A DNA stretch of 64,000 nucleotides, from the NCBI GenBank assembly GCA_965285935.1, contig OZ260666.1, forward strand, positions 4,898,001 through 4,962,000. The letters are read 5' to 3'. The translations under genes were made by a program, and so were the position numbers. Position 1 is the first letter of the stretch. Each line of letters opens with the position of its first letter. This stretch comes from Ophelia neglecta (taxonomy: Eukaryota). The notes under the pieces were generated by a model. That model searched no databases. It worked only from the letters and a program-made list of their open reading frames with translations, and had not been told where the DNA came from. Positions 1 to 64,000 of this stretch are shown here, one piece after another.

Positions 1-1580
1 CGTAGGATAATCTGGTCTTCTTCTTTCTCATGTAGCAGTTGATTTTTCAACAAAATTTTAAAGCACTGAGCAAAATACATACTGGGAGAACATTGTACAC
101 CATGCTGTTCTTTCCTAGGAATGGAAACACAAAATCGCTTTGGATATTGTAGGTTTTCTAAAGGCGATAAGTCCCATTTCACGAAATATTGTAATTCGTC
201 AAAAGTTCCAACTTGATTGTTCATGTAGAAGCTTCCAGTGCCTTCCAAGACATCACTAGGTCTAAACATTTCAGTTGACGTATGGGGAGCTTCATTGTGA
301 CCCTTCCCACTTTTCTGGACGACTCTATTATCCTCTTGGCAAATAGCAATGCAGCAATTGTGAAGCAGGTTTTCCACTTGTGTATGAATAGCGTGTACGT
401 CTGAGTTAAAACAGCCCGTGTATTCTCCGTCCAGACGCTCGGTACATTTTTTTATATGCGTTGCCTGTTCTATTGCCTTCATCCGAACAATGTACTGTTT
501 GTCTTTTGATTCGACGATTTTGGTCATTACATTCGCCACACGGTCAGGACAACATGTTGCTAAGCTCGCTAGCATTGTATCCTGTGGTCTATTGGCATTT
601 AACTTTCCCGACAATGCTTTTTCGAAGGTTGTTAGTTCATGATTGTCAACAACGTCCAACCTGTTGGATGACAAAGCTTTTTCTCTTTCAGGTCCCAAAA
701 AATGGACTTTAGGGCCCTTCTCAGCTAGAAAGTCTAAAATGTCAGTGTGTCTGTTCTCACATGCTATGTCCAAAGCAATTTGTCCGGTCTGGCATGGTTG
801 ATTTATATCGGATCCAAAATCGTACAAGACGCGTACAATATCTAAATGACCTGCTCCAGAAGCGAGATGTAAAGGGGTGAAACCATTCACCCCAGCAAGA
901 TTTACTTTAGCGCCTCTCTTGACAAGGAGTTCAACCACGTCTAAATGGCCCTTGGCGGAGGCTGCACAAAGAGGGCTGTTTCCACAGCTCAACGTGTTAA
1001 CCTTTGCTCTATGCTTACACAGATAATCTACGATTTTTGTGTAACCTTCCCTAGACGCCAATTGAATTGGGGTTAATCCTTCAGACCAAGCGAAATTCAC
1101 TTTTGCTCCTATTTTGACCAGATATTCTACAATATCCTTTTTTCCGTAGACAGCGGCGATCCCGAGAGGTGTGTACCCAAGCTCCTCTATTAGGTTTAAG
1201 TCAGTTTCTCTGTTCGATGCAATTTGTCTGACTTCATTGAAATTTCCGTTCAGAACAGCCTCGTGTATAGGACGGTTGCCTGATGTTTTCAATAATTTAA
1301 GATCATTTTCGCCTAGATCTATTGGAAGGCTCCCCTCTGCGCGTCCGTAAGTGACGTGTTTATTTTTAATGCTGTCTATACCTCCCTTACTACCTAATAA
1401 CGGGTCTGGTAGCTTGGTGGCGTCTTGATGTGGAACAAGAGACTGCGTTGGACAATTTGTATCTGTATCTTCTTGGTCGCCATTGTGTAGGGCCTCGCTC
1501 TCGATGTCAAGTAGTGGCCGACCCTCTTCTGATTTGCGGAAATTAGGTTGGTCTAATTCGTCATGCGCGATACCCTCCTC
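1..1580 (-). CDS. Gene A last exon: 6 ankyrin repeats fused in frame to a Mab-21/cGLR domain
   Basis: Hand translation is open from the acceptor at 1581-1582 to base 1: EEGIAHDELD...RPIHEAVLNG...TPLGIAAVYG...TPLHLASGAG...ALDIACENRH...VENLLHNCCIAICQED...VLEGTGSFYMNNQVGTFDELQYFVKW...EDQIILR. Not in the ORF track because no stop is reached. Confidence 0.9.
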
Positions 1581-4500
1581 CTAAGGAAATAGAAGTTTTG
1601 AGGTAAATATATCGTTTATGCTGTGTTTAAACAAAGTGTCAATAGAATGTAAATAATGGGCTTGCCCTTGATGTATATTGGAATTATTCTTAAACAAATA
1701 GGTAATTGTTCAACATATATTGTTTGTTGGGACTCTAACAACAAGAAACTGAACCTATATTTTAGAAATATTATACCTGAGAGACCGAAACATTCCAATT
1801 ATCTGTCTAATACTACTTGAAACTGTCTGCATTCACTCCCGGTATTCTCTACTTGTTAATAGAATGCAAAACATGGACTTACATCTGATTGAAAGGAACC
1901 AATACATAACTTATGTCAAGATAAGAAATGAATTACCTGGTCTGGCTTTATTCCTATTTCATTTCTTTGCATTTTAACGTAGCTGTAGACTACCACAGGT
2001 ACAATGGTATATCTAGAAACAGCAAAAGCGGCGGCGAGGAGGCAAAGCAACACGATTGCTGCGACGGCGATACCGACGATGGCTGTAGACGATCTGTTCT
2101 GGATTGCAACCTGGCCAGCTGCATGCAAAGGTTGTGTTGATTCTTCGGTAAACGGTTCCTTACCAGCGATCTGGGATATCGCTGTCGATAAGGCATCGAT
2201 ATTGGAAGTACTAAATGTGTTTGTGTAAGTGGTTTCTGTTGGAAGGATCCTGGTTGACATTTCATTCGGCACAGAACCTACTAAAATAGCTATATTAAAA
2301 CACACAATGCTAGAACAGCGATTATTTAATATATTAATATTCATTTTGACAAGACTATCATAATGGACATAAAAATAAACGGTTAATATCTTTGCCAGAA
2401 CAAGCATAGATTACAATGAATTGTAGGCATCTTTTTATCATCATGTTCATGTTATATGTGTAAATATCTTTGGAATAGTTCCGACGATGTTGTCCTAAAA
2501 ATAGACGACAACGCCTACTCAGGTTCATAGAATACACAATATACAAGAGCCAGCTTGTCAATAGCGTTAAATATGAATTCTAATTTCCGTAAGTCTACTA
2601 GTGGGCAAATATATAACTAGTGAACATTTATTGATTTTGAAGTTCGCGGCCACCCTTTGTTTGCGCGGCAGGGTAGTGTGGTCTGAAGTAATTGGTCGAT
2701 GGGAGCTTGCAAAATATTCAACGCTTATAGCAGCAAATTTCATTTCATCAATACATTGTTCTACCAATTTTGACATTGAAGTGTATTTATGATAAAGGTC
2801 ATTTTATAGTAGATTGAATAGATTCAGATTTCATTCATGACAAACAGGCTCTCTTTAACTAAATATTGTTATTTTAGGAGAAGTGTATTCGTATGTCTTT
2901 TGCACGATTTATTGTTTCATAATATGGCGGCTACATTATTACATAGATAAATGCATCATGAACCACAACAACAAGCTGTTTATAAATTGATAAAAAGCAA
3001 TGCATATGCATGCCTCGATTTCAATGTGATTTCTTTTATTTAGTTGGGCCTATTATGTTAGTCATAACATGAAACATCTCATCCTAACTGAAAACAAGTG
3101 CTGTCAATTATAATTCAGCAGCACAAACTGTATCTGAGTAAATCAAGTAAGCTGGTTTAAGATTAATTCAATAAGTATTGGCTTGTATTATGTCAATCAG
3201 CGTCATCAAATCTAATTCTAGAACTTGATGCTCAGTGCCACAGTGTGATTTGTGATCACCTTTTATCGAGCGAGACCACTGGTTGCATGGGGTTTAGCAA
3301 CTCATTGCCCCTGGAATCTTTTTGACACATTAAGCAAGGACGTGGCTCACTTTAGTGGAAAGCGTTTGTGTAATAATTTCCATGCGGTTAATCAGCTGTC
3401 CGGTTGTTTGATTTAGCTCGAAATGACAGTTGTAATTATGCCAGTAATATAAACAATTGATGGACATTTGAGTCAGAAAGAGTTTCGCAATCAAACTATT
3501 GTCCTATTATCAAAAGTTAAATATTTATTAACCCTACGATACCATTATTCAGATGTCATAAGAAGCATTCATGAAACGACAGTATAATTCAACAAGAATG
3601 AAAAGGTAACTGTCAACCAGTATACAAACCGCTGTAGTAAACTTGTAATGTGGTTGAGCTGGGCTCTAAAGCTATGAACGTTAGAGTTACTTCAACCTCT
3701 TGCTGTAGCACGTTACCAAAATGAAATTCTCCATCACACTCGTAATCGTGGTCTGAATGTCCAGTACAGGAATGCTGCTTCTCGCCTGTTGATAAAGTAC
3801 AATATACCGGAGGTTCGGCGGCAGGGATGGCTACAATCAATCGTAACATTCCTGGTTTTTTTAGCTCCAGCGTTTTGTTCCTTATAACAAATTTACGACT
3901 TGACTCGCCATACATCTGACTGTAGGAGATGGCTGGCTGCAGATATTTCTCCCGATCTGGGCACGCTGATAAAAAAAATCTGATCAACATTAATATTAAG
4001 TAAGAAATAACGTTTGCTTATAATACTTCTTGGAGGAATATAATCACTTTTTTTGCATTTTAATGATTTATAAATCTCTGAAAAAGCACATTGATCTATA
4101 TTATTCCTCGCTTAATACACGGCAGTCTAAGGTGCTCGTATACCGCGATACAAGGCATCAGATAATGCTCATTACATAAAATAATATAAAGGATTCAGGC
4201 TCTCCTGTTTGTTACTAATTAACATAGGTAAGTAATAGTATTAAATGAACACTAAGCACTAAAATGTGTATTAAACTTATACCATGCAGTTAAAATTGCA
4301 TTCATTTATAGCCATCTCGGTGAGTGAAACAAACAAACTTTAGCCATGTGTATATTGCGGCGTCGTTATATTTTGTTTTGCCTAAGTACATTTGCAGTAC
4401 TATGTTCAGGCGTTAAGCTATGACATACACAAGTATTAAGTCGACGAAATCACATTAAAACTCGATAAAATGCCAAAACCAAACCTATATTCACCTGAGG

Positions 4501-5362
4501 ATGTTAACACGCGTAATTCGGCAGAGTCGTGGATAAGTGTGACCAGTCCTTTAAGATAAACCTGTAATTCATAGGTACCACCGTCTGATGAAGATGCACT
4601 GTCTAATTTGATTCCGTAGGTACTGTTCTCAATCAGGTGGACGTTGTCAGTGCGTATTAGAGGCACTTTTTGTTTATCAATGCCAATAAGTAACTTCAAA
4701 TCTGGTTTAATCTTGTAAAAGTATACATAATCAACCTGATCCGGGTCGCCCTTGTAGCTCCAGAGCAGTCGGGCGGTGTCTCCTTCGCAGACGTGTACAG
4801 TTCCCGGACCCAGGAGCCATCCTGTAACAATATAAAGATAATTTGCGAGATTCGAACAAATTATGCGCTACTCCAACCCCGAACATCATGAATGCTTTGT
4901 AGTGCCGACCTTGATGTTACCTATTACAAATATTTTGCATGACATTCATTGAACCNNNNNNNNNNNNNNNNNNNNNNNNNNNNNNNNNNNNNNNNNNNNN
5001 NNNNNNNNNNNNNNNNNNNNNNNNNNNNNNNNNNNNNNNNNNNNNNNNNNNNNNNNNNNNNNNNNNNNNNNNNNNNNNNNNNNNNNNNNNNNNNNNNNNN
5101 NNNNNNNNNNNNNNNNNNNNNNNNNNNNNNNNNNNNNNNNNNNNNNNNNNNNNNNNNNNNNACGAAATTATTGCAGGGTGTTATGCTGAAGGTTTAATTC
5201 ATGATTTTAGTGCTTTAAGTGAGAGTAAATGTCGAAATGAAAAAGGAACCCAGCAAATTGTAACTTACCATCCTCTGTGTTACAGACTCCAGCATACTGT
5301 AAAAATAATACAGTGAGCAATACGATTTTGAAAAACAGCATCCCACTAGAATCACAGATCAT
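1..5362 (-). CDS. Gene A: type I membrane receptor, SP-IgV-like-beta domain-stalk-TM-6x ankyrin-Mab-21/cGAS-like domain (3' end beyond window)
   Basis: Exons 5362-5269 (MICDSSGMLFFKIVLLTVLFLQYAGVCNTED, signal peptide), 4821-4495 (Ig), 3965-3630, 2277-1937 (stalk+TM), 1580-<1. All GT-AG, phases 1,1,1,0; exons 1-4 are the same lengths as in gene B (94/327/336/341 nt). About 890 codons without a stop in the window. Confidence 0.88.
1937..2277 (-). CDS. Gene A exon 4, Ser/Thr-rich stalk and transmembrane helix
   Basis: AIVGIAVAAIVLLCLLAAAFAV hydrophobic stretch; acceptor TTTTAGTAG, donor CAG/GTAATT. Confidence 0.85.
4495..4821 (-). CDS. Gene A exon 2, V-like Ig domain without canonical disulfide
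   Basis: GDTARLLWSY...YGIKLDSASSSDGGTYELQV: DxGxY tyrosine corner present; phase-1 junctions. Confidence 0.85.
4956..5161. other. Assembly gap in gene A intron 1
   Basis: Run of N. Confidence 0.99.
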
Positions 5363-8300
5363 TCGGTTGACTCTCACGCTTGGAATAGTGACGTCCTTTA
5401 TTACAGTATCAGATTGGTCTTCTGCAATTTTAAAATTCAAATACAACTTCGGTAAAAAAAATGTCAATTTTCCAAACCTTAACTACTTTACATTCATCTT
5501 TTCCCTATGGTGTTTATGATTGAATTGCATCATCCACACTCTATGACGCCCACTTGAGGCTGCCCTTTATGGTGGATGTGGTTTTCATTTATAATTAGCA
5601 ACGCGACTGACCCTGGCTCTTAGCTTTTATTTATTCAAGTAATAATCGCAATGTTACTGATATCACTCAATTTATTATACCTTTGACAGACCTATTGTTT
5701 AGCCAGCTATAGTTTCCGCATCTATTATTATAACGCACAGACTCTAAACAGGGCTTAATAATGGACATAGAGCTAATTAACAATATATACCCGTTGATAA
5801 TTGAGTTGTAAAGCTCCTTTGATTCATAGTCTATACAGTACATTCTTCTCCAACGATTGTACGATATCGGCAAAAATGAATCAAAGGTCCACATTGCGCT
5901 TCATAATGGACATGGGGCGAATAGATTATAAGGGTAGATTTATTTTCAGGTCTTTCTAAAAAACTGCGTTAAATGGTAGGTAATGATCATTGAAAATCTA
6001 TTTCCAATGTTTTTTTGGGCACAAAAATGGAATTTTCTGCGTCGCCTGTCCATTTGAAAATGACATGTCTACTCGGCATGGGACCAAAAAAAAACCCTGA
6101 TGACGCCTCATACGAAAATGTAAAAATGTTGAATATGTACCATCATTATTATGAACCTTAATGTGTATGTCGATTTCTCGTACACAACTGAGCATGGAAA
6201 TGGACCCACCTCCAACTCAAACCACGAGTATATACATCATGCTACTGCCATCACGACGGTTGCCATGGAAACCACATTTCAGCCTAGACTGGTTACTGGT
6301 CGGTAGTTTTGTCATGGGCAGGCGTAAATTAGCTCAGTGAATACCCAAATGTATAAGAAGGCAGTTAACGGTCAAGTTGATATCATCCCTGGATAGTTGC
6401 GACAGTCATTATGCATAGCTACATAGTTGCCTTGGTTTAAAGGACAGTAACAACCCATAGAGCGGCGTGTTGCATAATAATAAAATGTTCTTGGGCAGGG
6501 CTAATTGGCATGCATCTACACCTCCAAACAATGTGAATTACCACATACGATTTGTCGTTTTGAATTCTTTCGGAGGGAAATATACATGAAGACACTAGCT
6601 GCATGAACCGACAGTACTGAGGCGAATGTCAGCTGTCAGAACAGTGCCAACAGATTATGGTATAATATAATGGCGTCAGTTTGCCTACATGTTTTTGACA
6701 AATGTACTTGATTGTGCAAGTACTCATCAAAGTGAAATCATCTTGAATTTTATTTACAAAAATGAAACAAGGACCCTTCGTTAGAACTAGGCCATATATT
6801 AACACGTGACAGTTAAATATATCCTTTGCGTAGTACTATGAGATGGATAATTAGATACAGCGCCGCGATTTTGTTGCTATTTGAGGGCGGAAAGGCTCAC
6901 GAGACCGACTGGGTGGGGGGATGGGGGGTTGAGATTTGGTGTGGGGGGGGGGGGGGGTCACTTTCATTGCAGACCCTGGGGCTGTTATCCGGTACCCTTG
7001 ATGAGGCCGAATGAACAAGAAACAAATGCCGAGGTATGGGCTCCGTTAATTATTATGTTAGCACAATTAGCTTGCGGAAGAAAACCAAACCAAACCATGT
7101 GCTCCATTCAATTCAATTCAATTCTATTCATTTCAATTAGATTCCGTTTTTTATCATCACATGTGATAAATAATAGAAACTTGCATCATTTAAGGTAGTG
7201 TTAGAAATTAATTAGAAATCATCTAAGAAATTTCAAGTATGTTTTTTTCTTGTCTGATATAATAATAAAATACGAAGAAAGTAAACAAGACGGAAATGGG
7301 GCGAATGATATTTTCACTTACGGGCCCCCGAGAATCAATTGCTAAGGGTAGACGTTGTGAGAAAGATAAATGGATTCAAGTAGAGATGTAACTGTAGAAG
7401 TCATTGAAGAATTATTATCAAACATGCGAGGAACTGATACATGGTTATTTAGTTCCTGTGGCTACGTACACCCGAATAACTATTTATACCTGGTGAGTCA
7501 TTATATCAGTATAAGAGCGAAAACATTAGTGCCTATTTCATATAATCCTAATTAGTTTCATCGACTTTATATATCTTATTGTACCAAAACTAGTGGTGAT
7601 CTCAATATGCCAAATAGCAAAGGCGGTGTCAATGGAAGGCGCGTATTTAAGTCAATGATATCCAAGTACAGATGACGCACTGGTAACCGTGTGGGCCTTT
7701 GTGTTGCTACCCTTCAGCAAGCATACACTAACAAGACCCCTGGATAATATAGTGTTTTATATACTTGATGATCGATTTTATTCTCATATCAACATATACG
7801 AGTGATTTGTTAGAACTGATAAGGGTACCGAAGTGCTTGGAAACTATACAAGGGGAGAATGAGAGGGACGCTATGTGAACCATTTTTTTTCCTTTGGTAA
7901 GGAGATAATAACTAGTCGGGACAGGACGCATCAGCTAATATATATTTTTTCATAAGGGCATTCCTGTTGAGATCAAACTAATTATAGACAGTTTCTTGCT
8001 AAGAGGTATCATGGATTTTGTTAGTTAGTTCGTAATTGAAATTGAAGTATGGCCTAAGTTATAAAAGACTTAACCAAAACGGCCTATGTGGCTTAAGTGA
8101 CATGGTTTACACTGACCCAAAGTAACTCAAGTAGTGTAAAAATGTGACACAGAAAAATGACCTTATTATCAAAATTAATGACCTTAATATCCTTCATACG
8201 ACTCATGCACCTCAGATCTGTATACTTGATGATGGGTCTGGATTAGGCTGTCACATTGGCATGCTTAGCTACACTTTGATAAAAAGTCCTTTAGGTAAGT

Positions 8301-10555
8301 TTAGTGTGAGGAAATATACCGCCTTTGAATGTTGTTGAACAATCGTTTGAACAATTAAACTAAGTAAACTGACGAAGCCAAGTATTCCAAATATACCAGG
8401 GAGTGCTTGTATCCATCAAGAGTTCCCTTACATATCTGAGGTCGTGAGAAACCAGCTCCAAACGTTATCGTGATAACGTTTGATGGCTGGTTTGAAGGAC
8501 TGCGGAAGTGTAATGACGGTGGGGAGAGGTCGGGACACCCTTACTCGATTATTGTGGAATTGCGCCGAAGCCGTGTGTCATGTGGAAATTATCAAATAGA
8601 ATCTACTAATGCAGGGAGCAGACATGCGCATTCTAACTGCTACTGCGACCATGCGCCCAAAATAGCCCTAGGCCCATCTACCAGGTTTCCTAGGTACATA
8701 AACATACAACAATAGAAAAAAACAAGTCATCTCATGTATGCTGGCATTCCGTTGGTATAATGACGATATTTCCAAGGAAATTTGCATCATAAACTAAACC
8801 AGCAACACTTGTGCTAGCAGGCAATCCATTAACTCAATATCCCGACAACAAAGTGTTCCACTCGTTAGACATCTTTTCGGCACTGGGTCACAGCTTATTA
8901 TCACTTGTGTAATTACTTGTGTAATACAAATTACATTAACCTCAGAATATTTGGCTTAAAACAATGTAAAAAAGCATTATACATTAGGAAAATCTATGAT
9001 GGTCTATAATGTTGAGACCAAAGATGAAATTATCTCAATAAAAATGGTGCCTAAACTACGAAACCGGTTAAGTACAATCCTATACAAATAGATATACATT
9101 TCTGTGCAGAAAGGACCCATATCCGTCACATTTCCATTTATTTTTTGAAGCACGAAATTTGGATAATTCGCCACTCGCATTCTACCTCGCCACTCCCTTA
9201 TTATAACTTGCCGTTCGCTTTTAATATCTCGCAACTCGCCCAAAGGTCTTGATTTTAGCTCTGCACAGAACTATTTGAATCAACCGAGAATATGTACTAT
9301 TTTTTCCATCGTCCATCAAACCACATAATGACAGCCGCTCATCAGCTGCCCTCAATGATCCTAAGCACCACGACTTCCTTCTTCTGCCAACCACCGTCAA
9401 ATCGAATAAAAAATCTTTTTCACCTACAATAAACAGTTGCTTGGACATCTTCACATTGACACCCCCCCCCCCCCCACACACACACACACACACTCTCCCT
9501 CTTCTGACCATGATAGTGATAGTAAAAGTAAAGCGGACCTCTATTTGTGAGCCATCTGCCGTGGCGAAAACGAGTACAAGTAGCCTCATAAAGAACAGAT
9601 TCGTAATCAATTGCCCATCATTCTCAAGAGGCATATCATGTATTGAAATGTGCGTTTTTACATACTGCAAATTTGTAAAGACTCGTGTCACCTAAACTGA
9701 TATTCACAAATATGTCCTGTAAGCCTGTAAGTGATCTGCATGTCTACATGCGCGATAGAACCAATACCAAATATTATTTATCTGTGTTCAATATCCCGGA
9801 TTTCTCTCTCCTATGAATACAGTACTTGTATTAATTGCTCAGTGTGTCTTATGACAATGCTGTGAACAGACACGGCAGTACAATGACAGGCCGAAGGTCT
9901 ATCTTCAGATTAATTACCAAACGCAAATGCGGCGAAGTAAGTAGAGTTGTTATCGGTGATTGCATACCGACGCTTAAAACTGAGCGATGGGTGTTAAGTA
10001 GGTAAGGTCCCGGATGCGGGGGGGGGGGGGGTGGTTAGGAAGGGTTGGTGGTTATTAAAACACTACGGTAATAAAAACATGTCCGAGAGAGGTGACCACG
10101 AGGAGCGCTTTCACAGTTGTTTGCAGATGTAAACTATCATATTTGTTGTTATAACACAGTGTTGACCGTACGGCGAAAAACATCAATTTAAATGTCCAGC
10201 AATAAGCATCAAATACAAGTGTTAGCTTTGTGAACCCTGATTTAACATAAAACAAGTTCATATTGGATTGTACCCCAATATTGTAGAATAGGACTTTGTC
10301 CAAACGTGCATCACCTTCTGATTGATATGAACGTTGGAGTCATACACATCAATACTGAACGAGATACACATGCTTATATAAACACATGAGTATCAAAGTA
10401 TAACCTTTATAACCCATTAAACACTTCAAATCCATTTAGGATATAATTAATCATCTATCCTGCCTACAGGTTAACGCTCTCTTCTATATGCACTGCGACA
10501 GACCTGTTTTTTATTGTCCTTGATATCAACTTGCTCCGGTCGTATGATATAAACC

Positions 10556-10722
10556 TACAATAAAACCTGTGAATTAAGACCACCCAGGGGACTGGAAATA
10601 CCGGTACGATTATGGAGGTGGTCTAATTACACAGGGTATTTTTACATTGAGAATGTGTAGTATGGTCTGAATAGACACGTGGTCTGAATATAGAGGTGGT
10701 CTTTAAGGCAGGTTTCGCTGTA
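10556..10722. mobile_element. Tc1/mariner-pogo type MITE
   Basis: TA-CAATAAAACCTG..TTAAGACCACC ... GGTGGTCTTTAAGGCAGGTTTCGCTG-TA: imperfect TIRs flanked by TA. Confidence 0.7.
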
Positions 10723-13409
10723 TGAAGATTAATTAAGTGTGCGAAGGTTTAGGTATGGTATTTAAAACTCGGAACGTTGCCAAAGGCCCGATCGACGTTA
10801 TATATAACACACAGATTTTGAAATACTTGTCTGACTTCCTTTACTAATAAAAGTGCATCTGTACACCAACGATATATTAGTAGATACGATGCATGTAAAA
10901 GCTGGCCAAAGTGTATCAGTATCAGCTCATACACAGTACAGTATATCTATTTTGCAGGTATTTAGCATATATTGTGTTTCTCAGAGATAATATCACCTCG
11001 TGAGAAACAAATCGGTCCCTCATAAGATACAAGACGGTACATATCGAGTTTATGGTATCAATACAAAATTTAAACTTTAACCCTGATTATTTGAGATTAA
11101 TCTATCCCTAAATTTTATTTTTGCCAACTGGTAAATTTCATGTTTCTTGCCCAGTATAGCATGCCGACTAATATGACAAAATCCTCTTCGCCACATCCAC
11201 CCCTTATCGACTGCCCCTCCTCTACAACTATGGTTAAATGACCGTCAATAATATGCGACAAACACTTAGACCAGTGACATTTATACCTTAATCTCACTGA
11301 ATGTGCTACCCTATAATTCTTAGGTTTCTTAGGCAATGAGCCTCTGATTAATTTTTTTGCTCAAATGTTTTCTGTTCTTAGGGAGGGGGGTGGGGGTTAT
11401 ATTATGATTTCATACTTGACAAACTTACTGATCGAGATATTTCAGCCCAAATGTAAATGTCCTCGGTCCCATAGGTTATCAGCCTTGCTATTATAGCCCA
11501 TACAAATATGTATGATATTCCGGCTACGAGATATCATTCCACGTCCATCGCCTAAAGGCTCAGGCCTTTATCACGTCTGTACGACTTATGTTTAGTAAAA
11601 AAGTTGAACTAAGTGAATTTTCGAAGCCAAATACGCAATAACCAAAGAAGTGGATATCAATGAAGACAATGTATTTTAATATCTGACGTCATGAGACAGC
11701 TGTCCAAATGCTACTGTGATTCGTTTGTCGGTTTCTGACAGGTTCGGAATTGTAATCAAGTGAAGATGGGGACAACCTTACTCTTCTATTGTGGAAATGC
11801 CCGGAAACGGCGTGCCACATGTTTTAGGGGAAGAACACACTTGTGTCATCTCAAAGTACTACAAATTCTTGCCAAGATACTAAGGAGTATTAAAATCTGT
11901 AATATTTAATTAAGTATTTAGATTATCAATTGTAGATTTCAAGAATTCCAATTTAAAAAAGGATAATTTACCGCAAGAAAATATCAACAGTTTGCGAATG
12001 AACTCGAAACCTCTCAGTAAAAAGTTGGTTTAGATACGGTTAAGCTGGTTAACATGGCAACCACTTACAACATTCAGTAAATAAATGTCTCATAGTCTCC
12101 ACTGTCATATAATCATAACTCCATCATATTTGAAGTATGCATGTCAGGTAATAGCTGATGGTGAAGCGCTTATGTCAATTTGTTAACCCTTGGTTACCAA
12201 GGCAACGGGCATCATAACCAAGCAAAGTTTTATTCATTTCTAGCAAAACCTACCTGGACTTTACATAAAAATTTTGTAACTTTTGGACAGTTTTCTATTT
12301 ATGACATCAAATGTGCACCATTGTTACAGCAGGTCACGTGATGGTTCACCTTAATTCTAGTCCTAAGGTTTCATGCAAAAACTAATGTGGATCATCTTAC
12401 ATAATCAACATTCTTGTGAAAACCCTTAGCACGCTTCCAGAACATTGGTATGTTGGTAAAAAGGCTAACCATTATCGTGAATGCCGTTCAAAGAAAATAT
12501 TTTGACACACTGAGGGACGGGCCTATGTCTGGTGAAATGGGATCAAGACACAAGAGCAGATGATGGTGGTCAAATTGACAGTTGAATGAATAAGTAACTC
12601 TGCCATATTATCACAACTAGAAGAATTACAAGTTTAAAACGCTCATACATTAAGTACTTGTAACGATGCTTAGTGCTTAAACCATTATATACTACTACCA
12701 TATTTCCTGCTCAGTTACTAGAGGTACTTCTGACAAATTTACAGCAGCTTGAACACTATAATTACATGTCTAGTTAGCACCTGTTTCGTGAAATCATTTT
12801 ACATCATTGTTTTCATTACGCTTCTTTTCAACAGCCGATTTGTACGCTATAATTAGCTTCGAAATAAAGTTGTATTGTCGTAAGAGTGCACCACACTCCG
12901 GCTCGGTGTTCTCTCTGTTATTAAGTAACTCGCTTCCAAATAAGGAACACCTACTCGAAGGAACAATTTCACTGAGCCTGTTTTTAACAACTGAGATTGT
13001 AAGGGGAAGGAGAACACGGGATTTTAGTCGAATCAATGCAGAACGTTCCCTCCGGTTTTTGGGCATAGTTCAGCAAAGCAAATATAAAGGCACGCGTTCA
13101 TCTTATTTGGTTATTTAGAAGCTTTCTGCCAATGAGAATGTTTCATTTTCAACAACATTAGTAACGCAATGTCCTCCCGGGGATATTTTCCCACGTATTG
13201 GGAATTGCATTGTTTCAACACTCATCCAAAGCTAAATAGGATGAGTAATAATTCACAGGCAGACTGGTCAATGTCTGCGTTATTCCCAGCACATTTCTCT
13301 ACCACGACTTTCTTTCTGGGAAGGCCGACTATTCTCTGCAGATATCCCATCGTAACAGCGAAGAACAGCAAAATCTTCGCTTCATCCGACAAAATCATAA
13401 AAAAGAGAA

Positions 13410-13900
13410 TTAAAATTATGACAGTGACTATAATTCCCCACTCTTTGATGCAGATCTGGATATTAAATATTTGAATGAACACCATAACTGGTGTTTAAGT
13501 GATAATTTCCTGGAAGACAATTTTAACAAGCAATTGTCTGTTCTCTCCTTAATTCTGAATAGTGTTTTCAATTATCATAATATTGTTGGTTATTACCGTT
13601 AGCATAGGTGTAAAGAGTTTAAAGTTGGTGGCGTTGTCTCTTTATACAATCGGCAATCCATTGTTTATTAAAACCGTGTGGAAAGAATTTTTATCAAGGT
13701 ACATAAACAGGCTTCTTAGTATGTTAGAAATATTATTGTTATGGTGGTTTACAGACGCCCTAAGACTGATCTGGACTTGCTGAATAATTTTAATACGATA
13801 CGACACGAGAATAAACTCACCTTTATAACAGGTGTTTTAAAATGTTAATCTTCTCAATGCTGATATTCATATCCCCATATCCACAGCTAGTAATTAAACC
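13410..13900 (+). mobile_element. Degenerate CR1/L2-group LINE endonuclease fragment
   Basis: Frame from 13441 reads FDADLDIKYLN..SDNFLEDNFNK..HNIVGYY*HRCKEFKVGGV..IIVMVVYRRPKTDL..HENKLTFITG (degenerate VYRPP..GDFN); contains stops. Confidence 0.65.
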
Positions 13901-15746
13901 TACAAGGGTGACAGAAAAGTCGGCCACTCTTATAGATAATATATTCAGTAACAACTTTTCTAATATACCAACAAGTTTATTTCAAGGTATCTAACCTACT
14001 CACGGACATGTCTGATCATTTTCGATCTTTCGTGTCGATACAATCAGGAATTTCTCAGATAATCAGTCCTCTTTCAATAGAAGGCAGTATAACAAGATAA
14101 CATAGCCAAGTTTAAGATATCACAATCTACGAATTTGGATTCGATTTGAGAGCACTATTGTCAGTCTACATTTCCTTTGTTTCATGATAACAGGTTGCTA
14201 TGATGATTGTTTTCCACTTAAAAAAAAATAATATTATACAGCACATTAGTGAGTCCTGGTTGACTGAGGGCCTGAAAACCTAAATTACATGTACACAATT
14301 TCTGTATTAATCCGTAAGGCCAATTCGGTATGCTGTATAACCATGTTCGAAAAAATATTGAGCCCCCACTTCAACCTACTGGGCCCATTCCTTGGGTCAA
14401 AACAACTTGTACCCTGCCCAAGTTGGAACCAATATTAAAGTCATTATGAAAGGATGGAGGCAAAGCAACTTCCCAACTGGAACTTTCTACCACTTGCTTG
14501 CATCAGCCTATATAAATGATTCTCTACTATTATTTTGCATTACTATTATAAATGATAATCACAATTTGCGAGCCAAACCCCGCCCGTCATTTCCCATAAA
14601 TGGAGCGATTTTTCTACCAATGCACCCAATATACTTAAAAGTGATAATATACGCGATATACGTTTCAGAGAGAGTTTATTTGCATACAATTACAAGCAGT
14701 TTTCAATGATCACAATTTAATAATTACACCCCCACCCCCGGCCCTTCATTTTCCATAATTAGAGCGATATGGTTTAGCCAGCTGAAGGCCAAGATAACCT
14801 TCAGGCTTTGATGAATGCGCTTAAACAGTAATACACAAACACACACATGTTGGTGTTTGTAAGTGAGTCAAGAGGCATCCCTTTATAGTGTGTTGCTCTA
14901 TATTCATTGTAAATGTACACACGTGAGAGACTTGCATAAGTATTCTTTCCTTCACTATGTTTGAGAGTAGTATTGCTTCCCAAGTATAATATAAATTAAA
15001 TACCGAATTTGGTATAAACCGGAAACTGTTATGTTGAAGCATTATGAATTTCCAATTCAACAAAATGCAGTAAAACGCCATCACTGTATTCTCGAGAATC
15101 CCCAATTGCCTCTTTTCCATATTGATATACAAAGTACCTAATATCGCCATAGTGCTACAAATCAGGCTCATATTATGAAGTTTTAAACAATTACTATTTC
15201 ATGGAGGTAGAAAACTACACCCACTTTGGGGTTCGGGTTAGAACATTATAATATATAAAGTTTAGTTAAAATGTTATCTTATTGCATGCAGGAAAAATAA
15301 CGAACTTTTTTTTATTTATAATCCTTTGCCAAAATATATTGCTAAATCCTAGCCTCGATTCTAAATGCGTAGTTTAGGTCCTGGATTTGAGAAGTTTAAT
15401 CTTAACCCGTGTCCAACTGATGTCACCATTTCAATTTAATGGTATTCCACCAACGGTTCTCAGGCATCCACGATTCTACTCCCCATTCAATAACACTTCG
15501 AACTGCAATTCGAATATCTTCGAATCACACTGTTAAATGGCCATACCTACGTCAATTTTTACTAAAAACTCAAATATCAGTCATTATTCAAAAAAAAATT
15601 CAATTAAGAATAACACAATGTATCCTAATTCATAGCCTTATTTTAAATAATGCGTAAGTAAAAGATTGGACACCGTCCTATTTACAATATTATCCCTTTT
15701 AGTCGCCTGTATTTACCATTTTCCAATTACATTTACATTTTTTAAT

Positions 15747-18700
15747 TCAATTTCGCAGTCCCTTGAGGACTTCCTTGGTTCCAAAGCGTCTCTTGCTCAC
15801 GTTCGGCATGGGGTCAAGAATGGGTCCGACGGGCCTGGCAGCAACAGACGCCAACACTGGAAATAATAAGTTACCATTGTAAACAATTCCTTTCCACGTC
15901 AACAAAATAAACATGAAAACAGAAACAAACAAGAAAATTACAACACACTTAACTGACTGGAGCATCGAATGACAATATTAACCTGACATGGATTATCTCT
16001 GTTCCTGATTTCAAATGTGATACAACGAATGAAACGATTAATCCGTTCTCTTTGATTTAATATGAAGCGATTATTTTTATCAACATAAACCTGTGTATCA
16101 ATTTCCTCCTACAGTCCGTCTGAGACTTTAATGTGTAGTTATAGCACATCGCGTGTGCAACGACTGTCAGTTTCAGATATATAATACCTTCCGTGTTCGT
16201 TTGCCGCCCATCTGAGACCTACAACTGTATTTATAACACAATCCGTGTTTACCTACCTTCCGTCTGAGACTTATAAGTGTAGTTATAGCACATCAAGTGT
16301 TTACTTACCATCAGTCTGAGGCTGATAAAGGCAGTTGTAAAACAGTTCGTGGTCTGCTTCATTGCTGTCGTCACGGAACAGAAACTCGTCCATGGCGTAA
16401 GTTTGGGTGTATTGATTGTCGGATTGAATTCCAACTTCAACTAAAGACGTGAGAAAAATAATACTTTTGATAAAATTTATCTGTATCTGCCACCCCCCCC
16501 CCCTTCCAACTGCCCTTTCATTGCCAACTGGCGTTTTCATCATTTATATGAATCAATATGAAAATGTTGGCGTTCTTGCACGAACTATGGTAATAGTAAT
16601 GGTTTTTCAATATCAATATTGTAATCATAGTTAGTACTTCTGTCCTTAACTGTAAAGCAGTACTACCCTCTTGCCATATTTACCCGTNNNNNNNNNNNNN
16701 NNNNNNNNNNNNNNNNNNNNNNNNNNNNNNNNNNNNNNNNNNNNNNNNNNNNNNNNNNNNNNNNNNNNNNNNNNNNNNNNNNNNNNNNNNNNNNNNNNNN
16801 NNNNNNNNNNNNNNNNCTAGTACATAATTTTAATACTGATTGTCATCACGGGTAAATATGGCAAGAGGGTAGTACTGCTTTACAGTTAAGGACAGAAGTA
16901 TGTATATTTTATGATTAAATACTTGTTGCTTTCCGATAAATTTGTTTTTTCTCTCCAGAATTAACAGTTGTTGTCATTACTCTTACCGGCAGTGGATGGT
17001 GGTAATTCCAGTAAGGGAGGCTGGATATCTTCATAGTCGTGAAGGCCGAAGTTTGTATCCTGCTGAGGGTTGTCTGTGACATCGACTACTTCAAAAGAAG
17101 AGGTTATAGATAACTGTGTATTTCTGCATTAAAGCTATCCATGGCACCCTGAACTCATATCGTCTTTTCTATATTCAAATGTTTAACAGTATCCCAGTTT
17201 ATAAAACAGTGGAATAAATAACTTGTAGCCTTCTTGAAAAAAAATGTGTATAATTCTGGAAACAATTTGCTTATATTGATAGGTTGAACAGGGCTTCAGC
17301 GCACATTGTCCTAAACTAGTTCCGATCAGCTTCGTCTTGACATGCTTATTGTAATAAGAACACGTTTATGACATTTAAATGTAGTGTGTTCTGGGAGTTT
17401 CTTCGTTGTCAGGTTAAATGCAAAAAAAAAAGAATTAAATCTTATCAACGAGCTTCCACACATTTCTTGTTGGAGATGGGGGATCTGAGGGGGGGTGGTG
17501 GTTGGATGGGCTGGAGGATGAACTAAAGTGCAGTGAGCACGCTCTGATATATATATACAGACATACATATAGAAGTTTAAAATATGACTTTATCACCTGG
17601 TTGTGGTTCCAGGTATCCATCTTCGTCATAACGACCTTCTACGTCAGGTGCCACATTTGGAGTGGCTCCGATGACGGGCTGCTTTCTTCCATCTGGTGAT
17701 ATCAAAAAGATCGAGGTTCAATCATTATGCAATGACCGAGGGCAACTGTTCCGACTAACATGATAAGCCCATCGTAGACACTTCAAGACATAGTACAACT
17801 TTTTACAGCGTTGACTCGGTGGATTTGGCGTCTGACCTCCGACATTGGAAACTGTTGACCACTTCTCATTGCAAGTGATATACATCTTGTATGTTTACAC
17901 CATTCATTCCTGGTAATGATGCATTTATACCGTGTTAAATGATTATTCTTCGCGTCGATATTAGCCAAATTTACTCAGTACTGAAAACAAATTATACCTT
18001 TATGCATTTATAATTTTAGGAATATAATTCCTAATATATAATTATTGTTTGAAGAGCATGATTTTGTAATTCCTATGGTCCGCCCATCATTGACGATTTA
18101 AATTAATGTGTTATACATAGTATCTAAACAATATTTAAAAGTCAGTGTATAACACGACTTTGGTTTATAGCAATGTCCAAAAAGGGGCTGCATAACAGAC
18201 AAGGCAAAGCTATTGGAGACTACCCCATAACACCCGTCTGGAACTTCAGGAATCATTTGCTGGAGGCCCACAGACAATAATCCCCAGCCCACTTACTGGA
18301 AATAGGGTAGAAGTGAATTTGTTCATTACTCAAGCAATATTTGGTGATGCTGACAAAGAGATGCAAGCAACAGTTTCGATGATGCTAGTTGGAGTAAAAA
18401 TCAAACGAGTCAGTGCTTAACGCATGTCAGAGATATAATATGCCATAAGAGTGTTTATGATATATTAAGGCCAAGTGCTACAGTTGGCACAATTTGGCCG
18501 TAGTTACTACTGTGTTTAAGCATTTGGAAATTTGAATTGCTTATATATTTATCAATATGGAAGTAGTGTAAATGATGATGGGCCCATGAGGTTTTTAAAG
18601 GTAAGGGTTCTAAAAATAAAATGATGATCATATGTCAGATGTCTAGGTGTTCAATTCCCCATTTGTATTTTTTTTTAATTTTTCGCATATTCGAATAATA

Positions 18701-21700
18701 TACTTACGCCAACAGCAGAACAATGGGACCACCAAAACACAGATTGCTAGGAGACTTATTCCCGCGATTGCCAACATGTACACTAAAGTCAATGGATGTC
18801 CTGGTAGTCTGTAAACATTTTCTAAAGGAAGAACATATATATATATTCATTTATTTGTATACATACCACAGCTGTTACCGCTATCGACGAAATGAAGTAT
18901 AGTGTTTATATAGAGAAGCACGGCGCTGAAAAATAAAAATATTTAAATGTAAAAGTCGGTCAGGGGAAATTTATAAACTCGCCAAAGATTTAATTAAGCT
19001 CAATTTGCCGTATGCGGTTAACTCAATCCGTGCCGTAATGCTAATTCGTCCTGTACATGCAATCTGAGAGAAGTAAATACTAAACGTTTTGAGCCATTTT
19101 GGTCATGTAGAGAGGCCAGATTGCAGAATGGAGGTGGATAAACAATTTTCATTGCCACCCCTACAGTCAGAAAAAGCTTTTGGCCGACAACGCAAAAGAA
19201 AAGCATACTCTTTTTTTAATGTCAGCGGATAAACTTAAATGGGAGAACAATGAAACCCATTTCATGAATACACACTTTCTATAATGCGGCTTCGCTTGCT
19301 TGGTTATTTCAGGGCAAACCTCTTTGGTGTGAGTGAGTGATATCACTGTTTTCATCACTAGTCAGAGTCCCGAAAAATAATCAACAATCATTCGGAAAAC
19401 AAATCTTCGGACTAGGGCAGTCATTGAAAGTATTGAATGTGTTACTTAAAAAAACCAAGAAAACTTCTTCACATCAATCAAGAAAAACACTGAAGGCCAG
19501 TCATAAACAATGGGTATAGTAACTGTGTTTCCAGTCTTTGGGGTATAAATACTTTTGACAGTAAATCCAACAGCGCTACTGGATAAGCTACAGGCTGGCG
19601 ATTAAGACATGGCAGAGAGGGGTTTTACAATTAAAGAATTTTGTTTAGCTCTAGCTGCGCATACTACCAGGAAATTTACTTGAGGAAACAGTGAAAAAGC
19701 CTGAGTCAAAAGGAAATACAGAAGATGCGTAGCACAGCACGTTCTCGGATTCAAGTTGTGAGGGCTATTGAACATGTAAACAATTTCAGAACTCTCTCAA
19801 GCATAATACCGTAAAAATTGGTGCAGCAAGTATATTCAATGCTGCAAGTAACTCCTGCTTTGTGTTATTTCAATTAGTTTCATGTGAGGAGCTTCGCATA
19901 TAGTGCAAATATGATTATCTTGACATCTAAAGACCTGTGTGTGTTTACTGTGAAAGCCGTTTGCTTTCGTTCGGAGATCCACATGTGTCAAATTAAAAAT
20001 AACCAAATTAGATATTGCGGCACAGGGTTTTCCATTAAAAACAATTCGGTGGGGTTCGGGGTTGGGTTTGGGGTGGAATTATCTTTTTATTCGGACCCCT
20101 GTTGGACTATTTAGCCATATTTTGAGTCTGGAAAAAAGGAAGCACAAGAAGGAACTAATTCGCAGTCATATATGTATATCCTAAAAGGCGGAATTATTTT
20201 GCATAGCTAATTGTTGGGGTTGAAAAGCTTTATCTGGATATATGTCAATACGGTTCCTTAATTAATTTGCAATAAAGACTGTATGGCCATTTCCTACATT
20301 TCGTTATTGTATTAGTGAGTGATTCCTTAATTTAATTGAATGAATCTTTCCTTTATTAGTTACCATTTTTGGAGCAATAAACATCATAATAACAAACCAA
20401 CAAGAATAATACAACGGTACCTATCGACACATGTGCCCTGTCATAATGTACGCAAATATAATCTACAAACAGTGCTGGGTGCAATTACTAAAATTAAGAG
20501 GAGGAAACAAACTTCATTTTAAGTTATCAATATTCTGAAGGAGTTATTATATATTCTATAAGATGGTTTTGATAGGTGGCAATACCTATAATAAGCTGCG
20601 TTTAATCACAATATGAATTCCATTAATTTGCTTCGCATATTTTCTATACAAAAGCTCCATTTATCTAACCAGTCAGATCACAGAGTGATATCATGTTTCA
20701 CCTCCTATTTTTTTCATACTTAAAAACAAATCTCCTTTGGGAGCCGTATATTGATTTATTTGTGTGTGAGGGGCAAATTTAATGGAATATATTTGACTAA
20801 TTATTAGGTTTTGTCTGCCGTGTATCAACTCCCATTTATTCTTGATATCATATTAGTTTTAGAAGTTTATTCTTGTTAGCATTTTAATAGCATTTGACAC
20901 TTAAAATGAGAAAAAAAACACCTATTTATTACTTCAGTGGTAAATATTGGGAATGCATGCCGTCGGTATACTCTCATGGATGTCACTCTACCTATCGCTA
21001 CTACTCAAGAAAAACGTTCACAAATGAACCATGGCCACCTAAGTAGTTTTACCACTCCTGTTTCTGGCAAGTATGAGTTCTATGATATGACTTTCAATCC
21101 TAGGCATTCCAGGGAATGTCTACATTGTCTACCTCCCCAGGCACAGACTGAGCTCTAGGATACAGATAGACCGTCTCAATATGCTGTGCCGCTACTACGA
21201 TAGGCTTTTAAACAGGTGGTGCAACAGGCGAATAATAAGGAATTAGGGGTGCACTTTCCCTCTCTAGAATTTTCTGTGTAGCTTGTGGAACAATACACGT
21301 TATGTTTTTATTTCTCGCCCAAGACAGTATATCGTTAAGAATTTTTTTACATTACATTGTTTTGTATTGTGAAAAACAATAAGCCAGAATTTCTACCAGC
21401 ATGTTGACTACTGTAACCTGGTAACATGATTTGTGCTTGGTCGCGTTACGAATCCTTGCTATGGCCGGACACATGACACAGAAATATTGGCAGAAAGGTT
21501 TTATAGCAGTGTGTTTAAAGGATTGCTAAATTAACTGAAAAAATTTCCGTTATAAATATGTATCACTCTTTGGAAACGTAGTCTGGTCAACAACAGCATG
21601 TCTAGTCATTAGGAATGAATTTATTCGATATTTAGTTGTTTACTATTTGATCGATATTGTAATGATGCGAAATGGTATCCTCGAATCGGTGATTCGGGAC

Positions 21701-23798
21701 TGGAACAGGGAAATGTGACCTTTATTCTGTCTCAAGCCACATACTGTCTTAATAATTTATGTTTTAGCGCAAACCAGTAGGATATGCTGGTAATCTGTAG
21801 TCCTTTCGTTTGGTGTCGCGCTTTCGGGGGGTGGACGGGCTGCTTGATTTAACACAAACCATCCGCGCTATATGACGGGGAAGTAGGATTTACTTTTAAT
21901 ATGTAAAACATGGCAGATGTCCATCGAATATTCGGCTTATGATGTTAATGCCTTAACATTCGAAGGAATTGAAATTTCACAGCACTGGCAGCCCGAATCT
22001 AAATTATTTAACGTTGTTACTACAAATTATTACAGTAAAATTAAAAACCATTGATGAACTCACTTGATTCAGACTCAATCGCAGACCCTTCCTCGCTTCC
22101 TCTACAGGAGACGTCAGAGAACGGATCTAAGTCGGCGTTTATGGATAAGTTAGAGCTATAGGTGGCGTTCCCGATGGCGTTGTCGTCTTGTAGCCAGATG
22201 TAGGTCATCGGGGGACGGGCATCTTCTGGCAGAGAGGTGGAGTTGACGTCACATGTAAAGTAGCGGCCTTTTCTACCGATTGTAGCTGGAGACGGAGTTC
22301 CTAAGAAATGCAAATTTCAGATTAAAAGGCTCGAAAGTACCTTGCCAGATTTTTTGTTGTTACTAGATATGACAAAGCATTTCCCTTCCGATTATACACC
22401 TTTTTATTTGATTGCATTTGGCCATCCGTACGCCAGTTACTATATGAATCAAACTAACTTCAGGCTTCAGCCTGCAATTTGTATCAATACTTTATTTATT
22501 AATGAAAATTCCGTTGGGTTTCGTGTCCTGCCACAATTAAAATATCTATCGAGAATACACTATTTTTATAAAACAGAGGAATTAATTAATTGTAGCCTTC
22601 TTGAAAAAAAAATATATATAATCGTGGAAACAACCTGCTTATATTGATAGGATACCCTCGACATAGATGCTTCACTGCTGGTGTTGTATAATAGGCTTTT
22701 GTTAGGCATAACGGAACTTACTGCCATTAGTTGCAATGGTAACCAGCTTAAACCAAATCTCAAGGGGACGGTCCACATTGGGTAATATAAATAAACAATA
22801 GCTGGCCGTATTAAAAATGGAATATGTGACAGCTTCCTTGTTAAAAGAAAACTCGGGTTAATACTTAACAAAAACAACTAACCTACCCCAAACAAATAAT
22901 GTATTTCCTGCACTGTAATCAGATTTTAGACATTTGAAGGTACCGGCGTCTTCCAAAGTGACATTCAATATGGTCACCTTGAAGGTGGAGTTAGTCACTT
23001 GACCGATAATCATTTTGCCCTGGGGATCGGCCCCGCTCGGGAGAAGAGGTTGCGAATCTATGATGTTTACTATGTTATTCAGATTCTTGTCATAGCATTT
23101 GATTATTTCTATGTCACGATCGTCTGGTAGCTCCCATCTAAGTGTGGCATTTTCTCCAGGGTACCATCTCCTTACGCTGCTAGCATTACCTGTGGGAATG
23201 ATAATATGGCGTAGTCACCACAATAAAGAAAAAGATGCCCAAGGCCATATCCAGTCAGTTCGACATAAGGTCCATTAAATTCAGCTAGTTGGTTAAAGAA
23301 ATGTTGTGTTTCACAGCTCTAATTTATACTGGTTTGTGGTTTTTGTTTAGTGCTTTGACGCGCATCATGGACAAATATTCACCGTCTCTCAATGCAAGGG
23401 ATATTAATTTAATTTTTTTTTCTTCATTAATTTGATACAACTTATTCACGGTTGGGAGCTGGCGATTGCTGTCCTTAGGCCTCCAGAGTTGTCTGACCGA
23501 TTTTATAGATTATTCAAGATTATCGATTTGAGTTTGTCTGCCGGGCGTCCACTCTCGTATTTTCATAAACCTATTTATGTCATTCTTGAGGTTTATGCGT
23601 AAATGAAGCCTTATTGTTTCACTTCAAAATGGAAAGGCGCATACTGGGTAACTTCAAATATCAGAAATATAAGCCAACTATATGAATGTTGTTTACACGT
23701 GTGCTACTATACTACGTTTAACTGATGTACATACCAGCAGAAGGCGCGGCCAGTACAGCCAACATGTGACACACACGCAATGTTTTGACGAACGACAT
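15747..23798 (-). CDS. Gene C: IgSF receptor, SP-IgV-like-IgC2/I-like-TM-tyrosine-motif tail (~385 aa)
   Basis: Exons 23798-23735 (MSFVKTLRVCHMLAVLAAPSA), 23189-22887 (ENATLRWEL..IIKCYD..LEDAGTFKC), 22300-22064 (FTCDV..YIWLQ..VSCRG), 18821-18708 (TM LVYMLAIAGISLLAICVLVVPLFCCW), 17692-17597, 17088-16987, 16440-16309, 15856-15747. All GT-AG and phase 1; 1158 nt, no internal stop. The terminal exon is the least certain. Confidence 0.8.
16635..16900. mobile_element. MITE with perfect terminal inverted repeats and TA target duplication, in a gene C intron
   Basis: 16635-16687 (TACTTCTGTCC...TTTACCCGT) is the exact reverse complement of 16848-16900; interior is an N gap. Confidence 0.8.
16688..16816. 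other. Assembly gap inside the MITE
   Basis: Run of N. Confidence 0.99.
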
Positions 23799-26700
23799 GC
23801 TCTCCCTCACCAATACGTTTTCTGTTGCCTAGTGATAACAGTAAATGCACATACATTAATTTAATATTAACATCATTTATTCAGTATTTGCATGTCATCA
23901 ATATATATCATATATCACATTCCTTTTAATTCCCTGATTATATAAATATCAATATTGATCTAAAATCCCGGAAATACGTAGGGCCACAATATAACCTTAT
24001 ATCCTTATTCATTTATCTTAGAATGTCGAATTGCGCCCATACTTATCCCATTAGTGCCCTTTTTTGTGTGTGGGTGAAGGTTGTGGTGATATATATATGG
24101 GCTTGAAAACTTAATTGCCTTGCACTTTCACGCACGAATGCTTACACCGTATGTGCGCATAGCGATGGTGAATGGCGTAGGTGCCGGAGACGGGGGAGGG
24201 GGAGGGGGGGGGGGGGTAAATGCGGATTGAAAGGGTTAAGGCTGACGTGTGTGTGATCCCGTGTTAGATCCCGCCTCCATGTTAACATACTGGTACCTGT
24301 GTTAGTTTTCGCCTCCTCGTTTATATACTAGGACATTAGTTACATCATTACTTCACGTCTCATGGCGTATTAACCGATGACATAAGCGAAGAAACAATCT
24401 ATTAGGCCTATACAACCAATATATCATGTATGTTTTATCATAGAAATTGATAAGGGAATGTGTTTGCTTTATTACCAATATAGTAAGTTAGTGCGCATAT
24501 TAAGAGAATATTATGATCACTGAATCCTTTAATAGACCCCCACCCCACCCCAATTCAAATTTTGTCGTGGATATCTTATAAACACCCTTCCTGCACAAAC
24601 CCCCTCCCCGTCCCCTGTGACATAAGGCCCCTCCTTCCCGAGGGCATGGATACTACTTTGATAGCCCACGCTCGCTGTGGGCGTGGAATCCAAATTCACC
24701 GTCTTTGAAGTAGTCCCCCCCCCTCACCTCCCCCGCTCTCTGTGCATTTTGAGAACCATCTCTCTCTCTAACATGCTTACCTCCCAACTCCCCCTCTTTT
24801 GAAACTTATACCCCCCCCCCTCCCCCCCCCCCCTAAGCATTTTGCCTGCCCCCTCTAATCTCCAATTCACATCTGCATCAGACAGTTAAATAATTATACA
24901 GCCACTCTAAACAAAGGACCCATATTTCAACGTTTATTTTGCAATTTGCTCGCCCATAGGGGTATGAAACGCATCGTTTTTAAGGAAAAAGCCAGTAAAT
25001 GTAGCCAAAATTTCATCCATAATTTCTGTTTAGTCCTTTTAGTGCTAAATCCACAGTACATGCTATGGATGCCCATTACCTGGCACACAATATCTGGTAT
25101 ACAATGGGTATCGTACGTTGCCTCCTACCTCCCCCCCCCCCTTCCCCCACGAATACATCTACATCACACTCACGCTATGTCTAAAACTACAGTAAGCCTA
25201 AAAATCCATAACATTGTAGTATTTCCTCTATCAATGACACATAAAGCGTTGAATAAGGAAATTCTGAGTCGGATCACATGACAGTAGTTTACTTTCTGGT
25301 GTATGACCTAGATTATACATGAATGCAAATTACTGCCGCGACACCAAATGCACTTGACTTATTTATATAACTTGCATACAGATTAGACTAATGGCGTATT
25401 TCGAACGAGAATATCTAAGTTGATCATTAATTGTTACTTTTTAAGTCTAACCCACTTCGTGTAGAACGCCATGACTACGTAGCTTTTTTATACTCCCGTT
25501 TTCGGAAGACCCATATTTACCAAAAAAATGTTCTTCCTCAAGAGGGTAAATGCCCAGAAAGGTCACTCACAGCATATGACGAATTGTGACACAATCAAAA
25601 TGCAAACCTAATACTTATGATTCTAGAGACTATACTCTTACTACAATCAGTTAACCTTTGAACCCAGGAATGAATATACAAGTAGAAATTTCACTTACCT
25701 TTGCATTTTGTGAACCTCTTCTAGACAACCTATCAGTACTTGATCACTTACGAAACGCTTTTGTTGCCACCCACGGTGCGTCAAAGCGGTTTGCTTCATG
25801 TATACCTATTGCGATGTCTTATCAGTAGAATGGGTAGATTTGTCATTATTACCCTGTCTGTGATGCAGAGAAAAATAGTAGTTTAAAGTCAAAGAGTAAA
25901 AGCCGGGGGCAGTAAGAAGGAACTAAACGCACATAAATGTATATAAGTTTGACACTGTCTGTATTAAACAAACGTCACGTAGAGCTATTAGTGGAGCAGA
26001 TAATTATTATAATCATTCAAATTGTGATGCAAGCATGGCATTTCCCATAACCACAGAACTATCCAGGCTCACTATTTCCCCCTAAGAAACATTTTGTGTC
26101 TGATCTTCTTGATAACGGGCAGCCAAATATAAAAAAAAACAAAAAATAAACCCCCGAGTACAATTACCGGTATGTTAAACAGTTCATGAAAGAAAAATAT
26201 TTACATATGTCTATTAAATCATTTGAGAGTAAGTTTTGTCGTCATAGAAAATGATGGATAGACAGTTCATGGCTACCGGACCCTTATTGTTGTTAATTTA
26301 GTTCTATTTTCCTTTTAATGCAGAATACTATTTTTTACATCATTTATTTGTAAAACATATTCCCCTTGTATCCAACCTTTCGATGATATATGTCAAGTGA
26401 CGTTTAGTTAGGTAGTTATACCCAGGTTACAGCCATTAGCACTTCCCCATATCAGACCAATTAACACTTGTCTGCAGTATATTATATTGTGCTGATTAAG
26501 CAATAACTAATGTGGGTGGATGAGAAAAGCCAATTCACAGAAAGTTAATCAAATGTGTTTACACACAAGATTATATATACCGTTTTGAAGGTATTGCCTG
26601 AATAATTCAATTCTGTTGTCTTTCTGCCCACGCTGTCGAAACATGAACAAAATACAGTCAACATTGGCGAAAACAATCAAATCACTCTTAACAGTGCTCA

Positions 26701-29427
26701 AAATGCACAACTTGCACAAATAATTTAGCAATAATAGCGCTGTGGCCATAGTAACACTTTACAATCAACCTAGTTGCTGGTTGCCAACTGCAGTGATTCT
26801 TTTTAAATGGCTTCTCTATACATGAAGGGTTGCGATGGCCTTGCTTACTAGAACAGCAACTGAAGTTAATTCAGCCAGCATCTATTCCCAATGAACAGTA
26901 ATTTCTTTTATACTAAAACTTGGCAGAATATTCAAATGCATGATACTCAAGGCCTAACAAATTATAATATGAAGAAAACGACATCCACTTGTTTAAAATG
27001 TCACCCAATTACCATTCTTCCTAAGATGTACAGTAACTAGTTCGCTTCCAATGTCAATCAAAGAAAATTAATTAATTTGCCGTCTTGCAGAACAAGTTAA
27101 ACCCCTAGTATTGTATAGACCCTGCATTATAATTGCATACCACCAGGCTTCAAAACTGTTATATCATCACAATTGCCGCAAAGCAAACCTATTACTGTCC
27201 GGTAGGATGCAGTGGATTGCTTTATTAACCTTTTGTAAACAACTTATTGATAAGTTACTTCCGATATTCTCATTATTTATTAAATACATGTTACATGAAA
27301 ATGTGTTTCAATTGACACTTTAAGTATCACCAGGAGTCGTTTAAGGGCCTATAGCTGTGGATGGGCGCGGTATGAATCAATAAAATAATAAAAATAATAA
27401 TAATAATCTCTTTTGTGTCAGACGGATGTATAAATTGTAATCTTAACTGAAACCGATAGATTAGTAACAAAGAGTAATGTTAATTGGGTCTCTGCCAGGC
27501 CAAGTCTGGCGACGTTAAAGTGCTAAAATATGGCAGCTTGCCATGAAATCTAAGGCTACTGTATGTCTGTATTAGTTTTGTGGCATATTGCAGCCCAAGT
27601 TTTACTCTCCATAGATGAAGAGAAGGCATACCTCCATCTCCAAACTGTTCTTGGGGGATGTGCGATATGCCCCAAAGCATATGCGAAGGGCCGGATTAAT
27701 AATAAGGTCTAGCATTTTGTAAGTAGTTTTGGGGAGAAGCCTTAAATGATACAATCAGAATCGAGTTTTGATCTAACAAGGTTCTGGTACAGACATACCA
27801 GAACCTTGTGATCGGCGCCCCAAGCCATGCTAGACACGTTTGTCTTGTCATGGATCAGTCCTAAAAATTTGAATGGTTCAACTGCAATCTGTGATCTACT
27901 GGTGAACCGTCAAAACCAAACAATTTTATTGGAATATTATGCCTACATAACTAATATCGACTGTCTTTCTGTCAAACCAAGCAATCTGCCATATCCCGCA
28001 CCACCAGATTGAGCTCATCCCTGTCTCCGGAATACCCCCCCCCCCTCGCCCCCTTCCTCTCCCTTTCTCCCATTCACAGCCTCTGGCTCCAGTGAGCTAT
28101 CCAATCCCTAACCATTTCCGTCTTAAGACTTTATTCTATATGAACTGAGTCCCATTATTGGTGACAGAAATCATGCTTAAGCATTGAAAAATATTTCACA
28201 TTATGTCCCCCTTAAGTTGTTTTTTATATAGATTAGATCGATAAATATAAAGTTCTCTAGACTCGTTTGCTTATGAATTAAACGTACTAAATAATAAATG
28301 TGAATCTTTCATTCAAACCACACACTTTGATAGTTGAAAACATATCAGCATTAAATGCCTGAATTGACGCTTGTGCATGATCGATGCTGAGGTGGCATAA
28401 ACAGCCGGGGTAATTAATACGCGAAAAGGTAACGCCATGTCCTTGTTTCTGTTCGTACCAGTGTACTGTATGCAGTAGAGGACACTCTTAGTATACTATA
28501 TAGCTAAATAGGATAGTTATTTCTACTGTACAACTCCTTGCAAGCGTATCGCCGAATAAACATGGCATGGCCTTCAGTATGATATCATTGGCGAATACAC
28601 TTACGATACCATACACAGTTACTTTAGCCGTGCTCCACAATGGGCTCACTTCAAAGTCCGACAATATATCATATCATGATATGCATGTATAGTGGAATAG
28701 TTAACTTAAATTTAAAAGTTAGTTTATTTGACCAAGGAACATAGAATGTGCTTACAAACCATGCAGAATCTAAACTTATATTCGGCTTGTACTGCCTACA
28801 TGCCTACATGTTATACTACAAAAAATGTTGATAACATGATATTGAGGAATAAACAATTTCATTGATAGTTTGTCGATTTTTGAGTAGGAAGGAACATGTC
28901 ATTTTATCGGAACATATAATATGATACAAAAAATTTAATGTTTTTTACATGTCTATGTTTCAACTATTCATAAATTCAATAGCAGGAGATATCTCATAGG
29001 ACATTATCAACAGTAATTGACCAAAATAATCGGAATAACAGATTATTCTCAAAGATTACATAAATTATTTCAGACTAATCGGAAGAGCATAAAGTTATTT
29101 TTTTTTAGATAGAAAATAATGAAATAATACTTTAATACTAAGCTAGGAATATTTGATATATATTCCCCTGTCAGGATGATTCACACTAAGGTTTAACATT
29201 AAACCGCTACCACTGTGCTTAACGGGGGGTAGATATGTAATTTGGATATAGATGCATTTCTTGCAAGTAAGCCCTATCATCATGCCATCCACGTCGCCCC
29301 TGCTCTATTTCTCGAAAGAGAGCTGCATGGTACATGTATTTGCGAACAGATGGCCAGTATTCCTTAAATGTCTCTGCATCCCTGCTGAGGGAATCATGGT
29401 GGGATAATTGTGTACAAGCGCCCCATC

Positions 29428-30137
29428 TTCTTATGAAGCGCACATATCCAGTTAAAACAACTGCTCAAGGCGCTGTCCAATATAAAGAAATGGCACAATA
29501 AGTTAAGGTGTACATTTATCACAATGCAAAGATCAATTGGCACAATAAGGCAATTTTTTAAGTATTTAATACACCATTAAAATCAAAGTTGCCAATATAT
29601 TAAGACTTTGATAAAAAATTAAAAAGAAACAAAAAGTCAATCAAAAGCTAATTTAAAATAATGGGTTTTAAGTTTGATTTTAAAAGAGTTTACTGTGGAA
29701 GCTGCTTTTGTCTCCTCTGGAAGGGCATTCCACAGAACCGGTGCTACATGAGAGAACCGTCTCTCACCATATAAGCATGTACGCACATTTGGTACAACCA
29801 ACAAGTTTTTATTTTTCGAGCGAAGACACCTCACTGAACAATAAGGGATTAACAGTTCCGCCAGATAGGCTGGTGCCAAACCATTCATCACCTTATAGGT
29901 TAGTAGGCAGATTTTGAAATGGATTCTGTAAACCACAGGCAACCAATGAAGCTGTCTAAGCACTGGAGTTATATGAGCTCGATAGTGAGTACTTGTGATC
30001 ATCCTGGCAGCAGCATTCAACACCCGCTGCAGTCTGTGAGTAGCATTGCCAGGCAAACCTGCATACAGAGAGTTCATGCCGTCAATCTTAGAAGTGACAA
30101 AGGCATGTACAATTGTGATAACAGCTTCTTGTGACAC
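29428..30137 (-). mobile_element. 5'-truncated L2 LINE 3' end (different subfamily), head-to-head with the long copy
   Basis: ORF 30137-29637 (HAFVTSKID..LQRVLNAAAR..LHWLP..WNALP..LKTHYF), then 3' UTR ending in the L2-type GCGCCTTGAGC...GTGCGCTTCATAAGAA tail. Confidence 0.88.
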
Positions 30138-30139
30138 AT

Positions 30140-33100
30140 TGTTCAGCTCAAGCTATGTCAGGTCCACAATGGTCGTTCTCCTGTGATAATTATGTGTTGC
30201 TAACCAACAATTACCTACAGCTACAGTCGTGAACAACTGGTTAGTATCAACAAAACAACTGCTACTGGACCCCTGGACAATGCACTGTTTTCACAGCTCA
30301 GGAGGACTGGCATAGCCTGCAAACCAGTCACTTTGCGAGGCCTAAGAGCTGGCAAAGACAAGGCTAGGAAATAAAAAAAACCAATAGTAAGTAGGAAATG
30401 TATTGTGAATGACTTCGAACAGAACATTGCACAACAATCAGCTATTAGGTGGTCTAACCTCGTTCAGGTCACCCCAGATCACACAACGGAGATACCAGTT
30501 GTTGTTGGACATCGCACACAATCAACTATAAATTCTGCAAGAACACATTTATGCTTGCGAAGAATAAACACTGAAAGCAGAAGAATAAACACCCCCTACT
30601 CCCCCTCTCTGTCGATAAAATATATCAACGCAGGATCAGTGAAGAATAAGGCCGACCAGCTAAATGACTTTGTCACTTGAAACAATATTGACATCCTGGC
30701 AGTGGCTGAAACCTGGTTGCGACCTGATGACACTGACGCTGTCACCCTCGGTGCCTTAATACCTAGGGGATATGATATCTACCATGTGGCCAGAGAATCC
30801 GGCTATGGAGGAGTAGCAATCCTGTATAAGAAAAAATTTGAACTTAAGAAAAATGAGCATCAAAGTTATTAAACATTTGAATGCTTAGACGTGACACTCA
30901 ACAGCACCTGCAACCCACTTGTCTGTTGTGTACCGCCCACCACCCTCAGCAAGAAACCAATCCTCAATCCCAAGGTTTATGGAAGAGTTCGGAGAACTCT
31001 TGGGAAAAAAGGTCATACAGCGAGGACATATTGTCATTGTTGGAGATTTTAATTTCCATATTAATAATATAAGTGACAGGAATGCATCTATTTTCCTGGA
31101 TTTGACTCAATCCTTTGGACTTCAACAGCATATATCTACACCTACCCATATTGGTGGGAACACACTGAACCTTGTTTTTACCAGAGGCCACGACGATATT
31201 GTTCAGAATGTGGAGGTTTTTGATTTCTGCATATCATTTTTCCATCTCAATGAACATTGCCGCCAAAAAGCCTGGGATCCTTCGTCAGGCCATTACGTTC
31301 CGGAAAATCAAAAGTATTTCTAGGGATGAATTCAAAGCTGACCTTAGAAAGTCATCCCTCGCCACCAACCCTTCTGATGATATCGAGGCTTTGTCAAATG
31401 AATATAAGTCCATTATAAGCAACATCATTAATAAACATGCTCCCCTGCAGAAAAAGTCAGTTACCATCAGACCCGTCACTGAGTGGTACAACGAGGACAT
31501 TATGCAAGCCAAGTCTGCCAGGAGAAAGCGCGAACGTGTGTGGCGGAAAAGCAAATGTCCTGCTGACAGAGACGAGTTTAAGGTACAGTCAGAAATTGTC
31601 AACAACATTATTGTAAACGCAAAGTCATCATTTTTCCAGAAAACAATTCAGGAGAATAATGGTGACCAAAAAACTATTTTCAGAGTGGTAGATCGCCTCC
31701 TTAACAGAAAAAAAGGAGACTTCCCTCCCTTCACACCACTCCTCGTCGCTTTTAGCTGACCGCTTTGTGGAGTTCTCGTCGGGAAAGATCTCCAAGATCA
31801 GAATTGATTTAGACAGTCTCACATCAAGCACAAGCTGTGACAGCCATGTACTACATTTTAGTGGCCAACCTCTTTCGGACTTTCTTCCTGCTAGTTAAGA
31901 GGAAGTCAGTGCCATAGTGCGGAACTCTCCCACAAAATCTTGTGAAATCGACCCACTACCTACATGGCTACTGAAAGAATGCCTTGATGAACTCCTACCT
32001 AGCATAACCAGGATCATAAATTTGTCCCTAGAACCCGAAATTGTACCACAATCTTTCAAACAAGCCACAGTTCGGCCACTTTTAAAGAAGTATGGTCTTA
32101 ACGTTGAACAGCTTGGCAATTTCCGCCCAGTGTCAAACCTTTCATATTTATCTAAACTCGTAGAAAAAGTTTTAGCCAGCAGACTGGCAGATCATATGTG
32201 CCTTCATTCATTATATTGTCCTAATCAATCAGCATACAGGAAAGGACACAGTGTGGAGGTAGCATTGCCAAGAGTGCATAACGACATTCTTAGTGCGTTC
32301 GATAAACAACAGGGAGTCGTCTTGGTTCTGCTTGATTTGTCGGCCGCATTCGACACTGTTGACCATGATCTTCTCTTCTCTTGACTTAGGACCAACATTG
32401 GTGTCCAGGGTACTACCGGTGGCTAATGTCCTACTTATCCGACAGGACACAATCTGTTTGTGTAAACGGGGTGCACTAGGAGTGTCACAAACTCCAGTTT
32501 GGAGTTCGACAAGGAAATGTCCTCGGACCGATTTTGTTTTCTATGTATACATCTCCCCTTGGACAACTGCTCTCTAAAAAGAACATCAACCATCACTTAT
32601 ATGCTGATGATACCCAGCTCTACATCACGTTCAGCGCAAAACTGCAAGGTGACTTTTCAAATGCCAGGTCACAAATCGAGTCTTGTATTGCCGACGTGAG
32701 AATTCGGATGGCCAACTCCTTCCTTAAGCTAAATGACGCAAACAAACTGAGTTTTTGTCCCTTTAACCACATCGCCTCTCGTCAATTGTTGATACTGGGC
32801 CTCTCACAATAGGTTCAAGTCAAATACAGCCTGCTGCATCAGCCAGAAATATAGTTGTCTTCTTTGATGAACATATGTCCCTAGAGGCACACATTACCCA
32901 TGTCTGCAAAAATGCCTTTTACCATCTGCATAACATGGTGAAGATTAAGAAATTTCTCTCTACAGAAGCACTGCATACCATCATACATGCTTTTGTGACC
33001 TCCAGATTGGATTCGACGAATTCTCTGTACATAAACCTACCGGATCGCCTCACCACAAAGCTTCAGCGAGTACAGAATGCCTGCGCTAGACTCGTTAGTA

Positions 33101-33480
33101 GCACTCGCATCCGGGATCACATCACAAAGGTGTTCTTCCAATTGCATTGGTTACCGATCAAACACCGAATACAGTTCAAAACGTGCCTGCTGACATTTAA
33201 GGCCATCCATTGACTAACGCCTGGATATATCTCAGACCTTATTGTGCCATATACACCCCAAAGGAATCTGCGCTCAGGTTCTAGTCCATCCCTTGTTGTT
33301 CCCAGGGCAAACACAAAGACATACGGCGAGCGTGGTTTCTCTTACGCCGCTCCCACCCTTTGGAACGCGCTACCATTACACGTCAGAAATAGTCGGAATG
33401 TGACTTCTTTTCAAACTGCCCTTAAAACTCACCTTTTTATCAGTGCATATGACCTCCATGTAGAATGACACTTATGATTA
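30140..33480 (+). mobile_element. Near full-length, degraded L2-clade LINE (endonuclease + reverse transcriptase)
   Basis: N-terminal YSREQL..RGLRAG leader; EN motifs AETWL, VYRPP, VGDFN, PTHIGGNTL; RT motifs [49 protein letters not shown]; C-terminal LHWLP..WNALP..LKTHLF. Several frameshifts and stops. Confidence 0.93.
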
Positions 33481-33699
33481 TAACTTATGATTATATATAG
33501 ACTATTTTATAATAGTATTCTTAAATTAATCTATAATGTTTTAAACCTTATGTTCATTTGTGTAACTTGCCAACCCCCCCCCCCCCCCACCCGTCCCACC
33601 ACCCACCCGCCCCCAGGACCATACCTACTTTACACCCATCGCTCAGATTCAAGCGTCGGTATGCAATCACTGAAAACCCACTTATTTGGTCGCATTTGA

Positions 33700-36600
33700 T
33701 TGGGTAATTAATTTGATGATAGACCCTTGGCCTGTCACAGTACTACATTGTGTGTACACAGCATTGTCACACAACACACGGAGCAGTTTATACGAGGACT
33801 GTATTCACAGGAGAGAGAAATCCGGGATATTGAACACAGGTAATAATATTTGGTATTGGTTCTATAGCGCATGTAGATATGTAGAGCACTCAGAAACTAG
33901 TATGATAATGGTGAACAGGCTTACAGAATATATTTTTGAATTTATATTTAGGTGACACGAGTCTTCACAAATTTGCAGTATATAAGACGCACATTGTAAT
34001 ACATAATATGCCTCTTGAGAAAGATGGGTAATTGAATACGAAAATGTTCTTTATGAGGCTACTTGTATTAGCCTATAAGTATGGTAAGACACTATATATA
34101 TTCAGCGTACGTGGACCATACTCTTCGTTACCGCCACGACCGATGACTCACAAATAAAGTCCGCACTACTTTTACTATCACTATCATGGTCGGAAGAGGG
34201 GGTGTGTGTGTGTTTGTGGGGGGGGGGGGGGGTTGTCAATACGAAGATGTCCAGGCAAATGTTTATTGCAGGTGTAAAAAGGTTTTTTTATGCGATTCGA
34301 CGGTGGTTGGCAGAAGAAGGAAGGCGTGGTGCTTAGGATCATTGAGGGCAGCTGATGAGCGGATGTCGTTATGTGGTTTGATGGACGATGGAGAAAAATA
34401 GTACATATTTTCGGGTTGGTTCAAAAGGTTCTGTGCAGAATCTAATCCAGGCCCATCATCAAGTATACAGATCTGAGGTGCATGAGTCGTATGAAGGATA
34501 TTAAGGTCATTTATATTATGATAATAAGGTCATTTTTCTGGGCCACATTTTTACACTACTTGAGTTACCTTGAGACATTTAAAGCCACTTAAACCACTTA
34601 GGCCATTTTGGGTTAGTCTTTTGTAACTCAGGCCTTATTTTATTTCAATTACGACCTAACTAACAAAATCCATGATACCTCTTAGCAAGAGATGTTTATA
34701 GGTATTTTGGTCTCAACAGGAATGCTCTTATGAAAAAACCTATATCAGTTGACAATTTTTGTACCGGCTAGCTACTATCGCCTTACTAAACGCCTTACTA
34801 CTTACAAAATGGTTCACATAGCCTCCCTTTGTATAGTTTTCAAGCACTTCGGTAATCTTATCAGTTTTGAAAACACTTTGTCATCAAGTACATGTATCTA
34901 AAACACAATAATCTTCAGGAGTCTCGTGAGTGTATGCTTGCTGAAGGGTAGCAACACTAAGGCCCACACGGTTACCAGTGCGTCATCTGTACTTTGATAT
35001 CATTGACTTAAATACGCGCCTTGCATCGTCACCGCCAAGCCTTCGCTCATTGCCATATGTAGTTATACTGATATACGCAGCCACATGAACTAATAATTAT
35101 TTATCATTTATTTAGACATTTTGTGCTACAGCTATATTTAGATCAATTTATCTTTCGCATGAATCCAAACATAATTCGCCTCCATTATCAACATGTTTAC
35201 TTTCTTCGTATTTTATTATTAAACCAGTTCAGAAAAACATATACTGTTAATTTTCTTACTCTTCCGCATGCCAATTTTGCTGACATAATAATTAACGAAG
35301 CCTCGGCTTTCGTTTCGTTTCCATTCTATTTTTGTCTCATCCAAGATACCGCCCAACAGCCCCAGGACTCGCAATGCAAGTGCCCCCCCTCTCCCTCCCC
35401 CGAAACACACACACCTACTATCTACCTGATTCTGATGGTTGATACTACTTTAATCAAATCCCGTTGTAAATTCATCTATATCCGGGCTTTGTAATCACGT
35501 TTATTTCATTACAGCCCAACATTGTGTTTGTCTCGATTTAAGCGGGTTGCTTAACTTATATATTTAAGCTTATCCGCCCCATGTCCATTATTAAGACACT
35601 GTGTACCGCAGATGAATCATATTTACCATCCGAATTATCTACGTGATAAGAGTCACTGTGTGTTTTACTATTAAAGGCCCAAAATATAGCTGCCTTAACA
35701 ACTCATTCGTCCGTGATTGTTAATTTTTATCTCAAAGCCATTCACAAGTGAACGACATGTGTGTTTAATATTGAAAAAGAAGATCACAGCCCCCTTTTAG
35801 GGCATCAGCTAGTAGGCTTTGTGGAGTGTGATTGATACAATGCAGTCATAAGCTCCCTAAGGCAAGGATCAATCTCTAGTCGTTAATGTTTGGTATTTTG
35901 TGCTTTAACAGTTGTATTTGGATTTTTTACTTGCAGAAAGCAATCGTTTGCTGTATTAGAGCACTGAAAGATATACGTCAAACAGATCATAAACGTATTG
36001 CAGCCTCTTCCATTAAGCCGGAGCATGGTTAACTTCTACTATTTGACAGGTTATTCTTTTTTTCAACTTTTTTCCAATGAAAACACTAAAATAAATACTT
36101 GAGCATAGAATCCTTTTTGTGTAAAAAAAACTACACTGCCTTTGAGAGATCAATTCCAAGGGTCAGAGGGCTAGGCTATGTGTATATGTGTATATTGTTA
36201 CAAGCTTATTTTGTCGCTAGGGAACAGGACCCTGTGTATGGAAGCGATCTTACGTTTAGTGATTAGATTAGCCTGGAGCCGATTAGCTGAAACCACGTTA
36301 TTGGATGTCCCATTGTCCAGGATTACGTTTAAGAACAAAATGCTTAGATTAAAGAGCGAATCCAGCCTCAAGATTTCTTTAAGCACATTGATGAATGATG
36401 CTACAAGGGCAATCATGATGAGAACACCGAAGAATGCGCAATCTTATTAATTAATAATATAATATGACAGTTTATTTTGAATTATTTATGCAAATTGGAC
36501 ATTTTGACACTGGACTCTATTTAAGTGAATAAATTAGGAGGAGGTATTATCTTATCAACGGGCATATTATAGCGTGATTTGGGTTGCACTGGATACATAG

Positions 36601-39600
36601 TTCTTTTAGGCTCTAAGTATTCCTTCGATATTGGGGCTTCAAGGCTTTTCCATAAAACGCACTGTCAATTTGAAGAAAATGATCCTATCTAATTGGATTT
36701 TGAAGGTTTGTCCAGGCCCAGAAATCGTTTAACTGGACAAATGCAATAACAATAAGGCTTGACTCAGAAAATAACGAAAAGAAAGAAAGAAAGAAAGAAA
36801 GTTGCTAACTGAAACGTTTTGCTCCATGTATAGAATCAATTACTCCTCACGATATTTTCCACACAGCGATTTTTCGGTAACAGTTTAGCTCGTGAGTGTT
36901 GTGAGATTGGGAACTGCGCTGTGAACACATGTTTGGGCCACAGGTCAATACAAGAACAGCAAGTTGGTGTTATGAGGCGATATCATTCAATCATAAGCAT
37001 AGGAAAAGATTGTGTGACACAGCCGATAAATAAGAGGAGCTTTATAAATTCAACATATTTAAGAAAAGGCTAAAATCAAATTATTTCATTTTTGATGCGC
37101 AAATAGTAGTTAATTAAACAATAAATTGATCATTAAATTAATGATCCCAGCAAATTTGGGAGGTTAAACGTTGAAGAAATGGAAAGAGACATCAAGTGTC
37201 AGGGCCCCTAATTTCAAACAAATGTCGACTTTCTAAACCATGTACATTAAATCAGTAAGAACTCCTTCGGGAGTACTCGGACCATCGCGTTGCTAAGAAT
37301 AACCTTGATTGGTAAGTTCATCGCCAGTTGTTAAGCCATAGATGAAAGGCATTTGCGTTTGACATTCAAAGTGAATGCCAGTGTGACTATAAAGGATTCC
37401 ATCGCATGGGTGTCATTGATTTGATACATTCATAAGTTCACTGCCCATGAATAAGGAAAACATAACAAATTTGATTCTCATGAGTTAATTTTGTTTTAAG
37501 ACTTGGTAAATGTTTATTTTTAGTTGCAGATCACACGCATGCTGTGAGGTAAGATAAAGAGAGACACGTCCACCCTCCACAAAGACTAAGCTCCATATTG
37601 AACAAAATGGTCCTTACTACTCCAGGCATACTCTCATTTATAACTGTATTGCTGATTATATCAGTCGTGCAGTATGCTAGAGTCTGCAAGGCACAGGATC
37701 GTAAGTGATCTTTCTCCACTTGCACCGCTTTTTCCTTTTGTTCGGTTTCCTTACCGATTTAGGGACTGAATTCCTACTAAATATGATTATATCATTCTTA
37801 TGTATGATTTTTGTACTTCATTATGCCCCAACTAGCTATTGTGGTTTGAGTGTGATATCCATCCAAGGCGGTGCGAATATTGCTATCAATAAAATGAACC
37901 CCACTGCGTATTATAAATAATAACGTTTTATTTATACATTTCTGTGTTTTAATCAATATATAATTATATTCACTTCTGGTTCTGTTTAATAACTTCCGGG
38001 ATGCAAAGTACCGCCAGTAACTGTTATACGAGGTTACACCTTGTATTCGTATCCACACCGTAGCTGTTATTTGCTCAAAACGTCTTTAGGACATATTTTT
38101 CTAGTGTAAAGCAAGCAACCGTAAAGGGCGTTCGCTAAAGTAGCACAATGAATGTCATTTAATTTTAATCAACATGCTGAGCTTTTTAGATCATGAAATA
38201 AACAATCCTATGCCTTGCTCGATATACGACAAAATTACTAATTTCGCACTCAGACAAACTATTGTTGAAAATTCAGCAATCAGGTTTAAAAAACAGTGTT
38301 TCCTTATTGGATGGCATAGTGAAATGAGTGATTTTGAACTCGTAGCTTCTTACAGATTTCATCCAATTATAATCACAAAATAAACTTTATTAACGGATAT
38401 AGTCCCTGACTGATATCATTTATGCTGATATTAAGCACCAAGCATCTGTAAATAGATGAACTGTTATTTGCGAGTTGATAATTGGAGTAGAATATACAAT
38501 CATTTAAGGCTTTATTCTTGTTTCTTCGTTCCGTTCTAGCATGGCTCCTGCGACCAGGAACTGTACACGTATGTGAAGGAGATACCGGCCGACTGATCTG
38601 GAACTACAACCATAGTATAGGAAAGTTTGATAGAGTACAGTTCAATTTTGATCCACCAGAATGGAAGTTCCTCCTTGTGCTGAGCAAGCAAGATCTAAAA
38701 TCAATCGACCGCGTTCATATGATTGAGAACAGCACCTACGGTATCGAATTGGACAATGTAACTTTATCAGATAATGGGACATATGGCATCGAAATTTATT
38801 TAGACGATGGGCTCGTTAAAAAAGTGATAGATGACAAATGTGAAATGCGTGTGTTGAAATCCTCAGGTAAAACCAACGTTGGCAGTGTAATTGGTAATTT
38901 TATATTGTCGTTCTCTGCTTAATTGTTATGCTTGATATGGATTTGATAGTGAAATAGTGAAATGACAATAGAACAATAGAACAAAAAACCGTTACATATT
39001 TTCTTTTTCTCAACAACCTACAAAAACTCTTGCGAATATCTGAATGTTGATTAGAGTGTTCTGTCTTTTTCAGCATGCCCAGATCGGGACAAATATCTGC
39101 GACCAGCCATCTCCTTCAATCAAGTGTTTGGCGAATCCAACAATGTGATTAGTATACGTGATAAAACGCTAGAGCTTCTCAAACCAGGAAATGTACGATT
39201 GACTGTACCAATTCCTGCTGCCGAACCTCCGGTGACGTGTACCTTATCAACAGGCCAGAAACACCACACCTGTCCTGAAAAATCAGACCAAGATTACAAC
39301 TGTGAGAAAGTATTTCATTTTGGTGATATGCTGCAGCAAGATGTCGAAATTACTCTGTCGTTCGTTGCTTTAGAAACCAGTATAACTACAATACACGTTT
39401 ACAACAAAGGTTTGTGCACCCTTTGATAGTAACATGTTTTGTACGCTAGGTCGGTCTAGGCTTAACCTTTGACAAAAGGATAAGCTTTGATATCGACACT
39501 AGTTTTCAGACAAATGTGGCTTGATTACCCCTGTCACTCCAAGCAGTTCGCAGCTAAATTATAACACTGGACCAGTGCTTAGAATACATGGTTATAATAG

Positions 39601-42600
39601 CACGAATATTGTTTCTATTTAACTGGTCAGTAACTTGTCTAAAGTGCAATAAATAGTCCAAGTCGTTCTGCTCAGTCGGGACATTACCCTTCCACATGCG
39701 AGTTGCGTAGTAAACGCCCTGACTGATAACATTCACTAAACCACTAGTCGTCAAATCACATCACAAGACAGTAGGACCATATGACAAATAAGATTTGATG
39801 ACGCTGATTGACATAATACAAGTCAAGACTTATTGAATTTATCTTAAACCAACTTCCATGATTTACTAAGATACAGCTAAATTGTGCTGCTGAATTAAAA
39901 ATTGACAGCACTTGTTTTCAGTTAGGATGAGCTGTTTCATGTTATGACTAACATAATAGGCCCAACTAAATAATAGAAATCACCTTGAAATCGAGGCATG
40001 CACATGCATTGCTTTTTATCAATTTATAAACTGCTTATTGGTGTATTTCATGATGCATTTATCTATGTAAAAATATAGCCGCCACATTATGCAGCAATAA
40101 ATCGTGCAAATGACATACGACTAGACTTCTCCTAAAATGACAATATTTAGTAAAAGATAGCCTGTTTGTCATCAATGAAATCTGAATCTCTTCAATCTAC
40201 TATAAAATTACTTTTATTATAAATACTCTTCAATGTAAAAATTGGTAAGAGAACAATGAATTGATGAAATGAAATGTGCTGCTGTGTTTAATATTTTGCA
40301 AGCTCCCATCGGCCAATTACTTCAGACCACACTACCTGCCGCGCAAACAAAGGGTGGCCGCGAACTTCAAAATCAAAGTTATAAATGTTCACTAGTTATA
40401 TATATTAGCCCACTAGTGGCTCACGGCAATAGGGAGAGGGATATTCTCGCAACTACTAACGTTTCGGAATTAAACTGGCTAGATGATTAGAATTCATATT
40501 AACGTTATTGACAACCTGGCTCTTGTGTATTGCGTCTTGTATGAACCTGTGTAGGCGATGTCGTCTATTTTTTAGGACATCATCGTCGGACCCTTTTCCA
40601 AAGATATTTACACCTATAAAAGGAACATCATGATAAAAAGATTCCTACAATTAATTGTAATATATGCGTGTTTTGTAAAAATAATTACCCGTTTATTTTT
40701 ATATCCATTTTAATCGTCTTGTCAAAATGAATATTTATATATTAAATGGTCGCTGTTCTAGCATTATGTGTTTTAATATAGCTATTTTGATAGGTTTTGT
40801 GCCGAATGAAATGTCAACCAAGATACTTCCAACGGAAAACAAAGTCAAAAACACATTTAGTACTTCCAAGATCGATGCTAAATCGACAGCGATAACCCAG
40901 ATAGCGGGTAAAGAACTGTTTACCGAAGGATCAACACAACATTTGCATGCGGCTGGTCAGGTTGCAATCCAGAACAGATCATCTACAGCCATAGTCGGTA
41001 TCGCCGTCACGGCAATCGTGTTGCTTTGTCTCCTCGCCATCGCTTTTGCTGTTTACAGATATACAATTGTACCTGTGGTAGTCTACAGCTACGTTAAAAC
41101 GCAAAGAAATGGACTAGGAATAAAGCCAGATCAGGTAATTCATTTCTTATGTTGACAAACGTTATGTATTGGTTACTTTAAATCAAGTGTAAGTAAATTG
41201 TCAGCATTCCATTGACAAGAGAATATCGGGAGTGAATGCAGACAGTTTTAAGTAGTATTTGACAGATCCTTGGAATGTTTCGGTCTCTCAGGTATTTTAT
41301 TTCAAAAGGATAGGTTCAGTTTCTTGCTGTTAGCGTCCCAACAGAACATAAAAACAAAATCATGTGTAAGTTAAATTTACGCGGCGCCAATCAATAGATA
41401 TTTAACAATTGCCTATTTGTTTAAGAATAATTCCAATATACATCAAGTGCAAGCCCATTACTTACATTCTATTGACACTTTGTTGAAACAATATATTTAC
41501 CTTTAAAACTTCATTTTCCTTAGGAAGTGGGTATCCCGCTTGATGTATTAGACCAACCTACTCTCCGCAAATCAGAAGACGGCCCAACACAGTCTCTTGC
41601 TCCACATCAAGACGCCACCCAGCTACCAGACCCGTTACTAGGTAGTAGGGGAGGTATAGACAGCATTCAAAATGAACACGTCAGTTACGGATGCGCAGAG
41701 GGGAGCCTACCAATAGACCTAGGCGAAAAGAATGTTGAAATATTGCAAATATCAGGAAAACGTCCTATACACGAGGCTGTTCTGAACGGAAATTTGAATG
41801 AAGTCAGACACATTGTATCGAACAAAGAAATTGACTTAAACCAACCAGAGGAGCTTGGGTACACACCTCTCGGGATCGCCGCTGTCCACGGACGAAAGGA
41901 TATTGTAGAATATCTGGTCAAAGTTGGAGCAAAAGTGAATTACGCTTGGTCTGAAGGATTAACCCCAATACAATTGGCGTCCAGGGCAGGTTACACAAAA
42001 GTCGTAGCTCATCTTTGTAAACACGGAGCAAATGTTAACAAGTTGAGCTGTGGGAACAGCCCTCTTTGTGCAGCCTCCTCCAAGGGCCATTTAGACGTGG
42101 TTGAACTCCTTGTCAAGAAAGGCGCTAAAGTAAATCTTGCTGGAGTGAATGGTTTCACCCCTTTACATCTCGCTACTGGAGCAGGTCATTTAGATGTTGC
42201 ACGCGTCTTGTGCAATTTTGGAGCAGATATAAATCAACCATGCCAAACCGGACAAACTGCTTTGGACATAGCATGTGAGAACAGACACACTGACATTTTA
42301 GACTTTCTAGCTGAGAAGGGCCCTAAATCCATTTTAGGTCTGCAAGAGAAAAACATTGTCATCTAACAGGTTGGACGATGTTGAAAATCATGAAGCACCA
42401 ACAACCTTCAAAAAAGCATTGATGGGAAAGTTAAATGCCAATACACCCCAGGATACCATGCTAGCGAGCTTAACAACTTGTTGTCCTGACCGCGAGTCGA
42501 ATGTAAAATTCAAAACAATCAAAATCGATTAATTAAAAGACAAACAGTACGTAGTTACCATGAAGGCATTAGAACAGGCAACGCATATAAAAGCATGTAC

Positions 42601-43030
42601 TGACCGTCTGGACGATGAAGGCACGGGTTGTTTTAACTCAGACGTACACGCTTTTCATACACAAGTTGAAAAGCTGCTCCACAATTGCTGCATTGCAATT
42701 TGCCAAGATGTTAATAGAGTCGTCCAGAAAGGTGGGAAACGAGACAATGAAGCTGCCCCTGCTTCAGCTGAAGCGTTTAGACGTGGCGATATCTTGGAGA
42801 GCACTGGACGCTTCTACATGAACAATAAAGTTGGAACGTTTGACGAATTACAATATTTCGTGAAATGGGAGTTATCTTCTTCGGAAAACCAACAATATCC
42901 ATAGCCAATTTGTGTTTCCATACCTAGGATAAAACAACATGGTCTACAATGTTCTCCAAGTATGTATCTTTGAAACTTTGTTGAAAAATCAACTGCTGCA
43001 TGAAAAAAAAAGACCAAATTATGCTACGAT
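33700..43030. repeat. Right arm of inverted segmental duplication (left arm ~1-9900)
   Basis: Reverse-complement matches: 9260-9900 vs 33700-34440; 7570-8248 vs 34442-35050; 2300-3220 vs 39790-40790; all A/B exons; base 1 aligns to ~43029. Confidence 0.9.
37607..42366 (+). CDS. Gene B: paralog of gene A, open as SP-Ig-beta domain-stalk-TM-6x ankyrin (646 aa), truncated before the Mab-21 domain
   Basis: Exons 37607-37700, 38540-38866, 39074-39409, 40794-41134, 41524-42366 (TAA). Same junctions as gene A; a frameshift at ~42328-42355 relative to A leads to the stop. Confidence 0.8.
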
Positions 43031-44052
43031 GTGATCCAAATACACAAGGCCCGGGATTATGTGTGGGACTCTCATGGGTCTGTCCCTCAGAGCATACACA
43101 TGACCTCCGACTTAGTATAACACCCGTCGTTGTGTGGAAAGACAAACTGATGTCTGAAGTATGTCAAATTCCCGATGCCATGAAAAAGGCCCCATTTGAG
43201 TCCATTATGGATGACTTTATCAAAATGCGAGTTGTATTAATACCAGACCCCAATATTGATATAACTGTCGAAGAAGAATACATCACCTCGTCCTGGAAAG
43301 TGTCATTTGATGACACAGAACGTCTAATATTTAGATGCTTAGACGATATTTCATCAAATATCAGGACATGTTTCCACCTTCTGCAATTGCTCAACAACTT
43401 TCTACCCACGAGAATAACTCGTTCTGAAGAGCATGACGTTTGGAAATGCCACCCGGTGATATCGTCCTACGTGCTGTACAATACACTGCTTCAGGTGTGG
43501 ATTAAACATCCAACCAAGGCTGAATGGGATGACCATAATTTTCCCGACCGACTGGTCAGTTGCCTTGATTCTCTCAGCAAATTTACCTATCAAGACTTTC
43601 TCTCGGAGAAGACAGAGCCGTCTATACAGATTTCCCACCTCAACCATATACAACAGCAAACTCTAAACGGCATACTTGGCTCTGACCTGAAGGAGATCCT
43701 CAACATACTGCACCAAAAGGGAACGCGTATGACGAGAAAGGACTCCATCACCCAGACGCTTGGCAAAACAAACAAAGCCATACAAAGACGTTCTTTAGGA
43801 AGGGCATCAGTATACGCCAAATATGACGTCATCTGTGTGCTTAGCTTGAATGCAGCAGACGGTGTGCATTACACCGTGCATTCTGGCTGGAAGGAAGTAT
43901 ATGCATCTGGGCATCTTAAGAAGAAAACCTATGTAGGAATTACAGATGGCTCTTATTGCTACAGGATTCCTGCACCAAACGTCTCTTGTAGAAAGTTTCA
44001 CCTGTATGAAAATATGTATGATTTCATTTTGAAAAAGTTTGAAACAAGTTAA
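42328..44052 (+). pseudogene. Disrupted Mab-21/cGAS-like region of gene B
   Basis: Versus gene A: frameshift ~42328-42355, TAA 42530-42532 (GAA in A), TAG 42902-42904 (AAG in A), 11-nt deletion ~42966, A-run indel ~43003-43011. Mab-21 motifs are clear: TGRFYMNNKVGTFDELQYF, GPGLCV, LRLSITPVV, WKVSFDDTERLIF, RTCFHLLQLL, ISSYVLYNTLL, HPTKAEWDDHNFPDRLVSCLDSL. Confidence 0.8.
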
Positions 44053-45140
44053 GGGACCCCACGGGAAAAGTATTAGTTTGCAGAAAGCTATACCTCCTAA
44101 TCATTCATATGAAAATCATATCGCAGATAATTTTCTCTCAATGTGTTGCTGTTCATTATCTAGAAGTGCTCCTGACAAATCTACTGCAGCTTGAACACCT
44201 GCTTGAAGAGTCAGTCTCAATGAGAATGGAGTTGACAGTAAGCTTTATCTAACCCGTGAGATCGGGTGTGAAGCAGAACACAGGACTCGACGAATCGATG
44301 CACAAAGTACTTGTAAGGAGGACGTTTTTAAGCAACCCTTTGCATTAGCTCAGACCGCCACAAGTGATAAATAATTAATGAAGAATAATCAACCTCGATC
44401 AGGTAGGTGCTTCTAGATGACACCGCTGATCTACTCTGAGGAATCCTTGCTGATATTCCATCAACTCTAATATAAAGACTAGTGTTAATACATGTATATA
44501 TTTGAGTTATTCTGAAGCTTTCTGTTAATGAGAATACTTCGTTATCAACATTGTTGTGCTGACATCCATCCATGTGTATATGGCATATATCCGTAATGCT
44601 GTGTTTATGCTCGCTTAATATCTTCCATGCATTCAATGACATTTTATATTTATTGCGCGGATTGCCGCGGCACATAACGGTTTGATTGCTGCTTTTACGA
44701 ACTATAGGTGCATACAAACAAAACTGGCACAAATAAAAAAGAATGTGTCTACTTATCAACCAACTACATATTTGTGTAAGATATTTTACGAATTACGATC
44801 TAGCTATGTAAATTCTGTGTATTTCATTCAATGAAAGGCATTTTCGCCTGGTCAATTGTGTTTTTCTATATGGATTTATTCATTTTGTCATTATTGTTAA
44901 CGCTTTCCTTACTATAAACTTATATTCAACAACAATCCTATACCATGTGTATATAATTAATCAATTGACTATTGAATGAATATTAATTAATTGCATGGAT
45001 TCTTATTTCGTCATATACTAGTCTCTCGCTCTTGGTTATTTTTCTTAGAATCAAATAGTTGAGAATTAATCTTGTAACTATTATTATTAAAATTATCATA
45101 GTTTTAATACATATGATACCAATTTTAGCTATTGAAATGA

Positions 45141-45146
45141 AATAAA
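45141..45146 (+). terminator. Candidate polyadenylation signal for gene B
   Basis: AATAAA ending an AT-rich stretch ~1.1 kb after the 44052 stop; other AATAAA hexamers occur nearby. Confidence 0.3.
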
Positions 45147-46705
45147 GTTGAACACTGCACTATTGTAACATGTTCTGTGACAAGAATACCCTAATCAATA
45201 ACTAATAATGTCAATCACTGTCAAGGAGATGACATTTTTAGTTATCTTAAATGGTAAAAACTACATTATTTCGATTTTATCCTAAACAAATTTCCAAAGG
45301 GAGATATCCATAGGCCGAATAGATTTTTGAAACACAGGTACTAGACCTGACAGCACATAACTGACTAGAAATATGACGCCGAAACTGAACAGGTACTGGT
45401 TTGAGACCAGCTGAATGTCAATAGATATTGTACCCCCTCCATACGCAAAACGTGCAAAAAAAGATCATTATCGTAAATGACAGGAAACTCATAACATTAT
45501 AAATAGAAACATAATTGGTGGAATGCTCTTCACAAAGACAAAGCACAGCTTTGATGAGTAAGATTCGCCGCGCAGTAGCATTATAATGTACTGACTGCTT
45601 AGAGCAGAGCACAGTGGGTCAGTGCAAATGTATCCAATGGGCATTTAAAGAGTGTTGTGAGTATGTTCCTTACCGGAGTGCCTCAGGCATAAACTTCAAA
45701 AACCCATTCAGGAGGTGACACTCGCCCAACGCACTTACCGTGATAGAGGAACATTCAGGATCAGCCATTGAGCATGTACTCGTTTATGTGGTTAACAGGC
45801 GCTTATACGCTAAATGAAAAACAACGGCGACATCCGACGACCGACACAATGATACATTTGTATCATCGTCACAATTGTCAATGCTAATCCATATGATTAT
45901 CATTGTGCATCAAGTAATGTGGTGGTGAATGGATATTGGGCTGTGTCAATTTTAGAGCTAATATAATTAAGTTTGTACTGGTTTCTTTTTGTGTGTGTGT
46001 ATTTAGCAGTTATGCAACCGGCTTTGTTATATTTACTCTGCTATAAGTTCGTGTATAGCCGAAAGCACTTGAGGCTGGCTCGCTATTATTAACACACTAT
46101 TTGCCATTGTGTTCCGACAATTAAAGTAGACGGACAGCAACATACACAACATATCGGCGTTTCTGAGACTCGTAGGTAGTACGCCATTTAACCATTCCAG
46201 TCACTCTGTATAATGTAAAACAAACTAATGGGCATAGTGATTGAGTACGTAGCACAGTGATCTAGGCATTTGTTCAAAGCCGTTAAACCGCCCAGAGTAA
46301 TAAGACCTGAACTTCAACACATATACTTTTTCAGACATAGTTGTGCGTGTATGTTCTGTTCTATGTTGTTCATTTGGGTTATTATAAAACCGTTGGCGGC
46401 TGTTGTATCGGTTCATATTCACATGAACTATAACACAGTGTTTAGCCCGTCTGTTTAATCAATGGGCTACTCAATTATGCACAATGCGGCCTTTAGACTA
46501 TTCTACTTCGTGCGCATGCGCTCAAATCAGCATATTATATAATTCAGGCAAAAACAAATTCATGGTACTGACGCCATTATCATTAAACAGAATATAGTTA
46601 AACTATTGATGCTGTGCTTAAATAACAGCAAACTATGAACAAGCAGTCAACCGCGTGGTTTAATCTAAATAATGATTTCAAGTCCCATTAAAGTGGAACT
46701 ACCAA

Positions 46706-47021
46706 AGCGCGGCCGAGTGGTTAAAGCGTCCGCCTCGCAAGTGATAGATCGGGGTTCAAATCTCGATCGCGTCAAACCCAAGACGTAAAAATAGGTAATG
46801 ATAGCTGCCCTGCCAGGCGCCTGGTATTTCGGGGGCAGTATGAGGACTGGTCAACCCGGTGTCAGTATAATGTGACTGCGCGGGGTGCCCTGTCTGGTGT
46901 CAACGGCAGGTACTCCAGTGAGGCAGCACTATAAAGAGGGCATTGGGCCCACTGTCACAAGTAGGCACCGTGGTGATATGACCATATAAGTGTTGAAAGC
47001 CACGTAAAACCCCAACCAACC
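46706..47021 (+). mobile_element. tRNA-derived SINE with Meta-SINE-like core
   Basis: A-box GGCCGAGTGGTTAAAG, B-box GGTTCAAATCT, core GACTGG..TCAGTATAATGTGAC..CAGTGAGGCAGCACTATAAA, tail TTGAAAGCCACGTAAAACCCCAACCAACC. Family recognised from memory. Confidence 0.8.
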
Positions 47022-48129
47022 CATTAAGGTGGACCTTGTGGCATCTTCACCAATTTACGGCCCGGTCAAATTTAGATGCCATTGGCATGTTGCTATACAT
47101 ATATGTGACCATATTAACTGTAAAGTGTCCCTGTCACCGTCCTTGTCCTTTATTAAAGATGTGGTAGGAGCAGATCAGCTTTCTCCCTCTCACACCGCTT
47201 GGCCCCACCCTCTGAGGTCTAAAGATCGCCCCCAAATATACCCCAAGACCAAATAATTAGCTGTTGTATACTGCAACCAGCAGATACTTTTATAAGGTAA
47301 GGTACAGATTGAGAATAAAATGAAATTCTTCCCGGAAAAATGCCAAAATAAAAGGATGTGTTCAACATGAACTTTCAGCCTATGGATTCCCTCAGCTTTA
47401 TTTAATGACCCTGGTTACCAATTTATGTATTGTCTCTTGCACTTTTACCGCCGATTGAAACGGTGTTTTAGAAGTGAAAACAAACACTGCAAAATAAAGG
47501 TTGGAGAAGAATTTATTTGCATAAAATTACAAGCAGTAATTGTAGGCGGACAAAGACATGAATAAATAAGAGTTGTTTTATTGTCAGTTCACAGTATATT
47601 GTTTACTTGAACCACAGAACACGATACACGTCGTAATACAAAATGGCTGACAAAACTCCTCTAAGGGCGATAATTGGCGATACCTGACGAAAGGTGACAG
47701 TTCAGTTTGAAAATTATACAAATTTGTCTTATAAACTCGAAGCTTTAAATAGGCAAAGACTATTGTCATTCTATGTTATACATGTTTCGCCAATGAAATA
47801 AACAATTTAAGATAAACTTACAGCTCTGGGGCTATATAAAAACCCATGAAACGTCCGCAACACAAAAACATGTAACATGGCTTCCTCCTGACTACAATGT
47901 CGCACGCTCGCTTACCGACGCAGTGCCTATTCACCAAACAAAAAAAATCCGTGCGCCTCGGCCGAGGTGCTTACATCGAAATGCGCTAAGAAAAAATTAA
48001 CCCATGAAACTACTTACAGAATGATTAAGAAATGTGTTATTACTCCGAAACCCGAACAATAAATAAGTAGTTTGAAATGGCATATCTACTAAATACGGAA
48101 AATATGACGGTCTGTGGGCTACAGTTACA

Positions 48130-48713
48130 AATAAACAGGAACCAGCTGTAGTTGGCACGTTAGTGCAAACTGATGGCGCAACGTGTCTGTTTCAAAACAT
48201 ACATTTATATGTATTTGTGTTAAGGGTGCATTAGTATCGGTTCAGATAAAAATAATGCTAATCATACCTAGACCAATGTATGTCCAGTACATAAAATTGG
48301 ATAAAAGCGTTAGGTTGGTGTTATGAAATGGCTGCCATTGTAGCTTATATTATTATCAATGCTGCCAAGCCCCCTCTTTATGGTATGAAAACGTGTCTAG
48401 TAACACAATCAATACCAAATTGAATATAGTATTTCTCCCAATGTAATAAAAATATACATACACGAGAATCCATATCTGGTTTAGAATGGATCCCCAATGA
48501 GAGTCTATCATGATAATTACAAGATATACTGTGTCGGCGGCAATTTGTATTAAAACACTGTTACTTCAGGCTTTTCCCTTCAATGAGAGGCAAATAGGAA
48601 AGGTACCATTGCTTACCCAAAACAAATAATGTCTGGTTTGCAGTATAGTTCGTATGGCGACAGTAGAAGTTACCGGCGTCATTTAATGTGTCACTAATCT
48701 TCAGGACAGATTC
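48130..48713 (-). pseudogene. Remnant of a third C/D-family paralog
   Basis: 48713-48617 encodes ..VLKISDTLNDAGNFYCRHTNYTANQTLFVL followed by a GTAAGC donor, matching the 3' end of the gene D Ig exon. 48130-48460 resembles gene D intron sequence 52897-53290. Confidence 0.75.
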
Positions 48714-51697
48714 ATATGAGTGATATAGTAGTGGAGTTTAGAGGTGTAAAAAATCTAAAGGAATTGAGAAGTTAATATAAATTAGGAGCGGTTTTGGAGA
48801 ATATTAGGAGAGTAATTGGGCTGTGATTTCAGCAGGGTTACGGGATTTTAGAAGGTTGTTTGAGGGGTAACCTTTGAAGGGCCCATTCTCCAGTGCACAA
48901 TCTCATCTTTCCTCATCAACCCTCTGCCGCCAGCACTCTCTTGGCCTTGAGACAGAAAGAAGACTATTCCAAAGTAAGTCTATCAATGCAGACGATCTGA
49001 AATCAGTCCTTGTTATATTTGAACCGACCTCATTTCAGGCCCTCAGCTTCACCCACTATTCTTCACACCATGAGAAGACACCAGTCTCCCGGATACTGTA
49101 GGTCAATTCATTGCATTCCTACACTTATTCAGACCAGCTTCCTTTGGTTGGTGTGAGAAAAAAAATGTGGGGGTAGAAATATGCCTGAAGCGTATTTATT
49201 AGTAAAAATATTCAGTTATATTACTTGCATGGTATCATTTTACGCATTAGTACTAAATACGCCATTTAAAAGCCTATGGTATAGGATAGAGTGCAAGACT
49301 TTATGATATACATAGCATTTTTATATTACAGTGCAAAATATATGCCAGATATAGATACTTTTAAAATTTAGTCGGACTCATTTAGAAAAATTAAATCAAT
49401 TCCCAACTCTAATACAATGTATTTGTCTTCTGCACAATTAAATCAACGAAGATGCAGCATAAGGCAATTTGTTAAGTTGCTTAATATAATTAACTTGCAT
49501 TATTATTAGGTGCAAATGCAAATATACTATAACTGAATTAATCTTCGTTCAAATTAAAATTTACTTAAGATTAATATTATGTCAATAAGCCGATAGTTGG
49601 CGATAATTGGCAATAAACCACGTGTTATCATTAAATCAAATAGATATGCTCATTATTAGTGAAATCATGCTTATGGCATTAATATAATACAAGTGTTTTA
49701 GGAGAATCCTTCACTATACATGCTTATATCTACAGCGCTATTTATAGCCACACAAAAGCTATTTATGCAATCCCACTGGCATCACATTTGCTTAATTATT
49801 GTCCAATCATCATACAAAATAAATTCGATATCGTACTTCCAACTCTTATTTCAAGTCCAATCCACTTTCGAATGATTATTTCAAACTACATCCATCAATA
49901 TCACCTCCCCCCTTTTATATTATTTATCTTTTTTCCGTGTGCTAATTGCTATCGTGGTTCAACTACAAAAATTTCAAATTTCCTATCCGACTCAATAAGG
50001 AGTTGGCTGGTCTTTCGTATGCCGTCAGCATAACTCACTCGCGTGCGTCAATGCGTCTGGTCTCCTGGTCGAGCCACGTCGAGTCACATTCCCCAGTGGA
50101 TACCGGAGGAAATAAATCGGGTTTTTATATAATGAGTCATTAAAAGCAATTAACATTGCCCAAACGATTGAAACTCTCCTTCATATTGCTGTCAAATCCA
50201 ATGACCCCCACATTTGTATAATACTTCAGAAAATTGAACAAAGAAAAAAGTCAACATAAATTAATGAAACATGTGGAAGAAATTATGCTTGCCGTTATTT
50301 ATATTATTTTAGTGGAAAGATACTCCCTCTAGTCTTGTCCCCGCCCACTGTTTGGGTAATTATAGAAAAAAAAATCAAATTATACTGTTTAAGCACGAGT
50401 GTGGCTGTTTTTTTGTTGTTTTTTTTTATTAAAAAAAATATTTTCAGAAGATTAATCGTTTACTCTGCTTCATACGCCTATTGACACTAGAGGGAAAAAT
50501 CAGGATGTTGTATCGTGATTCATTAAATAAAACATATGATTGCCGCACCCTATTAACATTTACTTCACTACTTCTCATTGCCACTGATATCAAGTTATGG
50601 TAAGCTGTTGGTTACTACGCCATAACTAACCTAACAACAATGTTTGTCATCAGCTATTTCGATACGCTTCAGGTCGCAGATTTTTCCCGATTGCCTTCAG
50701 AATGCTATAATTTGTGTATGATCTTGACCTTACCATGTGTATAGTTATTGCCAGTTGTAGGTAGAGGAGGTCTGAATAAGTGAGCAAAAAAGTCGTTTTT
50801 TCATGTTTTTGGAAAATTCTGCCACATCGTCACAGAAGTAGCTATCGGCTTTTGCTTAACTTGAAAATGTTCGCGACGGCAGGATGCAGATTTTTGTTGC
50901 TAAGCGGCACATTCTCATCGCGATAAATTAACAGCTATGGTAGCTGCCAAATCGCGATAAAGCATCGTACACGAAATGTGCCGGCGGCATTCTGATGGCG
51001 ATCGAAAGCATGTGTCCGCAAAAATGAACCATTAAGTCCTCCGACGATTCGTTTTCAAGATACAGCCCAAATGTCGTTTCAAACCTCGTAGATTTAAAGG
51101 CTTATTTCTCCGGAAACGGAAGTTACAGCGTAAGCTCTGTTGAAGTCAGTCTTGGGACTAGAGTCGATATTCGGAATTTTGATCGTTAGCCAGGATATCA
51201 GGGAATCCTCTCCCTTCAAGTTAAACAACTTATGCACCCTAGGATTGCAAGGCATTACACGCAAGACCGTACATGTCTTTGTTAAACGGTAGTTCAGGCA
51301 ATTTTAAACGCCGCATAAACGGGCTTTTGACGCTACTACAAAACTTTTTGCGATAAGCAGTTTTAGTTTTTTCACCGTTGGTAACCGCCAACCACTGAGT
51401 ATCAGGGATGAAGTCGGAGGAGACGCCCGGCCGACAATGCGAAATTTATTGTAATAACATCCATAAATCTAGTCTATGTGGACCTGTGACTGCTGTTCAC
51501 TGATATTTCAAGCCGATTTAATGTAGTATTATTGATTAATGGTTTTGCTGTTTATGTCGGATATGCACGTAGGTTTGGGTAGTTTGGTTTTCGGAATGTA
51601 TCACGGCATAAGCTGAATATAGAAGTGCGAGAAGTTTTATTTCTGAATAAACGATTAGATTCATTATACAGACGAGTTTGCTCTGTCTGTAACGTTG

Positions 51698-54395
51698 CTA
51701 CTCCCACTTTTTATTAGATAAACCTCTACCTCTCGAGTGCCCATAGTGCATTCCGGCGTTCCCACCTGTGCTTGGTGGGATGTCAGGTAAGGGTATCGGC
51801 AATTCTTCGTAGCTATGACAGCTGATTCTGTCTGGTCCAAGGAAACCTGCAAAGGTGAGATTAGTGATTGTATCAGAAAAATATATGGTGTAATATATAT
51901 AGTTTTGTAGAATCTGAAAGAGTCCAATGCATGCTTGAACTCACGCCGATTTTAAAGATGTTAGAAACACTGCGGTATAATTGGCTCTGCCTTCACTTTT
52001 GTAGGGTAGCTCTTTGGCCAGCATTACTACCATTATCAGTCCAGCCTACGGTACTTTAATAACGTTTTAACGATAATGATAATCATAATGAGAATTGGTT
52101 AAAGTTCTTCCATATTTCCCCAATTGACATGTTACCCCCGGAATTGTCAAGTTACACTTTCCCTATAATTATTAAATCACTTTGGGCAAAACGCTGAACT
52201 GACGGCCATGGCTTGTATACACTTTGTATACTGACCGCCAGAGCTTGTATACAAATTGTACCCCCCAGGCCTTGTATACACATTGTATACTGACCGCCAG
52301 GGCTTGTATACAAATGGTACCGCCAGGGCTTTATACATATAGTAACCTGACCGCCAGGGCTGGTATACACATTGTATTAAAAAATAATTCTCTACTACTC
52401 AAATTGACTACTTAATCTTAAAGACCTGTGCTTGACATATAAGTGAGTCTTATATATATGTCCAATGTTGGCTGGATGGTATCCAGTCATTTATTGCTGC
52501 GTACTGTTGTGTGATGGGTTGCGTCTTACTATTCTAGCATTTGTGTAAACAAAGTTATCATGCTAGTCCACTGGTCGTTATAAACGCAATACAACTGTAC
52601 AGTTAATCTGAAATGTTACCTCGATGGCACCGTATAATGAACAGCAATACTGGGAGTATCACTCCAATAGCTACTGAGATGGTCACTGTAAACATTAACT
52701 GGTACGGATTCTCGGGTGGCAGCCAAACGTCACCTTTAACGATAATGTCACTCACTCAGATTCAAAGAGTTCAGTTTTGAAATCAATTGACAATCTAAAA
52801 TGTAACAATTGAATAAAAAGTGCTAAGATATCTTTTTCTTGGAATCGCTGTTTTATTCTCACATGCACATCCGTTGAAGGAAAGGAACAGTCGGCATAAA
52901 TAAACAGGAACCAACTCCAGTTGGCACGCCCGTGCCTCCTGATGTCTGTTTCAATACATACCTCTATAGGCCTTTGCGTTAAGGTTGAGGGGAAATCAAC
53001 ATTTGCGTCTTGGTATCGCTTAAGGTGGACATAATGCTAATCATACCTAAACCAATCTTTGTCCAGTACAAACTTGGATGAATGGGTTGGGTTTGAATTA
53101 TAGAATGACTGAAATTATATATATTATATTGTTATCAATGCTGCTCTCGTCACTACTTTTGATTTCGCCGTTTACACAAAACACCCAATCTTGTATGAAG
53201 AAACGTGTAGGTTTCTCTAGACACACAATCAACAAAAAATTGAATATAGTATAGCTCCCAATGAAATAAAATAATAAAAGGCAGACATACACAGAAAACG
53301 GTGACGGTTTAGAGAATAACCATAATAATAGTGCTATATGAAAGTTATAAAATATAATGCCTAACTGTTTTTTTATATATTAAATACGTTCTCACTTGGA
53401 TCTGACTCTAATGCAGAGCCATCTTCCCGTCCATCTTCTGGTAGAGAGGTAGATGTGACGTTACAGGTCATTAGATGCCCGTTTGAAGTGATGAAACCGG
53501 GAGATGGCTTTCCTGAAAAGATAAAGGTCAATAAACAAGAACTAATGTTGGTCTGAGTACTTCCATTTGTATGAACTATATTCCATTCACTTTGGCGTGT
53601 TTTGGTAAAGGTTACTTACATGGGGTATGTAACAGTGCTAATAGATATATATGTTTACGAAATATTTGTATTAAAAACACCGTTACTTTATGCTCTTGCA
53701 CTGAGCCACAATGAGAAGCAAATTTGAAAGGTACCACGGCTTACCACAGACGAATAATGTATGGCTTTCCGCATAGTTCGTTTTGCGACAGTAGAAGTTA
53801 CCGGCGTCATTAAATGTGACGTTAAACAAGGTCAACTTCAGGACAGGTCCATCCGCTTCATTGTCGACTGTCGCCTTCATGGCGGTTTTCTTCCTTATTA
53901 GCACAGTGCTGGCAAATATGTTGAATATGTTCTGTTTTCTATTGTTGTAGCATTTGGTAGGTTCTATGCCGTGCCCGGTTGGTAGCTTCCAGGACAGGGT
54001 GACATTGTCGCCTGTGTACACTCGGGTGACATTATCTGTGGAAATGTTTCTTTTACTTATCTAATCATATTATTTATTTTCTGTGGTTATTGAAAATGTT
54101 CATATCTTTAAGAGAGCACTTCTCTTAAGTTAGAATAAAATTTCACGTTCGTTTGAGAAAACAACTGTGTGATATTGCTTATATAAGCAGAGATATTCAA
54201 ATTCATACACGAATATCCTACGTGTCCATGTGATCTGGTTTAATAAAATACTCTCAATTTCTGCGTAAAACATCGATAGTTATATGTCTATGAGGACCAT
54301 ATTACCGATATATCATATAGTTACTTACCTAAACTTGCCAGTGCACCAAACATTTGACACACGCCGAACACCGCGACGATATATATCGGCTTCAT
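51698..54395 (-). CDS. Gene D: paralog of gene C with internally deleted second Ig exon
   Basis: Exons 54395-54329 (MKPIYIVAVFGVCQMFGALASL), 54035-53745 (DNVTLSWKL..TKCYN..NDAGNFYC), 53512-53396, 52733-52620 (TM; 114 nt as in C), 51846 to either the donor at 51766 or TAG at 51698 (HSYEELPIPLPDIPPST, cf. HDYEDIQPPLLELPPST in C). 3' end uncertain. Confidence 0.75.
52199..52377. repeat. Degenerate ~26-32 bp tandem repeat (~6 units) in a gene D intron
   Basis: CCGCCAGGGCTTGTATACA...TGTA(TACTGA) recurs. Confidence 0.85.
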
Positions 54396-54721
54396 AACTT
54401 ACACATTAATTATTCTGAAATGAAAACAAATACCCATTTCTGCATCTGATAGTAAATACCCATTTATCTCAAATATATTACCCGCATATTTACTCGCTTA
54501 TTGAAGATAACACCGATTTATTCAAACGTTAGATGCTTATGTGAGATTGGGGAGTTGCTGTAAACCAAGATGCCGTGGATAGATAAAGATATTGAATTTG
54601 TTGTAGGAAAGCTTTCAATAGCCTATTGGTATTGAGGAACCGGGGTTTCCCCCTATTCTTGTTAGAAAAGACGCTATGGGGTCTTTAACGTGCATAGTAC
54701 AATGCACACATACGGCTTATA

Positions 54722-55490
54722 AGATTCAGATTCAGATAATATTTATTCAGTCATATGGCATACATGTTGATAGAAATATAATTGTATTAAAAGTCGATAT
54801 TGTTGACAATAAAAAATGATTTTAACAAAATAATACGAATATTTGAACTGGGAGACTCTCACTAAGTATCAATTAGAGAGCCACCCTTTAGAATGTGTTG
54901 TAGCTGTGTTAGATTAATACATTTAACAGTCACTGACAGCAGGAAATTTAAACGATATACATCTAGCTGACAAAAAAGAAAATTGTGATTTTAGACACAG
55001 TGGTGAAAAGTTATGTTACAGAGATTGCAACCTCAAGGTAAGTTAACAAAAAGTTTCTGCTGTCCCTTTGCATAGACTTAAGCTCTGAGTGACGGCCACG
55101 ATCCCCCGCAGCACACAGAGCTACCTGTAAGCGGGATCCTGTCCCCCACCACCAACAGCACGCGATGCCCGACACACATAGCAATTGTTCACAGAACATG
55201 TATCAACATATCTATTCAACATAGATCTCTTAATGTAGTTGGATTAACCTTCAAAGCCATGCGTATTAGCCTTTTCCAATATAGAAGATGGAGTGTCATT
55301 TAAAGTTCTGACTACTTTGTGTCTATGCACTTGTCGGCAAAATGCATGCCTTGTGCGAGCGACATCGAACCTGTCACCATATCTCGTGTTATAAGCGTGT
55401 ACCTGAGAAACTTGTCCATATGAAATGACTTGAAATATTCCGGAAGCTTAATATTTACATACTTGAAATAAAACTTAAGAATATTCAGCC
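54722..55490 (-). mobile_element. CR1-like LINE 3' fragment
   Basis: Minus-strand LKFYFKYVNIKLPEYF...TPSSILEKANTHGFEG..YIK resembles the CR1 ORF2 C-terminus; ends in AATAAA plus a short (TGAATC) tail at ~54722-54747. Confidence 0.55.
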
Positions 55491-57260
55491 ACCGTCCACC
55501 CTCAACATTCAACTAACGACCTGCCAGCTTTGAAGCCTTGCTAGATATTTTGACGGGCAGTCTGCCAGTCTAGGCACACAGGTTTGAATAGTTTATTAGC
55601 CTTACTGTTTCCTGCTAAGACACATGGTTGCTGTTTGAAGCGTTTCACCTTTCCTGATAGCCTAACCTATTATATTTTAACTATTGAACGTCGCAAATTT
55701 TTCTTTTAAAAGTTTAATTGCCAAACATAAATGGTCTGTTAGAACTCCATTCGCTTATATTCACCACGAATATATGATGTATTTATCTGTATGGGATTTA
55801 CCTGAAGTCTTAGCACACCAATCAAAATACTACTAAATGTTTAACTGCAGTATCATTTTGAACATTTACTAGAGCACCCCCAGCGACGCATAACCCCCCC
55901 CCCCCCCCGCCCCCTCCTCCCAATAATCATAAATCTATAGCTTATGACATGGTTTCCAAAACATTTTTCCTCAGCGCGACAGAAAATAGGATATCATACA
56001 TAATTACCCATAATGATAGCTATAATTCATATAATTTTCCAGTTATGGATGTTTACATATGCTATCCGATAGGGAGCGCTGGTAGTGTTTGATTAATTGC
56101 ATCCTGTAGAAAAACATGACCTGTAACAATGCCACTAAAAGTAATAATCCCATATCGCACACTTTGAGATAATCTACTTCCTTGTGTCAGACACACTTTC
56201 TCCCTTCCCCCCCACCCCCCACCCCCCTCCCCGAACCTACGTCGCCCTTATAGCGATAATCTGTAACACAGTATCCTGTTGAATCCAAATTACCTTTCAA
56301 ATGTCTCCCAGTACACCTTGGGATGTACTTAATTGATCTGTTAGCTGCCCCCACCCCTTTTCAAGTTCTCCCAAACACATAGTCACACTCCAGTGTGACC
56401 TCCATGCTCCCTTCTCCATTCTCTTTCCGTCCTCCCCCCCCCCCCCCCCATTTCCCTCGTGCCCCCTACTTCCCTCGCATTCCCCTGTCTAAAGTGGTTC
56501 CATGCCTCTTCCCCCTCCTATTCCGCCCTTCTGCATGTCAGCCGTCCCCATGACTCTTCCTTCCCCCATACTGTTCCCCACACATTCCCGCCCCCATACA
56601 ACCCTTCCCCCATTTCCCCCCGATTGTTGTTGAATTGCTAGCGTCGATTTGAAAACGACTTGATGCCATGATGATTATGGCTGATACTCGGAACCTGTAC
56701 AAGAACAACGTTAGTTGTTGGGCGATTTCTTGACTAGTAACAATCTTATACAGTGTACGTCATTCATAGAATATTAAATGGCGCGAGCAGCTGTTCAATT
56801 ACATAGTCCACGCATAAGATACAAATTAATTAGCTTACTTGTGTCCTTAATGCGCTCTACTCTTACAGAATGTTCAGCAGAACTCATTCTCTCCCAGAGC
56901 TTGCTCTTGCTCCATTGTCATATGATAAAATAAAGCCACAAGTCTTAACGAACCTTATCAGAAAAACAGTCACGACAACAGCCCAATTATTTATCAGTGC
57001 ATCCGGAAAAGTATCGTGGCGCCTACCAGGACGGAATTGTGTATATTTTCAAGCAACTACAATGTAAGGTAGATAATGCTCCCTAGGTTTAGCGTCCAAA
57101 CTTTATCAAGTCGTCATTGAGTCCCCGGCTAGACATGGAATAGACAATTTAATTTCGTTTGCAATTGCACATTTACTTATCCAGGAACTTATTACTAGTG
57201 ATTAGGCAAATCGACAATCTCGTTCTGGCGAAATGTATCACACAACCTCGAATTTTGATG

Positions 57261-59443
57261 GACTTATCATAGTAGTATTCCTTTTCATTGACTTTTAGGT
57301 AGACTTATCATAGTAGTATTCCTCTTCATTGACTTTTATGTAGACTTATCATAGTAGTATTCCTTTTCATTGACTTTTAGGTAGACTTATCATAGTAGTA
57401 TTCCTTTTCATTGACTTTTAGGTAGACTTATCATAGTAGTATTCCTTTTCATTGACTTTTAGGTAGACTTATCATAGTAGTATTCCTTTCATTGACTTTT
57501 AGGTAGACTTATCATAGTAGTATTCCTTTCATTGACTTTTAGGTAGACTTATCATAGTAGTATTCCTTTTCATTGACTTTTACGTAGACTTATCATAGTA
57601 GTATTCCTTTCATTGACTTTTAGGTAGACATCATAGTAGTTATCCTTTTCATTGACTTTTAGGTAGACTTATCATAGTAGTATTCCTTTCATTGACTTTT
57701 AGGTAGACGTATCATAGTAGTATTCCTTTTCATTGACTTTTAGGTAGACTTATCAAAGTAGTATTCCTTTCATTGACTTTTAGGTAGACTTATCATAGTA
57801 GTATTCCTTTTCATTGACATTTAGGTAGACTTATCATAGTAGTATTCCTTTCATTGACTTTTAGGTAGACTTATCATAGTAGTATTCCTTTCATTGACTT
57901 TTACGTAGACTTATCATAGTAGTATTCCTTTCATTGACTTTTAGGTAGACATCATAGTAGTTATCCTTTTCATTGACTTTTAGGTAGACTTATCATAGTA
58001 GTATTCCTTTTCATTGACTTTTAGGTAGACTTATCATAGTAGTAATCCTTTTCATTGACTTTTAGGTAGACTTATCATAGAAGTATTCCTTTTCATTGAC
58101 TTTTAGGTAGACTTATCACAGTAGTATTCCTTTTCATTGACTTTTAGGTAGACTTATCATAGTAGTATTCCTTTTCATTGACTTTTAGGTAGACTTATCA
58201 TAGTAGTATTCCTTTCATTGACTTTTAGGTAGACTTATCATAGTAGTATTCCTTTCATTGACTTTTAGGTAGACTTTTCATAGTAGTATTCCTTTCATTG
58301 ACTTTTAGGTAGACTTATCACAGTAGTATTCCTTTTCATTGACTTTTAGGTAGACTTATCATAGTAGTATTCCTTTTCATTGACTTTTAGGTAGACTTAT
58401 CATAGTAGTTATCCTTTTCATTGACTTTTAGGTAGACTTATCATAGTAGTATTCCTTTCATTGACTTTTAGGTAGACTTATCATAGTAGTATTCCTCTTC
58501 ATTGACTTTTATGTAGACTTATCATAGTAGTATTCCTTTTCATTGACTTTTAGGTAGACTTATCATAGTAGTATTCCTTTTCATTGACTTTTAGGTAGAC
58601 TTATCATAGTAGTATTCCTTTTCATTGACTTTTAGGTAGACTTATCATAGTAGTATTCCTTTCATTGACTTTTAGGTAGACTTATCATAGTAGTATTCCT
58701 TTCATTGACTTTTAGGTAGACTTATCATAGTAGTATTCCTTTTCATTGACTTTTAGGAAGACTTATCATAGTAGTATTCCTTTTCATTGACTTTTAGGTA
58801 GACTTATCTTAGTAGTATTCCTTTCATTGACTTTTAGGTAGACATCATAGTAGTTATCCTTTTCATTGACTTTTAGGTAGACTTATCATAGTAGTATTCC
58901 TTTCATTGACTTTTAGGTAGACTTATCATAGTAGTATTCCTTTTCATTGACTTTTAGGTAGACTTATCAAAGTAGTATTCCTTTCATTGACTTTTAGGTA
59001 GACTTATCATAGTAGTATTCCTTTTCATTGACTTTTAGGTAGACTTATCATAGTAGTATTCCTTTCATTGACTTTTAGGTAGACTTATCATAGTAGTATT
59101 CCTTTCATTGACTTTTAGGTAGACTTATCATAGTAGTATTCCTTTCATTGACTTTTAGGTAGACTTATCATAGTAGTATTCCTTTTCATTGACTTTTAGG
59201 TAGACTTATCATAGTAGTATTCATTTTCATTGACTTTTAGGTAGACGTATCATAGTAGTATTTCTTTTCATTGACTTTTAGGAAGACTTATCATAGTAGT
59301 ATTCCTTTTTATTGATTTTAGGTAGACTTATCATAGTAGTATTCCTTTTCATTGATTTTAAGGTAGACTTATCATAGTAGTATTCCTTTTCATTGATTTT
59401 AAGGTAGACTTATCTTAGTAGTATTCCTGTTCATTGACTTTTA
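57261..59443. repeat. 40-41 bp minisatellite, ~54 copies
   Basis: Unit GACTTATCATAGTAGTATTCCTTT(T)CATTGACTTTTAGGTA repeated head to tail without spacers. Confidence 0.98.
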
Positions 59444-62400
59444 TATCATTAAGTGTGCATCTACCTCGCATCTGGATTTTGAATAATCCGATTTTCTATT
59501 TTTCCTCTATTATCAAGATTACCAATTAAGAATTCATAATACCACCGAGAATAGGTCACCAGGGCATTGTCGAGTTCCCCTTTAAGCGACCGTAGAGGCC
59601 CATTACTAGAGTTTGTAGCGATCTACGGTTGTATAAACATTGATACCCGAATGACATAATTAGTCAAACAGTATCAGCGCGGTAGAGCACGGAAAAAGTC
59701 AGGCACGAAGATAATTCCCAGAGTTGTCCTTGTGAAATTGACATAAGATATGAATAATGAGCGCTTATCGCTTTCTCCAAGGTCTGCTGATATAAATTTA
59801 TACGTATAGTCAGGCAACGTGCCAGAACTATTGAAATGCTTAAAATACTCTCATCATTTTGAAATTCTCTTCCCCTCCCCCACCCCCTCATCTAACGTCG
59901 CCCATTCATATTCAAACAAAACACCAGTTCTATGCCACACCACTACTCCTGAACGTTACATAACAAATAAATTATCTAACTCATGATACATGCCAATCTA
60001 TCCGGCCTTCTTAGTCAAAATACAACACTGCAATAGTTCTCACCTAACGTTTTACTTTCTCCCCCGAGACCCGTCCTACCTTCAGCCCCGAACCATTATC
60101 TCCTGACCGATGTTTAATCCTAAAACCAGAAGATTTCCAAGAAACCAACCGAAGCATTTTGCCCCATAACATTTAACTCCCACCATCGCAAGCCACTTCT
60201 CCGACCATCTATGGTTACTAGAATTAAAACTGTTTGATTAATTTGTAAACCTAACGCTAGTTTAGACAGGCAAAAGATGATGTTAAAACATAAATATACT
60301 CCAATCAAGTGTAGTTTTCTAGATTGATAGCAGTCGCAAGTTGAATGAGGAAACAGTTTGGCATAACAGTCAGATTACCCACAGCTCCGCCATGTATTAT
60401 CATCAGATGACACGAAGAGAGTATTTAACCTATGCTTTAGATAAAACTCCGTGGGCTAATCTACATGATATAAATTATCCACACTTCTCCTATACAAGGT
60501 CCATGTAGCTGACTTGAATACAATAATATATTCCTATATTATTATAGTAATATTTGTAGGATTAAGGATTTGTAATATATTGAACTATATTACGCTTGCC
60601 TATTGTGTCTTATTAGAGCAATGAAATGAAAAAATAGTAATGAAAGTTGCATTCAAATTTTAGAATTGCTTGTAGCGCACCGTATTAATGATCAGTGGCC
60701 AAGGGCCAGTCAATTTTATTCAATATAGTTATCTACTGTATATCTTTGCTTGCTGATACATAATATTCCAGTAACAGGCAGCCATTTGCAGGGCTCCATG
60801 CATACCCCTCCCGATGTTTAATGTGATGTGACTGGTCGCTGTAAACACTGCATATTGATAGTACCCCTTCCGTGTATATGAACATTATCATATTTGTAAC
60901 CTCTCTACTTATTACATATCTCTTAGAACCAGAACTTTCATTAAATGACTTATTTTCACTTACTTTCCTCTCATCACTGATGCTTATCCTCTGTCCTACT
61001 CCTAATTTTCAGTCCTGCTCCTAATGCTGTGTCCTACTCCTAATGCTCTGTCCCGGATCTATTGTAATACTGATCACATACAAATTATATCACTTCCGCC
61101 CTGTCGAGGCCTCAAGGTTGCTGTGAACTAAATAGCAGTTATTCCATGCAGTGCTGCCCCCCTGGTAGGTGTTCCAAAGTAATAAAGTTGGCCAAGCTGT
61201 GATTGGCCAAAAAAGGCAGAAAAAATACCCGGGTTGCCTGGTTTATGTGTTAATAGTAAAATTTAGATAGTATGCTTATGAATAGTAAATAATTTTTGAC
61301 CGGGTATGGTATTGTTTTGGAATTGTGGGATTCCGAAAGACCCATGTGGATATTTTTGGGTTCATTTGTGCGGTATGGCAGCCAAAAGTGACAAAAACAA
61401 GTAAAATGGCCCCTTTTTCTTCTCGAGCCTCTAGCAAATGTTTTTTTGTTTATTGCTATGCTGAATTTTTGAAATTTTTTCCCTAATACATAGGCATATA
61501 GGCAGAACTAGTCGCTATATGCAGATTATTGTTGTGAAAATACGAAAAATGACGACGAAACGCCTCGATTTAACATGTAAGAGATAGGAGATTTATTTAG
61601 TTCCCTGCAACCTCAACAAATTTGATTAGCCAGGATCAATTATGGAGCATATGAATAAATTCAAGGCAGTGCTCCATATTTTGGCTACTCTGTCACACAC
61701 AAAATATTTTGGCCATTTTGTCAAACAAAAAGCCTATCAAAGCATGGGATTCAGCCGAAAGTTTGAATTTGGAAAAGTTAAATTAGGTGTAAGGTAATTT
61801 TGTTTGGCGGTATATTTGGTCCTGTTGTTATGGCAACCTAGATTAATCTGCGACAATAAAGCTTCTTTGCTTATCAACCAGGAATCCAGAAAAAATAATA
61901 ATTTAGCACTTAAGTTGATATTTAATCGGTTTCATTTAAAGCTGCGAAAAGCACATTCTGTTCTTAAGAGAGTGGGTGGTTCATGAAGGATTACGTCCTC
62001 TTTCGGGGGACATTTTTGTGGACACTATGCAGTTTCGAAAAAGGACGTTTCCACCAAATTTGTTAGTTGTTATTATAAGGTGTACTTGGTAGGCCGTTCA
62101 GCTGGTAAAATATATAGACTATAATCACAAAATACTGATCGCCTTATACCTGTCTCTCTCTCCAGAACTAGAAGATTTTGCCGATACTCTCTATTTCCGT
62201 TGGCATGTTTGGTTGATTCTGTTGAAGGTCTCCGTTTGTCTTTGTAAGAACTACGGAAGACCCTTCCACGTCCTTCGTTTACAATATCGGGAACCTCTAT
62301 ATAGGCAAGCGGTTTAGATGAATTGGCCACATAAAACTTATATCGAGATTAATATTCTTACCTCTATTCTAAGACTTTTGTAGATGAGACATCATTTTGG

Positions 62401-63381
62401 ACTAATTCTACTCTCTTTACTTAATTGCCCGATTATCAAATATTTTGTGAATAAACAGTCATCGGTGGTAATAATGTAATCTGCTATTTAACAAATTGTG
62501 ATTAAGACTGCGCACTTGGCACAAAATATCGAACGATAAAATATCAACCACATCTTTCAAATTAATAAATAGAAAGATAAGCTTCATGCAATAACCATAT
62601 GATACATTATTAGGTTTATATACAGTACGTTTACATCTTACAGGTGGGAGTGGAATCTTAGTGCATACATAAATACATTGGTTTAAACCGAAGCAAAATG
62701 TAACGTTATATGGTGTCACAGAATTACTGTAATTAGTTAGCCTGTTTTTGACATAAGGTGGAATTGCACTAATTATCATTATCATATGAACAGGCAGAAT
62801 GCTAACACCAGTGAATGATTAATTACGATATACTTTGGCATTTTTACAACTCTAATGCTGCCTCTCAAGCGCATTTTCCGCCTTGGTCATAATTCTTCAT
62901 TTTAATCACAAAGTTTTTCATAAATATAAATATAATGTGTTGATATAGGACGGCCTGGGCTTGTATGTATCCTCAATGGTGTAACTTCTAGTGATCTAGT
63001 AGAGGTCGAGCGGGCCCGGCTTTCTACTTAATACAAATAATCCCAGAGACTGGCAGGTGTTACTTAGGAGGTGTGAGGTGGATTTCCCTCCCAGGGGTGG
63101 GGCTGGGAGAAGCCGTGGTATAAGCCCTCACAGGGCCTCTTACCCTAGTTAAAGACGACCCGCATATTATTATTGATAGAAATGATAAGTATTCACACAC
63201 ACCAGCCTACATACATGAATATAATGAGTTCATGGGATCAATTCTATAATCTGTTCCTAAATATAAACAATGAACTTACTAGTTTCACTATACCACACTC
63301 CATTCTCTCTCCTTGACTGTTAATGATCTGTGATATTCCCTGGCAACAGCTGACTCTTCTTCCATCGTCACGCGACAAAAT

Positions 63382-63619
63382 CCAGGGCCCGGTTTCTAGA
63401 GCAGTTTTAAGTAAAAGACACATGTAACCATAGGGCCGATTAGCTTAGACGTTGTCAATCAGTGCTTCAATTGACCAGCTTTGAGTTTAAGATCAAAATG
63501 GCTAGGTTTAAACCAAACCCAACTACAAGAAAACCAACTTTAGAACCATTAATTACTTCTTTAATCCTGCTTTTAATTCTAGATAAGAGCAAAGACGCTT
63601 TCCAGCATACGGGCCCTGG
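63382..63619. mobile_element. MITE (possibly PIF/Harbinger-like)
   Basis: Termini CCAGGGCCCG ... CGGGCCCTGG are inverted repeats around ~220 bp of non-coding sequence. Confidence 0.55.
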
Positions 63620-64000
63620 GCTTAAACGACCCTTATCAGCAAATTGTCATTAATATAGAACAATGCATCCTCGGTGCTGCCATTGGGGGCATCTTCCAGG
63701 CCAAAGTATATTATCATCACTCAAACGACATTGAAAGTTAGTAATACTATTCCTTCATACGTTTAGGGTACAAACCTAGGACCTGGTTTTCCCCAACATC
63801 AAGGAAGCTGTCATGGCAACCTAGGCTAGATACGGACATATATATTGATCTTCTGCAATTTGAGAATATCTTTGTCAAAAACTTATATTGATTGATACTC
63901 ATGAACTACGTCGCATCGAAATACACCAGAAAGACAACATTAGACAAAAGCCTCTCGTACTTTTTCGCCACGCTCGGTCTTGCACACACTTATATTACTA

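Follow-up and report, generated by a model that had tools for sequence, protein, structure and literature searches.

Ig/TM receptors with predicted ankyrin-cGLR tails beside tyrosine-tailed receptors in a locus of Ophelia neglecta

Receptors of the cGAS-like type (cGLRs) are known for sensing nucleic acids in the cytosol. Ankyrin-fused cGLRs, in which the ankyrins (ANK) lie N-terminal to the Mab-21/cGLR fold, show lineage-specific expansions in invertebrates (PMC9980059, drawn on here, like the other papers cited, in excerpt). The cGLR active-site motif is given as h[QT]GS X8-20 [DE]h[DE]h X50-90 h[DE]h (PMC9980059), and the catalytic acids are required in cGAS (PMC4897736; PMC4117786). In a different setting, the Alr receptors of Hydractinia are clustered single-pass proteins with atypical V-set domains and one exon per domain, accompanied by pseudogenes, divergent tails, and ITAM/ITIM motifs (PMC9546547).

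Here, we analyzed a 64,000-nucleotide stretch of O. neglecta contig OZ260666.1 (the window; all coordinates refer to it) that shares these features of Alr. Two of its genes, A and B, have the module order of the ankyrin-fused cGLRs and likewise represent a lineage-specific expansion; unlike in those proteins, the ANK-cGLR module has a broken active-site motif and is predicted to form the tail, inside the cell, of a protein with signal peptide, Ig domain, and TM segment. Alr receptors have an Fn3-like extracellular spacer, and the excerpt of PMC9546547 used here mentions no ANK-cGLR tail. The exon in the spacer position of the present locus encodes a jelly-roll-like sandwich in the A/B models and a short Ig-like domain in gene C, with one exon per domain.

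Two receptor families in a decaying cluster

Exon modeling on the DNA yielded four genes, A(-), C(-), B(+), and D(-), with AG/GT at every exon junction and phase 1 for all ectodomain exons. A preliminary description of this DNA had proposed a cluster of two Ig-TM families with different tails; the four models, with their canonical splice sites and phases, agree with the former point, and domain and motif reading agrees with the latter (ANK plus Mab-21 in A/B, tyrosine tails in C/D). Its statement that all host genes are Ig-TM receptors holds in that no further host gene was found in the window by Pfam searches of 120 leftover open reading frames (ORFs) of at least 65 aa, a screen that smaller exons could escape; the second ectodomain exon of A/B, however, has no Pfam match, and the best matches of its model are jelly-rolls. 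The 120 ORFs remained after 57 of the 177 N-free ORFs of at least 65 aa were removed for overlap with known exons, LINEs, or satellite; their two Pfam matches were both to the proline-rich PRIMA1 model, far under the cut-off. Rfam and tRNA scans of the window returned no match each.

Gene C (15747..23798, minus strand) is modeled with 8 exons joined by phase 1 introns (23798-23735, 23189-22887, 22300-22064, 18821-18708, 17692-17597, 17088-16987, 16440-16309, and 15856-15747) and encodes 385 aa: a signal, a V-set Ig domain, a short Ig-like domain, a TM segment, and a 147-aa tail with 7 Tyr and one ITIM consensus, the latter at chance level (P 0.26). Gene D (51536..54395, minus strand; 248 aa) has 6 modeled exons (54395-54329, 54035-53745, 53512-53396, 52733-52620, 51846-51766, and 51612-51536) encoding a signal, a V-set Ig domain, a second domain, a TM segment, and a 55-aa tail with an ITAM. 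The second domain of D has an in-frame loss of 40 codons, a correction to the preliminary description. When exon 2 of C/D was compared with the PDB, 266 sequences matched at E values up to 10, and the best 60 of the 266 were Ig-domain proteins (best E 3e-10, summed over repeats); the Pfam ig match (E 0.0017) is under the cut-off.

All three Tyr residues of the D tail are in YxxPhi motifs (shuffle P 0.004), and the tail fits the ITAM pattern Yxx[I/L]x6-9Yxx[L/I] (shuffle P 0.006); these values come from 20 motif tests and are uncorrected. The ITAM depends on the model of the last exon, which is backed by DNA similarity to C, and an acidic Y-E-E/D-hydrophobic motif is common to both tails. In C/D, a V domain that lacks the canonical disulfide is combined with a second Ig-like domain and tyrosine tails. 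This is a likeness in mode of action to the CD2/SLAM family and to paired ITAM/ITIM receptors such as CEACAM (PMC5112662, PMC2832619). The ligand-binding regions of paired receptors are similar, whereas the V domains of C and D share no more than about 40% identity (39-40%), so that neither is an ITIM- or ITAM-bearing partner of the other with a near-identical ectodomain. A and B show the reverse of the paired arrangement, homogeneous tails under differing ectodomains.

Several decayed pieces were located by DNA similarity. The preliminary list had lacked two Mab-21 fragments on the plus strand, one with stops at 12704..13380 (63% DNA identity to the B coding sequence) and one directly 3' of the B stop at 44146..44575, the latter being nearer to the 12.7-kb fragment than to the B coding sequence. 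A D-like remnant (48125..48718, minus strand) comprises the 3' end of a V exon and intron sequence. Weak Mab-21 profile matches at 63554-63952 (E about 5) were rejected. The duplicates, truncations, and remnants reported earlier are thus present, including the broken gene B and the D-like remnant, and birth-and-death turnover is borne out by four genes, one of them partly broken, and three remnants, i.e., divergent paralogues together with pseudogenes and remnants. As read from the DNA, the locus holds two unrelated families of predicted single-pass surface receptors, both with fast turnover. Neither the C/D family nor the clustered and decaying arrangement is unusual among Ig receptor loci of invertebrates.

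It had also been proposed that cytoplasmic modules were swapped between the families, that is, that a single ancestral Ig receptor family exchanged tails by exon shuffling. In favor of that scenario are the interleaving of the families and the phase 1 V-set exons present in each, but phase 1 Ig exons are the rule in IgSF genes anyway. A/B and C/D have only a generic Ig F-strand motif in common (blastp E 0.009-1.7), with no ectodomain or TM homology beyond it (by hhalign, the probability is 12% in the V comparison, 4% in TM, and 0.1% in the second domain); the families differ in their second domain, and tails attach in phase 0 in A/B and in phase 1 in C/D. We consider the swap hardly credible.

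Ectodomain and tail exon of genes A and B

The predicted order in A and B is signal peptide, V-set Ig domain, beta-sandwich, stalk, and TM, followed by a phase 0 exon with ankyrins and the Mab-21/cGLR domain. Exon 1 (A, 5269..5362, minus strand, ending in phase 1; B, 37607..37700, plus strand) encodes the predicted signal peptide; it is a splice-model call, and in A it gives a hydrophobic N-terminus. Exon 2 (A, 4495..4821; B, 38540..38866; 55% identity) encodes a putative V-set Ig domain similar to CD2 domain 1 that lacks both canonical cysteines, their positions being judged by eye. The Pfam V-set match (E 2e-4) is under the cut-off, and 8 of 9 PDB matches are Ig proteins, JAML and CD2 included, at weak E values of 0.03-0.7. 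Exon 3 (A, 3630..3965; B, 39074..39409; 63% identity) is modeled as an 8-stranded beta-sandwich with 4 Cys (pLDDT 70, built on 2 sequences). Its best structural matches are jelly-rolls, with the ColG collagen-binding domain first (Z 9.0, barely over the usual background of 7-8; rmsd 3.0; 92 residues aligned). Among the matches listed, no Ig-fold entry was recognizable by title, though the exon may still have an Ig fold; a word-index homologue search with the exon 3 alignment found 0 of 733 candidates, which is weak evidence. Exon 4 (A, 1937..2277; B, 40794..41134; 84% identity) encodes a stalk and a TM helix and ends in phase 0; in A, the stalk is Ser/Thr-rich, the TM helix has a hydropathy of 3.0, and juxtamembrane tyrosines are present. 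We did not treat as signals the ITIM-like juxtamembrane strings, of which A has two (P 0.02) and B has one (P 0.38).

Exon 5 of A (1..1580, minus strand) stays open for 526 codons up to the window edge and encodes a linker, about six ankyrin repeats, and the N-half of the Mab-21/cGLR domain with an E-x-Q motif, assigned by Pfam and by a profile of relatives; the third catalytic position and the 3' end are beyond the edge. Exon 5 of B (41524..44052, plus strand; 2529 bp) encodes a linker, ankyrins, a Mab-21 domain, and a C-terminal extension. Both ankyrin regions match Pfam Ank_2 (E 1e-36 to 1e-40), and Mab-21_C in B scores 28.6 bits, above the curated cut-off of 24.1. Within 42328-43010, the B exon is damaged by frameshifts at three sites and by a pair of nonsense codons; the first stop, at 42364, would leave a 646-aa ankyrin-only receptor, and the frame is open again at 43012-44049. 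The single intronless exon of about 2.5 kb in the preliminary description therefore stands as to its phase 0 intron and its length in B, but the exon is whole in neither gene, because A ends at the window edge and B is broken.

The intron between TM and ankyrins is 356 bp in A and 389 bp in B, with donor and acceptor conserved in both. The first Met of the A tail exon is residue 336, whereas the ankyrins start at 101, and the 280-codon frame of B has none; the tail exon therefore requires an upstream exon. Unspliced read-through of the TM exon would meet a stop about 8 codons beyond the donor. We infer from the DNA that the TM exon is spliced to the ANK-Mab-21 exon. If the latter instead belonged to another transcript, A and B would be short-tailed receptors, and the lack of a visible ectodomain in the closest relatives would be accounted for. 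That alternative is quite improbable given the missing start codon ahead of the ankyrins, the shortness of the intron with both splice sites kept in A and B, and the fact that the in-frame stop is the TAG of the acceptor itself.

An upstream block (33595..35036) with an inverted copy at 7622-10031 (about 88% identity) marks an inverted A/B duplication. Synonymous divergence (dS) falls from 0.88 in the V exon to 0.46 in the sandwich, 0.21 in TM, and 0.09 in ANK, and is 0.24 in the Mab-21 N-half; noncoding divergence is 0.09-0.12 in the 3' introns and 0.13 in the upstream block, and there is a sharp step within intron 3. Ectodomain divergence was taken from the per-region dN/dS analysis, the 5' half of the global DNA alignment being unreliable. 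By these comparisons, A versus B is a mosaic of old ectodomains and young tails. Pairwise dN/dS over seven A/B regions and C/D ranged from 0.42 to 0.90, with no point estimate above 1 and no sign of positive selection in any region of this one genome window; in the tail, the values (ANK, 0.80 [0.44-1.74]; Mab-21 N-half, 0.55 [0.29-1.03]) are not clearly below 1.

Relatives, origin and active site of the cGLR domain

A profile of B and nine relatives matched cGLR1, a cGAS-like receptor structure, in the PDB (E 4e-10); all 38 matches were cGAS, cGLR, or MAB21L1, with MAB21L1 the weakest. The A N-half by itself had no PDB match and the B C-half by itself only weak cGAS matches (E 0.23-0.66), and the two jointly span positions 6-393 of a 24-relative profile. 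A single-sequence fold of A exon 5 (pLDDT 36) and an end-to-end alignment of the A half with the B half, which is meaningless, were discarded.

Relatives numbered 25 (23 from an exhaustive search and 2 from a follow-up), and none has an Ig domain. A word-index search with the B C-half among proteins of 607-2000 aa gave 0 of 1819 candidates, again weak evidence. In a tree of 23 of the 25 (P0015 and P0016 were dropped as short matches), the Mab-21 domain of B groups, with 96/88 support, with ANK-Mab-21 proteins that have neither Ig nor TM. Together with the absence of Ig from all 25, this upholds the earlier suggestion that an ANK-cGLR module was captured. A hydrophobic N-terminal stretch was present in 1 of 23 relatives checked (P0020). 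The relatives look, judging from their ends, like single-ORF calls; therefore, upstream ectodomain exons could be hidden. The ankyrins of A are 25-34% identical to those of seven matched relatives, a generic level, and the ANK/Mab-21 spacer of about 180 aa in the closest relatives is absent from A/B; hence, ANK and Mab-21 need not have come jointly. The spacer has what we take to be a SOCS-box-like look, and Pfam gave no SOCS match in 7 relatives at E values up to 10.

Capture of a retrocopy, i.e., of a spliced ANK-cGLR mRNA, had also been suggested. Such an origin would explain 2.5 kb without an intron, and several close relatives stop, by eye, about where the C-terminal extension of B begins, which could mark an intron lost in B. 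On the other hand, no A-run of 8 or more occurs in the 1.45 kb 3' of the B stop (such a poly-A remnant could have vanished from an old copy), the Mab-21 pieces were duplicated with flanking DNA, and relatives of 880-1370 aa resemble single long ORFs, so the long exon may be ancestral. A retrocopy thus seems distinctly unlikely.

The preliminary description had missed that the active site is degenerate. The second catalytic acid is Gln in both A and B and acidic in all 19 relatives that cover the position (6 of the 25 do not). The third is Ser in B and Asp in 19 of 22 relatives (16 by pattern and 3 more read off alignments), the others having N, N, and K. Gly-Ser and the first acid are kept in A, and B has GR. 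Both genes fail the cGLR motif of PMC9980059 at the second acid, and B also fails it at the third and at GS. The domain accordingly looks catalytically dead in both copies.

Alternatively, A could be an active receptor cGLR, in which an outside ligand triggers synthesis of a cyclic dinucleotide inside the cell for STING. Its Gly-Ser, first acid, and open frame would be compatible with activity, the shrimp proteins discussed below have a full active site in the rows viewed (PMC9980059), and reduced activity is left possible with Gln at the third position (PMC4897736). However, the Gln lies at the second position, where every relative covering it is acidic, B has in addition lost the third acid, and an E-to-Q/D-to-N double change at the first two acids abolishes the activity of porcine cGAS (PMC4897736). 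We regard an active A as very unlikely.

Proposed function and comparison with known systems

The best overall explanation, to which we assign a probability of about 0.5, is that Ig/TM receptors with a dead ANK-cGLR scaffold (A/B) lie beside phosphotyrosine receptors (C/D). A gene for a V-set domain, a beta-sandwich, and TM would have acquired, through a phase 0 intron, the long exon from an ankyrin-cGLR gene, and the catalytic acids would have been lost ahead of the A/B duplication. The ectodomain may bind an outside ligand, e.g., on a microbial or cell surface, whereupon the receptor would cluster and its ankyrins and dead cGLR fold would act as a scaffold recruiting cytoplasmic partners, the fold perhaps binding nucleotides, like MAB21L1 and MiD51, instead of making cyclic dinucleotides. 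A-type copies may swap ectodomain cassettes, or tails may be homogenized, so that ligand specificity could vary over a common tail; B, as an ankyrin-only truncation, may be a decoy or a dying copy. C/D would signal by phosphotyrosine docking, for which D would use its activating ITAM and C perhaps an ITIM. We infer the ligand and scaffold role of A/B, as well as an immune or allorecognition function of the locus.

The same architecture might serve nonimmune recognition (adhesion, neuronal wiring, or gamete and larval settlement cues), with a Mab-21 part like the developmental MAB21L. V-set/TM receptors and Mab-21 proteins do have developmental roles (for MAB21L1, see PMC4897736 and PMC10732462), and dN/dS nowhere exceeds 1. 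Nevertheless, the remnants, truncation, and ectodomain mosaicism, the ITAM in D, and the closest kinship being to ANK-cGLRs whose sites are intact, with MAB21L1 the last of the PDB matches, make nonimmune recognition unlikely.

MiD51 is a membrane-anchored protein. MAB21L1 and MiD51 combine the NTase fold and an altered triad with nucleotide or partner binding, a parallel to A/B in working; unlike A/B, they have no ectodomain and no ankyrins and belong to another subfamily (PMC4897736). In the full-text literature searched, in which few subscription journals are covered, we found no description of a signal-peptide/Ig/TM receptor ending in ankyrins and a cGLR. Likewise, no Ig entry was found in the portion of Table S2 of PMC9980059 used, in which a positive control worked, and in that of Table S1, four A/B-subfamily motifs had no match and two others matched unrelated rows only.

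The same tables contain FN3-ANK-cGLR proteins of penaeid shrimp (XP_027209269.1, XP_037775312.1, XP_037775314.1, XP_042884081.1, and XP_042881989.1), which the excerpted main text of PMC9980059 does not mention. Their order is FN3 repeats, a gap of at least about 200 aa, ankyrins, and cGLR (PMC9980059), and the start of XP_027209269.1 resembles a signal peptide by eye. They probably share the plan of an outside part, a presumed TM, ANK, and cGLR. FN3 takes the place of the V-set domain and sandwich, and the active site, unlike that of A/B, is intact in the three rows viewed out of the five (PMC9980059). These entries are a partial precedent for A/B. Possibly, though this is doubtful, animals have repeatedly built "receptor cGLRs" in which an extracellular ligand controls an ankyrin-cGLR module, with FN3 and an intact enzyme in shrimp and with V-set/sandwich and a pseudo-enzyme here; the dead or truncated A and B would scaffold or restrain active ones, within a single immune complex that also includes ITAM/ITIM receptors. 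If so, cGAS-like signaling would reach beyond nucleic acids in the cytosol to ligands outside the cell. A protein that runs, as predicted, from a signal peptide through Ig and TM to ankyrins and a cGLR fold would locate the module at the cell surface, and an apparently dead cGLR tail under an antibody-like ectodomain hints at a little-noticed link from outside recognition to innate immune signaling. Together, A/B and the shrimp proteins make both the control of cGLR domains by outside ligands and the role of dead cGLR domains testable.

The Receptor Gene Cluster

Gene models were built from six-frame translation, self-comparison, and direct reading of the window DNA. The preliminary description had proposed a cluster of Ig/TM receptor genes, which is real, though misread in part: four models (A, B, C, and D) have AG/GT at all junctions. 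Genes A (5362 to the window edge, minus strand) and B (37607 to 44052, plus strand) have five exons each, in phases 1, 1, 1, and 0, while C (23798 to 15747, minus strand; 385 amino acids [aa]) has eight exons and D (54395 to 51536, minus strand; 248 aa) six, all in phase 1. The window also has a D-like remnant at 48125 to 48718. Decayed Mab-21 pieces at 12704 to 13380 and, in tandem directly after the B stop, at 44146 to 44575 are two copies of a third lineage, which may be a relic of a tandem double-cGLR (cGAS-like receptor) or of a third A-type gene.

Among 177 N-free open reading frames (ORFs) of at least 65 aa in the window, 120 lie outside known features and gave no matches except two sub-threshold proline-rich ones. 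Decayed remains of a non-LTR retrotransposon, matching endonuclease and reverse transcriptase, lie at 30500 to 33500 (plus strand); next to them, in inverted orientation, is a 3' piece of an element related to it (29640 to 30152, minus strand). A satellite with a 41-bp unit, repeated about 54 times with 95% matches, occupies 57261 to 59443. Intron 1 of A contains a 206-N gap (4956 to 5161). A perfect 53-bp inverted repeat on both sides of an N gap in a C intron (16635 to 16687 and 16848 to 16900) is probably an assembly artefact; two C introns also carry a direct repeat of about 100 bp (87%; 17194 to 17295 and 22560 to 22671), and short minisatellites occur in the tail introns of D (52198 to 52377) and C (16211 to 16320).

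The Predicted Ankyrin/Mab-21 Tail of A and B

We put the probability that A and B encode surface receptors with an ankyrin and Mab-21 tail at about 0.85. Exon 2 is V-set-like without the canonical cysteines (Pfam E value, 2e-4), with weak JAML/CD2 matches. Exon 3 had no match in a Pfam search; its model (two sequences, pLDDT 70) is an eight-stranded sandwich that best matches jelly rolls of the collagen-binding/PPC, SID1, and GOLD types; the top match (Z 9.0, rmsd 3.0, 92 aligned) is only slightly above background. Exon 4 encodes the stalk and TM. By eye, exon 5 encodes some six ankyrin repeats, where Pfam Ank_3 marks five stretches in A and six in B; it also encodes a Mab-21 domain, with a Mab-21_C score above the Pfam cut-off in B. 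Because the intron between exons 4 and 5 is short and conserved, no Met precedes the ankyrins, and the acceptor TAG closes the upstream frame, the TM exon is predicted to be spliced to exon 5.

With a profile that included nine relatives, 38 of 38 structure matches of the Mab-21 domain were cGLR1, cGAS, and MAB21L1, and its sequence suggests a cGLR fold and origin. According to the motif descriptions in PMC9980059 and PMC4117786, a cGLR requires Gly-Ser and three acids, and the A/B domain lacks this membership motif. The second acid is Gln in A and B and Asp or Glu in 19 of the 19 relatives covering the position (coverage is lacking in the other 6 of 25), and the third is Ser in B and Asp in 19 of 22 relatives; the third position of A lies beyond the window. 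Since intact A also has Gln, the active-site loss predates the decay of B. The domain is probably catalytically dead and would more likely act by binding, as described for MAB21L1 and MiD51 (PMC4897736).

All lesions of B fall within about 680 bp (42328 to 43010); the frame is open for 634 codons at the 5' end and for 346 at the 3' end (43012 to 44049). Such confinement has a rough, post hoc probability of 0.025 and points to a tract that was converted, or to selection still acting on the 3' part. The first stop lies in the last exon, so that under the nonsense-decay rule B could yield a 646-aa receptor with ankyrins only.

As to the origin of the tail, an exhaustive search found 23 relatives and a follow-up 2 more; Pfam placed ankyrins in 7 of these 25 and an Ig domain in none. 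Hydropathy analysis of 23 showed hydrophobic N-terminal stretches in one relative (P0020) and a weak C-terminal one in another (P0001). A tree of 23 of the 25 relatives (all but P0015 and P0016) placed the B domain in a 96/88 set with four ankyrin proteins and two fragments. Three points weigh against a simple form of the cGLR gene capture initially proposed: A and B lack the spacer of about 180 aa between the ankyrins and Mab-21 of the closest relatives (P0001, P0003, P0024, and P0025), their ankyrins show generic similarity only, and the relatives could be ORF calls confined to one exon, with further exons missed upstream. We take the spacer to have a SOCS-box-like pattern, for which Pfam gave no support. 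That the tail exon is a retrocopy is an unsupported, less likely alternative: the 1.45 kb past the B stop has no poly-A (no A-run of 8 or more), and the Mab-21 pieces were duplicated at the DNA level.

Possible Exchange within A/B and the C/D Tails

The proposed swap of tails between the two families by exon shuffling is not supported: A/B and C/D have only an Ig F-strand motif in common, their second domains differ, and their tails join in different phases. The exchange signal is instead within A/B. Synonymous divergence between A and B is 0.88 in V, 0.46 in the sandwich, 0.21 in TM, 0.09 in the ankyrins, and 0.24 in Mab-21; divergence is 0.09 to 0.12 in the 3' introns and 0.13 in an upstream block, with an abrupt step at about 3217/39787 within intron 3. 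Two readings fit: a distant paralogue supplied the cassette of ectodomain exons, or homogenisation acted on both flanks. The dN/dS ratio is 0.42 to 0.90 throughout; these comparisons (all <1) show no positive selection, nor do they clearly show purifying selection on the tail.

C and D are Ig/TM receptors about 30% identical. By the motif definitions in PMC9546547, all three D-tail tyrosines are YxxPhi (P = 0.004) and two form an ITAM (P = 0.006; both against shuffles, uncorrected), while the single ITIM of the C tail is at chance level (P = 0.26). Both tails have an acidic tyrosine followed by prolines. C and D may work like ITAM/ITIM receptors and are too divergent for a classical pair. The D exon 5 donor (51766) is weak; by eye, an in-phase alternative 36 nt downstream (51730) would add one tyrosine.

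Comparison with Known Systems

The notable element of the cluster is the probable surface receptor with an ankyrin and pseudo-cGLR tail. We lean toward an immune role for the cluster, and the full mechanism proposed stands at even odds. The likeness of the locus to the Hydractinia Alr complex is confined to layout. In our full-text literature search, no paper turned up that describes an Ig-TM-ANK-Mab-21 receptor. Ankyrin-cGLR fusions are already known (PMC9980059); the domain table of that study has no Ig entry (a positive control was run) and contains five proteins that combine FN3 repeats with ankyrins, which its main text does not mention. In the three examined, all from Penaeus, the cGLR site is intact, and one of them begins with a signal-like sequence (Tables S1/S2). 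Its tables also include coral cGLRs with hydrophobic N termini by eye (XP_027057476.1 and XP_022807539.1) and, from Mytilus, a Mab-21-LRR-TIR model (CAG2202247.1). Linkage of cGLRs to membranes may be more frequent than has been described. An outside-TM-ANK-cGLR plan seems to recur unremarked in animals, with A/B as a variant of it.

Follow-up and report, generated by a model that had tools for sequence, protein, structure and literature searches.

The window analysed here, a 64,000-nt stretch of the Ophelia neglecta genome, contains at its left end gene A, which consists of five exons on the minus strand. Exon 1 (e1, 5269-5362; 94 nt) provides the ATG and a hydrophobic, signal-peptide-like leader, comprises 31 codons plus one base and ends at a GTAAGT donor. 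It is followed by exon 2 (e2, 4495-4821; 327 nt, phase 1-1), encoding a V-set-like Ig domain, exon 3 (e3, 3630-3965; 336 nt, phase 1-1), encoding a second, Cys-containing ectodomain, and exon 4 (e4, 1937-2277; 341 nt, phase 1 to 0), encoding a Ser/Thr-rich stalk, a transmembrane (TM) helix and a short basic stop-transfer tail before a GTAATT donor. Exon 5 (e5) starts with an acidic cytoplasmic juxtamembrane linker (1284-1580; 99 aa, 21 D+E vs. 10 K+R) and continues with six ankyrin repeats, as counted by eye (705-1283; e5 residues 100-292). The rest of e5 inside the window (1-704) encodes a linker or N-terminal extension and the start of a Mab-21/cGAS-fold domain.

The sequence-only reading of this DNA had proposed that these exons splice in frame into one protein. 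Indeed, all borders were canonical GT-AG and the phases of 1-1-1-0 join the exons in frame. When the sequence was extended to the left of base 1, e5 proved to be a single open frame of 867 codons that runs 1,021 nt beyond the window (L001:480-1500) to a stop codon 1,021-1,024 nt left of it (L001 477-479), giving a model protein of 1,233 aa. An assembly gap (N, 4956-5161) lies within intron 1 and crosses no coding frame. The flanks of this gap are 96-98% identical to intron 1 of the nearest gap-free paralog, L039, in the same order and orientation, and 84 nt lie between their counterparts there. The exon sizes of a second copy, gene B (37607-44049, plus strand), were likewise found, as had been claimed, to be identical to those of gene A (94/327/336/341), and its splice sites are canonical.

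To the Pfam V-set model, e2 of gene A matched with an E-value of 9e-5 and 23.1 bits, which is below the cut-off of 26 bits. The same model was matched by eight of the nine paralogous e2 exons (E <= 0.01; best 1.9e-7), and an e2 profile gave weak matches to JAML and CD2. In the alignment of the paralogs, with strands assigned by eye, the canonical B-F disulfide is absent from e2: an invariant Trp occupies the place expected for the B-strand Cys, the F-strand motif Y-x-x lacks a Cys, and one conserved Cys lies earlier. The e3 domain has conserved Cys residues in the paralog alignment; it gave no Pfam match, its profile found one weak match, the Ig region of FCRL5 (E 2.5e-4), and atlas features gave no indication of its fold. 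N-x-S/T sequons are present in e2 and e3 (one each) and in e4. The TM helix (2083-2018) is 22 aa long, with a Kyte-Doolittle mean of 2.47 over 21 aa, and is followed by R/K residues. The sequence of gene A shows features expected of a type I single-pass membrane protein (leader, one TM helix, sequons and basic residues after the helix), and we predict such a protein, the signal peptide and topology being called by hydropathy heuristics and sequons only. The e1 exon was also found upstream of e2 in gene B, L039, L040, L045 and L047 (42-90% aa identity), and e4 is 85% identical at the aa level between genes A and B.

Profile searches for Mab-21, Mab-21_C and Ank, which had been suggested as a check, gave a divided answer. 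The ankyrin repeats of gene A were recovered by Pfam Ank_2 (E 1.1e-36), Ank (1e-34) and Ank_3 (2e-29), whereas the match to Mab-21_C (PF20266) reached 21.8 bits, below the gathering cut-off of 24.1, and the NTase-domain model PF03281 (Mab-21) gave no match in gene A. Weak Mab-21_C matches recur, however, in gene A and five divergent paralogs. A profile of the in-genome paralogs retrieved 69 proteins, 28 of them with Pfam Mab-21_C (best 2.4e-16). Against solved structures, the best match of the family profile was cGLR1 (8gjy; E 4.7e-14), and cGAS followed at approximately 1e-8; MiD51 structures were absent from the PDB profile matches at E <= 1.

The predicted structure also supports the assignment of the C-terminal region to the cGAS/Mab-21 fold. 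The AF2 model of this domain (pLDDT 86, pTM 0.87) is bilobal, with an NTase core and a C-terminal helical lobe of the Mab-21_C / PAP-OAS1-like type. The quality of the model depends on the wider alignment, since AF2 fed only with the in-genome paralogs reached a pLDDT of 42. All top Foldseek matches were cGAS (E 3.5e-11, prob 1.00), and VIA-align gave a Z of 18.8 and an rmsd of 3.9 A over 283 aligned residues spanning model residues 6-430. With language-model features, 28 of the 30 nearest clusters were Mab-21 clusters, and a TMEM102 cluster and MID51-like_C were among the feature-based neighbours.

Gene A belongs to a tandem family of approximately 22 loci within approximately 580 kb, roughly half of which are broken. 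The exons e1/e2/e3/(e4)/e5 follow each other in this order on a single strand in L039, L040, L041, L042, L043, L045 and L047 as well as in A and B, so that the proposed Ig, TM, ankyrin and Mab-21 architecture gains support not only from in-frame splicing but also from its conservation in at least nine paralogs. The receptor-linked copies form one monophyletic clade (SH-aLRT 100), which sits inside an in-genome expansion. Between genes A and B, aa identity is 42-64% over e1-e3 and 72-90% over e5, and the ectodomain exons have mosaic histories between copies. As judged by dN/dS, which was 0.22-0.35 between deeper paralog pairs, the Mab-21 domain is under purifying selection.

Since about half of the family loci are pseudogenes, an intact frame is no proof of function. 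Gene A could be an unexpressed or decaying copy of a birth-and-death family that is intact by chance, as at least 8 of the approximately 22 cluster loci, gene B among them, carry frameshifts or stops. We consider this improbable, because, across 3.7 kb of coding sequence, none of its five exons or splice sites is broken, comparisons with close and mid-distance paralogs give a dN/dS of 0.25-0.35, and two paralogs that are 93-94% identical over exon 5 are fully open too. It is similarly unlikely that two adjacent genes were co-duplicated, one for a short-tailed Ig-TM protein and one for a separate cytosolic ankyrin-Mab-21 protein, and that their fusion is an artefact of the model. Such a two-gene unit would also yield collinear paralogs, and the domain's relatives outside the receptor group are ankyrin proteins of a cytosolic type, without Ig or TM. 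Moreover, if translation continues past the e4 donor, it reaches a stop within 7 codons (ORF 1916-2407), so a short-tailed Ig-TM product is also possible; the three public runs that contain the DNA of this locus are genomic contigs and hold no splice joints, and the 5.8-billion-protein collection returned no protein from O. neglecta or a close species. However, the e5 frame of gene A opens exactly at a TAG|G acceptor, with an in-frame stop at the acceptor, and in 7 of 11 paralogs it begins exactly at a pyrimidine-tract TAG acceptor. The first Met of e5 lies 31-336 codons downstream in most paralogs (336 in gene A; 110, 87 and 31 in others). For this reason e5 alone cannot start a protein containing the ankyrins, and a stand-alone product would lose most or all of them. 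The 356-nt intron between e4 and e5 contains no other candidate first exon that we could see. The divergent paralogs L041, L042, L043 and L045 also have a stalk-TM exon placed between e3 and e5, and the match of the phase-0 GT donor of the TM exon to the phase-0 pyrimidine-tract/AG acceptor persists in paralogs separated by a dS of up to approximately 0.8-1.8. We infer the e4-e5 splice from this comparison of paralogs, and the expression of gene A is likewise presumed.

The output of the tail had been likened to that of receptor guanylyl cyclases, a reading that the catalytic residues do not support. In gene A, the GS motif (236-231, minus strand) is kept, in line with G19 and S20 each being present in at least 90% of the 66 aligned rows. 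The E-L-Q motif (197-189, minus strand) and a Ser occupy the triad positions, which departs from the pattern [E/D]-h-[E/D] ... [E/D]. All eight receptor-linked members examined, that is gene A and seven paralogs, read G-S / E-L-[Q,K,R] / [S,I,V], where the family has G-S / E-x-D / D. The full set is retained in 44 of the 58 other aligned members, and the triad E-x-D and D is kept in non-receptor paralogs of the same genome and in external relatives. The second and third metal-binding acids, which we take to be equivalent to human cGAS D227 and D319, are thus replaced in all eight receptor-clade members, and inactive NTase-fold proteins are typically recognised by the absence of two of the three acids. 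Because of this loss in all eight members, we regard the domain of gene A as a putative pseudoenzyme, in which synthesis of a nucleotide second messenger is unlikely. A catalytically active receptor, in which an outside ligand switches on such synthesis inside the cell, might still be argued from the retained cGAS fold, G-S motif and first acidic residue, and from the genome, which has matches to the STING ligand-binding domain as well as at least 79 to the canonical Mab-21 NTase, so that the pathway exists here. Given the residues at the second and third positions, we hold it to be highly improbable; gene A supplies no "receptor cyclase", and the tail probably acts as a scaffold rather than as a signal-making enzyme.

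The explanation that we favour, and consider fairly likely, is a single five-exon gene for an Ig-type type I receptor whose ankyrin and pseudo-NTase tail has a scaffold role. Its extracellular part would comprise the signal peptide, the V-set-like Ig domain, the second Cys-containing domain and a glycosylated Ser/Thr stalk; beyond one TM helix, the acidic linker, the six ankyrin repeats and the C-terminal cGAS/Mab-21 NTase-fold domain would face the cytoplasm. The C-terminal domain descends from a large expansion, within this genome, of Mab-21-like genes that are ankyrin-flanked and catalytically competent, and in the receptor-linked clade it would have become a pseudoenzyme by losing the second and third metal-binding acids. 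In the mechanism that we find most likely, the variable Ig ectodomain would bind an extracellular ligand, and the tail would then serve as a scaffold, for docking or for ligand binding, that brings in partners from the cytosol but makes no nucleotide signal of its own. A more specific proposal, which we regard as doubtful, is an undescribed class of surface receptors in which a diversifying Ig ectodomain is combined with a cGLR-derived pseudo-NTase/ankyrin module that regulates or nucleates active ankyrin-cGLR paralogs, or senses their nucleotide products. If true, extracellular recognition would be linked to cGLR-STING-type signalling by a receptor that is itself no enzyme. The favoured reading would describe a lineage-specific family in which an Ig-type surface receptor acquired a cGLR-derived domain as its tail, catalysis having been lost beforehand or in the process, with immune domains re-used by exon shuffling. 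Triad-intact ankyrin-flanked and triad-dead receptor paralogs in one genome offer a contrast for asking what a dead cGAS fold does.

The common view of cGAS-like receptors is that they are soluble sensors in the cytosol. In the portions of Li et al. (2023, PMC9980059) covered here, the described invertebrate cGLRs are soluble proteins, 87% of them stand-alone enzymes; the ANK-cGLRs resemble gene A in joining a Mab-21/cGAS fold to ankyrin repeats, and the cGLR domain table contains no Ig Pfam or SMART identifiers and neither "immunoglobulin" nor "transmembrane". The setting, a massive cGLR expansion together with STING, is also shared with this genome. Unlike the described ANK-cGLRs, gene A lacks two catalytic acids and stays below the Pfam Mab-21 thresholds.

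Membrane-tethered relatives exist as well. The Mab-21 domain of ITPRIPL1 is not known to be catalytic, and MiD49/51 are membrane-anchored, catalytically inactive adaptors and receptors for Drp1, which sit in the mitochondrial outer membrane by an N-terminal anchor and are not known to have an ectodomain or ankyrins. Within the Mab-21 family, ITPRIPL1 is a membrane protein of type I (PMC2794190, PMC11357910), and MiD49/51 (SMCR7/SMCR7L) and TMEM102 are in the Mab-21-family list of NTase-fold proteins (PMC2794190). ITPRIPL1 and ITPRIPL2 offer the nearest functional parallel to a layout of ectodomain, TM and Mab-21, but they lack an Ig ectodomain and ankyrin repeats and do not form a tandem multigene family, and no sequence relationship to gene A closer than the shared superfamily was detected. 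Fusions of ankyrins to cGLRs and Mab-21 pseudoenzymes tethered to membranes (ITPRIPL1, MiD49/51) are known precedents. The claim of an undescribed architecture holds for the full combination of Ig, TM, ankyrins and Mab-21, of which we found no description in the literature and domain sources searched, but not for a membrane-tethered Mab-21 domain as such. If the model holds, the family would be an invertebrate counterpart to these vertebrate pseudoenzymes.

The family also resembles invertebrate Ig-superfamily immune-type receptor families in its tandem cluster, many pseudogenes, mosaic ectodomain histories and a V-like ectodomain that has diverged further than the cytoplasmic portion. It differs in its tail, which is not of the kinase, TIR, death or ITAM/ITIM-only kind but has ankyrin repeats and a dead NTase.

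The window (C9:4898001-4962000) comes from a 762-Mb eukaryotic genome whose introns are of the GT-AG type. Gene A lies on its minus strand at positions 1-5362 and comprises five exons whose borders are all canonical. Exon e1 (5362-5269, 94 nt) supplies a Met and, after it, a hydrophobic leader, e2 (4821-4495, 327 nt) encodes a V-set-like domain, e3 (3965-3630, 336 nt) a Cys-containing domain of about 110 residues, and e4 (2277-1937, 341 nt) a Ser/Thr-rich stalk and a transmembrane (TM) helix. Exon e5 starts at 1580, remains open leftwards past window base 1, and carries a linker, ankyrins and a C-terminal module. Since the intron phases are 1, 1, 1 and 0, the exons join in frame. The sequence-only reading had called for the contig to be extended to the left, and this was done: in L001, the locus that reaches 1,500 nt left of window base 1, the e5 frame stays open until a stop 1,021-1,024 nt outside the window edge. 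Exon e5 is thus a single open frame of 867 codons; all five exons together encode a model protein 1,233 residues long.

A run of Ns (4956-5161) falls between exons e1 and e2, within intron 1, and is crossed by no reading frame. With order and orientation kept, its flanks match intron 1 of the closest paralog without a gap at 96-98% identity; there they are spaced 84 nt apart, between that paralog's exon 1 and exon 2. Because of this collinearity, the scaffold join is consistent with a continuous intron, although it does not prove one.

The e2 domain matched Pfam V-set with an E-value of 9e-5 (23.1 bits, below the 26-bit cut-off), and V-set was matched by eight of nine paralogous e2 exons (best 1.9e-7). 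The canonical Ig disulfide is absent from e2 in the alignment of nine paralogs (window 4495-4821, minus strand): an invariant Trp occupies the expected B-strand Cys position, and the F-strand Y-x-x motif contains no Cys. One other Cys and a sequon-bearing I-E-N-S-T-Y-G stretch are invariant in all nine. The Cys residues of e3 are conserved among its paralogs; this exon had no Pfam match, its language-model features were uninformative, and it showed a weak match to FCRL5. There is one N-x-S/T sequon each in e2, e3 and e4. The TM helix predicted in e4 (2083-2018) spans 22 residues with a Kyte-Doolittle mean of 2.47 and is followed by basic residues. Directly after it (1937-2017, minus strand), two stretches, S-R-Y-T-I-V and V-V-Y-S-Y-V, conform to the loose ITIM pattern [S/I/V/L]-x-Y-x-x-[I/V/L]; as they abut the membrane, this may mean nothing. 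Exon e5 opens with an acidic linker of 99 residues, continues with six ankyrin repeats (Ank_2, 1.1e-36), and ends in a module of approximately 540 residues.

The sequence-only reading had assigned this module to the cGAS/Mab-21 fold. Taken alone, the gene A module reached only 21.8 bits for Mab-21_C (cut-off 24.1) and had no match in a phmmer search of the PDB; five paralogs of only 35-50% identity showed the same weak Mab-21_C match. In the PDB, a profile built solely from 16 in-genome paralogs matched nothing but cGLR1 (E 0.033). When the same profile was run against 1.84 billion representative proteins, 69 proteins were found, and 28 of these contain Pfam Mab-21_C (best 2.4e-16), several over the cut-off. 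The family alignment was widened to 66 sequences. Against solved structures, the resulting profile reached 4.7e-14 for cGAS-like receptor 1 (8gjy) and about 1e-8 for dozens of cGAS chains, with a collinear alignment from the G-S motif through the C-lobe helix. With this alignment, AlphaFold2 gave a model with pLDDT 86 and pTM 0.87; it superseded a model from the 16 in-genome paralogs only, which was unusable (pLDDT 42). The best Foldseek matches of the module model were all cGAS (E 3.5e-11, probability 1.00), and VIA-align gave Z 18.8 and an rmsd of 3.9 Å for 283 residues aligned over model residues 6-430. Mab-21 clusters accounted for 28 of the 30 nearest neighbours in language-model features. 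Profile, structural model and Foldseek agree, and the modelled C-terminal module of e5 does have the cGAS/Mab-21 fold.

That the ectodomain exons and e5 belong to one gene is the least secure part of the model. Three sequencing runs containing this DNA, from one sample and study, covered introns and exons evenly, and splice joints were not seen in them; they are therefore genomic DNA and uninformative on expression. Homology searches of a protein collection returned no match for e5 residues 300-867 and one generic ankyrin fragment for residues 1-200, so that neither this species nor a close one is represented there by a transcript-derived protein. The comparative evidence for one gene is fairly strong. 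As the sequence-only reading had argued, the paralog gene B (37607-44049, plus strand) has exon sizes identical to those of gene A; its splice sites are canonical. On the same chromosome arm, another seven paralogs have e5 preceded, in the same orientation, by e2 and e3, and e1 and e4 are recognisable in four of them. In the most divergent paralogs, a stalk-TM exon of their own separates e3 from e5 and closes with a phase-0 GT donor, and in 7 of 11 paralogs the e5 frame begins exactly at a pyrimidine-tract TAG|N acceptor. A Met is present at codon 2 of e5 in two paralogs only; the first Met lies 336 codons into the frame in gene A, and 110, 87 and 31 codons in others. Because it has no early Met in frame, e5 by itself cannot begin an ankyrin-containing protein. 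Exons e1-e5 probably form one fused receptor gene, as judged from these comparisons, and the two-gene reading is improbable. A short-tailed Ig-TM isoform is also possible, since read-through of the e4 donor meets a stop after 7 codons.

We compared the catalytic positions across the family alignment. G-S, E-x-D and a later D, whose counterparts in cGAS and cGLR1 are G-S, E-F-D and V-D, are kept in 44 of 58 members outside the receptor clade (the copies with Ig-type ectodomain exons before e5), including non-receptor paralogs from the same genome. All eight receptor-linked paralogs that we compared, gene A among them, have G-S, E-L-[Q/K/R] and [S/I/V] in a region where the alignment is ungapped. 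The C-terminal domain of gene A is therefore almost certainly not an enzyme, to judge from these residues. In a tree calculated without three N-terminally truncated rows (L058, P0012 and P0027), the receptor clade forms one monophyletic group (SH-aLRT 100) that sits inside the in-genome expansion. Its two nearest neighbours, L053 (G000:C9:19290413-19291714), which lies in an 898-codon frame of e5-like size, and L057 (G000:C9:12087648-12088979), are degenerate at the catalytic positions too (K-x-E/I and K-x-S/N). Catalysis may therefore have been lost before the Ig-TM fusion, or these loci may be further receptor-type genes. The dN/dS of the dead domain is 0.22-0.35 in deeper comparisons, which argues that it is a conserved pseudoenzyme and not merely decaying sequence.

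We propose that the gene A product would be a type I receptor that uses its variable Ig ectodomain to bind an extracellular ligand, and whose tail of ankyrins and dead NTase would form a scaffold for docking or ligand binding. The earlier comparison with receptor guanylyl cyclases presupposes catalysis, and the E-L-[Q/K/R] and [S/I/V] residues in 8/8 paralogs argue against it. Membrane-tethered pseudoenzymes of the Mab-21 family would be a better analogy; MiD49 and MiD51 are inactive adaptors. The human family includes ITPRIPL1, ITPRIPL2, TMEM102 and SMCR7/SMCR7L (MiD49/51), and ITPRIPL1, a type I protein with a single membrane pass, binds CD3 epsilon through its ectodomain (PMC2794190, PMC11357910). 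Li et al. 2023 found 87% of cGLRs to be stand-alone enzymes and reported fusions to ANK and TPR (PMC9980059). The part of their domain table available to us has ANK entries, none of six common Ig Pfam/SMART identifiers, and neither "immunoglobulin" nor "transmembrane". In full-text literature searches, we found no paper describing Ig, TM, ANK and Mab-21 together, in keeping with the sequence-only reading, which knew of no such architecture. Precedents exist for every element and every pairwise combination; all four parts together, in an expanded tandem family that has lost catalysis across the clade, seem undescribed.

Approximately 22 loci with this e5 lie at 4.41-5.00 Mb of contig OZ260666.1 (C9), and roughly half, gene B included, contain frameshifts or stops. 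The e5 match of gene B is split into three pieces in different frames (41524-42327, 42344-42970 and 43003-44049), so that gene B is frameshifted near the ankyrin end and the start of the Mab-21 region. Amino acid identity between genes A and B is 42-64% in the ectodomain exons, 85% in the TM exon and 72-90% in e5. Relative to its closest paralog, the Mab-21 domain of gene A is 96% identical (dS 0.08) and e3 65% (dS 0.42), comparing window 1-1580 plus L001 with L002, and window 3630-3965 with L039:5120-5446; other paralog pairs show the opposite pattern. These mosaic histories suggest that, within the cluster, gene conversion or shuffling has acted at the scale of exons.

A family-profile HMM scan of the window detected genes A and B only. 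An isolated tblastn match to the C-lobe (e5 residues 637-749; 40% identity, E 2.6e-12) was seen at 13081-13407 on the plus strand; the family HMM, applied to open frames of at least 30 aa, missed it, and it may be a remnant of a further family copy that has decayed.

Elsewhere in the genome, the domain is present in more than 50 other copies, which lie in giant intronless open frames of 1,200-5,333 codons, with ankyrin arrays on both sides (C9 1.2-2.8 and 10.8-23.4 Mb, C1 137.9-143.0 Mb, C2 112.5-113.0 Mb, C10 and C12; loci L031-L038 and L049-L068). Most keep the full G-S/E-x-D/D set, and by sequence they seem to make up a large family whose members are giant ankyrin-cGLR-like proteins. Pfam Mab-21 (PF03281) has at least 79 matches over the cut-off genome-wide, none of them inside the 4.4-5.0 Mb cluster of C9, and STING ligand-binding-domain matches were found on C1 and C9. 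From these matches, the organism has a large canonical cGLR repertoire together with STING.

What the first reader, a model, noticed from the sequence alone, without database searches (positions are those of the whole stretch)
183..239. The Mab-21 domain looks like a pseudo-enzyme (E-L-Q instead of E-h-D)
Seen: the NTase signature reads GS-x11-E-L-Q in intact gene A, and the Q is shared by gene B (42851-42853), so it predates B's decay. In B the expected third acid (hDhhP) reads LSITP, and two usually conserved lysines read LLQ and SYVLY. Established: cGAS needs the E/D/D triad (human E225, D227, D319); MAB21L1 and MiD49/51 are Mab-21-fold proteins with altered triads that bind nucleotides or act as scaffolds. 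Inference: the domain may be a nucleotide or cyclic-dinucleotide sensor, scaffold or decoy rather than a synthase.
Basis: partly seen in the sequence, partly recalled or inferred. Interest (0 to 1): 0.75.

Follow-up and report, generated by a model that had tools for sequence, protein, structure and literature searches.

The report
Catalytically dead cGAS-like domain, still conserved
The tail of this invertebrate receptor-like gene carries a genuine cGAS/Mab-21-type domain that has lost two of its three catalytic acids yet is still conserved, so it probably works as a non-enzymatic module, as some known relatives do.

Summary
On the minus strand, window 239..183 reads T-G-S-x11-E-L-Q-Y-F. Gene B has the same Q at 42851-42853. 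The third acid position reads L-S-I-T-P in B (S at 43114-43116) and also in gene A, just outside the window.

The domain is a real cGAS/Mab-21 fold. The AlphaFold model has pTM 0.84. VIA-align gives Z 17.8 to coral Sp-cGLR1, 17.3 to MAB21L1, 17.2 to mouse cGAS and 15.0 to MiD49. A profile of the family aligns gene A's E-L-Q and L-S-I to E-F-D and V-D-I of a true cGAS orthologue.

In the same genome, 35 of 69 paralog loci keep GS/E-h-D/h-D-h. These include giant intronless ankyrin proteins. All 21 loci of gene A's tandem cluster lack the second and/or third acid wherever the position could be read. Another 13 loci are degenerate in other ways. Of 50 public relatives with both motifs readable, 48 keep all three acids.

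Other nucleotide-contact positions are also lost, but 40 of 56 family-conserved columns are kept. dN/dS is 0.22-0.46. I read it as a dead but maintained NTase-fold module, most likely an adaptor or scaffold.

Dead Mab-21 proteins are already known, so this is a new variant of a known kind. I found no expression data.

The parts
1..1580 (-). Gene A, last exon. It is an 867-aa open frame that runs on for about 1,020 nt beyond the window's first base, to a TAA stop at G000:C9:4896977-4896979. It encodes a linker, ankyrin repeats and the cGAS/Mab-21-like domain.
   Evidence: Translation; sequence; open frame of 867 aa without stops.
681..1253 (-). Ankyrin repeats of gene A (about residues 110-300 of the 867-aa frame).
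   Evidence: Pfam: Ank_2 E 8e-36, Ank E 1.3e-33.
1..500 (-). N-terminal part of the cGAS/Mab-21-like domain (residues 361-527). The rest of the domain (to residue 866) lies outside the window.
   Evidence: AlphaFold model; Foldseek; VIA-align; paralog alignment.
183..239 (-). The finding itself: T-G-S-x11-E-L-Q-Y-F. The GS loop lies at 231-236, the first acid E462 at 195-197, and Q464 in place of the second acid at 189-191. Q456, in place of the family's invariant loop Lys, lies at 213-215.
   Evidence: column homology; loop Lys.
42530..44052 (+). Gene B, the Mab-21-like region. It is a broken copy: it lies in at least two reading frames with in-frame stops.
   Evidence: 4940542-4940976:+ has 1 TGA and 1 TAG; L013 pieces in frames +0 and +1.
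42803..42859 (+). Gene B's copy of the motif: T-G-R-x11-E-L-Q-Y-F. GS has become GR at 42806-42811 and the Q codon is at 42851-42853.
   Evidence: L013 reads 'STGR ELQY'.
43102..43125 (+). Gene B's third-acid strand, D-L-R-L-S-I-T-P. The S codon at 43114-43116 stands where active relatives have Asp.
   Evidence: L013 reads 'RLSITP'.
1916..2407 (-). Context: an open frame upstream of gene A's last exon with a Ser/Thr-rich stretch and a hydrophobic segment that could span a membrane (IVGIAVAAIVLLCLLAAAFAV). No transcript shows that it is spliced to the last exon.
   Evidence: No Pfam hit. A sister locus, L047, has a comparable hydrophobic open frame upstream.
3613..3990 (-). Context: a candidate ectodomain exon of gene A. 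It belongs to a family with at least 151 matches in this genome, and copies lie 3-16 kb upstream on the same strand of 14 of the 21 cluster loci.
   Evidence: No Pfam hit.

Best explanation
Gene A's C-terminal domain is a true cGAS/Mab-21-fold (cGLR-like) domain. It descends from ankyrin-cGLR genes whose active sites look competent.

An ancestor of the whole tandem cluster on contig C9 (4.41-5.0 Mb) lost the metal-binding triad. Gene A reads E462/Q464/S556 where active relatives read E/D/D. Gene A has also lost the invariant loop Lys (Q456). Within its young subclade it has lost a helix Lys (Q646) and a phosphate-contact Ser (F673). It therefore almost certainly cannot make a nucleotide second messenger.

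The fold itself is kept under purifying selection. Most probably it serves as a non-catalytic protein-interaction or assembly module next to the ankyrin repeats. If the upstream ectodomain and hydrophobic exons belong to the gene, it would sit on the cytoplasmic tail of a membrane protein.

Shown here: the fold, the homology of the catalytic columns, the loss of the acids, and the sequence constraint. Inferred: that the domain is inactive, that it acts as an adaptor, and that it is membrane-tethered.
For: Fold. The AlphaFold model built on 28 paralogs has pLDDT 80.3 and pTM 0.84. Foldseek ranks cGAS chains first, E 1.1e-10, TM 0.60-0.67 normalised to the target. VIA-align against 48,161 chains gives Sp-cGLR1 Z 17.8, CdnB 17.8, Cv-cGLR1 17.5, MAB21L1 17.3, mouse cGAS 17.2 and MiD49 15.0. 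ESM Atlas neighbours are molluscan Mab-21 clusters, score 0.96.

Column homology. The family profile hits Sp-cGLR1 at E 5.5e-5 with GS..ELD on GS..EFD. It aligns gene A's TGS/ELQ/LSI to TGS/EFD/VDI of P0078. P0078 is a cGAS orthologue aligned to solved cGAS at E 1e-88. P0078 also passes Pfam Mab-21 (PF03281) at E 2.9e-32.

The loss is derived.
- In the same genome, 35 of 69 loci keep all three acids.
- All 21 cluster loci read E-L-Q/K/R and/or L-S/I/V-I wherever the position could be read.
- Of 50 public relatives with both motifs readable, 48 keep all three acids.
- The tree needs only 2 changes of state, one of them below gene A's clade plus L046 and L047.

Constraint after the loss.
- dN/dS over the domain is 0.23-0.44 for the deeper cluster pairs and 0.22-0.46.
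- 40 of 56 columns that are at least 90% conserved in intact paralogs are kept in the cluster. 10 are lost and 6 are partly lost.
- The lost or partly lost set includes D464, D556, loop K456, K646 and S673. The same positions are also changed in the second dead lineage.

Precedents. MAB21L1 keeps 2 of 3 triad residues and shows no activity (passages). Shrimp Mab21 proteins lack NTase residues and bind IKK-epsilon (passages).
Against: - No transcript or protein evidence. No RNA run holds the gene, and the three runs laid are fragmented DNA-like contigs of one sample.
- Ten of the 21 cluster loci were left out of the intact-member alignment; most show stops, split frames or partial coverage.
- The youngest pairs show dN/dS near 1: L015-L016 at 1.08, and L006-L008 NTase core at 1.21. 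The family is in birth-and-death turnover and constraint is weaker than in intact paralogs (0.11-0.21 at deep dS).
- dN/dS is a pairwise Nei-Gojobori estimate and dS is saturated in the deepest pairs.
- I had no coordinates of the model. Residue equivalence rests on sequence-profile alignments and on secondary-structure position, not on a superposition.
- Pfam's NTase model does not hit gene A.
- GS and the first Glu are invariant in the 11 intact cluster members. This could mean that some phosphate or metal binding persists.
Confidence: 0.6

Rival explanations
1. The domain is a non-catalytic ligand sensor. It no longer synthesises anything but still binds a nucleotide, a cyclic dinucleotide made by active paralogs, or nucleic acid, and passes this on through the ankyrin repeats. 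This would resemble MiD51 with ADP, MAB21L1 with CTP, or the inactive OAS domains that bind dsRNA.
For: GS and E462 are invariant in all 11 intact cluster members. MAB21L1 binds CTP and ATP at sub-micromolar affinity at a site outside the active site (passages). The same genome holds 35 loci with intact triads that could supply a ligand. The platform side of the fold was not examined.
Against: The donor-pocket contacts are eroding, not conserved. The loop Lys is lost in 10 of the 11 intact cluster members (L022 keeps it). The helix Lys and the Ser are further lost in gene A's own subclade. The sister branches L046 and L047 have also lost the first Glu. No binding data exist.
Confidence: 0.2
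2. The domain is a decaying relic. The ectodomain and ankyrin part may matter while the Mab-21 part is dispensable, or the whole cluster may be drifting towards pseudogenes.
For: Ten of the 21 cluster loci were left out of the intact-member alignment, most with stops, split frames or partial coverage. Gene B's lesions sit in the Mab-21 region. dN/dS is near 1 in the youngest pairs. No expression evidence exists.
Against: At least 8 cluster members keep open frames of 810-867 aa. dN/dS is 0.22-0.46 across pairs with dS of 0.3-1.9. 40 of 56 family-conserved columns, including buried Cys, His and Trp, are retained. In most deeper pairs the helix bundle and the C-terminal extension have the lowest dN/dS of the exon (0.14-0.34 and 0.17-0.43).
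Confidence: 0.15
3. The domain is still an enzyme. It would use a non-canonical arrangement, for example E462 with neighbouring D461 or D552, or a one-metal mechanism.
For: D461 precedes E462. D552 lies on the same face of the strand as S556, at i-4. The authors of the MAB21L1 structure did not rule out residual activity with a Gln at the third position (passages).
Against: Two of three acids are gone, not one. D552 is also conserved in paralogs that keep the catalytic Asp, so it is not a compensating change. The residue before the first acid varies (D or N) among them. The replaced positions vary freely within the cluster (Q/K/R and S/I/V), as expected for released sites. Other NTP contacts are lost too.
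Confidence: 0.05

Closest known systems
Animal cGAS-like receptors (cGLRs), e.g. Sp-cGLR1 (PDB 8gjy) and Cv-cGLR1 (PDB 8gjw); Li et al. 2023, PMC9980059
   Same: Same fold (Z 17.8 and 17.5). Sp-cGLR1 is the best sequence-profile match in the PDB (E 5.5e-5). Both show a lineage-specific radiation in an invertebrate genome. Ankyrin fusions of cGLRs are mentioned in that paper (passages).
   Different: Gene A fails the active-site motif that defines the curated cGLR set: E-L-Q and L-S-I instead of [DE]h[DE] and h[DE]h. That survey kept only proteins with complete sites. Gene A also appears attached to ectodomain and hydrophobic exons. The paper's Tables S1 and S2, which list cGLRs and their fusions, could not be opened.
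MAB21L1/MAB21L2 (PDB 5eog; PMC4897736)
   Same: A Mab-21 fold with an incomplete triad and no detected NTase activity (Z 17.3, passages).
   Different: MAB21L1 keeps two acids (E73, E75) and has Gln at the third position. Gene A keeps one acid and has Gln at the second and Ser at the third. MAB21L1 is a small, single-domain developmental protein conserved across animals. Gene A belongs to a young tandem family with ankyrin repeats.
MiD49/MiD51 (PDB 4woy, 4oaf)
   Same: Membrane-anchored proteins with a dead NTase fold that act as adaptors. MiD49 scores Z 15.0. MiD51 is matched through P0078.
   Different: The MiD proteins sit in the mitochondrial outer membrane and recruit Drp1. MiD51 binds ADP; I saw this only as a reference title, and the rest is recalled. 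They have no ankyrin repeats or ectodomain. Gene A's membrane anchoring is inferred only.
Shrimp LvMab21-1/-2/-3 (PMC12928593)
   Same: Invertebrate Mab21 proteins that lack essential NTase residues and signal by protein-protein contact with IKK-epsilon (passages).
   Different: They are soluble proteins in a crustacean and are not a tandem family. No sequence comparison with them was made here.
Inactive domains of OAS2/OAS3 (recalled; OAS2 PDB 9h1z scores Z 11.8)
   Same: Catalytically dead copies of an NTase fold kept beside or near active ones.
   Different: They occur in the same polypeptide as an active domain. Their dsRNA-binding role is recalled, not checked here.

Membership tests
cGLR as curated by Li et al. 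2023 (PMC9980059) | Active-site motif h[QT]GS X8-20 [DE]h[DE]h X50-90 h[DE]h. | tested here: not met
   Gene A reads GTGS, x11, ELQY, x89, LSI. 35 of 69 paralog loci do meet it.
cGLR as curated by Li et al. 2023 (PMC9980059) | Homology across both the NTase core and the C-terminal helix bundle. | tested here: met
   Structural matches span model residues 2-499. The profile hit to a cGAS orthologue covers profile positions 36-341. There is a weak Mab-21_C hit on the helix bundle.
cGLR as curated by Li et al. 2023 (PMC9980059) | Predicted structural homology to known cGLR or CD-NTase enzymes. | tested here: met
   Foldseek E 1.1e-10 to cGAS. VIA-align Z 17.8 to Sp-cGLR1 and to CdnB.
cGLR as curated by Li et al. 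2023 (PMC9980059) | Ligand-activated synthesis of a nucleotide second messenger. | not testable with these tools
   This needs biochemistry. The sequence argues against it.
Pfam Mab-21 (PF03281 NTase domain plus PF20266 Mab-21_C) | Score at or above the gathering cut-off (24.1 bits for each model). | tested here: not met
   For gene A, PF03281 gives no hit and PF20266 scores 20.7 bits. Of 8 paralogs scanned, 3 pass PF20266 and none pass PF03281. More distant relatives found with the family profile do pass PF03281: P0078 112.8 bits, P0093 45.9, P0067 32.1, P0097 30.6.
Mab-21-fold pseudo-enzymes (MAB21L1/2, MiD49/51, shrimp Mab21) | cGAS-type NTase fold with an incomplete catalytic triad. | tested here: met
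   Fold. One of three acids is present, at columns shown to be homologous.
Mab-21-fold pseudo-enzymes (MAB21L1/2, MiD49/51, shrimp Mab21) | The fold is maintained by selection despite the loss of catalysis. | tested here: met
   dN/dS is 0.22-0.46. 40 of 56 conserved columns are retained. This is a pairwise method, so support is moderate.
Mab-21-fold pseudo-enzymes (MAB21L1/2, MiD49/51, shrimp Mab21) | A demonstrated non-catalytic partner or ligand (Drp1/ADP, CTP, IKK-epsilon). | not testable with these tools
   No interaction data are available.
MiD-like membrane-tethered adaptor | A transmembrane anchor in the same polypeptide. | tested here: inconclusive
   A hydrophobic open frame lies at window 1916-2407 and an ectodomain exon at 3613-3990, both upstream on the same strand. 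The sister locus L047 has the same layout. No transcript joins them.

The most novel reading that the evidence does not exclude
Loss of catalysis may have gone together with a change of job. A cytosolic ankyrin-cGLR enzyme would have been captured, by exon shuffling, as the cytoplasmic signalling module of a large, fast-evolving family of single-pass surface receptors with an Ig-like ectodomain. The dead cGLR fold would then act as the assembly platform of a new class of molluscan surface immune receptor, filling the role that TIR or death domains fill elsewhere. It might also dock onto the active ankyrin-cGLR giants.

Support so far. A same-strand ectodomain exon lies within 20 kb upstream of 21 of 34 dead-site loci and of 0 of 35 intact-site loci. 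The sister branch L047 also has ectodomain and hydrophobic open frames 2.7 kb upstream. However, the tree shows only about two independent losses, and I could not examine the second dead lineage.
Probability: 0.25. Interest if true: 0.8.

Novelty: new variant of a known kind. Interest (0 to 1): 0.5.

Why it matters
Surveys of cGAS-like receptors have kept only proteins with complete active sites, so the dead members of the large invertebrate radiations are uncharted.

This genome holds active-looking and dead copies of one cGLR-like family side by side. There appear to be two separate losses of the catalytic and NTP-binding residues, and the fold is conserved after each. That makes it a natural system for asking what a cGLR fold does when it no longer makes a messenger.

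If the link to the ectodomain and hydrophobic exons is real, a cGLR-derived module would be placed on a surface receptor. My three literature searches found no paper describing this.

By itself, a pseudo-enzyme in the Mab-21 family is not surprising. MAB21L1/2, MiD49/51 and the shrimp Mab21 proteins are precedents.

Tried and rejected
- A single-sequence search of gene A's domain against PDB sequences found nothing at E up to 10.
- The word-indexed search of 5.8 billion proteins found nothing at E up to 0.001 for lengths of 473-1505 aa. That tool's length window and word filter limit what this blank means.
- A sub-profile of the NTase core alone (A2, 21 sequences) gave no cGLR or cGAS match in the PDB. 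Its only hits were chance-level: alpha-xylosidase at E 0.26 and CD320. I therefore could not align the third acid directly to a solved chain. I reached it in two steps through P0078.
- The profile alignment of the 'HLLQ' helix to P0078 is out of register. Its match to Sp-cGLR1 is below significance (domain 2). The equivalence of K646 to cGAS's helix Lys is therefore only tentative.
- Expression. No RNA run holds the exon. The three runs laid are short contigs from one sample with no joints. They only show that the DNA, including the Q codon region, is present in those reads.
- Rescue of the active site by nearby acids (D461, D552) was considered and rejected. D552 is also conserved in intact paralogs, and the residue before the first acid varies among them.
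- Pfam finds no family for the ectodomain or hydrophobic open frames. I did not test whether the ectodomain is Ig-like.
- Supplementary tables of PMC9980059 were closed. They may list members or fusions of this family.
Full report
THE OBSERVATION

Window 239..183 on the minus strand translates to T-G-S-F-Y-M-N-N-Q-V-G-T-F-D-E-L-Q-Y-F. I number residues on the 867-aa open frame of gene A's last exon, which occupies window 1580..1 and runs on beyond the window. On that numbering:

- G449-S450 lie at window 236-231.
- E462 lies at 197-195.
- Q464 lies at 191-189.

Gene B carries the same E-L-Q on the + strand, with the Q codon at 42851-42853. Its GS has become GR.

The window is G000:C9:4898001-4962000. 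I therefore read gene A beyond the window. The exon stays open to a TAA stop about 1,020 nt further on. The strand that should carry the third acid reads H-D-L-R-L-S-I-T-P (S556). Gene B reads the same, with the S codon at 43114-43116.

Spacing is GS, 11 residues, ELQY, 89 residues, LSI. This fits the published cGLR motif h[QT]GS X8-20 [DE]h[DE]h X50-90 h[DE]h in everything except two of the three acids. The motif wording is from passages of PMC9980059.

IS IT A MAB-21/cGAS DOMAIN?

Pfam alone does not say so.

- Gene A's exon gives strong ankyrin hits. It gives only a sub-threshold Mab-21_C hit (PF20266, 20.7 bits against a cut-off of 24.1) and no PF03281 hit.
- Single-sequence searches of PDB sequences and of the 5.8-billion-protein set were blank.

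The case rests on four other lines of evidence.

1. Paralogs. The genome holds at least 87 matches to the domain. I aligned 28 of them (A1).
2. Fold. AlphaFold on that alignment gave pLDDT 80.3 and pTM 0.84.
   - Foldseek puts cGAS chains first (E 1.1e-10, TM 0.60-0.67 normalised to the target).
   - VIA-align against 48,161 chains gives Sp-cGLR1 Z 17.8, CdnB 17.8, Cv-cGLR1 17.5, MAB21L1 17.3, mouse cGAS 17.2, MB21D2 15.7, Tc-cGLR 15.4 and MiD49 15.0. These rows are effectively tied, so the fold is clear but the nearest subfamily is not.
3. Sequence profile.
   - Profile A1 hits Sp-cGLR1 in the PDB at E 5.5e-5.
   - It finds 110 representatives at E up to 0.001 among 1.84 billion proteins.
   - Of the ten whose clusters I looked up, one is named, from Mytilus californianus; the rest come from unnamed contigs.
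   - Of ten representatives scanned with Pfam, four pass PF03281: P0078, P0093, P0097 and P0067.
4. ESM Atlas. The nearest clusters are molluscan Mab-21 clusters, score 0.96.

ARE E-L-Q AND L-S-I THE CATALYTIC COLUMNS?

Yes, as far as alignments can show.

- The profile aligns gene A's LEGTGSFYMNNQVGTFDELQYFV to P0078's QQNTGSYYEFVKISEANEFDFML, and HDLRLSITPVI to KDIEVDIVPGL.
- P0078 is a cGAS orthologue. It aligns to mouse cGAS structures at E about 1e-88, with NTGS...NEFD and SVDI in the same register.
- The direct profile match to Sp-cGLR1 also puts the family's GS..E-L-D on GS..E-F-D.
- In the model, GS follows strand 90-93, E-L-Q lies on strand 107-113 and S556 lies on strand 195-212. This is the expected layout of an NTase core.

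I had no coordinates of the model, so no atomic superposition was made.

THE LOSS IS DERIVED, AND ITS EXTENT

I read the three positions in 69 distinct loci of this genome (L006-L075; L035 duplicates L026).

- 35 loci keep GS / E-h-D / h-D-h.
- All 21 loci of the tandem cluster at C9 4.41-5.0 Mb read E-L-Q, E-L-K or E-L-R at the second motif and/or L-S-I, L-I-I or L-V-I at the third, wherever the position could be read. This cluster includes gene A and gene B.
- 13 further loci are degenerate in six other patterns.

Among the 110 public representatives:

- 70 of 71 with the second motif readable have acid-x-acid.
- 66 of 69 have an acid at the third position.
- 48 of 50 with both motifs readable have all three acids.

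A maximum-likelihood tree of 58 own-genome domains plus 10 public ones (quick search, SH-aLRT support) gave these results:

- Gene A's clade has support 100.
- It is nested with two other dead loci, L046 and L047 (support 93).
- Only 2 changes of state are needed between 'all three acids' and 'not'.
- The second change lies at the base of an 11-member clade on C9 10.8-13.3 Mb.
- Long branches make some deep joins unsure.

WHAT ELSE CHANGED, AND WHAT DID NOT

I took the 56 alignment columns that are at least 90% conserved among the intact-triad paralogs and asked what the 11 intact cluster members have there.

- 40 columns are retained, 10 are lost and 6 are partly lost.
- The lost or partly lost set includes the two acids and the invariant Lys of the GS loop. 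That Lys (N-N-K, aligned to the H-V-K Lys of cGAS) is Gln in 10 of the 11 members; L022 keeps it.
- The set also includes a helix Lys (H-L-L-K). It is Gln only in gene A, L007 and L008 among the 11; gene B also reads LLQ.
- It also includes the second Ser of I-S-S-Y. This is Phe in gene A and L007, and it aligns to the F-S-S-Y / F-C-S-Y motif of cGAS.
- The second dead lineage has changed the same positions independently, in different ways.
- Retained are the GS, the first Glu, and buried Cys, His, Trp, Arg, Asp, Tyr and Pro positions across both lobes.
- The Tyr in 'S-Y-V-L-Y', where cGAS has Lys, occurs in every family member, active-looking ones included. It is not part of the decay.

SELECTION

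All figures are pairwise Nei-Gojobori dN/dS.

- Within the cluster, dN/dS over the Mab-21 region is 0.23-0.44 for the deeper pairs.
- Over the full domain it is 0.22-0.46 for cluster pairs with dS of 0.31-1.90.
- Intact-triad paralogs give 0.11-0.21 at deep dS and 0.41-0.44 at shallow dS.
- The youngest cluster pairs are near neutrality. L015-L016 gives 1.08. L006-L008 gives 1.21 in the NTase core, though this rests on very few substitutions.

The fold is therefore constrained, somewhat less than in the active-looking paralogs, in a family with rapid turnover. Ten of the 21 cluster loci were left out of the intact-member alignment; most show stops, split frames or partial coverage.

CONTEXT

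- Giant ankyrin proteins. One intact-triad paralog that I examined sits in a giant intronless open frame made almost entirely of ankyrin repeats. It is a 3,983-aa frame at C9:1.80 Mb, with 1,202 aa of ankyrin repeats before the domain and 2,316 aa after it. Other intact-triad paralogs lie in open frames of 1,146-5,333 aa, which I did not scan.
- Public relatives P0001, P0003 and P0006 are also ankyrin plus cGLR-like.
- Gene A's short ankyrin-plus-dead-domain exon lies downstream of a hydrophobic open frame (window 1916-2407) and a candidate ectodomain exon (3613-3990).
- That ectodomain exon has at least 151 matches in the genome (150 of 319 candidates scored).
- A same-strand copy lies within 20 kb upstream of 14 of 21 cluster loci and 7 of 13 other dead loci. 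None lies within 20 kb upstream of the 35 intact loci (my tally).
- The sister locus L047 shows ectodomain and hydrophobic open frames 2.7 kb upstream.
- Tandem duplicates share ancestry, so this amounts to about two independent events, not 21.
- No transcript links the exons.

MECHANISM

- Shown: the fold, the identity of the columns, the loss of two metal ligands and of other NTP contacts, and continued constraint on the rest.
- From established knowledge of the cGAS/CD-NTase two-metal mechanism: a site with one carboxylate out of three should not catalyse nucleotidyl transfer.
- Inferred: the domain persists as a non-catalytic module. I favour an adaptor or assembly role, by analogy with MiD49/51 and with shrimp Mab21 proteins that bind IKK-epsilon (passages).
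- I rank ligand sensing through the old donor pocket second, because that pocket keeps eroding in gene A's own subclade.
- MAB21L1 binds CTP at a platform-side pocket, not at the active site (passages). This keeps a sensor role through another surface open.

NOVELTY AND VERDICT

- Dead Mab-21-fold proteins are known in vertebrates and crustaceans. The cGLR survey set proteins without complete sites aside.
- Three full-text searches found no paper on dead cGLR-like domains in mollusc-type radiations or on a membrane-tethered cGLR-derived module. Supplementary tables were closed.
- I rate this a new variant of a known kind, with interest 0.5.
- The same first-stage scan also noted the receptor architecture and paralog B on this window. 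I used those notes only as leads.

Noticed in passing
G000:C9:1803392 to about 1815340 (+); loci L077:6393-9998, L029, L078:1-6948: A giant intronless open frame of 3,983 aa. It has 1,202 aa of ankyrin repeats, a cGLR-like domain with an intact GS/E-L-D/V-D-L site, then 2,316 aa holding about 59 ankyrin repeats. Other intact-triad paralogs lie in open frames of 1,146-5,333 aa on C1, C2, C9 and C12.
   Followed up: partly
G000:C9:10.8-13.3 Mb (L042, L044, L062-L070): A second, independent dead-site lineage of 11 loci in the tree (support 96). Its patterns are K-L-K/E-V-Y, R-M-V/V-I-E, K-V-N/E-V-S and E-I-V/I-I-S. The loci lie in open frames of 1,616-3,316 aa. dN/dS is 0.25-0.63. Same-strand ectodomain-exon copies lie 10-16 kb upstream of six of them. 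Gene structure was not examined.
   Followed up: partly
Gene A residues C390, C545, H549 and H551 (867-aa frame). C390 lies at window 413-411; the others lie outside the window.: A Cys and a C-x3-H-x-H cluster just before the third-acid strand are invariant or nearly so in active-looking and dead paralogs alike. This may be a structural metal site. It is not the cGAS zinc thumb position.
   Followed up: no
Window 3613-3990 (-) and at least 150 other places, mostly on C9 3.0-6.0 Mb and 10-19 Mb: The candidate ectodomain exon belongs to a very large family (at least 151 matches; 150 of 319 candidates scored). Many copies on C9 3.0-4.3 Mb have no Mab-21 exon nearby. Pfam gives no family for it.
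   Followed up: partly
Gene A residues 785-866, outside the window; model residues 430-512: A C-terminal extension of about 85 aa after the helix bundle, with strands and a final helix. It is conserved across the whole family (D834, Y838 and P841 nearly invariant). It has among the lowest dN/dS of the exon in most deeper pairs (0.17-0.43).
   Followed up: no
P0037 (public relative, 1,438 aa): A cGLR-like domain with an intact site is followed by a C-terminal OTU-like cysteine protease domain (PF02338, E 6.5e-7).
   Followed up: no
Window about 4950-5170: A run of N (assembly gap or masked) lies between gene A's upstream exons.
   Followed up: no
L079:2393-3078 (-), which is G000:C9:12091292-12091977: Upstream of the dead-site locus L047 lie an ectodomain-exon homologue and an open frame with a hydrophobic segment followed by a basic stop-transfer-like run. 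This is the same layout as upstream of gene A.
   Followed up: partly
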